The translations under genes were made by a program, and so were the position numbers. The notes beneath the pieces were generated by a model, which was not told the origin of the DNA, did no database searches, and was given only the letters and a program-made list of their open reading frames with translations. Positions 1 to 64,000 of a stretch of DNA of 64,000 nucleotides are shown here, piece by piece. This DNA comes from Pecten maximus (Eukaryota). Each line of letters starts with the position of its first letter. Positions within the stretch are counted from its first letter, which is position 1. The stretch lies in NCBI RefSeq assembly GCF_902652985.1, contig NC_047016.1, forward strand, positions 51,770,001 to 51,834,000, read 5' to 3'.

Positions 1-737
1 ACTCTCCTTAACTAAGCTGTACCTGACAGTGTTGGTGAAGTCTCCCAGACCGTTACACACAACACACATCAACTCTCCCAGACCGTTACACACGACACAC
101 ATCAACTCTCCTTAACTACGCTGTACCTGACAGTGTTGGTGAAGTCTCCCAGACCGTTACACACGACACACATCAACTCTCCCAGACCGTTACACACGAC
201 ACACATCAACTCTCCTTAACTAAGCTGTACCTGACAGTGTTGGTGAAGTCTCCCAGACCGTTACACACGACACACATCAACTCTCCCAGACCGTTACACA
301 CGACACACATCAACTCTCCTTAACTACGCTGTACCTGACAGTGTTGGTGAAGTCTCCCAGCCCGTTACACACAACACACATCAACTCTCCCAGACCGTTA
401 CACACGACACACATCAACTCTCCTTAACTAAGCTGTGTCTGACAGTGTTGGTGTAGTCTCCCAGACCGTTACACACGACACACATCAACTCTCCCAGACC
501 GTTACACACGACACACATCAAGTCTCCTTAACTAAGCTGTACCTGACAGTGTTGGTGAAGTCTCCCAGCCCGTTACACACAACACACATCAACTCTCCTT
601 AACTAAGCTGTACCTGACAGTGTTGGTGAAGTCTCCCAGACCATTACACACAACACACATCAACTCTCCTTAACTAAGCTGTACCTGACAGTGTTGGTGA
701 AGTCTCCCAGCCCGTTACACACAACACACATCAACTC
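1..737 (-). repeat. Minisatellite, 71/104-bp units = last 53 nt of PHF14 exon 20 + first 18 nt of the intron (donor included)
   Basis: About 8 units are visible, truncated by the window edge. Minus-strand unit: gagttgatgtgtgttgtgtgtaacgggctgggagacttcaccaacactgtcag|gtacagcttagttaagga. Confidence 0.95.
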
Positions 738-3700
738 CCCACGAAAGTGTTCCTCTTTTCCTCCTCTCTGTTTCTTGGATGGTGGAGGCTGACTTAGCTT
801 AATTGATGTATCTGGTGTTGGTTCAGTCTAAAGAAAAAATAGAAAAAGAGAAAAAAAATATGAATTTTTTTCAATATCAACAAGATGTTGAGGGACTCTG
901 TGTTCCACTTTATAAGCCTATACATTAATTCACATCCATAAAGGGCATCCATTGTCCAATTAACTGATCAAAGCTGTTAACTAATTCCCCACCACCTATC
1001 AAATATTTAACAAATTTAGTATAAGGACTAAAAGGAATATGGGGGTTTATCCCACCAACCATCAAATCCTTTAATACAAGTGCCGCCCACCCCTCCCACA
1101 CAGATAATTCTGGAATTGCCTTAAATTATTTGGGTATTAGAAATGCATTTACCCCTCTTCATTTAAACATATTAGAAATGCGTTTACCCCTCTTCATTTA
1201 AACATATCAGAAATGCGTTTACCCCTCTTCATTTAAACATATTAGAAATGCGTTTACCCCTCTTCATTTAAACATATCAGAAATGCGTTTACCCCTCTTC
1301 ATTTAAACATTTGTTCAGACCCACTCCGATTTCCCTGGGCTCTAGAGTCATGATTTCTACACTTTGGACCCCGAGTAGTTTTATACAACATTATTTATCA
1401 TACCCTGTACCTGACAATAAATTCACATTTAAATGTACCATTGTCTTGTGTGTCTGTTTGTATTATCCTTTGACATTACCGACCAGTCAGTTCTGTCATT
1501 GCATTTTAGCTCCACCTATGTTTGCCATAACTCGGATTGTCACATTTTAAAACCAGCATTATCACATTCTAACTTCTTATGAACTATAGCATGATAGCTG
1601 CACATGTAATTTTTGTACAAAACGTAGGTGTTATTTGTATGGAGTTTGTATCATAATCTTGTAAAGATCCAGTTTACATGGCTGCTACTGTAAAACTTTC
1701 TTGAGAGGAACAGTATTTATACAAATTTCTGCTTATAATATACTTCAATATCCATATATATGTATAGTTACACCCAAATCTAAGTTAAAATCAAATTTGG
1801 ATCAAACCTTTTAGAATATCATTTTAAAATCTTGTAACAATTTCCAGAAATAACAAACTATTCACAAAGATCAACTTTATTTATGTGCTAGTTATTATTT
1901 CAAAATCTAGTATACATGTAACAAATTTCTGATATGACAAGATATACTATGATTACCAATCACCAATTAGTTTTAGTACAATCTGTAGAGGTTTTACCTG
2001 TACCGTACCTCAGTAACAGTGCCGTACCTTAGTTACAGGCATGTCTGATATATCCACACTCGGTCTACTGGTGGAGGGACTATATTTATCCACACTCGGT
2101 CTGTTGGTGGAGGGACTATATTTATCCACACTCGGTCTGTTGGTGGAGGGACTATATTTATCCACACTCAGTCTATTGGTGGAGGGACTATATTTATCCA
2201 CACTCGGTCTGTTGGTGGAGGGACTATATTTATCCACACTCGGTCTGTTGGTGGAGGGACTATATTTATCCACACTCGGTCTACTGGTGGAGGGACTATA
2301 TTTATCCACACTCGGTCTAATGATGGAGGGACTATATTTATCCACACTCAGTCTACTGGTGGAGGGACTATATTTATCAACACTCCGTCTACTGGTGGAG
2401 GGACTATATTTATCCACACTCGGTCTACTGGTGGAGGGACTATATTTATCCACACTCGGTCTAATGGTGGAGGGACTATATTTATCCACACTCGGTCTGT
2501 TGGTGGAGGGACTATATTTATCCACACTCAAGTCTACTGGTGGAGGGACTATATTTATCAACACTCTGTCTACTGGTGGAGGGACTATATTTCTCCACAC
2601 TCCGTCTACTTGTGGAAGGACTACAATGTATATTTCTCCACACTCAGTCTACTGGTGGAGGGACTATATTTATCCACACTCGGTCTATTGATGGAGGGAC
2701 TATATTTATCAACACTTGGTCTACTGGTGGAGGGACTATATTTATCAACACTTGGTCTACTGGTGGAGGGACTATATTTATCCACACTCCGTCTACTGTT
2801 GGAGGGACTATATCTATCCGTTCTCGGTCTACTGGTGGAGGGACTATATTTATTTACACTCGGTCTATTGGTGGAGGGACTATATTTATCCACACTCCGT
2901 CTACCGGTGGAGGGACTATATTTATCCACACTCCGTCTACCGGTGGAGGGACTATATTTATCCACACTCGGTCTACTGGTGGAGGGACTATATTTATCCA
3001 CACTTGGTCTATTGGTGGAGGGACTATATTTATCCACACTCGGTCTACTGGTGGAGGGACTATATTTATCCACACTTGGTCTTCTGATGGAGGGACTATA
3101 TTTATCCACATTTGGTCTATTGGTGGAGGCACTATATTTACGTGGTAGTTTTAGTACAATCTGTCGAGGTTTTATCTGTACCATACCTTAGTTACAGTGG
3201 CGTACCTTAGTTACAGTGCCGAACCTTAGTTACAGTGCCGTACCTTAGTTACAGGAGTGTCAGATATATCCACACTCCGTCTTTTGGTGGAGGGACTATA
3301 TTTACTGGTAGTTTTAGTACAATCTGTCGAGGTTTTATCTGTACCGTACCTTAGTTACAGTGCCGTACCTTAGTTACAGGAGTGTCAGATATATCCACAC
3401 TTGGTCTATTGGTGGAGGGACTAAATTTATCCACACTCGGTCTATTGGTGGAGGGACTAAATTTATCCACACTCGGTCTACTGGTGGAGGGACTAAATTT
3501 ATCCACACTCGGTCTATTGGTGGAGGGACTAAATTTATCCACACTCGGTCTACTGGTGGAGGGACTCTCCGCGACTGATACATCCTCCTTGTTTACTCGT
3601 TTCTTCTGTCTTCCCTTCTTGGTACCACTCTTCACGCTGTACTTTGATGGTAACTAAACAAATGTAAAATGTAGGTGAAAGTAAAAATGAATTTTACGGG

Positions 3701-6700
3701 GGAGAATGGAGATTTTGAAATTGTCCACGATTTCTCAATTCATTTTATTTTTACAATGTTTTTTTGTGATTTTAGTGAAAAACAGAACCCCGCAAATAAA
3801 AATAAAAGCAAAGTGAGTTGGGACTCGCATAGATATATAACCTCTATCCTTAAAAGTGATCAAGTGTGACCTTTGACCTTTAACCCTAACAGGTGATCAC
3901 CAAACTCTAATCAGGTGTTGAACTTGAGGCTGTGATGCTATGGTTCAAATTATAAATATGAACTAAATTTGTCAAGGGGGTTCATGAGATATTTCTACAC
4001 AAGCTGTGTATGAATGGATGGAGACACCAAGTGATTAGTACTAATACCACATTGTACCCCCCCCCCCCCCCCCCCCTCCTTACTGGGGTATAAAATCCTT
4101 AACAAATTTCCCAGTCATGGTTTATAGTGTAGAACAACCCTAGCACTGACCAAACTTGGACAGAATCTGCTCAACAGGTAACAAACTTTCTCCATCAATG
4201 TTTTCTTACCTTTTCAAATTCATATTTAAGGTCAGGTGACCATTTGAAAGGCTCTTTGATTTTCTCTCGTAGTCGACGTGGAGCATTGATGTCCTCCTTA
4301 TTGCCCTCCTCCGGACCGCTGCTGGAGTTATCACACTCGGAACACTGCCTGTAAACAACCAGTTTTATCTTTAAAGATCTAGTTCAGTGGCTAAATGTAG
4401 AATCACATGACCATAAGCTTCAGAGATATAACTAGCACACTTTACAAGGCTCGTAAAACGTAGAGTCAAACCTCTGCTGATTGAATCTAAAGTTCATGTT
4501 AGGAGGCATAACACATAACTTAAGGTCATGGTCTTTCAAACTAAGCTCGTAAAAGTGTTACAATTTGATTACAAACCAATTACATGGAGGATACCGACAA
4601 GTGTCTTCTTGTTTATTTACCTCGGTACATTAAGGTGAAATGTTGATAATACAACATTCTAAAAATCAGAACCATTGAAGTAATTACAACTGAATCATGT
4701 GGCATACAAACGAGGACCAATCTTTAGAAAGTGTTCTAGATGCCAGTGTTTCCAGGTTCAGTAGCTTTACTACTAATCCCAGTCACAAAACTTACCAGCC
4801 CATCAGCTTGGTTTTCTTGGGCATGCGAGTGAGTGGTGGTTCCAGACAGCCCAGGTGGTAATACTTTTTACATAGGTCACACTTCACCAGTAGATGTGGA
4901 TTACAGGACTTTTTACACACAGCACACCTGTCAGCAGAACAATCCCAAATGCAATGTTTTCTAAACACAGGTCAAATTGTGATCTCCTTTGAAAATTAAA
5001 TATTTTGATCTAGCCTTGTAAAACTATTTTAAAGAGTTACCAATACTTAACTCTTTTCTACTGCAAAATACTAAACACTCGTCATTTATATCAGATTTTT
5101 AATCGCACAAATTGTTTTTTAAGTATGGTAGCATACATCTTCTGGTCTCCCTATCAAAGTAAGGTAGCACACATTTTCAAGTCTCCTTGTCAAAGTAAGT
5201 TAGCACCCAGCCTTAAGTTTCCCTGTCAAAGTAAGGTAGCACACATTTTCAAGTCTCCTTGTCAAAGTAAGGTAACATACAGCCTTAAGTCTCCATGTCA
5301 AAGTAAGGTAGCATACAGCCTTAAGTCTCCTTGTCAAAGCAAGGTAGTTCACATTTTAAAGTCTCTCTGTCAAAGTAATGTAACATTAAGCCTGAAGCCT
5401 CCATGTCAAAGTAAGGTAACATACAGCCTTAAGTCTCCCTGTCAAAGTAAGGTAACATACAGCCTTAAGTCTCCCTGTCAAAGTAAGGTAACATACACCC
5501 TTAAGTCTCCCTGTCAAAGTAAGGTAACATACACCCTTAGGTCTCCCTGTCAAAGGAAGGTAGCATACAGCCTTAAGTCTACATGTCATAGTAAGGTAAA
5601 ACACAGCCTTAAGTCTCCATGTCAAAGTAAGGTAACATACAGCCTCAAGTCTCCCTGTCAAAGTAAGGTAACATACAGCCTTAAGTCTCCCTGTCAAAGT
5701 AAGGTAGCATACAGCCTTAAGTCTCCCTGTCAAAGTAAGGTAGCATACAGCCTTAAGTCTCCCTGTCAAAGTAAGGTAGCATACAGCCTTAAGTCTCCCT
5801 GTCAAAGTAAGGTAACATACAGCCTTAAGTCTCCCTGTCAAAGTAAGGTAACATACACCCTTAAGTCTCCCTGTCAAAGTAAGGTAACATACACCCTTAG
5901 GTCTCCCTGTCAAAGGAAGGTAGCATACAGCCTTAAGTCTACATGTCATAGTAAGGTAAAACACAGCCTTAAGTCTCCATGTCAAAGTAAGGTAACATAC
6001 AGCCTCAAGTCTCCCTGTCAAAGTAAGGTAACATACAGCCTTAAGTCTCCCTGTCAAAGTAAGGTAGCATACAGCCTTAAGTCTCCCTGTCAAAGTAAGG
6101 TAGCATACAGCCTTAAGTCTCCCTGTCAAAGTAAGGTAGCATACAGCCTTAAGTCTCCCTGTCAAAGTAAGGTAACATACAGCCTTAAGTCTCCCTGTCA
6201 AAGTAAGGTAGCATACAGCCTTAAGTCTCCCTGTCAAAGTAAGGTAGCATACAGCCTTAAGTCTCCCTGTCAAAGTAAGGTAACATACAGCCTTAAGTCT
6301 CCCTGTCAAAGAAAGGTAGCATACAGCCTTAAGTCTCCCTGTCAAAGGAAGGTAGCATACATCCTTAAGTCTCCATGTCACCGTAAGGTAGCATACATCC
6401 TTAAGTCTCCTTGTCAAAGTAAGGTAGCATACAGCGTTAAGTCTCAGTGTCAAAGTAAGGTAGCATACAGTCTTAAGTCTCCTTGTCAAAGTAAGGTAGC
6501 ATCCAGCCTTAAGTCTCTCCATGTCAAAGTAAGGTAGCATACAGCCTTAAGTCTCCCTGTCAAAGTAAGGTAACATACACCCTTAGGTCTCCCTGTCAAA
6601 GTAAGGTAGCATACAGCCTTAAGTCTCCCTGTCAAAGTAAGGTAGCATACAGCCTTAAGTCTCCCTGTCAAAGTAAGGTAGCATACAGCCTTAAGTCTCC

Positions 6701-9700
6701 CTGTCAAAGTAAGGTAACATACAGCCTTAAGTCTCCCTGTCAAAGTAAGGTAGCATACAGCCTTAAGTCTCCCTGTCAAAGTAAGGTAACATACAGCCTT
6801 AAGTCTCCCTGTCAAAGTAAGGTAGCATACAGCCTTAAGTCTCCCTGTCAAAGTAAGGTAGCATACAGCCTTAAGTCTCCCTGTCAAAGGAAGGTAGCAT
6901 ACATCCTTAAGTCTCCATGTCACCGTAAGGTAGCATACATCCTTAAGTCTCCATGTCAAAGTAAGGTAGCATACAGCCTTAAGTCTCCCTGTCAAAGTAA
7001 GGTAGCATACAGCCTTAAGTCTCCGTGTCAAAGTAAGGTAGCATACAGCCTTAAGTCTCTCCATGTCAAAGTAAGGTAACATACAGCCTTAAGTCTCTCC
7101 TTGTCAAAGTAAGGTAGCATACAGCCTTAAGTCTGCCTGTCAAAGTAAGGTAGCATACAGCCTTAAGTCTCCGTGTCAAAGTAAGGTAACATACAGCCTT
7201 AAGTCTCTCCATGTCAAAGTAAGGTAGCATACAGTCTTAAGTCTCCTTGTCAAAGTAAGGTAGCATACAGCCTTAAGTCTCCGTGTCAAAGTAAGGTAAC
7301 ATACAGCCTTAAGTCTCTCCATGTCAAAGTAAGGTAGCATACAGTCTTAAGTCTCCTTGTCAAAGTAAGGTAGCATACAGCCTTAAGTCTCCGTGTCAAA
7401 GTAAGGTAGCATCCAGCCTTAAGTCTCTCCGTGTCAAAGTAAGGTAGCATACAGCCTTAAGTCTCCCTGTCAAAGTAAGGTAGCATACAGCCTTAAGTGT
7501 TACTCACTGGTTAATGATGGCAGGAGGTGAGACACAGGGTACACTATCGTGTCTTGTTGGGGTTTTGACTGGGGCTCTCTTGGTATTGAACATCTCTGGC
7601 ATAGTGAGAGGCTGAAGGTGATAAAAAAATCCCACATAAATAGGTACAGTTTCAGGGTTCACTGGGATACAATCAAATAGATGTAGTACATGTATTCAAA
7701 AGCCACATTTAAAACCCATGTGAATTTAGCCCTTAAATGAAAATCCTGTTTCCTGTAAAGAATATGTTCTGGAAGGTTTGTGAGGCTAGACCTTAGATTT
7801 AAAATTTCTTCAATTTTATTCTTATTTTAAACCTAAATATCACTTTGAATTTTACTTCTTCTCTCTGATTTCTTAAAGTTAGGCTTTTCTGCAATCAATC
7901 TAATCAATCTAATGCCAAAAGTCAAGAGGCGATTTCTGAATATCAAATCACCAATAATCTATTATTTCAATTAATCAAGTAGAAATATTCAGTTCAGTTG
8001 AGATGGATCTGGAGATGCTGACCTTGACCATCATCTCTGTAAGCATGCTGTACATGTTCGATCCCTCCTGTTTCAATCGCTGTGAGTGGTCCTTTAGGCG
8101 GTCAATATCAGCAAGCAGCTGTTTCAAATAGAAAACCAAGGTAAACTAATTATTTAAGTTTCCATAAACAACTGTAGTCAGTAATTGCGAAGCTCACCAG
8201 CAGCAGCCATAGGAATATGCTTATGCCACCGGTAATGAAAAGTTTCAGAAACTTATTCCAATATAGAATTTCAATGCCAAATTGTTTCATTTTATGCACC
8301 AACAGAATATATTTGTTGAGATAAAAACAATATTTTGCCTGTATCTGTTACAGTAGTAGTCATCAACCTGGTCATACTGTCGACGTAAGTTGTTCTCCTG
8401 TTTTTGTAGTATCCTGTGTTTATTTACCTCACCGCACTGTCAACGTAGGACGTTCTCCTGTTTTTGCAGTACACTGTTTTACTATTTACCTGGTTGAACT
8501 GTCAACGTAGGACGTTCTCCTGTTTTTGCAGTATACTGTTTTACTATTTACCTGGTTGAACTGTCGATGTAGGACGTTCTCCTGTTTTTGCAGTACACTG
8601 TTTTACTATTTACCTGGTTGAACTGTCAACGTAGGACGTTCTCCTGTTTTTGCAGTACACTGTTTTACTATTTACCTGGTTGAACTGTCGATGTAGGACG
8701 TTCTCCTGTTTTTGCAGTATACTGTGTTACTATTTACCTGGTCGAACTGTCGACGTAGGACATCCTCCTGTTTTTGCAGTATACTGTACTATTATTTACC
8801 TGGTCGAACTGTCGACGTAGGACATCCTCCTGTTTTTGCAGTATACTGTACTATTATTTACCTGGTCGTACTGTCGACGTAGGATGTTCTCCTGTTTTTG
8901 CAGTATACTGTATTATTATTTACCTGGTCGAACTGTCGACGTAGGACGATCTCCTGTTTTTGCAGTATACTGTGTTACTATTTACCTGGTCGTACTGTCG
9001 ACGTAGGACGATCTCCTGTTTTTGCAGTATACTGTGTTACTACAGTCGACGTAGGAAATCCTCCTGTTTTTGCAATATACTGTATTATTATTTACCTGGT
9101 CATACTGACGGCGGAGGATGTTCTCCTGTTTTTGCAGTATACTGTGTTACTACAGTCGACGTAGGATGTTCTCCTGTTTTTGCAATATACTGTGTTACTA
9201 CAGTCGACGTAGGACGTTCTCCTGTTTTTGCAGTATACTGTATTATTATTTACCTGGTCATACTGACGGCGGAGGATGCTCTCCTGTTTTTGCAGCATAC
9301 TGTTCTGTGTAACATTCTCTGTGATGTTTCTTTTGATGTTATCAATCTTACTGTTCCTTTCTGCAAAAAATAAAAATTCTCAACAATTTCATACTGGAAA
9401 ACTTATCTAGTCATATTTTTTTTACATAAATATATAAATTTTATTACGACAATAACCAAAGACATCTCATTCGATATTCATTTTTATGATCATTTCATTC
9501 TCCGTTATTGTACATTTAAATTATTCAACAGAAAAGGACAAATTAACATACAGAATGAAATAAATCATTATATAAGTTTTACTTTCGTGTCCTAAATTTG
9601 TCTTGTTGACAAGACAGCTGCACTTACCAAGGTAGTAGCTGATGAACTCCACAGACAAAGCCGGAGATATATGCGTTTTCTTGCGCATCTCCTGTTTCTC

Positions 9701-12700
9701 CTCTGTGACATGCTGTACCTGGGTAATGATTCCCATCAGCTCTGCCTTCCGTAGCATCTTCTTTACGCAGGAGGGACTCGATGTCAGATATCTCACCAGC
9801 TTCTGTGTCGGTACTGAACAACACAAAAACACTGATCAGGCAGTCTCCATGAAGGTCATGATTATTACTAGTATATCATAATAATTAATTTTGCATTGTT
9901 TGTATGCAGAATGCTGCTTTCTGATTGGCTGAATTTTTTTTTCATACCTCTATGAAAAAAAATCCGAAAATGTGACATCACAATATGGCCACTGACGTTG
10001 TGTATTGATTTGTGAAAAAGAATCCCTTTTAAGATCAGTTAAATGTCAGACCCACCATTTGTAATTTTGCATTTTGAATCTCCACCACTTACAGATGCTT
10101 TAGTCAAATTTGGCTGAGTTCATATCAGTAGTTTTTAAGAAGTTGTTTTTGTTCAATTTTGCTAAATTATTGATGGAGGGATGATGAACGCCACTGCATG
10201 ACATGAGCTCACCTTGGTCCTTCAGACAAAATGAGCTCAAAATAAAATGAAGTAGAGAAAAATGAAGCATTATTTGACCTCCTTGGATCAAATTTTGGTA
10301 TCAATCAAACAAATGTGACTGGTGACACAACTACAGGTAACAAAATCCAAATCAAACAGAACACAGTCTTACCCCATGATGGCGGCCGCTTGAATTTTGA
10401 TATTCTGTACTTTTGTCTATGTCTGTTTAGTTTTCTGTCAAATCGTGTCTGGAAAGAAAACAGAAATGTGTAGTGAGAGTATTGTATAAATGTATAGAGA
10501 AAGTATTACTGAATACTGTCAATCTTTCTCTATCATCAAAATGTGAAGTGAATGGGCAAAAATAAATATCTTCTGATACAAAAGTGAAAGGGCAAAAATA
10601 AATATCTTCTGATACACAGTTTCAAAGTTTAAGTGTTTCTACGTCGTCCTTCTTGTCAAAATAAATCAAAGTCAGCTCTTCAACAAGTTTTTCCTCATAA
10701 ACCATGTCACAGCTTATGTATGAATTTTCAGATATCATTACTAGAATAATTGTTCTTTTCAGTATAATACATTTATGCATGATAACATTATTATTTTCTT
10801 AAGATTTGTATGTGTAGTTGAACTGGACTGGCTTGAACACTGGTGACAGGTAGAATATATAACAAGCTAATTAACATGTTTTTTTAAAAAGACTTCATCA
10901 CATAAAACAAAATGCATATACCGTAAATATTCGCGTATAGTGCGCACTTTTTTTCAAAAATTGACAAGTGAAAAAGACCACTGCGCACTATACGCAAGTA
11001 CAAGCCTTTTCCCAGTCAGAATGAATGTGATTTGACTGAGATTTGTGATCGTTTCCTTTCACAGCAGGATTGATTGAATACTTATAATATATATATATAA
11101 CATATATAAAGCATTAAGAAAGTAACAGTTAACAAATTATCAAAGAAATGAATAGTTATTTTAATGTTTAATTCCTTGAAATTGTGTATTTATCAGCAAT
11201 TACGTGGATTTATCTAAGTCGATCGTGAGCCACATGTTCCGTACACATACGATCTCACTTGAGCATGTTCCCGTATTCAGGTCCAAAACGATGTATAACA
11301 TCTCAATTAACATCAAACAAAACTTGAAATGATATAGCAGTACTTAGTAATTTCATACTTCTAAATTAATCACCTTATAAATCCAGAATGTTGCCAGAAA
11401 CTGATAACGTTCAACTTGTTTATTTACGGAAGCTGTAACAGCACGCATGCGCAATTAGCAGGGGTAACACTAATGCCTTGATCTCATGCGGCAGTCACTG
11501 ACCAACTGGCCATATAAAATACGATATGACTGTGAAAACTACCGGGGTACTCTTATTTATCGTCTGCACTGTATATTTATCCTTTACACATGTTAATTCA
11601 TTGATATAAAAGTTGTGACCAGCACGACGACTGCAGACCTGTTTCCGTACTGTATACAAAATGGCGGCCTGTGTTACATTACGTAGCAGTCAGCTTACTA
11701 GTCAATCTTGTTATAATTGAGCTTAATTAGCTTTGTATGTTCGTGGACAGATACAACAAGATATCATACCTGCGTGAAAAACACAAGGTAATTGAGGGTA
11801 GGATTAATTATTTTGTTGGTACAACAGCGTAGATGGGACCGCTACAATTTGCAAGCTGACTAGGCCTGTGGCGGTATAATGTAAACAACCTGTCAATCCA
11901 ATGTGTCAAATCTGACCGGTGATTCCAATTAAATGTGGTACATATTGTAAATAAGCTTTCATAAGTTACAAATTCCTATCATCTTATGCTTTAGAATTCA
12001 TCTACCGCTCAGTTGAAAATTGAAAAAAAAAATTGTTTTTTTTTTTTTTTAAATGAACCTCAAAAACGTACCTGCGCACTATACGCGAGTGCGCACTATA
12101 CCCGAATATTTACGGTAATGACTTTGCATGGTTTAATTGGTTTTTAATTCGATTTTTAAATTACCTTTATAATGTTTTTAATTATCGACCAAATTAATAT
12201 AATTACCTTTTCCTTCTCGTCCTCGATCACTTTCTCTGTGTGTTTCTTGATATGTGACTGTATGGCGAGCCAATTTCTCCGCTTAGCCCGAGCCATCAAT
12301 TTATCAGCATGCATCTTACAGTAGGCAAAGAAAGGATCGGCAATGTCCTAACATCAGAAAGGAAGAATATTCAACATGGAAATAAGTATTACAATATTTA
12401 GTCTGTTGTTGAGAACGCTCTTTAAAACGATTCAAATTTTAATTTGACAAAGATTTGATTGCCTCATGACTATGCATTCTCTCATTTTTACCTACAACAT
12501 CACAATGCCTGGGGAACTATTAGAATACAGAGCCAAGGGAGTGTAACAAAATTAGTTTGTATCTACACAAATTATAAAAGTATATGCAGTTTTTCTGTAT
12601 AGTGTTTTCAGTACATTAGCTCTCTGGTACAGACAAGATGTAGTTTTCATTTAACAATGCACAAAAAATAAACACTATAATTTCACACAATATATTACCC

Positions 12701-15700
12701 GATATATTTAAACAAGATTGATAGCCTTCCGCCCCAGCCACAGGCCAAATATCAGGTCTCCAGGTCTCTTGGATTTTGAGAAGAAATTGTTTAAAGATTT
12801 GAGCATTTTTGACTCCTTTGACCTCGAATGCAGGTGAAGGTCATTTATTTGAATAAACTTGGTAGGCCTTCAACCCTGCCTGCTACACCCCAAATATCAG
12901 ATCTTTGAGCTTTTTGGTTATTAAGAAGAAGTTGGTTTAATAGAAAAGTTGATACAAGACTGGTGATGGCTGGACGACAGATTTCGCACCATGCCATAAG
13001 CTCATTGGTCTCCTGGTAGGTGAGCTAACAATTAGAAAACAAGTTATATCATATGTTAATCACTCTTTTTAGCCTGGATAAAAGCACCCAGGGTGTCTTA
13101 TTGTGGGAGGAAACTGGAGAACTCGAAGTAGACAAGTAACCCCATATATCTTTTCATGTCCCAATGCGGAATAGAACACCAGCTGCCTAGGTGAAAGGCA
13201 AGTGTGTAACCAAGGTGCCACGCGACCACCCAATAACCTTAGTGTTGGCATAACAATATTTTGTTGAATTACACACCATGCATTCTTCAGGAGCAGCCTC
13301 AGACAGCAGTCCTTCCTTCTGGGCACTGAAACAAGACATGATGACACGTGTCAACCTTGACTTAGCCAAACACTAAATCACTGATATTGGGAACCATACA
13401 CTTGGCATAAGTTAACTAACGAAGTACGAACAAAGTAGTAAAACTTATAAAACATTCCTTCAGTACACTAAGTTTCTTTCTTCTTGTTCAAAATATGCTT
13501 TAATTTTTGCTTTATAAAAAAAGTTTATCTTGTTTTTAAAGGGATGCAGGAATTCTATACCTACCATGTTACATGAAAGTAAGTCCTACACATGCCCGCA
13601 TCACAGCTGATACACACACCTGTTCTGCTGAACCGAGCATCCTCGCACAGCGAACATTCCTGTAACAGACAAACTGGACTGATCATCTATAACAATTCAG
13701 CTCACAAAACAGCCCAAACTAGATTCGGTTTAGGATTTCGGCACTGTCCAAAGGTCAAACTAAAAAGATCTGTTTTATTTTATTTCCCTAATTTACCTTA
13801 AAGGTATTGTTACAATACCGTAAACACATTGTTTCTCTTACTGAAGTTTGCTCTATAGTTAACTGCTGTAATCTGATCTTTTAACAAACTAGAACCTATT
13901 GATCACCAAGTCAAAAACACCTTTGGGCTATTCCTTTAAAATATCTACCTGACCCCAGAACTCCACAATAAATCACTTCAATCCATGGTTGGATTACCTT
14001 CCTATTACTTCTATGTAATTTATTAAATAAATTCTATGAGTGTCGAGGTACCCCTTAACAAAACCTGGAGTCCTGGGGGTGGGGTAGATGTTTTACTGGA
14101 AAAGCCCTTTCTAAATTTTGAATCAACTCCTGCTTTGGAAATAAATATGAGGCATATTCAATTATACCTTGAGTAGATCATTTTAAACAGGGTAACAGAT
14201 TTTCTCTACCTACCCGTGCACCCCATCTTGAGTAGGGCATTTCAAACAGGGTAACAGGGCTGAGTTTGTCCACATCTCCAAAGGCAACACCAGGAGTGTA
14301 GAGAGCACAGACTAGGTGTACCCACCTGTGTGTAAAAGATAGACATGTAATTCAACACAAAGATTTGAGGGCTATCCAGTAACATATATCCAAAAGAAAG
14401 ACCCTAGAAAAACAAATATAGACAATCACATGTAATTCAACACAAAGATTTAGGGGATATTCCAGTAACATATATCCAAAAGAAAGACCCAAGAAAAACA
14501 AATATAGACAATCACATGTAATTCAACACAAAGATTTGGAGGCTATCCAGTAACATATATATATATATATATCCTAAAGAAAGACCTTAGAAAAACAGTC
14601 ACGAATGGTGGGCACAAGAGATAATGTGACCTCACATATACAGTTTTGTTGAAATTAAATCAATTCTTTCTTTGTTTGACAAATCTGCAGTCCTCCTTTT
14701 GGGTAGATGTTTTACTGAAATAGTCCTTAAAACGTAAATTTTTATATGAATCTTCTATCAATAGATATATATAATATTTCTATAATGTCTATCAAGTATT
14801 CCTGTATGTAACATAACCACTAACAGTCACTCTAGGTTGTCTGCATTCCAATTTCATTTCATTCTTTTTTCAAGATTTTATTTTTACGTCACCTTCATTT
14901 AAACTGTCTACTTACAGAATGTCAAATTACAAATATTTCATAGCATGATTTAGCACTTACTTTCCCGCATCTGTTTCTTTAAATATCCCACCGGGATTCG
15001 GACAAAGTTCGCAAGTCTGAATAGAAATAAATCAAGTGTAGGAACAGTTCAATGTACAAGTATACAGTTTCATATAAAACACCACTTAACTCTCCCAACT
15101 TTTCCATAAAAATCAAAGAACTGGGACTTAACCTTCGTCTTTCGTTTAGAGTTCAGATCTGTGAGGAAAATTTTGACAGAAGACTATTTTGTCTTAAGTT
15201 TCAATCGAGAATTTTTTTTAGGATTTCCTTTGCGTAAAGTCATCCTTTATCAAAACGTACTATGTAATAGGTTTCGCAGATTTCAATTCCTTTGTATAAG
15301 GTTAAACATTAATATTCCATACAAGATTTCTGATTTTCATTGTAGTTTCATACTTACTGGTTTACAGTCGGCCTTACAGGCGTCACAGAACCAGGGTTCT
15401 GTACTGGCTGACGATTCAGTGCTGGCATTTGATTGGTTCTCACTGATACCATAGCAACCTAACACAAGTACAAAGTAAGTTAGCAATTCAAATATGATGT
15501 ATAACAGTAAGAGAAACAGTGAGATTTTAATAAATGGATTTCTTTACCATAAAAAAATCAAGTAGACGATTTTCACCTAACTCTCATCAAACCCTCTATA
15601 ATAAGGTTTCTTTTCCAATATTGGTAGGTTTTTCAAATAATTGAAGCAGAAAGGGTGCATTTTTCTCATTTTTATTGTATTTTACACAGTATTTTTGCTT

Positions 15701-18700
15701 CAAGTATTTACAAATTGCTTATTGATGAGGATTATTACCTTCATGGACAGAAACTCCACAGTTGTCACATTCGACAATCTCATCATCTTCTTCACTGTAA
15801 ATGAATTGATACTGGATGTCAATCACTATTTTTTCCTTTCGCTAGGAGCACAAAATAGTTTTATGCAAATTCTTTTCCATATAAAAATGTGGGATGAGAC
15901 TTTTGTTTGTTTGCTCGGTTTTAGGCCCTTTGAACAGCCAGGGTCACTTTGAGGCGGGGGACTCTTTGTAGTAGTTTGTGACTACCTCACTGAACAACAT
16001 ACAGTTAAAACATTAAGTTTTAACATGCAATCATCAATCAGATTTCATACCATCAGGAGTTTCTTTTTTCACTTTCCCAAATGTTATACCAGTTTCACTT
16101 TTAAGACATTGTTTATGACGTGATGAATCGATACCTGATATCTCCAAGGCAGACACAACAGATAGTGACCCGGATCTGTTTGTGTCTGTAAAGAGGATAC
16201 ACACTGCTGGCTGGTAGGCTGCTCGCCTGTAAAAAAACACATTTAGTTTGGATACAGACTTTGGTATATATCAATTAACAAAATGTCTAACATGTCTATT
16301 TGACTTATGTTTTGACCCTTCAGATTTCAGAGAAATAGTGATTTGACTTCTGAAACTGCTTAAAATCAAGTCAACTGGATGCTGTGATGTTAAGATTAAT
16401 GTGACTGGACAACTATTATGACTGTGGGTCTATTGGTACGCCGTAAAATTTAGAAAAAATATATTTCGACAGTGGGTCTATTGGTATGCCCGAAGATTTG
16501 AAAAAAATAAAAACATTTGACTCTCTGATCTTGGAAGTTGGTTGAGGCAATATTTAATGTTCTATGGATTAACATAGATCTGTGATTTCAAAATGATATC
16601 AGAGTTAAGATCATTGTAAACTGTTCATACCACAACCACTCCATTTCCACCAGAGCCGGAAACTCCTTCCTGTTTGACATCAATTCCAGACGGGACCTCC
16701 AGACTCGTAGTCTCGATTTTGACTCCTTCTGTTGCACGCTTTTCTTCTTTAGGATATTCATCTTCACTAGATGAATCACTGGAATCATCATCCTCATCAC
16801 TATCATCATCTTCATTGTCATCATTGTTGTCATCCTTCTCACTTAGCTCAGCAGCATCCGAGTCATCTGAGCCTATAGCAGATAAAAAACATGTTTAGAT
16901 AAAAAAATCAACTCCATGCACAAGGCCAAAGGTTCCCCATTTATGCAATTCTTGAACAGTTTTCAAAGATGAATATGAAATTGAAAAACAATTTTTTTTT
17001 TCAATTATCAGGAAGAAAGATTTGTTATATTGATTGAATGTCTTACAATAATCTAGAACTATTATGATAAAACTTTAAATATCACATCATCAATGTGAAG
17101 ATCATAGTTTTTAAATGACAATAATTTTACACCAATTGCACACATTAATCTGAACATCGGTAGACATTATATCTTGTCCCTTGCAGATGTAAACCTTCAT
17201 ATTTAGCATTTTCAGAATTCCCAGAAATGTAAAGGGTCAAAACTTTTGTCTCATACAAGGCATCCAGTAGACCATTGAGAGTGCATTTTTGACTCCCCAA
17301 AATGAGGTCTGACTCTTGTGTATTTAGGGGTGAAATGGTACACCTTCATCATGATTCAGTATGTATTGCAGTGCAGTATCAACAGTCTTTTTTCGGGGTT
17401 CAATATTTAGCATCCAGTAAAATACTTAAGAGATGACTAGTGCTACTATAGATGCTTTTGAAACAATCAACCTTTTTATTTCAGACTTCAGGTATTCAAT
17501 AATACACTACAGCAGTATGTAACAAATACTGTATTTGACCTAATAAGGGCGCCTGCCCTAATAAGGACGCCCCTACCTTTTTTCAAGGAAATAAATCTTT
17601 GACTGAGTGTCAAAATGGTGTTCAAAAGTAATAATTCTTGTGAAATGTTTTGCTACTTTATGTGTTCAGTTTTCTTCAGCAAATTAGGTAACTGGAACAC
17701 AAGTTTTCGCCACTTTTTGTCTATTCCTACAGATGACATGTCATTGCGAAGAGCACCCGAAACTAAACACACATACAAATAATATCTTACCATCTTTATT
17801 TGAAGATAAAGTAAAAGACTTCATTCTTGTTGATAAATAACTTTTGTTTAGAACAGAAAGCTAGTAAAATACATTGTAAATCAATTATTAGGTCAAAAAA
17901 ACGATGTCTGGGATGATCTGGGAAATCACCTGTGTCTATAAATAGAACACAAAAGAGTTCCATTTGAACATAAATGGTGGAACACACGTTCTCTGGTCTA
18001 AAGATCAGCTGGCATGGTTTACAACTTTACAGGTATATTCAAGTGATATTTAAGCTTAATATGATAATGAATAGATATCTTCATCTGGAATATATTTATG
18101 ACGGAGTATTTTACCGTTTCCACAGCCTTGGGTTTTCTGCTATAAGGTATAGTCTGTTTCATAAAACTTCAGAATAACTAATCTTAATAAGGGCGCCCCC
18201 ACTGTCAATTACCCGCGCCCTTATTAGGTCAAATACGGTATGTATAAATATTTTTAATCAAATTTACGTTTTTGTTTCACAAGTCTGGCTATTCTGATTT
18301 TTTAGACGATCTTGCTATATAGCTACAAGTCAGTTTTAAAGGAAAACTGTCTAACACTAGAACTCTTCAAATTAAAGAAGGGCTAGCACTGATGTTGTCT
18401 TTCCTAATCAAATGCATGTTTGGTTGTGTTTCCATGCTTTAAATGTTTGTAAAACATATTGAGTGGTCCAGCCTATAACATAAGTGGCTACTGGCTGGCA
18501 AACTTTGAAGACATGGCAAGCGCCTGTCCTAAGTTGTTTGTCATGTATTACTCTAACAATACCACCAAACATGGAAAATTTGACATTCTGCACAGTGTAA
18601 ATCTACTTTGGGAAGTTAGAGGTTACATGGAGCCTATCATATGTTTCTAGCCGTGATATCCTCTATAATTGTTGGAGTAACCGTTTCACCTCAATGAGTT

Positions 18701-19630
18701 TGAAGGGACATATCTACTTGACTGATGTTTTGACCGTTCAGATTTCTGAGAAATAGTGATTTGACTTCCGAAATGGCAAAAAGTAAAGGGTCAACTGTGT
18801 TTCCCTGAAATAGACCTGTCCCTCTAAGCAGGAGTTATTTTGGAAAGTCTGAACATTCTGATGTTTCACGCCCTTATATATAACCTTTGTGATGTTTTTC
18901 TACATCAAAGTCGCTATCATCATCGCTATCGTCTCCTCCTCCAAAGTCCACCTGTATGAGATGACGCTGCACTGGTTTCACTCTGCGTTTCTTTGGATCT
19001 CTTTGTACTATAGAAAATGTAAAATTGTGGGAAAGATTAAGCATTTAATCTGTAACTGGTACAACAGATAATATTCTTTAATTCAAATAATTATATTTCA
19101 ATAATAATTGGAATAACACATTTGTCCAACTTTAAAATTGTACTGCTGCAACTTTTACTTTTCACATTAATCATTTCAATTTTGTGTTTGAATTGATATA
19201 TTAAAGCGTACGCATGTAACATAAGAGGCTGCTAATTTATTACGTTATAATTCTCTATCGAGATTGTTGCTTACGATAACATTATTTTTTATTAAATTAT
19301 TATAGTAAAACTGGAAAATGGGAATGTTTCAATTTTAGTCATTCAATCATAAAACAAAGATTAATGATGCTGTTTCGTTTGGGAGGATCTGCCTCCTCTT
19401 AATTGAGAGGATGCTTTTGAGCTCTAGCAAGCATACAGAAGTACAGTACAATATAATATTACAGTAGCGTAACTCCATGTTCCCCCAACCTGCACGGATA
19501 CCGTCGTAATGACTGATGTCAGTTCACGATTCGGTTTCCACAGCAAATAATCCGATATCTTACACATCGTTTTATACAAAAATTCCACGCTTGGGTCAAC
19601 CTCTTCTAGTTCTAAGTTGTTTTCTGCCAT
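685..19630 (-). CDS. PHF14: PHD finger protein 14 (20 coding exons in window; 3' end lies beyond position 1)
   Basis: All exons are GT-AG and phase-consistent: 19564-19630, 18885-19007, 16631-16872, 16135-16226, 15739-15794, 15358-15458, 14961-15016, 14214-14325, 13565-13659, 13277-13325, 12207-12347, 10373-10448, 9628-9813, 9254-9360, 8023-8118, 7508-7611, 4796-4927, 4210-4348, 3369-3653, 685-827. The translation has the PHF14-like N-terminus RDPKKRRVKPV..DSDDDSDF. It then has the PZP module [127 protein letters not shown]. This is followed by a coiled coil, a PHD (CAVC..CDLCKKYYHLGCLEPPLTRMPKK..WQCSEC) and the start of the last PHD (CVVCNGLGDFTNTV). Confidence 0.95.
1136..1310. repeat. 35-bp tandem repeat x5 (intronic)
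   Basis: attagaaatgcgtttacccctcttcatttaaacat repeated. Confidence 0.9.
1968..3570 (-). repeat. 33-bp minisatellite (partly coding in PHF14 exon 19) with higher-order duplicated exon-end/donor cassettes
   Basis: Unit tatccacactcggtctactggtggagggactatatt-like, about 40 copies. Three cassettes end in DISD(T/M)PVTK|gtacgg, with donors near 3368, 3243 and 2027. There are also 19-bp subrepeats gtaactaag|gtacggcact. Confidence 0.95.
5125..7498. repeat. 36-bp minisatellite, ~65 copies, filling most of PHF14 intron 16
   Basis: Unit cctgtcaaagtaaggtagcatacagccttaagtctc. It starts about 10 nt inside the exon-16 donor and degenerates toward 5125. There is an exact 360-bp higher-order duplication (5461-5820 = 5821-6180). 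Confidence 0.95.
8365..9302 (-). repeat. 62-bp (and 48-bp variant) minisatellite = last 49 nt of PHF14 exon 14 + 13 nt donor, ~16 copies
   Basis: The core ctcctgtttttgcag recurs at 62- or 48-bp spacing. Minus-strand unit: cagtatactgcaaaaacaggagaacgtcctacgtcgacagttcgaccag|gtaaata. Confidence 0.95.
10921..12115. mobile_element. Non-autonomous Tc1/mariner-pogo-like DNA transposon (MITE)
   Basis: TA|CCGTAAATATTCGCGTATAGTGCGCAC ... GTGCGCACTATACCCGAATATTTACGG|TA. Subterminal repeats of tgcgcactatacgc; no transposase ORF. Confidence 0.9.
14342..14600. repeat. ~85-bp tandem repeat x3 (intronic)
   Basis: acatgtaattcaacacaaagattt...ccagtaacatatatccaaaagaaagacc repeated three times. Confidence 0.85.
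17529..18238. mobile_element. MITE family A copy 1 (TA TSD, pogo/mariner-like)
   Basis: TA|C(T)GTATTTGACCTAATAAGGGCGC ... GCGCCCTTATTAGGTCAAATACGG|TA. Highly similar to the copies at 24184 and 54951. Confidence 0.93.
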
Positions 19631-19941
19631 GTTGAGTGATAGAACTCAGTCTAGAAAACGTGAAAATGAGCCAAGTCAATTGTGCGCGGCGCTTGAAAAT
19701 CGCAGTCTCTACCACGCTTAGTAGTTGTACTCTCAAAACCTTTCTATTACTAAATTGCAAATTATATCATATATATATCTATATATGATACAAAGGCGTT
19801 TTTATTAATCATAATTATATTAAATGTATAGAAAATTTAGCTGATGACGTTTAAACTCGTGTACTATTCACTTTAGATAACATTTACTTTTGTACGGAGA
19901 GTACACGTCGCCATTTTCGTATAACACTGCAACCTCTGGAA
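19631..19941. promoter_or_regulatory. Bidirectional promoter region between PHF14 and the NDUFA4-like gene
   Basis: The divergent ATGs are separated by only 311 bp. There is local CpG enrichment and a YY1-like CGCCATTTT at 19909-19917. Confidence 0.7.
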
Positions 19942-22900
19942 ATGGTGCACTTAACGAAACTCTTACGCCATGGCGGTCCTACGCCGTATCATACCAACCC
20001 CAGGCTTATGGTTGGGTCTGGAAAAGAGGTGTTAAATACAAAGAGCCATTATAGCAGCGTAAGTATTGTACCCGTAACTAAATCTAAATGTTCCATTTGT
20101 AACCCCGGCTGTTTTGCCAATGTCACACCATTCAGGTCGTGCTGTGATCTGAGAAAAGCAGGGCAATTTTCCTAACAAAATTGCGAAATGTTAGGAAAAG
20201 GATTGCTTGCATTTCAAATGTTAGTCTACTCCATGGGACATCAAGGAAAAAAATATCATAATTAGGTAATCTATAAAATATATATTTGAGATGACCTTCA
20301 ACACCATCTCGTTGACGATGTGTGGAAGTTGGGTATTTTACATGTGTGTGTATGTGTGCATAGGCCTATGGAATGTTGTGTAAGTTGTACGAGTTACCGA
20401 TGATCGAGTCTGTGTGTGAATGACCGAATGTAATCATGAATGGAAGGGATGTATCTGTGTATGGATGATGATTATTAGTAATATTACCTTGTTCTAGCTC
20501 TGTGTTTATAATATGTGTGTATTGCCGTCGCACCTGACACATAGGAACGAGATGGAATTGTTACATGGGGTAGCACAGTGGTATCACACTCGTATTTCAC
20601 CCATGGTAAGACCTCGCACACCACCAGGGACAATAACAGTGATTGATATATTATAATAGTAAGCATAGTCTTTTCATGAACAGCATGTTTTTTTGTTATT
20701 CAAGTTATTCCCCTTTGTTTATTTGGTATTTGATTTTTTGTCCAGAGATCAAAGACACTTGGTAGGGTTTATATTGTTGCGTGAAATGAGTCTAACTAAA
20801 CTCCTGATTACAGCTGGTATTCCCCGAGAAAATTAAACATTGACTTTGTAGTGAAAAGGCGAGAGTTAAAGCATGCCACCTTACCAGTCATATGGTGGTG
20901 CAAATGTTATTTCAATGCAAGATAGTATATAACGCTATATATATGGCATTTGACAGGGGTATATTGTTCTGTCTTGCTGTTTTTCGGAAAGTTTTAAACC
21001 AGGAAGTTTGTCAAAATATGCCAAACAAAAGTTGTTACACTCGATAACAAAAGTTATTAAGGTTAACGATCAGCTGAGTAAAATGGTAATATTCTGGGAA
21101 ACAGTGATTGAGACCTGACTGTACAAAATATATCGCTAAGAGTAGTCCAGATCAGAAAGTAAATGATACATAATGATAAGAGTAAAGATCTCGTTATCTA
21201 CTGTTGACATTGATATGGTTGTCATGTAAGTGACATTCTGTGTAACTTGAAAGAAACCCAAAAAACCTTAAACTTTCCTATTACCAATTGTATGATGCAT
21301 GGTGGGTGTCTAGATATCTGTTGTCTTTCAAATCAAATGATTTTGCAGATATCCCCCATTTTTATTTGTCAAACAATTGCTGATTTGCAAAAAAATACAT
21401 CAAGCATAATTTCTTTAATTGCCTAATATTTTAGTGGTGTCATTGTTTTTACAGTTGCTGCCCATCCATCTTGTAACCTTAGGAGGCTGCGTTGTTTGTG
21501 CATGGTACATGTGCAGATCTCTGTTCTTTAGCCCAGATGTCATGTAAGTGATAAACTGATAAAGAAAAATAAACATGCTTTTTGTCAAGTAAACAGACTC
21601 AGTGACCTTTGTTCAAGGTCGCTGAATAAAATATGCTGAATTTCCCAAAGTTTCAGAAAGATATATGTGGTCATGATAATTGATCAGAAAACAACTTGGA
21701 TTAAATTTGAGGGCATTAAAATCGTAGATAAACCATGCATATCTTCAAGCAATTGTTTTCAGATTATGATAATTAATTTAGGCATCGGAGAGAATTATTC
21801 AATGTGTTCAAATTATGACCTTAACTATCATTCAATGCCTAAGTGGACAAATCTGTTTAAAGTATAATATGTTTTAAGAAACTCCAAAAGTTGAAAGTTA
21901 AATCTATGATGAAATAAGGACTATCGAGTGGTCAGGTCTTTACTTGTTAGACCAACAATAGGTTTATTGTTATATAGTTGACAATCAAGGTCTGATCTGC
22001 CATTAATGGGAAAGATAAACTGACATTTCGAACAGCAGAAATGTCATTAAATTGTATTGATACATTCTCTGTAAAAGTACAAAATGAAAATGAAATTGCC
22101 ATGAATTATTTTAGCTGTCATTGTTATAAAGTTTATACTAGTACAGAATGTTATGCTTGTACAGAAAAAAATATTCCTATTGAGAAAATGTATCAGTAAT
22201 TAGAATCAACTGTCTTATTTACTATGAAATATGAAGTTGGTACTTTCATCTGCACCAAGAAGTCGTAGTGATTAATATAAGCTTTATTTGCAATTGTTGT
22301 AAAATTTTACATGTAATAATATGGTCAGCAATATCATCTGTACTAATGTATAGTGAATTTGTTGATAGAGTGTCATTAGCAGTTTTATAATGAATTTGAT
22401 TGGATTATTTTTAGGTTGAAAAAGGACAGCCGCAGTTACCCATGGCTAATGAAGTCCAACCAACATCAATACAAGGCAAGTCTTATACAAATCTAGATTT
22501 CCTGTTAGTGTGTTGTTGTCTTGTATGTAATATCAAACCTTGCAGAATTGTGATTTTCACTGTCTGGGCAGTATTTTCTGTTCTTTTTTTAATAACAGAT
22601 ATTTTTTTTTTGCAAAACCTTTTCAGTTAGAACAGTGTCTAGATTAATGATTAGACATTTCAGATTTCTAGGAAATGGTGTTTTGAATTCTAAGATTGCT
22701 TAAAATCACCAGGATAAGCCGTCAGGAAAATAATTTATCTGGAAGAATAGTATTAAAAAACAAAGAAATTTTATAAATAATTTGAGCATGACACTTTTCA
22801 CACTGACAAGTTGTATGGGCTCCAAGGTTTCTTGAATGTAATGCATCATAGTTTATCTTTGGGTATGACATGAAGACTGAGTGTGTTCAAACCTACAAGC

Positions 22901-23443
22901 TGAACAGTAACAGCCCATGGCTCTTGTGTCGGTTGTAGCATATGTCCTTTGACATGTTAGATATTGTTATCTAAATTCTAAGGTTTCTTTGAAGGTTAGA
23001 TAAAGGACTCTGGACTGGGGATTGGATAAATTTTTCAGTAATTTATAAGTTTTGAACAGTTATCATGATTAATGTTAAAAGGTAGACACTGAAACAAGGT
23101 CACTGTGACCTTTTTTGATTTTGCCACTTCAAATTTATGCAAATTTTTTTTTTATCTTCTTTGGGCTTTGTAGATTGAAGTGTAAACAATATCTTGATGA
23201 ATTGCAAAGCTTGCATCACACTGTGTATATTGTACTAGAAATAGGTTTCCTGTAACTCCAAGGAAGTACATTTAATTTGAATTGTATTTTTTTTTACAGC
23301 TGTTCTCCTTTAGCTTGAAATACAAAGACCTGAAGAATCACCCAAATCATCCCGAGGGATTCCACGGCAGGGTCCAGCTGAGCAGCAAAGACTACTTCAA
23401 GCTGTCAAGCCACGGCCATGGAGAGGGAGAGGCTGAGCATTAA
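19942..23443 (+). CDS. NDUFA4: Cytochrome c oxidase subunit NDUFA4/COXFA4 (MLRQ/B12D family)-like protein, 120 aa, 4 exons
   Basis: Exons 19942-20010, 21455-21543, 22415-22475 (GC donor AAG|GCAAGT) and 23300-23443. Protein: MVHLTKLLRHGGPTPYHTNPRLM|LLPIHLVTLGGCVVCAWYMCRSLFFSPDVM|LKKDSRSYPWLMKSNQHQYK|LFSFSLKYKDLKNHPNHPEGFHG...GEAEH*. It fits the NDUFA4 pattern L-x-P-TM helix-R-x4-PDV...PW...QYK-x-F/Y-S...Y-x-x-LK, and the intron positions match my recollection of the vertebrate gene. Confidence 0.88.
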
Positions 23444-23751
23444 ACACCAGCTACAAAAGATGTATTTAATATGGACATCTGAGAGTTATCCTGTTTAAAG
23501 TGTTACTTTATATTTACCACCAAGGATTTTCGAATAGAGTGCTTTTTCTTCTACTCTGGGAACCAACGAAGAGTTAAATAGGACATCGTGTGATGTTAAA
23601 GACCTGTTTGATATTTTAGAGATCCTCTCATGGGAATACGATAAGTTATATCAGGTGAAGCGAATGTAATAGAGGGTGTATGTGTCTGTGTTTATGTAGA
23701 CTTTCTTGTTGAGCTAACTCCATCAAGCTTCAAAGCAAGGTTTACACTTTG

Positions 23752-23757
23752 AATAAA
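23752..23757 (+). terminator. Polyadenylation signal of the NDUFA4-like gene
   Basis: AATAAA about 310 nt after the stop codon, followed by T/GT-rich sequence. Confidence 0.6.
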
Positions 23758-23804
23758 AGTTTTGTTTGTACAGTTTAATTTGTCATTTTATATTTATGTT
23801 ATGT

Positions 23805-24960
23805 TGAAGAATGATTAATATCACTGTTAGACTATTCCAGTTAAAAATCTACAATGAAAAGAATGAGCAATATCACTGTCGGGTTTGTAAAGTCCAGCGA
23901 AATATATGGTACTTTTAAATTACTAGAAGAATGATCGATATCACTGTCAGGCTATTTCAGTAATATATCAAACATGCGAAAATAATGATCGATATCACTG
24001 TCAGGCTATTTCAGTAATATATCAAACATGCGAAAATAATGATCGATATCACTGTCAAGCTATTTCAGTAATATATCTAACATACGAAAAGAATTATCAA
24101 TATGGCTGTCTGACTAATACAGTCGTATATCTCGCATACGAAAAGATTGATAGATATCACTGTCAGACTCTTACAATCAAATACTGTATTTGACCTAATA
24201 AGGGCGCACCTACCTTTTTTCAAGGAAATAAATCTTTGACCGAGTGTCAAAATGGTGTTCAAAAGTAATAATTCATGTGAAATGTTTTGCTACTTTATGT
24301 GTTCAGTTTTTCTTCAACAAATTCAGTAACTAGAACACAAGTTTTCACCACATTTTGTCTATTCCTACAGATGACATGTCGGTGCAAAGAGCACCCGAAA
24401 CTAAACACACATAGAAATTATAACTTACCATCTTTATTTGAAGATAAAGTAAAAGACTTCATTCTTGTTGATAAATAACTTTTGTTCAGAACAGAAAGCT
24501 AGTAAAAGACATTGTAAATCAATTATTAGGTCAAAGAAAACGATGTCTGATATGATTTGGGAAATCACCTGTGTCTATGAATAGAACACAAAAGAGTTCC
24601 ATTTGAACATAAATTGTGGAACACACGTTCTCTGGTCTAACGATCAGCTGGCATGGTTTACAAGTTTACAGGAATATTCAAGTGATGTTTAAGCTTAATA
24701 TATGATAATGAATAGATATCTTCATCTGAAATATTTTTATGACTGAATATTCAATACTTTACCGTTTCCACAGCCTTGGGTATTCTGCTATAAGGTATAG
24801 TCTGTTTCATAAAACTTCAGAATAACTAATCTTAATAAGGGCACCCCCACTGTCAATTACCCGCGCCCTGCGCCCTTATTAGGTCAAATACGGTATCTGA
24901 CATGAAAAGAGTTATCAATATCACTGTCATAGCTATCTTAATTAAATATCCACCATACAA
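23805..24960. repeat. Degenerate ~52-bp tandem array interrupted by MITE A
   Basis: gatatcactgtcaggctatttcagtaatatatcaaacatgcgaaaataatgatc units lie on both sides of the MITE. Confidence 0.75.
24184..24893. mobile_element. MITE family A copy 2
   Basis: Same terminal inverted repeats (TIRs), TA flanks and internal sequence as 17529-18238. It is inserted into a degenerate ~52-bp tandem array. Confidence 0.93.
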
Positions 24961-26738
24961 AGATAAAAAACCTGGGGCCTCTTCGTTTATGTGGACAAAC
25001 CGGTCAGTCAGTTTTTAAATGTAATATTTCAAAATACATCTTGAGGGACCTGCAAATGTTAATACAGGCCATGGAAGTCTTTGCCAAGGCTCGTCTGAAA
25101 ACAATATAAAATCACTAGATCCATCATTATTTCATAAACGAACAACACCAGTCCAAAACTGGTACGGTCGGTCCTTATTCAGGCCGTCATCGTGAGATAT
25201 ACATGAATGGTGCCATATTAATCGGGTTGTCCATTCATACGTAGTACTGTTGCGTCATTTACACTCGGAAATCATTCAGCAATTCTTTGAAGGATGTGCA
25301 TGCTTGTTTTGGATTACTTTGCAGGCCCAGAGGTCAAGGTCATTGTTACTATAAATGGAAATTCAGATTATTCAAAATATTTCTGGTTCTGCTGGGGAGA
25401 TATGATTTATCCTTTTCTTACTACAAGAAGTGCTTGCTTGGGATTTCAATTCAGGCCCAAAGTTTAAGGTGTTGCTTCGATATTTCCAGTTTTGTTTGGC
25501 AGATTACACTCACACTTTATCCAGTGTTTACTCAAAATAGTGCTTGTTCAAAGGTCAAGGTCATCGTAACTATGGATATAAAATCAGTTTATCCAGATTA
25601 TTTTCAGTTCTGTTTGACAAATTGTGCTTCAATTTATCCAGGGCATTCACAAAGTAAATGTTTCTTTATGATAGTTTTTTAGACTTGGATATCAAAGGTC
25701 AAGGTCTCTTACTATAAATAGAAAATCAGTTAATGCTCAATATTGTGAGTTATGTTTGGATGATCGCACTCCAACTTTATCAAGTACTTTCCTGAAGAAA
25801 TTGATTGAGATAGAGTTTCAGAGTTGCATGTTAAAGATCAAGAGGTGATCATTACTATAAATATGCAAAATATAAGTTCTGCAGGACCTGTTCTATTGCC
25901 CTCATATCCAGTAATTCCTCATAGAGTGCACTTGTTTGCAATAGCTTTTCCGCATGTAGGTAAAGGGTCATAGTTATACCACCATTTCCTAAAGATGACT
26001 CTTGGAGTAACTGTGGTAATTATAACACTGGGTTTACAGTGACACACCAGTAATTAATTTGACATGTTAAGAACAGATTTCCAGGAAATGGTGTTTTGAG
26101 TTCTGAGATTGCTAAATGTCATAATGGTTTATGCACAAATTTTGAGTAAATTACAATCAGACTTTATCCAGTTCTTTCTTGAAGAAATTAATTGCTTGAG
26201 ATAGCTTCATAGGTATGGATTTCGAAGGTCAAGGTCACTCTTACTGTATATAGAAAATCAGTTTATGCACAATATCTTTTGAGTTCTGTAGGACCAATTG
26301 CACTTGGACTTTATCCAGTACACTAAGATCTTTAAGTACTTGCTATAGATAGTTTTTTTCAGGGTTGGATGTCAAAGGTTAAGGATACTATCAATAGAAA
26401 ATTGTCTTTGAATCTGCAACACTCAGGTTAAATTCTGGTTTACAGGCACACACACAGTTTATACTGAAGTTTGTGACTGAAGGTCACCAGGTCAAAGGTC
26501 AAAAATAACCCAAAGCTCAAATTCTGTTTCTCTGAACTAGTAGACATTTTTTTTTTCTTTTTTTTTTCAGAAAATAATGTTCAACAAGATTGGTGTACTC
26601 AAAGGTCTAGGTCAAATGTCAAGGCCGTAGATGTCAAAACTATTTTCTCAGATTTGCAAATGCATCATGTACACACATATTACAATACGATTCAATTTAA
26701 ACAAAACAAACACTTGAGTAGTTCTATTGGTTAAAACA

Positions 26739-26744
26739 TTTATT
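26739..26744 (-). terminator. Candidate distal polyadenylation signal of the zinc-finger gene
   Basis: AATAAA on the minus strand followed by GT-rich gtgtttgttttgtt. It marks the edge between unique AT-rich sequence and repeat-derived DNA. Confidence 0.35.
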
Positions 26745-29700
26745 GAAATTAGTGTATAAGCATGATTTGGCTTGACATAATTCATTGATATTGAGAGGTA
26801 GAAAAATCTCTGTTTTTCAAATTGTTTGAAAATGAATTGGGAGAGGTATTTATTAGTTCAGAAAGGGCGGACTTCACTCTTTCTGTGTTACATCACCCTT
26901 TAGTGTGACAGTATGACTGTTCCCTATATAGACATCATGCCCACATCTATTAAAGGCAGCTACTATCATAAGTATCCAATGGGAGTCTATTTCTGGTAAT
27001 AAGCCCATCCATACCTATCACTTCATCAGTAAGGTGGAATGTAATTCCACTGTCCTGTAATAAGCACATTCTAATAGTCAGAAATTATGTGTTGGCCAAC
27101 AGAGCTTGTTGCAAGGAGTACACCATTGCATGCATAATCCCATATCTAAATTTCTGGGGTTGCCAATATTTGGGACTTTCAGCAATATGTATCCAGGCCT
27201 TCTAAATTATCAGAATTACCAAAATTTGGACTTCTGCAAAGTCCTGAGAAAAACTTGAATGAAAAGTACTACAACTTCACATTTGAAGGTGGTACATGTG
27301 TAAGATATAGGGCCATTAATCTGCCTAAACTTTTGTGGGCGAGCTAGCTATATAGAGAACAGCTATCATTGGATATCCGAGGAATTCCTGATAAAATGGA
27401 TTATTAATGAGGAACTGATATATGTAAAACCCTGCCTGAAGTGCGACAACCAATAAAACAATAATTTTTGTACACATGCTGATAAAAATGATAACTTGTG
27501 TAAAAAATGATGCTTAAAATATGGATGGATAATCATGCAAGAAAAGATATAGAAATTAACCTGGAAACATTTCATTTTGAAGAAATAGAAATAAAATTGA
27601 TTATAGTACAGCATGCATTACAGTTACAGTTAATAGGAAGGGGAACCCAATATACATGTTAATTAGCAACTTTTCATTTGATTTTTGGAAATTGAAACAA
27701 AACTGAGGGGAGGGATTGTACTTGAAAGATCAGTGAATAAAATGTGCACTTTTATCACAAAATAAAGGCATATATATATATATAATGTTACTGTACAATC
27801 AGATCACTGTCCTTCGGAATGTTTTCTTTGAGTAATAAAACATCTTCACACCATTGTTAACAAATTTAACAACTTTAGATTCCATTAATTCACACTTCTC
27901 TAATCTAGATTTTTGCTCAAATTACGCTTTTGTAATGATTAGTTTTTATCGTGATGAACCCTCTCAGGTGAAATGGAGACTATGGTGTTAAGAATGAGAA
28001 TGGCGTATATATACTAGTTCACCACTACAGTACACGCTGTTAGTTCTACATACAATGGACCTTTATATATGTAATACTATATATATATATAACAGTTTGT
28101 TGGTGCCACCGTCACTAAACGAGACCTTGAACGATGGTCACATGACTCATACCAAATATATACAATCACACAGGTAGATGTACAGCAACAAACTTAACAA
28201 TTACGGAATCTGGTATAAAAGCTTCATAATATACCCCAGGCTAACGGATCTGGTATAAAAGCTTCATAATATACCCCTGGCTAACGAGAAAACTGTGATG
28301 TCTCGAATAATATAATTCACACTTCCACTAATCTTTAAAATAAGTGTCTGTAATGCCGTCATTAGTAAGTGTTGGTTATTAAAGGCTAATTCATGTTGAT
28401 GAACAGTGATAATGTTAAAAGAAAATGAAATTCCATTGCAGATGTTGATGATTTTGATATGATACATTATAATAAAAATAAACATTGGTATTGTGCTATT
28501 CTATAATATCTTAATAATAACAAAATATCAATTTGGAAATGTTAACTTTTCTACTTTCAGCATCACACAAAATGCTCCCACTTAAAATAAAACTGATCCT
28601 TTTACAAAACAGACATCAATCTTCCTGCTCCTTTCAAAGAGTTTAAAATCAATGATTATCTGGCTTAGGAAATTTATCAATCTTAAAAATAGAATGATAA
28701 ACTCAACTGTGACAGGCATTTGAAATACATTTGTACCTAAAACACTGTTTTGTATAACAATTATAATTTATCATTCAGCAGTTTCATTTCTCTGGCTTGA
28801 GTTCAGTTTCTAGTCTACAAACACCAGAGGTGTAAATCCAGGCCACCTGCAGATCGCAAAGGCATAAAACGCATTGACAAGTCGCATATCAAATAAGTAA
28901 ACATGGCAAATACCATGACTTATATATATATAGCCTGATGTGTAACTTATTACTGTCTTAGATTGATGTGTTTAGTTCCAGAAAAATAACTGAAACAGGA
29001 GAAGTACAATACAATACAGACGGATGAAGATTTGAACCCAGGAACCCAAAAATCTACGATAAAAGCTCAAACCAAATGAGCTGTCCCGTCAAGACGAAAT
29101 CATACTACTTACGAATCATTGTTGTTTTAATTATGTAACAAAAAGGGTGTTTATCAATCTACTAGTCTAAGAGAATGCAAAATATAAATTAGGCATTCAG
29201 TTCATCCATATTTGCTTAATATATACCACTCACTTTCCAAGGATGATTGTTACGGAGGTATCAGAACAGAAGTGGAAAAGTGGATTTACCACAGAGACTG
29301 AATCCATGATAAAATCATCCCTGTTAATTATAACATCCACAGAACTTTGAAGACTTTAACAACAAAACACTATACTGTACTAGAACTGATATAGGTAGAT
29401 TCTATACAATCCTCTAGATAAAATCCTTAATAGAACAAAATAAAATTCAACAATAAAACATCCTACAAGATGGCTGAATAATAGAATTGCCCACCTAAGT
29501 TCCTATCATACTAATTTATACTTATGTAGCATCAACCAATTCTCAGTTACCTGGCCAACACGTAATAAAACATATTTTCCATTGCTTAAATACAATTAAC
29601 TTTCTTTGTTTTTACAGTAATCATTAATGAAACGCCCTGAGAACGTTTTAGATGGTTCGACTTTTCAGCTTTACCGAAAGAATACCTAAAGTAAAATGTA

Positions 29701-32700
29701 CCTTTTCGCAAAAATTTCACTTACCGGGTAAACAGAATTATTCAGAGCATTAAATAAGATTTTGCAACATTATCAGTTCTTGATAAGAGCATAGAAAATA
29801 TGATACCTCTTTATCAAAAATTTACGGCATCTTTGGGTTCCTTCTTCACATGTCCCTCTTCAACATGCATCTGTTAGATTTTTATAATGCCAAAATTTGC
29901 TGGGCAAAAACAGTGGAGGTATAGCATGGTCTAGTTCTATTTAAATCCAAACTGTTTACCTAAAGTACCTGTTTTTTAACCAAAGCCTATCCATTACTGC
30001 AGAAATGATCTATTTACAATTATAGACTATATAAACATAACTTGCACAACATGATTGATAATAACAGAATTTGATAAACAGTTTTTAACCCACAACAGTC
30101 TAAACACTTAACTGAGAAATGGGTAGAATATGAGAAATCTTTATCATAAAAACTAAGAATTTTGTTCAATTAAAGGAGAAACTGGCACAATGTCCTGCAA
30201 TACATGCATCGCTTGTTATTTAAAATCAAATTATTGACATAAAAGCATATTTATACGTTTATACTGCTTTCCTTCAGGTTTTGAACTTAATTAATCTTAG
30301 CATTGTCTGCTTAATTTCTATCAGATTAAATAATCAAAACAAGGACTTTTATTACAAATCACAAGTCTAGTCATTGCTGGGGTAGTTCAACTGCCATTGA
30401 ATCAATCTGATGGTGCTTTAGGTTGATAACAGGTCAGAAGTCAAAACTAACTACCAGCCTCTCAAGTGTTTAGGAGAGGTTTTCTTTATAATTTGGAACG
30501 TTACACACTATACAATTCCAAAATGGAATGAATCCCTTACTAACAGTAGTTTTGGTAAAAATGGCTAAAGATTCAAATTTTATGCATGAGCAAATTTAGA
30601 TTGAATATAGGCAATATATTGGAAAGTTCCACAAAAGCGATGATAACATCATAGAAAGAAGAAAAAAATTGCTTTGTTCAATCATTTTTTGACAGTATCT
30701 GATATCAACCTTAAAGAAATTCCCAAAATCATTTCATGGGGAATTCAGTCAGGGGAGACAACCCATTTCCTTGCAATATTTTCAGTTTAAAATATAGACT
30801 GTACATATCCATTGTCAGATAAAAATACTTGGATCATTTATCACAACTATTGTTAACTACGAAACCATTTATATACAGAAATATACAGAATTCATTTCAT
30901 TACCTGGCAATTTCATCTGAAATGATTGAATTCTAATTACAAAATAAATTCAAGTTTAAAATAACAAAACAACTTTGTACAACATGGTCCATAAAGGTAT
31001 ATATAAGAATTAATTGAGAGCTACACTAAAACACTAATCAACGTATGTATATAGATATCATGTTGACAGTAATTAAACAAAACACAATTGTGAAACGGTA
31101 TGTTTTCACGGGAATCGCCATACAGCCCAACAAATAACAGACAACACAAGTATGCTACATAAACTCTGTGAATAATAAAACAATTCATATAATTCATAAT
31201 ATCACGTGTTGAAGGACCCAGAATCATTGGTCCAGAGAGTGTGCCAGAGTGGCATGCTGGGTCATCTTAAAGGAGTCAAATGTAACGGAAAACGACATTT
31301 AATTATCTTAAATCAAGATGTCTGCAACTAACTGGCCTGTCAATTCATAATTCACCAAAACTTCCCACCCATCCCCTGTGAACAATCCAGATAAATTTAG
31401 GCATTATTTTTGTTTCAAAAGGTCTTCCAATTTCAAATCCTGCAAATGGTTCATTAAGTAACTATAAAAATCTTAATGCAAAATTTCTAGTGCAATGATA
31501 ACAGAAAGTATCTGAGATAATCTAGTATTATACAGACAGTGAACACTTTTAAAAAAAGGAAATTCTAGAAGTTCACCAAAATGTTGAAGATTAAGTCATG
31601 ACTACATGTGTATCTAAATCTACAAAGAAACTGCTAGAAAGAGATATAAATGCAGACACATACAAAATATAACATTCAATTTGGAATTTATTGTGACAAA
31701 AATAACTGGACTGCTTTTCCATAAGTATAATGTCAATAGATATTTCAACAATTGGAATGATCAAATCAAACAAGATTAATAATTTTAGCTTTATGACACA
31801 CCAAGGTCATATTTACCCTCATCAACAGTCGTTTAAGATGTTTTAATCATTAAAACAAACAACAGATTCTATACTGAGGCAGTGATTACTGCCATATTAC
31901 AAAACTCCATTTTTTAGAACTACTGCTAATAACAAAATAATACATAACAAATATGTAACAAAGTTTGGTCCCCCATACCATTGTATGGAAACATTAAAAT
32001 GGCCCCAGTTTATAATATAGAGAAATATTCATCACAATTTAATCAATCAACATGTACTTAAATGCAAAAATATTGGTCTTTTATTGTTGAAATTCCAAAA
32101 AAGAGAGATAATTCAACAAAGTTCACAGAAAAAAAAAGAAAAAAAAATCAACGATATGAAAACAAAATCTGGTCCTTTGTAACACTGTATACATATATAA
32201 AACGATCCAATTTTAAACCATTCATTATACGGTAGAGAAGCATTAATCACAACTTAAACACACATTTCAATGCAAGAAATAATCTTGGTCTACTTACTGT
32301 TTTGGAAATAATCTAACAAAAAAAAATAATTCAACATTGGTCCCAAATGGATAAATTGAAGATTTCCATTATCTTGTGGTCACACAGTCAACATAAGATG
32401 TTTATAATAAAAGTTATCTTCTGTATTTTATGTCAGTGATTTTCTATTTTTGTTCATTTAAATAGGACAAGAGTTATTGGCCTTTGTTTGGGGGTTTAGG
32501 CAGGTGGGGATGGGTGATTTTGTGTTTGAGATCATGTTCTAACTGGTTAGACCAATTTTCTACTTTTATGAGTATGGGAAAACCTTAATTTCTAGCAAGG
32601 CCTCCCTAAGATTTCAAAGGTTCAAATATCTGAAATTAATGGTATATGCTATACCTAAAGCTACATGAACCAGTTGTTATAGATACTGAAAGGCCCCTAG

Positions 32701-33490
32701 TGATAACTGTATGTTTACTAAGAAGTGATTTCATTGGCTAAAGAGATATGTCAGGTGCTCAATCGTAGTACAGTTTATATAATTGATTTCTGCACTTTAT
32801 AATCGGATGCAATTGTTTTTTATGTACATATATATATATATCAAGATTTTTTTCGTGATGCAATAAGTCTGTATTTACAAAATATCTGTATAGTATTTAA
32901 AAGAATAAATGGTCCACATAATAATATAAAAAACAATATGTTAACAAAACAATAGCAAATTCACAAAATTAAGTTGAGCATGCTTTTCACATAGTTAATC
33001 CCAATGTACATCAATGCCTCCATGTCAATTAAAAAGATCCCAGCGATGCTGCGTACGATAAACATCCTCTTGGCCATAGCACACACTCCCATATATCTCA
33101 AAACACGTCCGCTAGTGGTAAAAGTAACAAGTTAAAACTTCTTCAAATTCAGCACATCGTAATTACCTCCCTTTATATGTTGAATTTTTGACAAAAGACA
33201 CACTTTTCTTTGTATTTCCATTATTCATGATTTTTGTTTGTGCTGTAAATCTCATCTTTCTGAGGTATCCTTTCCGTTTTCAACACAACATATCAACTTT
33301 GAAATAACCAAGTTATGTGTCGTGTAACATAAATTGGTACATGTCCTGACGTTGATTTCTCAATTGGATTTTCACCTAGATGTATCATCTCTGATTGTTA
33401 GTGTACTTTAGAGGTATAATTGGCATGTGTTAACTCAAAGATCATATATATATAGCAAATTCTTCTAGTCTCTAAATTTGGTGAAATGAA

Positions 33491-36400
33491 TCAACTGAAA
33501 TCGGAAGTATCCTCAAACTTTGTAACTTTGACAATACAATTGCCGTCAAGGTGTTTCTCTAGATTCTTCTGTGTGACAAAACCCTCGCCGCAGTGGTTAC
33601 ACTCGTTGCGAGACTTGAGGATGTGAATTTGGGACTTCATGTGGCGGTTCAGATCCGACTGTGTTACTCCCTTATAATTACACACCTTGCAACAGAACTC
33701 CCGTATACCTACAAAAGACATATACCCTCTGTTATATATTTGGCAAAACAACTTTTGATTTTTGTCTAAAAATCAGATGATCACTTAAATTCACATAATA
33801 TCTTGCTGAACATTCCATTTGAAGTATTTTGTTTATAAATTTCATTAGTAAAATATCATTTTCAAGATTTCAAACTTCACATTCTTATACATGAAATTGT
33901 AATTGTAAACATACTGTTTATACTTTGGGGCTCTCAAATTGTGTACTTTCATGAATACAGATAAGAACAATAATGTATTGGCAAATGTTTATTGACTGTG
34001 ATAGAATCTGCATTTAGTGTTATAATAACTTAGTAAAATACTTTCAGTGTGAAAAGCCCCAAAGTTTGTTTTTGCCTCTATAATACGTACATCTCGAGTA
34101 TGTATAAGAGAGAAAAGCAATCTGTTATCCAATAAAATTGTCCCCTACCTTGATGCCTCATCATGTGGACCTTGAGTTGGCTATTAGTGCGAGCAAAATA
34201 GTCACAGTATTTGCATTTGTATGGTCGGATATCTGTCAAAAGAACAACAGATTTTAGCAAATAATTTACAACAATTATAGATATGACAGGTTCAAACACA
34301 CATCCTGTTCATAATTTTGGCCATAATTTTTGACATGTTGTATGCAAACACCTGTCCAATGTGTTTTGATCTAAATATCTAATTCTAAATTAAAATTAAA
34401 CCACAATGTGCAGGCTGATATATGTACTATGGTCAAAACATAAATTTGTCAAAGTTTCTATGATCTTTTCTAAGGCCTAACAACCTGCCCAGTGGAAATT
34501 ATAAAACAATGAAGTAGGATAGAGCAAATCTCCTGGACAGCTGGGTCTATTCAGAAACCTAGCAGACATTCTAAACTGATAGTATGTAGGGAGGCTAACA
34601 ATCTAAAACATTTAAATGAGAAAATATTTATAACAAAATGGCAAACTGTCAATCAAGTTTCATGTTTTCATATCTATTTTTGATGGAGAGAACCAAGAAA
34701 ACATGAAGGTGAGTCAAGTTCACAGTGTACAAGGAAATACAGTTGGAATGTGATTTGAGCAGGCCACCATAAGATATGTAGACTAATATTACACATGATA
34801 AAATGGCATGGTTTTTATACCTTCATGGAAGTCCATATGTCTGTTGATGTCAGAGTATGAGAGGAAGTCTTTACTACAGAACGGACATCTGTACACCTGG
34901 CGACCATCGGTCAAGGTCATTGGCTTACATACTTTGTCCCTGTTGACCGGAGCATTCACAATGGGTAGTCTGAGAAGTGAGAAAATTGATGTTAGTGATA
35001 ATAATCAACTGTGAAGGGAAATAACTGGATTATCTCCCCTAGATGTGTGTTGATCAATCTGATCAATTTATTGTAAATATTTTACTCTGTTACACAAGTT
35101 AAAGGATTTCCATAGGATAACTTCCATCATCTTAAACATAAGCGATGCAAACAATTGGCTTGTAATTGTTGATAAAAGTGAAGAAATTAATATAGATTTA
35201 AATAGTAAAAAATATTCCTGATTTTGAATATATTATTTATGGAAATAATTTGGCATAAAAGAGATAGATATTGATATATTTGAATTATATATACAAAATA
35301 TTTAACAAAAATTACGAAGAAATATGTACCTTGAGTGTGTGCGAGAAAGGGAGGTAACTTTGCGCCCGTCAGCAGAGATCTGGCTCCATGTGAAGCCGGA
35401 ACACGAGGTAGGTGGTGTTTCGTTTGGCGACCACTGGACACGAGGGAATCCGACCAATGTGTCCCGGTCACTGCCCTCTGTGTTGGCAGGGGAGGGATCT
35501 GAAGACAGAGGGGTGGAGCTATCTGAGGGTGCTGAGTCCTTGCCTGAAATTTGATTGGCTGAGTTTGCGACCTGCACCATACCGATGATGTTGCCAGGAA
35601 TGGGGGAAGGGAAGGCTGAGTTGGAAAGAAGCATCATGGGCTGTGGCTGACCTGAAGTAGATCCACTACCGCTAGTCAGAATCATCTGGCCGGGGTTCAT
35701 CACAAACTGAGCCACTTGGGGATTTGCGTTGACGAGGTTAGATGTTGCTGAAGTAGATGTGGAAGGCACATCAGCTGTAGGGGAAAGTGGTTCCTGTTTG
35801 ATCTGTACACCACCAGGGAGTTCTATTCTTCCAGGTAAGTTCGCTACAGCAGCTCGGGCCGCCTCACCGTTGATGAGGAGTCGGGTAGGGATTTGGATCG
35901 GAACACGGGCAGCAGATGTTGCAGGGGCCGGAATTGACACCTGCAATGGAGCTGGAGGTGGGATGGAGGCATTATGGAGCTTGACAGGTTGAGATGACTT
36001 GCGTTTGGACTTATTCATTTCCTTTCCTACTGAGCGCCTCGGTAACACAGGAGTAATTATCCCATCTTGGCTGTTTGCCTCGCTGCTCTCCTCGGAATCC
36101 CGTTCTGACCACACATCCAACAAACGTGGACCGCCATCAACCTCTGTGTCATCGTCAGGGCCACAAGGCATCACCACAGTGACATCCTCTTGTATACCTT
36201 CCTTGATGAGTAACTCTCGTGCACGTTCCTCTTGTGACTGGCGTGTAGTGTCATCAACCTCTGTGTCAGATTTTGGACCCGCCTTCTTACTTAGGAGGTT
36301 TGATAAAAGTGAGTGCTTGGTAGAAGCTTTGATATGGGGTTTAAGTGTCTGGTGGCTGTCTCGGAGCCCGTGGAACAGAGCTAGATGTTGACGCAGAGCC

Positions 36401-39400
36401 GTGAACTCTGAGAAACCCTTGCCACACTCCTGACAATAGCACTGTTTGTGTCCACTATGTATCTTGATATGTTTGAGCAGGGAAATCTCCCTATGGAATG
36501 ACTTGCGACACACTAGGCAAACATACGAACCATTGCTGTTCTTTCGATATTTCAATCCACGCCAGAACCGGCACAACATCTCATTTTCACGATCCTCGCT
36601 ATCTTTCTTAAATATATCATCCTTGTCAGACTTGCCCTCAACTGGAGATGAACTACCTTCTCTCTCATCACTGTTCTCATCGTTACCTTCTGATTTCACC
36701 TGAATTCCTGAATCCATGTCAGAGTTCGACGTGTCGTTGTCGGCGTCGTTATTTTTACACTCGTTCTGTTGTCTTTTACTTGCATTGTCTACCTCCGACG
36801 GATGTCTTTTCCTTATATGTTGCATCACTTGGTTCTTAAACCAGAATGAGGCTTTACATAACTGGCACTGAAAAATCACAATATCTTTTTCAAAATGCAT
36901 TGACAAGTGGCACTGCACCTTACTTAAGTAATTAAACACCTTTCCACACAAGTAACACTTGTACAGGCACATGTCTTTACCGTTGGAAAGATTAACACCA
37001 TCCAATCGAGTGATGAGTACCGTCTCGTTCCTGATGCTGATTCTATTTTTAGTAAAATGAGACCCATGAATGATCTCTGCCCCGACCATACTGGATCCAT
37101 CTTTGATCATTTCTGTGATGTCTGGTGGGTCCATACTGTCAGAATTTTCCAACAAGTTTTTTGAGTTGGCCGACAGGTCAGTATTAGCCAACATCCCCTG
37201 ATTTTCGTTTGGTGCCTTATGTTTGAACAACCCTGTTGATTCATCTAACTCTACTTCACCATCCTGAAACGAGCTGGTGTAGCCACAACTGTAAAAGACT
37301 TTATTTCCCTTTTCCACTGTATAACTGTCTAAGTTTGGTATGGATGACGTTTCGTCAGAGTCACCATCTTCCATGTCCACCTCGGAGCCATTGGAAATTA
37401 TAGGTTTTGGAGTGTTCTCTACGTTTTGGTGAGCCATTTTGGTTGCTAGGGAGTGTAGATTGCTTTGTTTTTTCAGTCGGAGAAAGCGTTCCTCCAGCCC
37501 CGGACTCAGCTCGATGTCAAATCCGTGTGCTGACTTCTTGTGGTACAACATGCTGTTCTTGGCACGAAATGGTTTTCCACATATCTGTAAGGAAAAAGAC
37601 GTTTCATTAAGATATTAATTAAGGTAATATCAGGGATCATTGTAGGGCGAGCTCTAGGGATTTTCCCCCATAGTTTTCCAGAAAATCTTAATAATTTTTT
37701 TTTTTTTTTCTCAAGTTTATAACAATGCGGTTGACATTGAAAAATAAGGATTATAAAGTTGTGCCAACAAGTTCAAGGGAGTAAACAATGTATGCATTTC
37801 AAAACCCTATCATCAGTTTTTGCCAAAATAAAACAACATAACTTAAAAATATTTTGAAAACTTTTACTTTTAAATGCATACATTGTTTACTCCCTCGAAC
37901 TTAATGAATTTTTGAAAGTGTATAACTTTACGCAGATCTACTACCTGTAAAATCCCCAAAATCATCTCTGCTGAATATATAACTTTTATTGTACAAAAAA
38001 TTAAAATGTGTGTACAAAAGATCATAATTAAGATGGAAAATGAATAAAGAGTTGAAACAGATAACAGACAAGTTTGGTCCTACAGCTCAAGTTCTGTCCC
38101 TACAGCTCCAGGCTATGGCCATAGAGTAAGTTCTGTCCTACAGCTCCAGGCTATGGCCATAGAGTAAGTTCTGTCCTACAGCTCAAGTTCTGTCCTACAG
38201 CTCCAGGCTATGGCCATAGAGTAAGTTCTGTCCCTACAGCTCCAGGCTATGGCCATAGAGTAAGTTCTGTCCTACAGCTCCAGGCTATGGCCATAGAGTA
38301 AGTTCTGTCCTACAGCTCAGCTAGGCCTAGTATTCTTGTCCTACAGCTCCAGGCTATGGCCATAGAGTAAGTTCTGTCCCTACAGCTCCAGGCTATGGCC
38401 ATAGAGTAAGTTCTGTCCCTACAGCTCCAGGCTATGGCCATAGAGTAAGTTCTGTCCTACAGCTCCAGGCTATGGCCATAGAGTAAGTTCTGTCCTACAG
38501 CTCCAGGCTATGGCCATAGAGTAAGTTTCTGTCCCTACAGCTCCAGGCTATGGCCATAGAGTAAGTTCTGTCCCTACAGCTCCAGGCTATGGCCATAGAG
38601 TAAGTTCTGTCCCTACAGCTCCAGGCTATGGCCATAGAGTAAGTTCTGTCCTACAGCTCCAGGCTATGGCCATAGAGTAAGTTCTGTCCTACAGCTCCAG
38701 GCTATGGCCATAGAGTAAGTTCTGTCCTACAGCTCCAGGCTATGGCCATAGAGTAAGTTCTGTCCCTACAGCTCCAGGCTATGGCCATAGAGTAAGTTCT
38801 GTCCCTACAGCTCCAGGCTATGGCCATAGAGTAAGTTCTGTCCCTACAGCTCCAGGCTATGGCCATAGAGTAAGTTCTGTCCTACAGCTCCAGGCTATGG
38901 CCATAGAGTAAGTTCTGTCCCTACAGCTCCAGGCTATGGCCATAGAGTAAGTTCTGTCCTACAGCTCAAGGATTTGTCCTTCAATTTATTTATTTTATGA
39001 AAGTCTAGGGAAGCTATAGTGATTGTCAGTTTGTATTATGGTTTGCATTATTATTTAAACATTTATTTCAAACCTGATGCATGCATTACACACATTAAAA
39101 TCATGACATAAAGACACTAGTCATTGATATTTACATCACTGCCACACACATTACACTTTCTGTGTGAATAATCGCACCACACTTTCTGTGTGAATACTCA
39201 CATCACACTTTCTGTGTGAATACTCACATCACATTTTCTGTGTGAATACTCGCACCACACTTTCTGTGTGAATACTCGCACCACACTTTCTGTGTGAATA
39301 CTCACACCACACTTTCTGTGTGAATACTCACACCACACTTTCTGTGTGAATACTCACACCACACTTTCTGTGTGAATACTCACATCACACTTTCTGTGGG

Positions 39401-41356
39401 AATACTTACACCACACTTTCTGTGTGAATACTCAAACCACACTTTCTGTGTGAATACTCACACCACACTTTCTGTGTGAATACTCACACCACACTTTCTG
39501 TGTGAATACTCACATCACACTTTCTGTGGGAATACTTACACCACACTTTCTGTGTGAATACTCAAACCACACTTTCTGTGTGAATACTCACACCACACTT
39601 TCTGTGTGAATACTCACACCACACTTTCTGTGTGAATACTCACACCACACTTTCTGTGGGAATACTTACATCACACTTGAAGGGACGTTCCCCAGTGTGG
39701 CACATCATGTGTCGTTTGAGGTCGCTTGGTTTGAGGCAGAGTTTGCCACAAATGTAGCAAGTACGGTCACTCTGACACTCCATATCGGCTCCACTCTCTG
39801 GACTCGTGCTTGAATCCTTCCCATCCTGCCGAATCATACCGTCCATCATTGTTACATCTGGTGAGTCGTCCCCTTTGAAGCGCTTAGTTCCGTCTGGAGA
39901 GATAAGCTCAGCTCGCAGTTGATCCATCTCTAACTTTCGCTTCCGCATGAGAGAGTACTTTTGGGATATGTTACTGTTTTCACTTTTAATGCCATGGTGC
40001 ATGAACTGATGATACTGAAGACTTCGTTTGGCTTTGAACATACGACTGCACATCTGAAATAAAAAAAAGTTCATAAATTACAGCCTCAAATCACTTTATA
40101 AGATAAATTTAGTAACCGATTCTAAATGAATCATAACTAGACATTAACCAAATTTTGATTACTTAGAAGCCAATTCAGGGCTTTTTTAGGGCCATTAATG
40201 GGCCCCCATTCCCAATTGAAATTATTTCCTATAAGCCAAATCCCCAAAACTTGCAGTTTACTCCTAAAACTCTTTCCAATTCACCACTTTTCTTCCCAAA
40301 CGAGAAAGTCTAATTTCAAACTGTGAGAAAAAGCCCTGCAATTATAATTGAGCATTCTGCTGAAGCCATGAACTGGTGTTTAATGTTGACGTACCTTGCA
40401 TTTGAATGGACGTTCCCCAGTGTGTTTACGGATATGTCGCTGGAGGTCTGCTGGGCTTTTCTTTACTACAGCACAGAACTCACATGTCCTGTCCTTCAGA
40501 GAGCTGTTGAATCCTTTACTTAACATGCTCTCTTCCCTGTTGTTCACTTCCTTTTTGGTTTCTCCTTCATCGCTTAACTCATCGATACAGAGCTGGCCTT
40601 CATCCTCCTCCTCCTCCTCCTCCTCATCTAACTCCATCATTTCATCGTCATCTTTTTCACTTTCATTGTTTTCTGAATGTTTATCCTCTATCTCGACATT
40701 ATCTAGTTCTAAATTGGAATCACTTTGAATGTCATTGTCACCGGAATTTTCCTTTTCCTCCATTTCTTCCTCCTTATTTTTTTCGTCTTTATCCTCAACA
40801 GCCAACTGATCACTAACGTCACCTTTATCATCCACACTGTCAGTTTCTTTATCTGACGGAACTTCCTTTAACTCTCCTGCTTCTTTATTCGAAGTCTCGT
40901 TGATAATCAACTCTTCAGGTTCATTGTCAGATGCAGCATCTGTTGTTGCAGTAATGTGGTTATCATCGGAATCTCCTACTTTTTCCTTGTCAGAGGATTC
41001 ATCTTCTTTAGGAATGTTTTCAGTACTATCTACTTTTATATCCAGCGACTCATCTACATTTTCATCTGACTTATCACAGCCTTTCTCTATTTTTGTATCT
41101 TCCTCCTCTTCGTCCTCACTCCCCTCACTGATCTCATCCTCCACATGTACTTCCTTCTCTTTCTTTTGTTTCTCTCTCTCGCTCTTCTTTGGGGTAATGT
41201 GACCAGGGGTCTTCCCCGATGGAGGTGCTCCTTTACTACGAGTTACTCTGGTTGTACGTATTGGTGTCACAATGTTACCATTGTCATCCGAAATTGCCTT
41301 TTTGTGAACAGAAGACTTTCTTGTAGATTTTGTGGGGCTTTCATCTTCTTCTTCAC
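33491..41356 (-). CDS. Core (six 3' coding exons) of the C2H2 zinc-finger gene
   Basis: Supported by long ORFs 40380-41366, 39640-40074, 35302-37551, 34078-34299 and 33491-33751, which contain canonical C2H2 fingers. The exon 34821-34969 (CPFCSKDFLSYSDINRHMDFHE) was found by hand. Confidence 0.95.
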
Positions 41357-44300
41357 CTGTGGACACACAAATATACTATTTAGAATATTGTGAGCAGTAT
41401 AAATAAAACTGTTTCCAAAGTGGAAAACATCCTGTTTTCTTCCCACACATGTAAAATCACAGTTTCATTTGTTTTTGTTGTTGATGGCTGTCGTGATTAC
41501 AAGAATAAGACTATTACTTAATTCTGTTTCTGAAATGTGTAAAGAAGAAGAAGAAGAAGAAGAAGAAGAAGAAGAAGAAGAAGAAGAAGAAGAAGAAGAA
41601 GACAGTGAAAAAAATGAATAAATGCACATTCATACAATATATATATATTTTTTTTTGTGTATATATATAACTATTGATGGCACGGTAAACAAATGAAGAG
41701 GACAGGTGTTGGACTCTGAATATAGATCTATAAAACATATCTTCATGCAAATGACCAGTACTTCCAGCCAGTTGATGTCCATGCAAGCCGATCTCAATCT
41801 TGATTTATTGATCAACATCAGACTTTTAGACACCCAGACACATGCCCCCAGCAATATTCACTACCTGTGATGGCTGAAGCAGGTGCTTACAAATTTGTGA
41901 CTTTACATACATGTGTTTTGCATGCCTTGCTGTTAACCACTGACTGTGACATCCTCAAACACCCCGATCAACCTCTATTTTACCATCATAAATCACACTC
42001 AGATCAACCTCTATTTTACCATCATAAATCACACTCAAAGTCGAGTAGAATTGTTCCATGTGGATGTTCTCATTTACTTTATTGTTATCAGAAATTTTCT
42101 TTATTATTTTCAGAAATTTAAGTAGACCATTATTAAAAGTATGTTTCGGAATACCCCCAAAACAAATCTGATTCTTGTGATTGATGGACAAGCATTTTCG
42201 ACATGTTTTGACCAACCATATTTCTGGAAAATATGGCAATCTGACATCTGCTATCATTTGACTTCATATCAAGTGTGAAGATCAACTGAAAACCATGGTA
42301 ATTAACTTACAAGGAAAACATAATCCATATCCCCTAATATCATACAAAGGTTGTTTTCAGTAAAGTATTCATTTTTTCAATGAGTAAATTTAGTTTTAAT
42401 CTTTAAACTTTATATTTTTCTTTGTGAAACAAATATATTAAGGTAAACACAAATTAAATATCTTAGAAACCAAACAAATAGGAAAATTCTTTTTGTTGAC
42501 CTCTGTTCCCCTCCAGGTATTTCCTTTTTGTTTGTTTTATTCACCACCATTTCTCGTTGTTTGTTTTTATCCTACAGCCTGAAGTTGTGTAAGAATTGTG
42601 ATCCTTTGTTTATTAACACAATGATATTAACATCAGTGACTGTTAAATAAACAGCCTTGAGGCAGAGAGAACCGTTAGATGTTTAACAAGGCATTGTTAA
42701 TTACTCAATAGGTGACCTGTATAATTAAAACGCTCCATTTCCAGCCTCTTATCTCAATTCATTCATCAATGAGAATCAATTACTGTAACAGTATTATGGC
42801 AGAGCTGGCCTATCTCCCATCACCTACTGATTGAGCGAATTAGCCCCCCACCGACACCCTCCCCTATAATCTAACTCAGATCAATTAATCATTAGACCAC
42901 AACCTAAAAGTGTTAAACATGCCTGATTGAACAACTAAGTGGTACTCTTAATTAATTACCCAATTAATAGAGCTAAATAAGTAACTAGAAGTACTTGGGT
43001 TTATCAATTCTTTTTTTTTTTTTGAAATGTTTTACCTCTAATTTGTTATTTTAGTTTTTCATATCTTTTTTGTATTTTGTTTTTAAATAATCACATGATA
43101 ATTATAAGGTTCTGTATAAACTTAGTGGACAAATAGTGACCATGTTATCATTATTGGGTAAGCATCACAAACCAAACCTTTTGGACCAATGACATATATT
43201 ACTAGTATCATTATGGGGGGAGTATCATACCCTATTATGTTTCTGTCAAACCTTGGACGTCACCTTGTAAAACAGAATACATGTTGTGGGGAATACAACA
43301 AAATATTTTAATATTGACAGGTAAACTACATCATTTTACTCCAGTGACTAATGGACAAGTCATCAATTTAAGCAGGTAAATATACTTTACTCCAGTAACT
43401 AATGGACAAGTCATCAATTTAAGCAGGTAAATATACAGTAGATTACAACTTATTGTATGTCATGATCTTATCGTAATATAAACTTTTTATGTCACATGAT
43501 GTACCTGACATCTTTTTAACTTCCACCTGTAACTCTCCCCACTTCTCATTGATTTTTAAGATTTGAAGAATCTGGCTCGATTACAAACCATCCAAAGTGT
43601 AACATCCTAAAGTACCAAGCTCACTTATAGTTCATGTAGATTTGTTAACTAACAGTCAGAAAGTAAACTTTACATGTTAAAGCTGACTTGTCAACACTAA
43701 AATATCTAAAAGTGATATACTTTCAATTAGCTCATCATTCATACTTTTTTTAATTAGTTACTCTTCGACTGTTATGACAATGATAAGCAATGTTAATAAC
43801 TTACATATATATCAATACAACATTTAAGTCATTGAAAACACTATTTCTACCATCTGAAATATTAGCACCTGAATAGGTAACTGTACTTATTATACAGGTG
43901 AACACAAGGAAATCTAAGTATTGTATGCATGTGTATACACAACAGTTACAGCACACATACACACATATATATACATATATATAGGATTACCTGAACTTGA
44001 GGAGTGAGATGTGCTGTTTTTTCTCACATTGTCTGATGTAGGTGAAATGGACATGTTTACTTGTGGCCTGGTACGTAAATCCCTCACGTGTCACGTATAA
44101 TTCTATATATAACCCAGCATGAGAACAGGTTCTTTCTGAATGTCTGACCACTGAGACCACTGACCAGCTATTGACCAGTCCAGTCTAACATTGTGCGTGT
44201 AAAACGTTTACATTAGCCTCGGGTCACGCTGTGCGTCTCCACATTCACATGGCCAGGTATAAACACACATACCTGGTCGACCCAAGGCTGAGAATGCATA

Positions 44301-47300
44301 CCTGGTACATACAATATATACCAACACGTATACCTCGTGGCTAAACCAACTTGAGACTATCTAGGGGGTCATGTGACTTGCATTCCCTGTCAAATTCTCG
44401 GCCCCGCAGGCACGACTATGGAGCGCTAGCATGCAAAGACACGCATCATGCACACGGTCAATAGAGCCAGGACTACCTGTACTAGCTGATCTGCCGTGTG
44501 AGTGTGCGTGTCACCAGGTATGCCTGTCAATTACCTGAACCCCCATTACCTGGCCAAGCCATGGGAATCCGGCCTGGTCACTCATTCACCTTCTCCCACC
44601 ACTGATCATGGGGGATTGAGGGGGTAGTGTTGGGTCATTTTAGTGGTCAAGGAGGTTATCGCTTTACTATAGAGTGTAAAGGAATTCATGAAAGTGAAAA
44701 ATATTTCATGTGACATAAAACTTTTAGTAAAAATTTGCGTGAGCACACTTCCGGCCTTTTCTTATTCCTGAAATCTGACCTCTACATGCATGCATGTGTA
44801 TTGTGTGGTTAGTGTTTATATGCTGCTCAGTATTCCGTGTATGTGTGTTTGCCGACCTTGTGCCCGATTTGAGGGTCGTTTATGTACCTATGGGTTGGAT
44901 TTTAATCTTGTCCTGTTAGTGGGGTACATTGTAAGCCAATGACACAGCCTAGCTCATGTGTGTATACACGACCATTGTGCGACCACATTACAGGTACATA
45001 TAAATACACGGGTGCGAGAATACCTGCGGCCCACCTGATTGAGGATCTAGGTTATGTACACTGACTGTACACGACCATACCGGAGATATGGCTTTCAAAA
45101 CCTGATCATGCATTTCCTACAGTAGGACAGGTTAATCCATCTGATGCATGGCGCTTACGAAACTTCACAAAATTCACGCGTTCCTGTCAGAAATTATTCC
45201 ACCTTGTCAGCTTTGTAAAGTTACAATAGTGGCATGGAGAGCCATGAATATTACAGGAATACGAGACTTTTAGAATATTTATGGCTAAAAACTTTCTTAG
45301 TAAGAGCCGAGTTGACATGAAAATTTCTGTATTGGGGTTAATGAGTTATCTTTATAAATAACTTTAACTTGACTTGAAAATTTCTGTATTGGGGTTATGA
45401 GTTATCTTTATAAATAACTTTAACTTGACTTGAAAATTTCTGTATTGGGGTTATGAGTTATCTTTTTAACTTTAACAACAGAGCAAAGTTTTTGACTTTT
45501 AGGACCAAATTATTTCTAAAATTGGTCAATCATATCAACCAAGTGTAATAAAATGCTTTTCCAATTAGGACAACCTCGGTTTTTTTTAATCAAGATTTTT
45601 TGCAAAAATGTTTGTAATTTCCTCGATGCAGAGCTTCAAGTCAATTCAATTTTATCATTTGTAGTTGAATTTCAGTGAAGAAGTACAGGTCTTCCACCCA
45701 GCCATTTTTTTGTAAATTTGTGTGAGGAACAAATAACTGCATGTTTGATCCTTTAAAAGACAAATCCCACGAACCTCCCCAGAGACTTCAGTAAGGTCCA
45801 ATCTGATCCCTCAGCGATCAAGTCCCCTATAAATATGGGGAACCCCGTTTTTTTCTCTCCAGGGACGCTCAAGTACACTTCTTTCTATGAATGGGATTCG
45901 CAGTTTGAGGTCAACGTGTATAATGAATGGGCGTAACTTTCAACCATTCAGAGTAGTTTAACGGTACAAGTAACTCCTTATATGGAAGATTTCATAGGGA
46001 GACAAGTTAAAATACTTGAAGTCTGGAGGTCAACCTTTCCAGAATCATATTGTAAGTCATAGCTCCCTGCAGAATCAGGGATTTTCTTGTGTCTTCTCTC
46101 AAACTTACAAACTTCTTGGAATCCTGATGGGGAGATGTCTTGTGTAAATTTATAAACAGAAACTATTTATTTAAAGCTGCCTTTTTATGGACTGATTGGA
46201 TTTTATGAATTTAGAACAATAAAAGTTTACTGATATTCATGTAAATTCAGGGTAAAACCGAGTCTGGTTTCCAAGATGAGGATGGTTAGCAGGTCAGTGA
46301 TCTCTACTAAGGAATGGATATTGATGACTTAGAGCACCCCAATTCTGTTGATAAATTATCATTTCCTATGAGAATGGGTCTATGACAGACATGGTTATCA
46401 GTGAAGTCAAGCTTTTTTCTTATTAGAGAAGATAGAATTCTATATGATCATAATATATATATGAAGCATTTGATTCAGGCTAAGATGATGTGAGACCACT
46501 GGATTTAGCAAGCTAGTACATGAAATGGTCATGGTCAGTCTTCCTGTTGCTCAGCCTGTCTGACCACTTGGACACAGCCCCGGGCCAACAAACACACGTT
46601 TATTTCACAATCCAGGAAGGAACTGCTGATATGACTAACTGCAACTGTCACTGGTATTTACTACATCGTTATTTTAATGATAACTGTCCATATCAAACTG
46701 ACCTATCTCTTCACCATTCAATACATCAAATGACCTGTAATATGCTATGCATTAGTATACAAATATGTGATAACTGAATTAAAGACTAGTGTTGTTGCAT
46801 GACTTCTTTCTGATTGATGTGTGACATTAAAACATGCGAGTTTCAGAATCGAGTTTCAGAATCGCAATCTTGTAAAATATTGATTACAAAAGTTGCTTAC
46901 ATTTAAAGTGAGCAAAAGATGATCAAATAATTTTCACAAAACTGACAATGAACCCTAATGAGTGGGATATTGGTTATAACTGACAACAGAAAAGGCTATT
47001 GTTGATGAAAATATATACAACCTCAACTGCAGTCAAATTTCAAACCTCACAAAGTTTCATCTATGGTTACATAATGTAAACGAAACATTTATTATGCATT
47101 ATGTATACCTTGTAAGCATGCTGTGAAATTTATTTTCTTCATCAGTTGAGGAAAAACGGTTAATTGTTAAGCTGATCGATTTTCCATCATTATAACAGTT
47201 CTACTGTGGTAATATTCGCAATCAAAATCTAATTTAGATAAAGCGGTTATGTGGTACAGTGGAAACACTTGTCTTTTACCTAAGTTTTCTCAAAGTACCT

Positions 47301-50300
47301 TCCACAGTAAAACCCCCCTCATGCTTCCAACTTGGCCACCAAGCGTGATTTGTAGAAAATAAAATCTTAAAAAGTGTCGTTATTGATGTAAATAAAACTT
47401 ATGTTTAATCTAATTACTTTGAGCCCCAAGATTCTTTAAAATTGTTCCAAATTTTACAGCATACTTCATACCTGTGACATTATAAGAATACAGAGTTGAA
47501 GATCTTTGATTTCAACAAATATGCTAGCAGCTTCTATATAGCTATCTAGAATGTTGTTACAATATAGCTATCTAGAATGTTGTTTGTAACAATGTGGGTT
47601 CCAGGGACACTTACTTTAAGTAGTCAGGGATGGTCCCATATAAACATCTGTTGTAGAAAATAAATGTTATGATTCCATTTAACTCATATAACATTAAGAG
47701 TAGGTCAAGGTCAGAGATATATATTTATATATAACTATAGATGAAAAGTTATAGCACTTCAACAGCTTTTATGCTCTTCATGTTTTTGTTTTGTAAAAGA
47801 TGTTTCAATACAAATTTAACATTGGAAAGTTACTAAGGCAAGGTAATTTTTATTGAACAAATATATCAACCCTTATCACATTTATTCACAGAACGATTTA
47901 GGTAAATGCCTAAATGACCATTTAAATATGTAAATGCATTACAGTGATCATGATGTTTGTCTACTGATAACAAGAATGTTTTCTCAGAAAAAAAAGATAA
48001 AGAAAAACTTAAAACTATGATGCAGTACACCAAACTAATGTATAGTAACTAATGTATGAGTGTGGACAGGTCTAAGGAAGGCCATCTTAGAATTCAGAAA
48101 TGCTACAACCTGTTATTATAACTACCCCTACACTAGCTCTCTTGGCCCTTTTCAGATCACATCACATTTCTGATAAAGATTTAATATTTTTTGTAAATGT
48201 CAACATCTACACCGACTATACTTTTCAGTAAAATTTCAAAATGTCTGCACTACAAATACACTCACCAGACTGGACATGCCATTTGACTTGACCACCTGCA
48301 CTGACCATTACATAAATAGCACATTAATTTGTGAAGTACAGTACGCGTCAGGTGGTATGGTCCCCAATCACCGCCACAGTGGCGAGGTCTAATCCCTTCC
48401 ACTCACTCAGTCGGTTGCATGTCGGTTGAAACACCGGCTGACACCGGCTCAAAACCCGAGTGTTCACCTGTTTACTGACACCGCGCGACACGGTGTGGAA
48501 GAGTGTTGGGGATTAGTGGAACAAAGGTCCTGATTCGTGATTGACAGGTACACTGCCCGATACCGTGGTGTGTTTTACCTATTGGAACATACTGTACGTT
48601 GTCGTACGGTACATGTACTGTGGCTGGACTTACATTTTGTCCTTTTAGTATCCCAGCCCGGTGTTGAGAAAAACGGAGATTAGTTTTTATGTAATGAAAT
48701 CACGATTTATACTAGTGATACTAGTGATACTAAAGAAGTATTGTGTTGTAAATATTTAATTAAATCCTAGCTAGATGAGTAGCATAAATGTTTACCGGGA
48801 AATGAAATACCGACACCCAGAAAACAAAACAGTATATAACATTTTAACGATCTCGGGAGAAGCTAAATTCAACACTATGTTGTTATTTGTATCTTGCACT
48901 GTATTTTGTTATAAATCGAAAGTTAAGGTTACCAAATAGGCTCAATTTAAGTTATAATCTAAATAAGAATAAATAAATCAACCCCTTCTATACTCATACT
49001 GAACATAATTATGTTGTGTACATGTAAATATTTTACCGCCTTGGTGTTTGTGCTATTTATAGCATTATTGTGATTGGAGAGCGAGCGAGTAAATTCCGCT
49101 CGGCTTTCGAGTGTGTTGCACTGCTCTATCTACACTTCGAAGTAAGTCTATTATAGGGTAATACATCCTAATTAATTTACGACGAAATATCATGACAACT
49201 GCGATTTGGTTAGAGCCACGGACATATTTCTGCTAGCTATTGTATATTACATTTCGTGGGACTCGTTTTAAATGTAGTACACAATGTACAAATGTACATT
49301 TACATACACGATGTCTTCTAGTGTTCCAAGTATATCCATGTTTGAGTAAATAATAAGAAAACAGCCTCGTAAAGTTAATATTTAATATACATTAAACATG
49401 TGCGAGCATATTAATGTTTTCCCTTAGCATTTTTTTTTTATAAAGTGAGCTCATTCAGAAACCCTTTCACACAACTCGCGCACGATTCTAAATTTGTAAT
49501 AAATAGATCTATATATTATGAAATAAAAATTATCTTTCTTTTATACATATCATCATGCACACATGTACACTTTTAATCCTTCGTGGATATATTGATATAT
49601 ATCCTGAAGTAATACATATTTCTTTTTAAGACACTATCGATGTCTTCACGTACACACATTCTCACATACAGGTATACACATGCACGATTTTAAATATCGA
49701 ATCTTTCATAAATATAAATAAACAATTAATCTCATTTAGACATTATTAAGTTTTCTAACTCATACACATTCTCAAATTAACATTTACGATTAAATACAAT
49801 GTATAACAAACAGATGTTCGTTGGATGCATATTATTAGAAATAGATCATTTGCAAAGTAGCAATAATGACAGTAAAGACAAGTAAATTGTCGAATTTTCG
49901 AAAGGCAATCTGCCCCTTTATCAAGACACAGGTAAGTTTCTGGCTGAATGTGTGCAATATTTACGTGTCGATCTGTGACCAGTGCATTGTACCGTGACTA
50001 GAGATACGTGTCGCTCTGATGCGTCGATTGACACTCACTGCACCATTTGTGGGCGTGGTTTAAAAATCATGGATTGTGATTGGTTCGTAACGTTGGCAGT
50101 ATTACTCGTGTCAGCGATCAAATGTTTAAAACATATGGTTACACAATTCAAATCAATATCATTTAAATGTTATAAATACAAATAATTTATATGTTATAAT
50201 ATACAAATTATTTATAACATTTACATGTACATGTGTATATAGCCTGTATTTTGTACTGCAAAACGAGGTTCATGTGTTTTCGTGTGGCGAGAAGCGATGG

Positions 50301-53300
50301 AGACGGGGACAACTCTCTGAGTTGTACTTATTTTGAAAACATCAGAAATATATGTATTTTGTCAAGATTATAACCATCCAACGTACTGATGTCTGTGATA
50401 ATTGACGTCCGTGAGAGTAATAACAGGACACGAGGTCATAGCCAAATAATGTAAATTACGTATGAATTCATGAACATTCAGCCAATCTACGGCTATAATG
50501 TATAAACCTTTTCTCAAAACCCGAAGGAGCGTGTACTGTTAATGAATTGTTACATGGTAAAAACAATCAGTACAGGTAAAGGTAAAAGGTCGTAAAACTC
50601 TGACCACGATCACGTCTCCAGCTGTGAGTCTTCACACCTTTTCCTACGATCTTAATCCCCTACACTCGCCAGGTCCCGGCCGGTGGTGGCCGGTGGAAAC
50701 ACCCGAGTTGAAACACGGGGCGTACTTAATCCCCTACACTCGAGTGACACTCGCAACTCTGAGGGTGAAAGAGAACCATAACACCTGACGCGTACTGTAG
50801 GTAGCTCCAGGTTGGTTAACAGCCTGTGTGCCCTCCACTCAAAATGGACAAGTCTACATAATCTACTTATAATGCTGTATCAGATATAGGGGTGGTCAGT
50901 GTGCACACATACAGGACTGGTCAAACAGGTAGATATATCATATTACATAACATGAAAGGGGTTCAGGTAAACCACACACATGTACAGGTGTGAGTACCTA
51001 GTCTACTCAAGTCCAAGGACTATTCCAACTGACAAACCTGGAGGCTAGAATTTATGCTGGACATTTTTTGTTTTATTTGTATGATACAACAGCACATGTA
51101 ACTCAACATTGAGATGGCTGAATGAATACACAGCCAAAGGGTTTTTGTGGTTTTTCGTGATATTGAACATAAGATATTTTCTAATGTTACATACACATAA
51201 AAAACCCTTCCCAAAGTTAAAATAGAAACTAAATTCTGTTGAAAGTTTGAAATAGAACTTAAATTTTTTTTAAATTTGGAAATCATGTACTTGACCCGTC
51301 TGGTGCATGTCTGTCAACTTACAACTCTGGGTGTCAACAAAGTCTCCTGGACAGGTAGCATTAAAATTGTAGTTTACAATTATATTACACGTCCCGACAA
51401 TTATCCCCTGTATTATAAAGTTAATGACCTTCATTAGACCTGGACACCCTATCATTCTCCAGCCTTAAAGGTAACACTGACCACTACTGGACAGGTAAAA
51501 TCTCTATGGGGTGGTAGACACTGTACACACCTGAGCACATGTATTGTTCTGCTCTCACGTGTCAACAAGTCTTCAGCCTGACATCCCTATAATCAAAATC
51601 TGACTCATCCAAATCAAAAGGTAGTTGAACTCATTGTGAAGATATGGGGGTGAATGATGTACACAACTTTTCCTGACGCTGTTGACACATTTCACACCGT
51701 GACACACATTTCACACCAAGAGAAGACCACAAATACTTGATAAAATAAAATTTTCAATGACCCAGGGACAACGTGGCTTTCAATTTACCTGTGGGGTGCC
51801 CCATTCTTGATATGCATGATTGAGGATACCTGCATACCAGAGGGAGCTAAGTCACATACACAACACTGTTAGGTCGGAAACTTAGTCAAGAAATATTTCC
51901 AGGGCCTTAGAACCCTGAATAACCTTAGTCTGAAAATTTGTTAAAAAGGAAAAGATGGTCCCTTAATACTTTGAATTAAAATGTATCGGCAATCTCATTC
52001 CTTTCAGTCATTTTGCAGCCTCACCTCCTTGATTTTTCAATTAAAATATCCTGTAATTGGATTTCCCTAATTTTGCTTAATAATTAATATTCTTTAAAAA
52101 AAACATCAAAAATATGTCCAAAAAGAATAAAAACAGTCAAGAACATGTAGTTATAAAATTAATTTCTGATTCAATTACTTCATTTCCAAACTGTTATAAT
52201 GCTGAAAACTGACAAGGAAATATTCATATTTTGCAAACACTCATGATAAGATATTTACTCAACATTCCGAAGACATCACCTAGCGACTAAAGAGGCAAGA
52301 AATGGCAACATAACAGAAATTCTGCCATTCGATTTGGCTCCTTCTCTGCTGACAATATTGACAACACAAGTTAATATCACAACTGAGTGAGTGAAAGGAC
52401 TTCCAATCATACCATTTTAGAGCCAATCACAGAAACGTACAAAAGAGCATAGCTTTTGTACTGCACCAAAACTTGAAATGTCAATTTTCCCCTCTAGTCC
52501 AATCTTCTCCATCCTTAATCTAATAAAGAACCTAATTAAAATTTTATTGATGCATCTTTGCTGTATTAAGATTTTCCAATGACAAAGAATGTCACACACA
52601 CAGGAAGAGTGTACTTTTGTAGCTTTAAGTATGAATTGGTTATAAATATTGAGTTATTCCTGAATATTTGAGACGATCAAGTCTAAATCTTCCTGCTAGG
52701 GTAATTAGGGTTAAGAGCTTACCTTAACCCAATTTAAATACTCAATTTTGCTACTTAAGATATTTTACAAATCCACTTGAGGAATTTGATGAGTAAAGCA
52801 ACTTTTATTTAGTTGCTATGGTCGCTACTTAACAAAACTTTTAAATAATATTTAGAAACAATGTGACATCTAAAACAATAAACAACAAAGTAAACATGTT
52901 AAATTGAATCTAAAATATCAAACTGAAATTATGAAGTTTGTATTCTCTGATCAAATAAACATTTTAAAACTTTTACAAGAAGTGAGAGACTGATTGCATA
53001 GAACACTATCATTAGAGCAACCAATAACTCGATTCCATTCCATTTATAGGGATTATAACCCTTGAATATGATATTACATACAATTAATAGGAAAGTGAAA
53101 CAGCAAGACAAAAGTGGAGTACAAGTTAAGAAACACAACTTATATTAGGGGTGATGCGATACACCATACACACGATATGATGCATACCACGATATTTACT
53201 AATAATACAATTTGTATCAAGACTCAGAATGACAAACTCTTGTTGTGGATGGTTGATAACATAGGTTTTCTTTAATAAAACAACAAAATACAATAAATAT

Positions 53301-56300
53301 TGAAAGTGTCATCAGGACTCAGTGATTTTTTCATCCTTTTTTACAGGGGCCTGTACCTTTTCAATTGGGAAAATACAGCGGCATTTTTCCCCAATTGGGA
53401 AAATTTGGTGTTGGTTTTAAATGAAAAAAAAAGTCAATAACACGTCCATATATTTATTTATCTGTTAATTTTTCAACATTCATCTGGCCTAATGATTCTT
53501 AATAGCTATCTAAAGGGCCATTTTTCTTGTTTTTTGCCCCTTGAACATGTCCACCAAAGAGTCCAGGCCAGTTGTCATGTTTTTTCAATTTTCTTGAAGG
53601 ATGTGTCCCAAGTTTTATACCCTTTTGTAACAAATGGCTTACAACTCAAATGTGCACCAAAAATAAACAATTCTCAAACCATTCTCAGTACTTGCACATG
53701 TAGCCACATGTCACACTACTGTGATAAAGACAAGAGAAGGAAGATCCATATTTGGCAGCATTAAATGTTCATCTATCGACGCTGCTCCTCTTTTTTCCCG
53801 ATAAAGTTAATACCAGATTTTCGTCGCGGGTTACATGTACATTGACGTTTGCTACGGGTAAACATTCCGTCTGGACGGTTGATAAAACAGATTCAATGTT
53901 GGATGATGATTCATTGGTTGACGGGTTGTTTGGTATATCGCCGCCGGAAGACTTTTTGAAGAAGTCACTCACTTTCGTAAGGCCTTTCCTATCTTTTTGT
54001 CAGTCTTTTGACATAATACTTCGTGTTGTGCGACTCTTGTTTACATGATCTTAAACTTTCAAGCGCTTGTCATAGCATATGTGAGACACGTGTGCGATTA
54101 AAACACTCGATCGACACAGACTTTCGCGATGCGCTCGATTTGAAACATTGAGGAAAACGACATCGTTTCAGACACGGAAACAGAAAGCACGGGAATTTGC
54201 GTTATCGAACGCGACCAACATAGAACGAGAACACCGGCGTTGAAAATTTCTTGTGAAATACATTTTGGTCGGCATTTCTTTATACCAATTAATATGAAGG
54301 GATATTTTCTGAATGGGAAAATATGAGCAAGAAATTGGGAAAAAACAACAAAATTTCTCTAGGGGAAGGGGCCGAAATTCGGCCCCAAATCGACCCTAAA
54401 AAAATCACTGGGACTGGAATGTATCGCAAAAGTAAAGTGTTCAATAAATGACGAAAACATTCGTTCTCAACTACTGAAAACGGTCTCGAAATTGTTCCCA
54501 AGTTTGGCATGGAACATGTCTGAGTTTTAGCTGCCCAGAGATTGAAGTATTACAACTCTTCTGCTTGTTAATCTTGCTAGTTTGGACAATCTCTGATTCT
54601 GCTACAATACTGTGTTTTGGTCGTAGATATGTCGCTATATTGGTTGTATTACCGGTCTTGTAATTCACCTCCTCTTAAATTAACATTTATAAATGACACT
54701 CGCGTGACTCCTCGTAATGTAAATGACACTCACCCCCTCGTAACATAAATGACACTCACCTCCTCATAACATAAATGGTTTTGTCCTTTTCGTCTGAATC
54801 AGAACAAAACCCAAAATATTTCTACCCATTGCTTTTAAATGCAGCAGGGGGTTTCTTATCATAATTTGTGGTCTGTTTGCTTCACCCTGTACAGGTACTG
54901 CCATTTTGTTTGGGTTATATTAATTTCCGGAATGAATTAACATGAGCCTACCGTATTTGACCTAATAAGGGCGCCCCTACCTTTTTTAAAGGAAATAAAT
55001 CTTTGACCGAGTGTCAAAATGGTGTTCAAAAGTAATAATTCATGAGAAATGTTTTGCTACTTTATGTGTTCAATTTTCTTCAGCAAATTAAGTAACTGGA
55101 ACTCAAGTTTTCGCCATTATTATTGATAAATAACTTTTGTTCAGAACAGAAAGCTTGTAAAATACATTGTAAATCAATTATTAGCTCAAAGAAAACGATG
55201 TCTGATATGATCTGGGAAATCACCTGTGTCTATCAATAGAACACAAAAGAGTTCCATGTGAACATAAATGGTGGAACACATGTTCTCTGGTCTAAAGATC
55301 AGCTGGCATGGTTTACAAGTTTACAGGAATATTCAAGTGATGTTTAAGCTTAATATATGATAATGAATAGATATCTTCATCTGCAATATTTTTATGACTG
55401 AATATTTTAAATACCGTTTCCACAGCCTTGGGTATTCTGCTATAAGGTATAGTCTGTTTCATAAAACTTCAAAATAATTAATCTTAATAAGGGCGCCCCC
55501 ACTATCAATTACCCGCGCCAGGTGCCCTTATTAGGTCAAATACGGTATATGGAACCAAAGTTGTACAGTGAATTGAACCGTTGTAAAAAATCGCAGACCA
55601 ATGAACACTGCGGTTCATCGTTTCACCCCTATAGCTTTTACCTTATTTGCTTCAAAAATAAATTTGCTGATACAGCTTAATTCCTTGTTTACATGTAACT
55701 CCATCAATACATGTTAATGACTATCTATATTGTGTATACTGTAAGGTGACAACAGCTGAAAGCTTCATAATCATTACATATAGGTGCTGCATATTGATTA
55801 CAAATGTATGCATACCATTTATAATTTCTGAGAAACATTTTTAAACAACTTGTCAATGTTGGCAGTATCACACCTTAAGACTCACATCGTCTTCTCTGTT
55901 GCACCGAGACAAATAGTTTGAAATTCTATGAATGACTCAATTAAGCTGCCCATAGGGACCAGAGAATTTGTTGTAGTGTATGTTTTTGGACCTTTCCCAA
56001 CCTGTAAATAACACTATTAGATCTATGTTTTTTAGGGGGCTAGATCACCATACTGTAAAAATAACACCACTGTACGATGTAACATTGATGTTTAGACAGT
56101 ACATTTCCAGCTGACTGTAATATTAACTTTTTATAGTGACGAGACTTCATGACCACATGTGAACATCTTCCAAAAAAAAATGTTGAAGTGTTCACGTCTG
56201 GCACTGGAACATCTTACGCTACTGAGAAAGTAAAGTGACAGCAAACAAGAGGCCCGTATTGCTCACCTGCTTCTAATGCAACTTTGAAGTTGATCTAGGT

Positions 56301-59300
56301 CATTTATGTAGATCTTAAGCTGATTAACTCTTGATTCAAATATCTAGCTGATTCAGCTAGGTTTATTCATTCGAATTAATTTTGTAGCTCTTAATCCCAG
56401 CATGTTAAAGGTCCATTATCAGGTCTCTGGACCTCTTTTTTGAGAAGAAGTTGTTTAAAAGGGAAAAGTTGATGCCAGGTGGATGATGGATGTTTCACCA
56501 CGGCATTTAAGTTCACTATAGGGGGATGACGGATGTTTCACCACGGCATTTAAGTTCACTATAGGGGGATGACAGATGTTTCACCACAGCATTAGTTCAC
56601 TATAAGGTGCTGAAAGGGATTTTTTTAACATTGTTTAAGATGAAGAACTCTCACATTGAGTATATTACTGGCATATATCAAGAAGTTAAAATTTGTATCA
56701 AACATGTTTAATGGATTTGTAAATTGTAATAAAAAGACTCCTAACATGTAAGCTGTTTCCTGATGACCGTGTGCCTAAATCTGAAAAATTTCGGCCATCA
56801 GCAGTAGAAAATAAATATAAGAATACAACTTATTAACGGTTTGGAAACCTGGTTTCAGGAGTCGCTCCTTTTCTTTTTCATTTGTGCAAAAAATAAACAA
56901 TTTATTTCTGGTCTTCCTAAAGTATGCTACTGTAACAGCAAATTTATTTGTCCACTGCAGGAGGCTTCAGTATTACAGGGGCCATGGCGTACAAGCTAGA
57001 CAACTATAAAGAAATGCTCTGCAAATTCCGGACATCATGGGAATTAAGGCATGAAATAACTAGAAAATACTAATACTTTCTGTTGGCCTGGATGGGTTAA
57101 TGGTAAGAAAACAAGTACCCAGAGGAAATCACCCACATGGTCAATATTTTTACTATACCGTGTTAAGGCTTGGAATGTATAATTACCAATAATATTTGTA
57201 AGGAAGCTGATGGAGGTATGCTGGAGTCGAAATGTGTGTGGATTTAGAATTTTCGGAGAAAACACCTGTGATCAGACCAGGGAACCAATATATTTTTGTG
57301 TCTGACTGGACAATCCAATCCTTGTCACCTTGATGAAACCATTGCAAGTGGTATATCCACTAAGCAAACATACAACAATTTTGAGTAAAATAGAAGCAAA
57401 CTGCAATTGAACTAAATTTGACAAATATTATATCACAAAAGTGTATATTTTTACTACACCATGAGCAGGACCACACAGAGGTTTATCTCATCACCTTATC
57501 AACTAGAGCACCTGCATCTCACCTGATCTCTTCCCACGTGTACAGGCCGGAGTGGAAGATAACAGAATGACTGTGATAGCACAAGTGCGTGTGTAGTGTT
57601 GATAGTGCCACACATGCATGCATACGCATTCAGGCAGTCAACATAATTTTTTCTCCTTTATTTCGGATAAGTATGTTTGCATTGTTTTTGGTTGCAAATC
57701 ATTTAAGAAAGACTATCATCTTTCTTTCTTTTTCTTTTTGCTATGCAGTTTTTCTAATATCATCACAATAATTATCTGAAACTCAAATTTATTCTCAAAT
57801 TTAAACATTTCATTTTTATTTTGTCCAAAACTGCAAAAGTTATTGCCCATTACCTGAGGGAAAATTGAAGACAATCAGTTGCTGCCTTAGATGGATTGAT
57901 AGAAAAGAATAAAGGAAGTGGGACAGTAATGGATAAACAACCTCACCGTGATATTTGACACAACACAATCTAGAGCATATTTGGTCATGTGACTTGTTTT
58001 TAATATTCAAATCATCTTGGATTCAATATCGCAAAAAAAAAAAAAAAAAATCACCAGTTTAAAGAGATAGGATTTCTTACACTGACTGGTATTATAGGAA
58101 GTGTCATCTAGACATACAGCTTGATCGGTTCAAAAGTTATCGGTGACAATCACATCAAATTATTTTTGTTTGACCTTTGACCTTGTGATAAAGCCCACAG
58201 CAATCTGTAAAGGAAGCAAATTCTGTGCACATCATATTGACTATGTGGCACCATATTTTGTTCCTATTTTTCAGAATTATACCTTTCATCAACAGGGAAC
58301 AATTCCATTGGTGACAATATGTGATGTGCCATTTTTTGTAGTATACCAAATGAATTTTTACTGGACTAAAAAAAACCTGAAGGCATTAAATTTTATTTAC
58401 AGTTTTACTCTCTTGGAAAGTCTAACCCAGATTGTATTCATTTCACTAGCCCTAACAACAGTTGTTCTCGTCATCCTTGTCATTGAAAGCCTGTTTTCCT
58501 ATGTTTCACTGCCTTGCCAGGAACAGACCCCTGCAAGTACTACTGGATGCCAAACATTTCAATATTATACACAACATCAGTTCAAGGTCAAACTTCAGTG
58601 CCAAAGTAGCAAAGAAACTTGCCAAAATAGAGAACAAAACTAAACTATATCTGTTTCATGTGTTTGAATGCTCAATTCATTAAAACTGGAAAGAATCCCT
58701 GTAGCAATCTTTACAAACCCTGTTAAATGGTTTCAGACAGCTAAGTACAATTTTGCAAAATCTGTGTTTTAATACCAGACAACTGGTCCAACAGTAAAGA
58801 CAATTTTATCACATGAAAGCAAATTTAATCGGTCTTTGCCAATGTCGGAAAAACTTTTGGAATGGCTGTATCAGTTTTTCAATCATAACAATTATCACAT
58901 TTTGACATAATTTAGGCTTCGAGAGCATTTTACATGTCATTTGATACTTAAATGACATTTTAAATTTTTTTTTGCAAGAAAACAGTTAACTGTTTTAACA
59001 AAACTTTTATTCAGTTAAGAAATTAATCACCTTACTTTTGGCTGAATCATATGACAACTAAGAATTAGATGCAGCATCAAAAGCACCTGTTGATTGGGAC
59101 ATACTTTAACGAAAATAAAAATTTCTACTAATTTATGCATTACTCTCTCTAGCTAAATGAAGTTTTTTTTTCAAATGATGTTATGATGGGTTTTTTTTAT
59201 ACAGAATAACATCACAACATCATTTGAAAAAAAAAATCTTTTAAACAGTTTTTTTTATATAATGGGGTAATTTAATCGAATTAAAGTTAAAGATGCCTTT

Positions 59301-59972
59301 ATCTCATTTCAATATTTTTGTAAACAGCTTTATAGCATTTAAAATTATTACCCAACTATTTTAAAATTTGACACTACAATGGTATTTTGCTGCAATCTCA
59401 AACCATTATTTGAGATCATTGAAACGCATTAGCTAAACCGGTTTATAAATAGATTTGTTTCTGTGGTTTCACACTAAAAATCCATACGTGTATTAAATTA
59501 GCATTTCGAGGCGTGCGTATGCACGTTTGCATGGTTGTCACGTTGGCATGATCATGAATGAGCCTACACAAGGCTTGGCTCACAGGTAGGTAACAGGCCT
59601 AGCACACAGCTGACAACCACTGACCTAGAATGTCACCGCTGACCTCGTTCATGTGAGCGACGACGCACAAACATGCACGGTGCGGTTTGCGATCGCGCGC
59701 ATTTAGCAACGATAAAGTGTCAAATGGTGGAAGAAAAATCGATCAGAAAATCAATCTAAAACTATAGAGAAATTTGTTGTGGTTCCAGCAACCAGTTTCG
59801 ACCATCACGTCATGCGCGCACGCGTAATCTACATGCATGGCAAAGCAGATCACACCCAACACGAAGCAGACAACTTTTTGCCACTGACAGAGCGTAAATA
59901 AGGATATCAATAAATATACTTACTACAAATGTGTTGGGGCTTTGATTGCTTTCTTCTCGACGACTTCGGCAT
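33491..59972 (-). CDS. Multi-cluster C2H2 zinc-finger transcription factor (~1366 aa; 11 C2H2 plus a terminal C2HC finger) with N-terminal NuRD-interaction motif
   Basis: Exons 59924-59972 (inferred first exon, phase 1), 40395-41356, 39670-40053, 35330-37584, 34821-34969, 34149-34232 and 33491-33708. They total 4101 nt with a continuous frame and GT-AG boundaries. Features include HTGERPFKC linkers, finger pairs, a C-terminal 4-finger cluster, an acidic N-terminal region and a Pro/Ser-rich spacer. The link to the distal first exon is inferred. Confidence 0.8.
38070..38970. repeat. 38-39-bp minisatellite, ~22 copies, in a zinc-finger gene intron
   Basis: Unit agttctgtccctacagctccaggctatggccatagagta, containing the 12-bp palindrome CTATGGCCATAG. 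Confidence 0.95.
39152..39678 (-). repeat. 26-bp minisatellite = last 9 nt of a zinc-finger exon + 17 nt donor, ~20 copies
   Basis: The true junction is aagtgtgat|gtaagtattcccacaga. The copies read aagtgtggt|gtgagtattcacacaga. Confidence 0.95.
40176..40338. mobile_element. 163-bp MITE with 5-bp TSD (CAATT)
   Basis: CAATT|CAGGGCTTTTT ... AAAAAGCCCTG|CAATT. Confidence 0.8.
41542..41601. repeat. (AAG)n microsatellite, ~20 units
   Basis: Perfect aagaagaag run. Confidence 0.97.
43991..44054 (-). CDS. Candidate alternative proximal first coding exon of the zinc-finger gene: MSISPTSDNVRKNSTSHSSSS
   Basis: aaacATG start and CAG|GTAATC donor. Phase 1 is compatible with the acceptor at 41356. A GC/CpG-richer region lies immediately upstream (44200-45200). 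Confidence 0.45.
45319..45475. repeat. ~56-bp tandem repeat x3
   Basis: tgaaaatttctgtattggggttatgagttatctttataaataactttaacttgact repeated. Confidence 0.85.
48339..50797. mobile_element. 2.46-kb non-autonomous DNA transposon with TA TSD
   Basis: TA|CAGTACGCGTCAGGTGGTATGGT ... ACCATAACACCTGACGCGTACTG|TA. The subterminal motif taatccc(t/c)t(c/a)cactc is repeated at both ends. No long ORF. Confidence 0.85.
53320..54410. mobile_element. 1.09-kb DNA transposon derivative with 5-bp TSD (GGACT), nested in the hAT remnant
   Basis: GGACT|CAGTGATTTTTT ... AAAAAATCACTG|GGACT. It shares ggcccc / ttcccaatt subterminal motifs with the 40176 MITE. Confidence 0.8.
54951..55545. mobile_element. MITE family A copy 3 (internal deletion of ~115 bp)
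   Basis: Same TIRs and TA flanks. It is nested inside the hAT remnant. Confidence 0.93.
56485..56605. repeat. ~43-bp tandem repeat x3
   Basis: gatgtttcaccacggcatttaagttcactatagggggatgac repeated. Confidence 0.85.
59924..59972 (-). CDS. Distal first coding exon of the zinc-finger gene: MPKSSRRKQSKPQHIC
   Basis: caaaATG context and a consensus GTAAGT donor. Phase 1 matches the acceptor at 41356. The peptide matches the RRKQxKP motif, and the surroundings are CpG-enriched and promoter-like. Confidence 0.75.
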
Positions 59973-60599
59973 TTTGATTTGTGATGATGACAGATCTGAG
60001 GCACGAGGGAAGTGTTTAAGTCAGGTACACACACACACAGCTGAGTAAGCCTCGTCTCCCACCACCGTCGTCTTCTCCATGTTGTCAACTGCATGCTGGG
60101 ATTGTGTTAGCACGTGTGCACGAGACCGGATATTTCACGTATTGTCAGGTGCTTGCGTGAGAGAGTCAAGTTTACGGTATATATATACGTTAACTATCTA
60201 CCTGTGTAAGGCCTATGTGCTATGTTATACGCGTAAGCACTTGTCACACATATACAACCACATGGAGAACTCAGAAGGAAGCCAAGCAGGGTGAGTTTAT
60301 ATTCGATACCACACGTAAATAGAGACACGTGCATATATCGGCAGATCTGTCAGATTCTGAAGTTGAAAATTCTGCAATTGATGTGTTTTTCTTTTGAGAG
60401 TTATCAACCGAAATGGTAGGCATACTGAGTGAAAGTAAGTTAACGAGGCAATGGTGTCGGATGATGAAATAGTTCAACGTGGACGATTTGTTTTGTTTGG
60501 GAGGGGAACAGTGGGAATCTTGTTGTCTAGATGTTTACTAGTTTGTTGGTGGTGGGATTGGGCATACAGAGTTATTGTTAATTATTTACGTTTCTTGTT

Positions 60600-60905
60600 G
60601 GAGGGGGAAGGTTGAGGTTGGGCCTTTGGGGGGGGGGGGGGGGGGGGTGTTCTGGCTCAGGTGATGTGGATGAGGTAGGAAGGGGGGGTTGGGGGTTGGT
60701 TGGTTTAGCTCTGGTGATGTTAATGTATGTATATGGAGGGGTCAGGTGGGGGGAGGGGGGTTAGCTCTGGTGATGTTAATGTATGTATATGGAGGGGTCA
60801 GGTGGGGGGGGGGGGGGGGGGGGGGGGGGTTAGCTCTGGTGATGTTAATGTATGTATATATGGAGGGGTCAGGTGGGGGGAGGGGGGTTGTTCGGATGGG
60901 TGGTG
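60600..60905 (+). repeat. G-rich tract with 3 copies of a ~55-70-bp unit and poly-G runs
   Basis: ttagctctggtgatgttaatgtatgtatatggaggggtcaggtggggg x3, separated by G-runs. Confidence 0.85.
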
Positions 60906-62679
60906 GCCTCTTCGTAGTTGTAAACCATCAATACTGACAGAAAATGACTCGGAAACATATAACCACATTCCATTGGATTTTTTTCAAAGTTGTAGCATTT
61001 GAAATAATTGTATATTATTTGAAACAAGCCAGCACATTTTCTGCTTATTTAATCACTCTCAGCAATAGATAATGAATTATCAAGTAACCGGGTCCTGTTC
61101 TAGACCTTACCAATTTGATAGGGATCGGAAAGTAAAACTATTGCGACAGCAATTAATGCAATAAAACTGATGTGATCATGCAGCCCCACTCCTTGAGAAT
61201 AAAATGATTGATGCCTGTTAGCACCTTAAATGACCAATCCTGTCTTTTCACAGGATTAATCCTATTCTCTTCCCCGTCATATTGAAAACTACTCATTTTT
61301 GGAACTTCTGTGTGGATACAGTAACAGTACAAAGAAATCATAATATATATTACCATCACTTTATTGTTTTTTCCGTTAGTCACATGCGATCGAAATTGAA
61401 AGTCACGCATACAGTCACAGTCTAAGAATGCAGGATTTTGCACCATTTCTTATAAGGCACCCCCCCAGACCCCTCACCCTATTCCCTTCTGTCCCTTGTC
61501 TCCTTAACATCAAATCCTGGAAATTCAGACTTTTGATTTTTTTTTAAACTAAATACATAATGTTCTCTAAATGTACATGTGGTACCGACAGTCTTAGAAT
61601 ACAGGATTTTGCACCATTTTCGAAAGCTTCTTGGGGTCTTGACAGCTTTGCTGCAACAGTTATCCGTAGAACAGAATATCGTAGTGTAAATGGCACATTT
61701 CGGTTCGCTGTATTTTTTCTCGCATCTTGGTTTTCCAGAACAGGCTGTTTTTGGGTGATATCGCTTAAAACCAGTGACAGAAGCACTTTTGTCGAGTGAC
61801 TGTTTAGAATTTAAAGAACTGCCTGTTTCATTTAAATCACAAATTTGGAAATATTTTGGGTGTCTGTGTATCTGAAATAGATGGTGTTACATTGGCGGCG
61901 AAAGAAGTCACTATCTGTAGACACTGTAACAAAGATGTATGTCGTTCAAAACTGTAAATGCAAGCAACATTTCACATGAAACGCCATCACCCAGAAGTTG
62001 ATATTTCATCATGCATTAGTGCGGTGAAGGTTAAGACAGAAGGCAAGTTACTGAAGGTAGGCGTTGTGAGGGAAGCATATAGATACAGCACTACTCAACG
62101 GCCCCTGGACCCTTTACCATAATTTTCTGTCTCCACCCCACCCCACCCCCCCATCAAATCCTGGATCTTGCCCTAAATACCCCAACCCCACATGCACCAT
62201 ATTGATTACTCTTTATCTTAGTTGTAGTTATTGAATTACAGCTACAGTCCAAAGAGAATCTTATAATAAAGTTTGATTGAAAAACTGTCAAATTCCAAAA
62301 TGTCCAGGCCACCTATCAGCCATTCTGTTTTCCTGGTAAGTCTCAAAATTGAACTGGTAAAACTAGGCATTGAGGGAAACCTAAACATCAAGTCTCAGAA
62401 ATATCACTCCAGTACTCAAGAAATAACAATAACCAACTTTCATTGAGAGACGGGAAAACAGTCGCTATAGAGAGGTGGTCTTTATAGACGGGCCAAGAAG
62501 AAACCCAGGCTACCCTTCAATGCTATTATTTCTAGCCTGATAATTACACCTAAAACTTTTCACGGCCTGAGATCTGGGAAAGCGGTTGAAATGATACTGG
62601 GCTAATGCAGTACAATTTTGATCAAACACAGAAATAAACAAAAGTTACCAATAAACAGATGATGGAGGGAAACAACATA

Positions 62680-63869
62680 CAGTGGACCCGCGATAATCCG
62701 GACGCCGATAGTCCGGAAAACTCACAGTCTGGACGGAAATGCACGGGAACGGATTTCCGTAACGTTATTTGTACTCACCAGTCCGGAAATTCGGATTCCG
62801 ATTCCGGAAGCCCATTTTGGGAACGGAACATACTTTTCATTAGTAAATTTCCCTCAATAATCCGGACAATTTTTTCACCATGAGGAGAAAAAAATGTCGG
62901 GGCAAGTCACCCGTGTCGACAGCTGTACAGACTATCGCTTGACACTGTGCGTAGTCATAGCGACCGCTGCCAGGTCATAGCCCCGGGTGTTTACCTGTGT
63001 TACAATGTGTAGCTTTTGTTTTTATAACGGTACATTGCTTTTTCTCTACGATGTTACAGAATTTATGCACAAACATACAGTACGTGATACGATAATTAAT
63101 CAATCTCAAATACATGTAATAAATTTATGATCGGTAATTAACATCATTAACACTTGTATTGGGTAAACACGGATATCGGCCTTGTAACACCGTTACGTGA
63201 AACGACGACTCATTGAAAGATGCATGTTATTAATTACATACACATTTACGTATTAAGCAGTGATCACAAGAACTGGGTTGATTACACACAAATTAGTCAA
63301 TAGTCGTCTGATACTTAACTAAGTGTCACATTGTTAAGTGAATACGGGTTTAATAATTATCGGACATCTCGGGTAGTTCTCGCTAGTGTCGCGTACTTTT
63401 AAATAGATAGCTTGGGGTTTCTGGTACGTAAAAATCATAAAAAAAACATGGACTGACGGTAAGTTGTAAAATCCGGGTATTTTATTTAAGGTATTTAACG
63501 TTTGTAATTTCTACTTGTTTGTGAACCTCCGGGACGTGACACATGTATGTTGCTTGTAGGTCACATATGCCCGCTATAAATAAAACAACTTTCACTTTAC
63601 ATGTTCTTTTAAAAACATAGTTTATTTTTTACTTTCTACAAAACAAAACAAGAATCATATCAGAAACATAAGTATACATGTATTTATTGTTAAAAAGTCT
63701 GACAATTAGACGTGTTTATGAAACGTCCCGGATTGTATATAATCAAGGGAGATAACTCTTACACGACAATTTTTTTGACCTGGTACACGAAATTCGGCAG
63801 TCCGGGAAACTCGTAATCCGGACGGTTTGGACTGGGAACGAAGGTGTTCGGATTATCGAGGGTCCACTG
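62680..63869. mobile_element. Tigger/pogo-like MITE
   Basis: TA|CAGTGGACCCGCGATAATCCGGAC ... TTCGGATTATCGAGGGTCCACTG|TA, with multiple tccgga subterminal repeats. Confidence 0.9.
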
Positions 63870-64000
63870 TATACCTGACAGTAATATAAGTAATTTGATA
63901 ATTCTGACTTGTATGCCCCTAGTGTTGGGAATCGGTTGAATTTTTGTGATCGATCATCACTTGTGTGTAACCAATCGATGATCGATTAAAATCGATTAAT

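What the first reader, a model, noticed from the sequence alone, without database searches (positions are those of the whole stretch)
1..39678. Recurrent 'exon-end + splice donor' minisatellites: arrays of decoy 5' splice sites seeded at real exon junctions
Seen: four unrelated arrays in two genes each have a unit that straddles an authentic exon/intron donor junction and repeats into the downstream intron. They are PHF14 exon 20 (53+18 nt), exon 19 (9+10 nt, plus larger cassettes), exon 14 (49+13 nt) and the zinc-finger exon ending at 39670 (9+17 nt). A one-off copy sits after PHF14 exon 8, and a 36-bp array starts about 10 nt after the exon 16 donor. I saw no equivalent arrays at acceptor junctions. 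Unit lengths (71, 19, 62, 26) are not multiples of 3, and read-through of the exon 14, 19, 20 and zinc-finger donors reaches a stop quickly. Inference: either a mutational process is targeted to 5' splice sites (e.g. transcription- or splicing-coupled breaks or R-loops with slippage), or selection tolerates duplications only in this polarity because the first donor stays intact. The arrays could titrate U1 snRNP or tune unproductive splicing and NMD by copy number.
Basis: partly seen in the sequence, partly recalled or inferred. Interest (0 to 1): 0.85.

Follow-up and report, generated by a model that had tools for sequence, protein, structure and literature searches.

The report
Old splice-junction minisatellites in scallop PHF14
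Several intron repeats in two king-scallop genes are tandem copies of an exon end plus its splice signal. This is a known and apparently harmless repeat type ("mirage" minisatellite), but three of the arrays have survived at the same junctions in three distantly related scallops.

Summary
In king-scallop PHF14 (minus strand), the donors of exons 14, 19 and 20, and one donor of the neighbouring C2H2 zinc-finger gene, are each followed by about 7-20 tandem copies of "exon end + GT donor". Exon 8 has a one-off copy.

RNA contigs from four studies, the RefSeq proteins and orthologues show that only the first, exon-contiguous donor is used.

This is a known kind: amphioxus "mirage" minisatellites and the human F7 intron-7 VNTR. 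This scan has already reported it at least 9 times elsewhere in this genome.

- In 50 loci around protein-kinase exons I found two acceptor-side arrays and one or two donor-side arrays. That is roughly what random seeding gives at this minisatellite density.
- Decoy donors are no more conserved than the rest of the unit.

New here:
- The exon-14 and exon-20 arrays, and probably the exon-8 array, sit at the same junctions with near-identical exon-side breakpoints in Pecten, Ylistrum and Mizuhopecten (fourfold-site divergence about 0.6).
- They evolve in concert with their exon.
- The exon-19 array and the zinc-finger array are absent from the scallop orthologues examined.

The parts
685..827 (-). 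PHF14 exon 20. The authentic donor follows 685 (cag|gtacag).
   Evidence: Exact mapping of RefSeq protein P0119. The protein reads ...GDFTNTV|SCDECK, as in the orthologues.
1..741 (-). Exon-20 junction array. The unit is 71 nt (53 exon + 18 intron), with a 33-nt internal sub-repeat that gives 104-nt units. It continues 1.7 kb beyond the window start, about 2.4 kb in all. There are 20 decoy junctions, 18 of which keep GT.
3369..3653 (-). PHF14 exon 19. It holds an in-frame coding repeat of 5 x 36 nt (12 aa) at 3392-3566 that the other scallops lack.
   Evidence: Exon 19 is 135 nt in Ylistrum and 147 nt in Mizuhopecten.
2008..3368 (-). Exon-19 junction repeats. The 19-nt unit is ctgtaactaag|gtacggca, with decoy donors at 3349, 3243, 3224, 3205, 3186, 2027 and 2008. 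These sit inside a threefold higher-order cassette made of exon tail + donor + about 75 nt of intron. The third cassette carries 30 copies of the exon's 36-nt unit (2051-3140).
5121..7498 (-). 36-nt x 66 intronic array that starts 9 nt after the exon-16 donor (exon 16 = 7508-7611). It fills 92% of intron 16. It is not demonstrably junction-derived.
   Evidence: The same unit lies at the same place in Mizuhopecten. There is no significant similarity to the exon-16 donor or the exon-17 acceptor.
9254..9360 (-). PHF14 exon 14. The authentic donor follows 9254 (gaccag|gtaaat).
   Evidence: RNA contigs of four runs end exactly at 9254 and join exon 13 by GT-AG. Also.
8366..9303 (-). Exon-14 junction array. 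The unit is 62 nt (49 exon + 13 intron), with 48-nt variants. About 15 copies are present, and 10-11 decoy donors match the authentic one.
14155..14325 (-). PHF14 exon 8 (14214-14325) and the one-off degenerate copy of its end in the intron. This is the remnant of an array that has 8.4 copies in Mizuhopecten.
39670..40053 (-). Zinc-finger gene coding exon ending ...TGERPFKCD|gtaagt. RefSeq names the gene 'ras-responsive element-binding protein 1-like'.
   Evidence: The joined model is one open frame of 1348 aa. P0243 and the orthologues read FKCD|ICGKPF.
39153..39678 (-). Zinc-finger junction array, 26 nt (9 exon + 17 intron) x 20. The orthologous Ylistrum intron lacks it.
38069..38971 (-). 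39-nt x 21 plain intronic array in the same zinc-finger intron. Together the two arrays make up about 68% of that intron.

Best explanation
These are 'mirage' junction minisatellites.

Origin and silence:
- Each began as a short tandem duplication that happened to span an exon end and its 5' splice site, in a genome whose introns are very rich in minisatellites.
- The duplication is silent because the spliceosome keeps using the copy that is contiguous with the exon: the first donor, or for acceptor-side arrays the last acceptor.
- Selection therefore does not remove it, and unequal exchange or slippage then expands it into the intron.

Persistence:
- The copy next to the exon is held constant by selection on the protein and the splice site.
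- Exchange with that copy keeps the whole array homogeneous, so such arrays can stay recognisable for very long times.
- The exon-14 and exon-20 arrays of PHF14, and probably the exon-8 array, date from before the split of Pecten, Ylistrum and Mizuhopecten.
- The exon-19 array (absent from Ylistrum and Mizuhopecten) and the zinc-finger array (absent from Ylistrum, the only orthologue examined) look younger.

Shown: anatomy, first-donor use in the dominant mRNA, shared junctions and breakpoints, concerted evolution.

Inferred: neutrality, the exchange mechanism, and 'exon anchoring' as the reason for persistence.
For: Anatomy and exact exon map.

First donor used:
- A spliced contig of about 2 kb in four runs from four studies ends exon 14 exactly at 9254 and carries no array unit.
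- RefSeq proteins P0119 and P0243 and the orthologues read straight across the exon 14, 19, 20 and zinc-finger joins.

Both polarities, at about the chance rate:
- The sample was 50 loci (200 kb) around protein-kinase exons. It held 118 arrays (0.59 per kb), covering 12% of bases.
- Acceptor-side arrays: 2 among at most 27 acceptor sides.
- Donor-side arrays: 1-2 among at most 34 donor sides.
- Random seeding predicts about 3% of junctions (0.67 arrays per kb of non-array DNA x about 45 nt; my arithmetic).

Scaling with minisatellite load (PHF14 orthologues):

| Species | Array share | Junction arrays |
|---|---|---|
| Pecten | 38% of intron DNA | 4-5 |
| Mizuhopecten | 28% of intron DNA | 4-5 |
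| Ylistrum | 24% of intron DNA | 4-5 |
| Pinctada | 24% of the locus | 4 |
| Solemya | 7.7% of the locus | 1 |
| Mactra | 2% of the locus | 0 |

Shared origin:
- The same junctions carry arrays in three genera whose fourfold sites differ by K about 0.6.
- The exon-side breakpoint is the same within 1-2 nt, and the intron parts of the units are related.
- A unit-by-unit comparison finds only these arrays and the intron-16 array shared between species.

Concerted evolution: units are 83-96% identical within a species and 69-81% between species. The authentic exon end shares its species' diagnostic bases with the decoys.

No selection on the decoys: 4.7% against 4.9% variability.

Precedent:
- Amphioxus mirages at both boundaries that do not disturb splicing (PMC3087553, PMC3902484).
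- The human F7 IVS7 37-bp VNTR, where only the most upstream donor is chosen by 5'-to-3' scanning (PMC1557585).
Against: - Within this window, 4 of 26 donors carry arrays where uniform seeding predicts about 0.6 (my arithmetic, Poisson P about 0.003). The window was chosen for exactly this, however.
- Across all PHF14 orthologues, donor-side arrays outnumber acceptor-side ones by about 9 to 2.
- Survival of arrays over K about 0.6, while the unique intron DNA beside them has become unalignable, could also mean selection for the arrays.
- The intron part of the exon-20 unit is better conserved between species (74-90%) than fourfold sites are (58%).
- Logan contigs cannot show rare isoforms, so low-level decoy use removed by NMD is not excluded.
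- The Mizuhopecten RefSeq model P0240 reads 192 nt of exon-14 array units as in-frame exons. The GenBank model P0109 does not.
Confidence: 0.75

Rival explanations
1. The arrays are functional. Ladders of decoy 5' splice sites are kept by selection because they tune PHF14 output, either through unproductive splicing and NMD or through U1 binding in the intron that protects against premature polyadenylation or enhances the upstream exon.
For: - Two arrays, probably three, are retained at the same junctions in three genera over K about 0.6, while the flanking intron sequence is scrambled.
- About 96% of decoys keep GT.
- One public Mizuhopecten model uses array units as exons.
Against: - No decoy is used in the dominant mRNA of four studies.
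- Decoy splice-site positions vary as much as other unit positions.
- Copy number and unit length drift widely. Exon 14 has 12-16, 15 and 50 copies in the three species, and exon 8 has 1.6, 8.4 or a 26-nt derivative.
- The zinc-finger and exon-19 arrays are lineage-specific.
- About 40 decoys per pre-mRNA is negligible beside cellular U1 abundance (general knowledge).
Confidence: 0.13
2. A mutational process is aimed at 5' splice sites, for example transcription- or splicing-coupled breaks or R-loops. It repeatedly seeds duplications there, or specific junctions are hot spots.
For: - There is a local excess at donors in this window.
- Donor-side arrays are the majority in PHF14 of scallops and Pinctada.
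- The same junctions recur across species, which a site-specific hot spot would also produce.
Against: - The near-identical exon-side breakpoints and related intron parts point to single inherited events.
- Acceptor-side arrays of 9, 13.6, 5 and 6 copies exist.
- Non-ascertained counts run about 6-7 donors to 4-5 acceptors.
- The rate in the kinase-exon sample matches random seeding.
- Pinctada carries its arrays at other junctions than the scallops do.
Confidence: 0.08
3. The arrays are assembly or collapse artefacts of a repeat-rich, heterozygous genome.
For: Array lengths in a single assembly are uncertain. The same gene has a probable 1-base assembly error in exon 21.
Against: Homologous arrays stand in three independent species' assemblies. 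Array sequence with variants is present in contigs of independent runs.
Confidence: 0.01

Closest known systems
Amphioxus 'mirage' minisatellites (Adh3, globins, troponin C, PGBD5; as described in PMC3087553 and PMC3902484)
   Same: - Tandem repeats whose unit spans an exon-intron boundary.
- Units of 10-160 nt.
- Both 5' and 3' boundaries can be involved.
- The copies carry AG/GT signals, yet normal splicing is kept.
- Concerted evolution within arrays, with the edge copies more diverged.
   Different: - Here the host is a bivalve mollusc, with up to 50 copies and kilobase arrays that make up 24-38% of PHF14 intron DNA.
- The arrays share junctions and breakpoints across three genera at fourfold-site K about 0.6. 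The papers I could read do not report this.
- Somatic instability was not tested here.
Human F7 intron-7 37-bp VNTR (PMC1557585)
   Same: The first repeat element spans the exon-intron boundary. The authentic donor is followed by identical, functional but silent pseudo-donors, and only the most upstream one is used.
   Different: That is a single locus with few copies. Its mechanism, 5'-to-3' oriented scanning, was shown by 50 minigene constructs in mammalian cells. Here only the outcome is seen (first donor used), and the mechanism is inferred.
Intron gain by tandem duplication across an AGGT proto-splice site (Rogers model, as cited in PMC3087553)
   Same: It starts from the same kind of event: a tandem duplication that contains splice signals.
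   Different: No new intron or exon arises here. The mRNA is unchanged and the copies only lengthen an existing intron.

Membership tests
Mirage (splice-junction) minisatellite | The tandem repeat unit spans an authentic exon-intron boundary | tested here: met
   Exact exon map from P0119 and a junction-probe scan: exon 14 (49+13 nt), exon 19 (11+8), exon 20 (53+18), zinc-finger exon (9+17)..
Mirage (splice-junction) minisatellite | Regular splicing is kept: only the exon-contiguous site is used | tested here: met
   Exon 14: RNA contigs of four studies stop at 9254. Exons 19 and 20 and the zinc-finger exon: RefSeq proteins and orthologues read across the first donor. Rare isoforms were not testable.
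Mirage (splice-junction) minisatellite | Either boundary (5' or 3') can be duplicated | tested here: met
   Acceptor-side arrays in L034 and L048 of this genome, at Ylistrum PHF14 exon 17 and in Solemya. There is none in this window.
Mirage (splice-junction) minisatellite | Minisatellite dynamics: length instability and concerted evolution of units | tested here: met
   Copy numbers differ 3- to 10-fold between species. Unit identity is 83-96% within species and 69-81% between. Polymorphism within the species and somatic instability were not tested.
F7-IVS7-type silent pseudo-donor array | Pseudo-donors match the authentic donor over the splice-site consensus but are unused | tested here: met
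   Decoy consensus equals the authentic site (CAG|gtaaat, CAG|gtacag, AAG|gtacgg). They are unused in the dominant mRNA.
F7-IVS7-type silent pseudo-donor array | Choice of the first site by 5'-to-3' scanning, shown by mutating the first site | not testable with these tools
   This needs minigene or genome-editing experiments.
Functional decoy / U1-sponge element | Decoy splice sites are conserved above the background of the unit, or are used in regulated isoforms | tested here: not met
   Variability at 5' splice-site positions is 4.7%, against 4.9% for the rest of the unit (p = 0.82). No decoy junction appears in the contigs.
Intron gain by tandem duplication (Rogers model) | A new intron is spliced out between duplicated AGGT sites | tested here: not met
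   Intron positions are identical in scallops, Pinctada, Mactra and Solemya for these exons, and the mRNA is unchanged.

The most novel reading that the evidence does not exclude
The exon-14, exon-20 and probably exon-8 donor arrays of PHF14 are ancient elements kept by selection in scallops, and are more than tolerated. On this reading, ladders of decoy 5' splice sites set how much productive PHF14 mRNA is made, through unproductive splicing and NMD or through intronic U1 binding. Exchange between decoys and the exon also feeds substitutions into the coding sequence. An example is the Tyr-to-Phe change in Pecten exon 20, which most decoys share while a few distal decoys keep the ancestral TAC.
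Probability: 0.12. Interest if true: 0.75.

Novelty: new member of a known kind. Interest (0 to 1): 0.4.

Why it matters
- **Natural splicing experiments.** These loci place up to 50 identical decoy donors, or acceptors, next to the real site. They could test how splice sites are chosen outside mammals.
- **Annotation errors.** One Mizuhopecten model and the Pinctada PHF14 model place exons inside the arrays.
- **Intron growth.** The arrays account for 24-38% of PHF14 intron DNA in scallops.
- **Long persistence.** The cross-species result shows that a minisatellite tied to an exon can stay recognisable over a divergence that has erased the rest of the intron. This gives a simple, testable reason (anchoring by the selected exon copy) why junction arrays may look over-represented without any targeted mutation.

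Tried and rejected
- As the tool advised, I laid a part with fewer copies. Exons 19 and 20 and the zinc-finger exon therefore have no RNA evidence of their own.
- **Genome sample cut short.** The donor-versus-acceptor test therefore has little power.
- **Origin of the 36-nt intron-16 array.** I tested whether it descends from the exon-16 donor or the exon-17 acceptor, or matches the 36-nt acceptor array of Ylistrum. No alignment beat shuffled controls (p = 0.14-0.88), so I rejected the idea.
- **Orthology from unique flanks.** The flanks are unalignable between species (z at most 2), so orthology rests on junction identity, breakpoints and unit similarity.
- **26-nt repeat at 54710-54777.** It has GGTGAGT motifs and lies in zinc-finger intron 1. 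No exon is evident next to it, so I did not count it.
- **Loci not on record.** The Mizuhopecten and Argopecten zinc-finger loci and the Dreissena and Mercenaria PHF14 loci.
- **No divergence date.** I found none in readable text, so I give K at fourfold sites instead.
- **Spliced sequences.** Exon joins were checked only in local scripts against public protein models.


Full report
**What the window is.** Earlier notes of this scan identify the genome as the king scallop, Pecten maximus. The window is contig C2:51770001-51834000. Both genes lie on the minus strand.

A PHF14 exon found PHF14 proteins. Among them is the RefSeq protein 'PHD finger protein 14-like [Pecten maximus]' (P0119, 831 aa), which sits on a contig of exactly the length of C2. 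I mapped it exactly onto the window plus 10 kb of left flank (L003).

The neighbouring gene is a C2H2 zinc-finger gene, which RefSeq names 'ras-responsive element-binding protein 1-like' (P0243, 1366 aa). Its six downstream coding exons join into one open frame of 1348 aa. Its first coding exon lies near 59972, so 41.4-60 kb is its first intron. Exon joins were checked only in local scripts against public protein models.

**Checking the observation.** Tandem Repeats Finder lists all the arrays, and direct reading confirms that the units straddle the donors.

| Exon | Unit (exon + intron) | Junction |
|---|---|---|
| 20 | 53 + 18 nt | ...ctgtcag\|gtacag |
| 14 | 49 + 13 nt | ...gaccag\|gtaaat |
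| Zinc-finger exon | 9 + 17 nt | ...aagtgtgat\|gtaagt |
| 19 | 11 + 8 nt | ctgtaactaag\|gtacggca |

An unbiased junction-probe scan covered 25 donors and 25 acceptors of the two genes. It found copies only downstream of these four donors (10, 6-7, 19 and 18 copies) and at no acceptor.

- The exon-20 array continues 1.7 kb beyond the window start, about 2.4 kb in all. It holds 20 decoy junctions, 18 of which keep GT.
- Intron 19 is more complex. The exon tail, its donor and about 75 nt of intron occur three times as a large cassette. The third cassette carries 30 copies of the 36-nt unit that is a coding 12-aa repeat inside exon 19.
- Exon 8 has about 1.6 copies of a 59-nt junction unit.

**Which donor is used.** I laid contigs of four runs from four studies on 8800-14799. 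All four contain one spliced contig of about 2 kb. It covers exons 8-14 with GT-AG joints, leaves the genome exactly at 9254 (the first exon-14 donor), and continues with 588 letters of downstream exons. No array unit is included.

Low-depth contigs over the array in two runs fit pre-mRNA signal multiplied by copy number. Unique intron bins have none. This reading is my inference.

For exons 19 and 20 and the zinc-finger exon, the evidence is the RefSeq proteins and the orthologues, which read straight across the first donor (...PVTK|TEPTP...TNTV|SCDECK...FKCD|ICGKPF). Use of the next decoy would shift the frame in every case.

**Is it known?** Yes.
- The scan's own notes pointed to amphioxus 'mirages'. 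I checked the papers. [quoted passage not shown]
- PMC1557585 describes the human F7 intron-7 VNTR. Its first element spans the boundary, and its identical pseudo-donors stay silent because the most upstream site is chosen by 5'-to-3' scanning.
- I found no paper on such arrays in bivalves.
- This scan has reported the same thing at least nine times elsewhere in this genome, including 46- and 49-copy acceptor arrays.

**Is it donor-specific or more frequent than chance?** Within this window, 4 of 26 donors carry arrays where uniform seeding predicts about 0.6 (my arithmetic). But the window was picked for this.

For a sample not chosen by eye, I took 50 loci (200 kb) around protein-kinase exon matches in the same genome.
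- Arrays cover 12% of bases, at 0.59 per kb.
- Among at most 27 acceptor sides and 34 donor sides, I found two acceptor-straddling arrays: L034 (54 nt x 9) and L048 (51 nt x 13.6).
- I found one clear donor array, on the same L048 exon (about 45 nt x 14), and one two-copy donor duplication in L045.
- That is 3-7% of junctions. Random seeding predicts about 3%.

It nevertheless shows both polarities and no need for a targeted process.

**Orthologous loci.** This is the new part. I fetched PHF14 loci of Ylistrum balloti (L055), Mizuhopecten yessoensis (L058), Pinctada imbricata (L056), Mactra antiquata (L057) and Solemya velum (L060), and mapped their public proteins exactly.

Fourfold-degenerate sites differ by K = 0.61-0.69 between the three scallops. 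The unique intron DNA next to the arrays cannot be aligned. Yet all three scallops carry an array at the exon-14 donor and at the exon-20 donor.

| Array | Pecten | Ylistrum | Mizuhopecten |
|---|---|---|---|
| Exon 14 (junction copies) | 12-16 | 15 | 50 |
| Exon 20 (junction copies) | 21 | 17 | 5 |
| Exon 8 | 1.6 copies | 26-nt derivative x 28 | 8.4 copies |

- The exon-side breakpoint is the same within 1-2 nt. The intron parts of the units are related in sequence and close in length.
- Units are 83-96% identical within a species and 69-81% between species. The authentic exon end shares its species' diagnostic bases with its decoys. This is concerted evolution that includes the exon.
- A systematic unit-against-unit comparison finds no other shared arrays, except the 36-nt intron-16 array shared by Pecten and Mizuhopecten.
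- If arrays fell at random among 20 donors, the chance of this overlap would be about 1e-5 (my arithmetic). The arrays are therefore inherited, or much less likely they mark junction-specific hot spots.

Other findings from the orthologues:
- The exon-19 arrays are absent from the Ylistrum and Mizuhopecten orthologues, and the zinc-finger array is absent from Ylistrum, the only zinc-finger orthologue I could fetch.
- Ylistrum has an acceptor-side array at exon 17, and Solemya has one at the orthologous exon.
- Pinctada has donor arrays at three other exons, plus an 88-copy whole-exon array.
- Mactra has none, and only 2% array DNA.

**Signs of selection on the decoys.** There are none. Positions -3 to +6 of the decoys vary as much as the rest of the unit (4.7% against 4.9%, p = 0.82). 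The anchors used to extract the units slightly favour conservation at -3 to -1.

**Conclusion.** The arrays are best read as tolerated junction duplications in minisatellite-rich pteriomorph genomes, silent because the exon-contiguous site is used.

Rare decoy use hidden by NMD remains untested.

What I add is that some of these arrays are old, are inherited across genera, and co-evolve with their exon. I explain this, as an inference, by anchoring to the selected exon copy. A selected function is a minority alternative.

Noticed in passing
L003:7678-7771 (PHF14 exon 21, just left of the window): The Pecten reference reads GGATGCTTTGGACCC, where Ylistrum reads GGATGCTTGGATCC and Mizuhopecten GGATGTTTGGATCC. 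One extra T shifts the frame. The RefSeq protein therefore ends ...FGPSCQEVSQTARILLAL, instead of the conserved ...LDPPAKKSPKQRGYSWHCEACD of the last PHD finger. This is probably an assembly indel rather than a real truncation.
   Followed up: partly
window:3392-3566: Exon 19 of Pecten PHF14 carries five in-frame copies of a 36-nt (12-aa) unit, SPST(S/N)RPSVDKF. Ylistrum and Mizuhopecten have one copy, so this is a species-specific coding minisatellite. Its unit was also carried into the intron and expanded there to 30 copies.
   Followed up: partly
L058:15555-18599 (Mizuhopecten yessoensis PHF14): The RefSeq model XP_021341981.1 (P0240, 883 aa) reads through the first exon-14 donor and adds two mini-exons cut out of the 50-copy array, 192 nt in all and in frame. 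The GenBank model (P0109, 819 aa) uses the first donor. One of the two is wrong, or the decoys are sometimes used.
   Followed up: no
L056:4115-10553 (Pinctada imbricata PHF14): A 73-nt unit made of a whole 53-nt exon (the orthologue of scallop exon 4, encoding ...VTICCVCLGD..) plus 20 nt of intron is repeated 88 times. The public gene model places 18-nt and 35-nt 'exons' deep inside the array.
   Followed up: partly
L048:1318-2947 (this genome, C12:28892309-28896635, minus strand): One protein-kinase exon has junction arrays on both sides: 13.6 copies of its acceptor junction upstream, and about 14 copies of its donor junction downstream.
   Followed up: partly
window:685-741 and the array to its left (units at 439, and -322, -1447, -1660 in L003): Pecten exon 20 encodes Phe (TTC) where the other two scallops have Tyr (TAC). 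Most decoys also carry TTC, but four decoy units keep TAC, two of them at the distal end. This suggests sequence exchange between the intronic decoys and the coding exon.
   Followed up: partly
window:54710-54777: A 26-nt repeat of 2.6 copies with consensus-like GGTGAGT donor motifs lies in the 18.6-kb first intron of the zinc-finger gene. No exon is evident beside it.
   Followed up: partly
window:9800-14200 (PHF14 introns): Several intron stretches (about 9800-10200, 10800-12200, 12800-13400 and 13800-14200) draw very deep contigs in the RNA runs, with many variants. They look like expressed interspersed repeats rather than PHF14 transcript.
   Followed up: no

Follow-up and report, generated by a model that had tools for sequence, protein, structure and literature searches.

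A remote first exon opens a twelve-finger gene with two NuRD-type motifs in the scallop Pecten maximus

A short reading frame on the minus strand of Pecten maximus contig NC_047016.1 ends in a splice donor far upstream of a body of zinc-finger exons, and it encodes a motif of the kind that recruits the NuRD complex. The questions are whether this frame is the true start of the zinc-finger gene and what its motif would do there. We analyzed the 64,000-nucleotide stretch that contains it (positions 51,770,001 to 51,834,000; here, the window), and coordinates are those of the window unless a contig is named. Our reading is that the frame, exon 1A, is the first coding exon of a 12-finger gene of an unnamed family and that the protein likely recruits NuRD via two RBBP4-binding motifs. 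We put the probability of this reading at about 0.75.

Exon 1A is the spliced start of the zinc-finger gene

The features that define the gene are as follows.

59924..59972, minus strand: coding part of first exon 1A, MPKSSRRKQSKPQHIC plus 1 nt, phase-1 donor GTAAGT; start of XP_033733233.1
41357..59923, minus strand: intron 1 of the motif-bearing isoform, 18,567 nt
48266..48308, minus strand: alternative first coding exon, motif-free, within intron 1; RefSeq isoform X3, XP_033733234.1, ATG at 48308
43991..44054, minus strand: alternative first coding exon, motif-free, within intron 1; RefSeq isoform X1, XP_033733232.1, ATG at 44054
40395..41356, minus strand: exon 2, acidic and poorly conserved region, finger 1
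39670..40053, minus strand: exon 3, end of finger 2, finger 3
35330..37584, minus strand: exon 4, end of finger 4, fingers 5 to 8, family-specific blocks, internal motif
34821..34969, minus strand: exon 5, finger 9
34149..34232, minus strand: exon 6, finger 10
33491..33708, minus strand: exon 7, fingers 11 and 12 (the last a CCHC finger), stop codon

Exon 1A runs from an ATG at 59972 to a donor at 59924, and we take this ATG to be the start codon because an in-frame TGA lies 17 codons upstream. The exon ends in phase 1, which is compatible with the acceptor at 41356. The preliminary description, made from the letters alone, had joined these two sites, and a transcript bears the joint out: RNA contig 3 of run X1 covers 59922 to 60291, and its loose end is exon 2 at 41354 to 41325, with 30 of 30 letters identical. 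Bases 59923 and 59922 of this contig fit either side of the joint. Exon 1A is thus the genuine spliced start of the scallop zinc-finger gene. The same description called the exon tiny and remote. Remote it is, given the length of intron 1, but "tiny" holds for the coding part only, as RNA cover continues upstream to 60291.

It is important to note that the junction was taken from the loose end of a contig and not from one continuous alignment over both exons, and that its basis is a single contig from a single run together with automatic gene models. Between 59500 and 60500, two of four runs (X1 and X3) gave contigs; the X3 contig ends at 59934, short of the junction, which was therefore seen only in X1. 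Runs X2 and X17 gave none, which is no evidence of absence. The runs were assumed to be RNA, and the spliced joint is consistent with this.

Seven GT-AG exons yield a stop-free frame of 1366 amino acids with 12 C2H2 fingers in five clusters (2-2-2-2-4). The product is identical to RefSeq XP_033733233.1 (P0001 in our set), named "ras-responsive element-binding protein 1-like isoform X2," and exon 1A is therefore already part of the automatic RefSeq annotation. It is one of three annotated alternative first exons in the scallop, and the other two, of isoforms X1 and X3, are known here from RefSeq gene models; a start like that of isoform X1 is present in three other scallops. Among 17 species with several records, nine have records both with and without the N-terminal motif: three scallops, an oyster, two clams, Lingula, Lineus, and M. 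edulis, the last through a truncated model. The gene appears to be single copy in the scallop genome, judging from its last exon, for which the next-best genome matches are unrelated poly-finger genes and no paralogue was seen.

Several features of the protein and the window were recorded along the way. Finger pairs 1-2 (residues 308 to 357) and 3-4 (residues 436 to 485) share their recognition residues (D3/R6, then S3/Y6), which suggests an old internal duplication. Fingers 1, 3, 9, and 11 carry Asp3/Arg6, a combination that points to GC-containing triplets under the general recognition code, and with low confidence these fingers may target such triplets. Family-specific non-finger blocks lie at about residues 484 to 503, 645 to 676, 1176 to 1184, and 1205 to 1217; they comprise a helix-like segment behind finger 4, a beta-rich segment ahead of finger 5, a PRVQW word, and an SLSRTHSR word. 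Exon 4 further holds an acidic [VI]T[VI]V[ML]P block (about residues 928 to 940; 28 of 38 species), which we take to resemble a SUMO-interacting motif, and a psi-KxEP site (about residue 1060; 18 of 38 species), presumably of the SUMO type. Minisatellite arrays with periods of 26 to 62 occupy 2051 to 3140, 5121 to 7498, 8366 to 9303, 38185 to 38971, and 39153 to 39678, and those with a 36-nt period give rise to long spurious open frames.

On its upstream side, exon 1A faces a second gene.

59973..60261, no strand: gap between the two start codons, 289 nt, under continuous RNA contig cover
60262..60290, plus strand: opening coding exon of a gene for aspartyl-tRNA synthetase, with donor GTGAGT at 60291; the remaining exons fall outside the window

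At 60291, the contigs of both runs show a further loose end, whose sequence is absent from the window and maps behind an acceptor on the plus strand at G000:C2:51846812, 16.5 kb past 60291. Exons downstream of that point match aspartyl-tRNA synthetase models in four of four pieces tested, and motifs of the enzyme were also seen. With this mapping, the loose end is assigned to the synthetase gene and not to a further 5' exon of the zinc-finger gene. The two genes likely share a bidirectional promoter, and their 5' ends would overlap or abut; the contigs are unstranded, so they do not place the start sites within 59973 to 60261.

Conservation of the two motifs in the family

Homologue searches recovered family members from bivalves, gastropods, cephalopods, annelids (Owenia, with fragments from Helobdella, Lamellibrachia, and Ridgeia), Lingula, two nemerteans, Limulus, Centruroides, a millipede, and two crustaceans. 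Members have finger sequences and non-finger blocks in common, and 152 of 313 stored proteins passed the block profiles. None of the proteins that passed was a named one from an insect, nematode, cnidarian, or deuterostome, with the proviso that many matches are unnamed and that the word-based search may miss distant relatives. When C-terminal finger clusters were scored against that of Pecten, members reached 354 to 702, compared with 68 to 191 for ten other finger proteins.

Two stretches of the scallop protein resemble sequences that bind NuRD.

59931..59960, minus strand: N-terminal NuRD-interaction-type motif SRRKQSKPQH, residues 5 to 14, consensus from PMC3020727
35977..36012, minus strand: internal NuRD-interaction-type motif KSKRKSSQPVKL, residues 990 to 1001, in constitutive exon 4 and hence in all three scallop isoforms

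The N-terminal motif had been assigned to the FOG/SALL/BCL11 type. RRKQxxP is indeed found, at residues 6 to 12 of a spliced, translated protein with an upstream in-frame stop, but its register is shifted, with three additional residues ahead of it relative to FOG and SALL. This extension is present in bivalves and Haliotis, while annelid, brachiopod, nemertean, and several gastropod members have the canonical MSRRKQ start. In the FOG-1 structure, most contacts come from R3, R4, K5, and Q6, and the next two residues face the solvent (PMC3020727). Since internal copies of the motif also bind (PMC11602157), the three-residue extension should be tolerated.

How much weight can the motif itself bear? 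M-x(0-6)-RRKQxxP occurred by chance in 1 of 150 simulated windows and [RK]RKQxxP in 9 of 150, and a genome-wide scan with a degenerate DNA pattern gave 55 matches versus 42 in the control. Because the genome-wide pattern is so close to background, the motif is weak proof by itself, and the case rests on the transcript and on conservation. Of 38 named lophotrochozoan species in four phyla, 25 have [RK]RKQxxP within the first 15 residues of the protein; the species are not independent, as they include five Mytilus, four Haliotis, and four scallops. Mean identity in alignment A1, whose 21 rows were selected before the internal motif was noticed, was 0.59 over residues 5 to 15 and 0.08 over residues 17 to 300. 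Of the human proteins with RRKQxxP, 19 of 23 have NuRD interaction records (bioRxiv 2025.06.23.660971). A PDB search with a 24-residue frame around the motif, in a set that leaves out short peptide chains, gave no match. From its sequence and conservation, we infer that the N-terminal motif would dock the protein on NuRD.

The internal motif conforms to the consensus RK(x)xxPx[KR] for internal sites (PMC11602157) through R993, K994, P998, and K1000 and, like such sites, lies in an internal linker. It aligns with K419, R422, K423, P427, and K429 of ZNF512B and has a hydrophobic residue at the position of F430; in an alanine scan, R422, K423, P427, and K429 of ZNF512B were essential (PMC11602157). 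Mean identity in A1 was 0.42 over residues 990 to 1002, compared with 0.13 to 0.15 in the flanks. A further alignment, A3 (30 rows), was drawn mostly from carriers of the internal motif, so its invariant columns are not an unbiased measure, and we relied on A1 instead. As background, 161 non-family proteins, mostly other zinc-finger matches and together 197,847 residues long, contained RKxxxPx[KR] at 4 sites.

The internal motif was found in 30 of the 38 species, both motifs in 20, and at least one in 35. The N-terminal motif alone is present in four heterodont clams, and the internal motif alone in four heterobranch snail genera: Biomphalaria (15 records), Physella (6 records), Lymnaea, and Aplysia. 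Tegillarca and two cephalopods have neither; their records are without a matching start, and the internal site is degenerate. Neither motif was found in any of six named arthropod species, several of whose records are short or partial.

The RBBP4 pocket and the reading of the motifs

All 11 pocket residues that we checked (E41, E126, N128, E179, Y181, E231, N277, E319, K376, E395, and N397) are kept in the scallop RBBP4 exons, and the scallop genome has an MTA R1 exon. The first domain exon of RBBP4 occurs twice with near-equal scores (L007 on G000:C1547 and L008 on G000:C5), and the second copy is probably a redundant haplotig. Both motifs are kept within otherwise divergent regions, and together with the kept pocket residues this supports docking on RBBP4.

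We modeled residues 972 to 1008, covering the internal motif only, in complex with a stand-in RBBP4. This stand-in, L029, comes from a metagenome contig and agrees with the scallop exons at 369 of 411 residues. The complex scored 0.79, while the best of three controls scored 0.01. Among the pairs used to calibrate such scores, 51 of 78 solved and 2 of 108 mismatched ones attain the mark (71 of 105 and 2 of 126 in eukaryotes), a calibration that excludes peptides. Contact agreement between runs was at least 51% and partner pLDDT at least 48, and the contacts fell on residues 992 to 1002 of the 37. R993 was modeled against Y181 and N277, K994 against E126 and N128, and K1000 against E41 (human numbering), as in 8TX8; K990 and pocket residues E179 and E231 are absent from the confident contacts. 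Due to the similar RBBP4 complexes that have already been solved, the passing score may reflect memory, and the model speaks to likeness and not to binding. With this qualification, the internal peptide is predicted to fit the RBBP4 pocket.

Under our reading, the fingers would bring the protein to DNA, and Arg-Lys-x3-Pro peptides from exons 1A and 4 would insert into the acidic pocket of RBBP4 and so recruit NuRD, with deacetylation and repression as the usual output. The exon 1A isoform would then offer two RBBP4 ligands and the other isoforms one. NuRD holds several RBBP4 copies, so the exon 1A isoform would bind by two hooks and the others by one, and promoter choice would tune avidity for NuRD and not switch NuRD off. 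A more specific proposal is that both motifs, the constitutive internal one and the N-terminal one supplied by promoter choice, engage two RBBP4 subunits within a single complex. First-exon usage would then set the avidity, and lineages would have retained one hook or the other. This proposal is tentative, and we give it somewhat less than an even chance. An avidity effect has been raised for FOG-1 (PMC3020727).

Alternatively, only the N-terminal motif might bind RBBP4, with the internal basic patch being half of a bipartite nuclear localization signal (NLS) and promoter choice acting as an on/off switch for NuRD, as in Ush-A/B. Many molluscs have a basic pair 10 to 15 residues upstream of the internal [KR]RK, and R982 is kept in 66% of A3. 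The pair is absent, though, from several RKxxxPx[KR] carriers (P0005, P0017, P0084, and P0170). Further, the best-kept position is Pro998 (80% in A1), a proline that an NLS does not need, and the complex model picked residues 992 to 1002 from among 37. The internal consensus does have a low match rate in human proteins, 21% (33 of 156 RKxxxPxK proteins have NuRD records; bioRxiv 2025.06.23.660971), and the internal region of ZNF512B also contains an NLS (PMC11602157). On the other side, the four heterobranch genera with only the internal motif and the four heterodont clams with only the N-terminal one look as if the hooks were interchangeable. On balance we consider this alternative unlikely.

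Another possibility is that the motifs bind RBBP4 in Sin3, PRC2, or CAF-1, or bind MTA directly, or that the NuRD they recruit supports activation. RBBP4 is common to several complexes, and the motif of FOG-1, which has a role in activation as well as in repression, binds MTA-1 too (PMC3020727). Against this, PRC2, in which the RBBP4 pocket is blocked, was not pulled down by ZNF512B (PMC11602157), and Ush-B, a protostome protein, binds dNuRD through the same motif (PMC7891773). We regard these alternatives as improbable.

Identity of the family and its proposed place among NuRD clients

The preliminary description could assign the fingers to no known family, and our searches agree. In a tree built from 124 columns, a long branch with support of 91/83, a value under the starred support level, separates the 27 family rows from the outgroup, which comprises only 10 rows, themselves on long branches, and includes no full-length human factors. 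Neither this tree nor the homologue searches gave a characterized orthologue. Pfam matched only generic C2H2 families, and both Atlas searches returned only unrelated generic finger clusters. On this sequence evidence, the gene belongs to an unnamed family of molluscs, marine worms, a brachiopod, and non-insect arthropods. Database names scatter its members wrongly, as RREB1-like, ZNF236-like, sal-like, PRDM16-like, or Xfin-like.

Four known identities were considered and rejected. The SAL box is absent from the scallop protein, as the preliminary description had noted; the true SALL is a separate gene on contig C11, and the SALL finger cluster falls outside the family. A conserved finger helix word that we take to be an RREB1 marker is absent from the protein and has one match on contig C11. 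Mollusc ZNF236 groups outside the family, and its best segment is 34% identical over 112 amino acids, matching finger by finger and not collinearly; ZNF236-type proteins have about 25 to 29 fingers and none of the six family signatures. FOG/ZFPM proteins have several GATA-binding CCHC fingers, whereas the scallop protein has only one CCHC finger, the terminal one, which presumably lacks most GATA-contact residues.

That the family is a heavily rebuilt orthologue of a characterized vertebrate factor, with ZFP64 the best candidate, is quite improbable. In its favor, one finger, finger 10, resembles part of the ZFP64 finger structure (2dmd, E of 2.9e-16 for the chain), and the tree is without full-length human factors. 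Against it, CTCF and ZFP568 score at least as high in those PDB searches, and the homologue searches gave no named vertebrate protein that has the family-specific blocks. The family fingers also lie in five separate clusters, while ZFP64 has a tandem finger array and is not known to carry the N-terminal motif. A presumed ZFP64 helix word has no true match in the scallop genome.

The family, read as one of NuRD clients, can be set beside those already described. FOG-1/ZFPM and Drosophila Ush-B (RBBP4 complex 2XU7) have the N-terminal RRKQxxP and dispersed fingers in common with the scallop protein, which differs in its finger sequences, in having only its last finger of the CCHC kind, in its second, internal motif, and, as in other bivalve members, in the three more residues ahead of the N-terminal motif. 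In Ush-B, the motif belongs to only some isoforms through a different N-terminus (PMC7891773), much like the isoform-specific exon 1A. SALL1-4/spalt proteins have a short, remote, motif-bearing first exon and clustered paired fingers, as here, and SALL2 likewise has alternative first exons with (E1) and without the motif (PMC7937961), but the scallop protein has no SAL box. ZNF512B (RBBP4 complex 8TX8) resembles the scallop protein in having K-x-[KR]-R-K-x3-P-x-K-hydrophobic between finger pairs, within a linker of poor conservation; unlike the scallop protein, it has the internal motif only, with Gln after RRK and C2HC/C2H2 finger pairs, and is described from vertebrates. BCL11A/B, ZNF423/521 (Oaz), ZNF296, and ZNF827 have the N-terminal RRKQxxP, and residues 2 to 12 of BCL11A equal scallop residues 5 to 15 at 9 of 11 positions (BCL11A sequence from bioRxiv 2025.06.23.660971); their finger number and layout differ, and no specific finger similarity to them was found in PDB or Atlas searches. 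With ZNF236 and RREB1, the source of the automatic RefSeq names, the scallop protein has generic KPSDL-type fingers in common.

Neither the motif class nor a tiny remote first exon is new, and the exon layout is ordinary for the class. Across invertebrates, orthologues of ZNF423 start with short exons of this kind (bioRxiv 2020.03.09.984518), and the scallop genome has four further short MSRRKQ start exons, all on G000:C11. One of them, MSRRKQANPRPLK with donor GTAAGT (L099, C11:3669880, minus strand), has RREB1-type fingers about 38 kb downstream of it on its own strand (L096, C11:3631219, minus strand), and scallop RREB1 may carry an N-terminal NuRD motif. Of the other three (L097, L098, and L100), one lies about 61 kb upstream of SALL fingers, and two would start other genes. 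A search by identifier and by topic, outside subscription papers and supplements, found no published description of the family or its two-motif design; supplements may list these genes.

In the sources available, descriptions of the NuRD-docking motif concern factors of vertebrates and the direct orthologues of these in flies (Ush and Oaz). If our reading is true, the family would stand as an independent NuRD client with deep conservation across molluscs, annelids, brachiopods, and nemerteans, and its two motif classes, with lineages keeping one or both, would offer a natural test of multivalent RBBP4 binding for NuRD selectivity.
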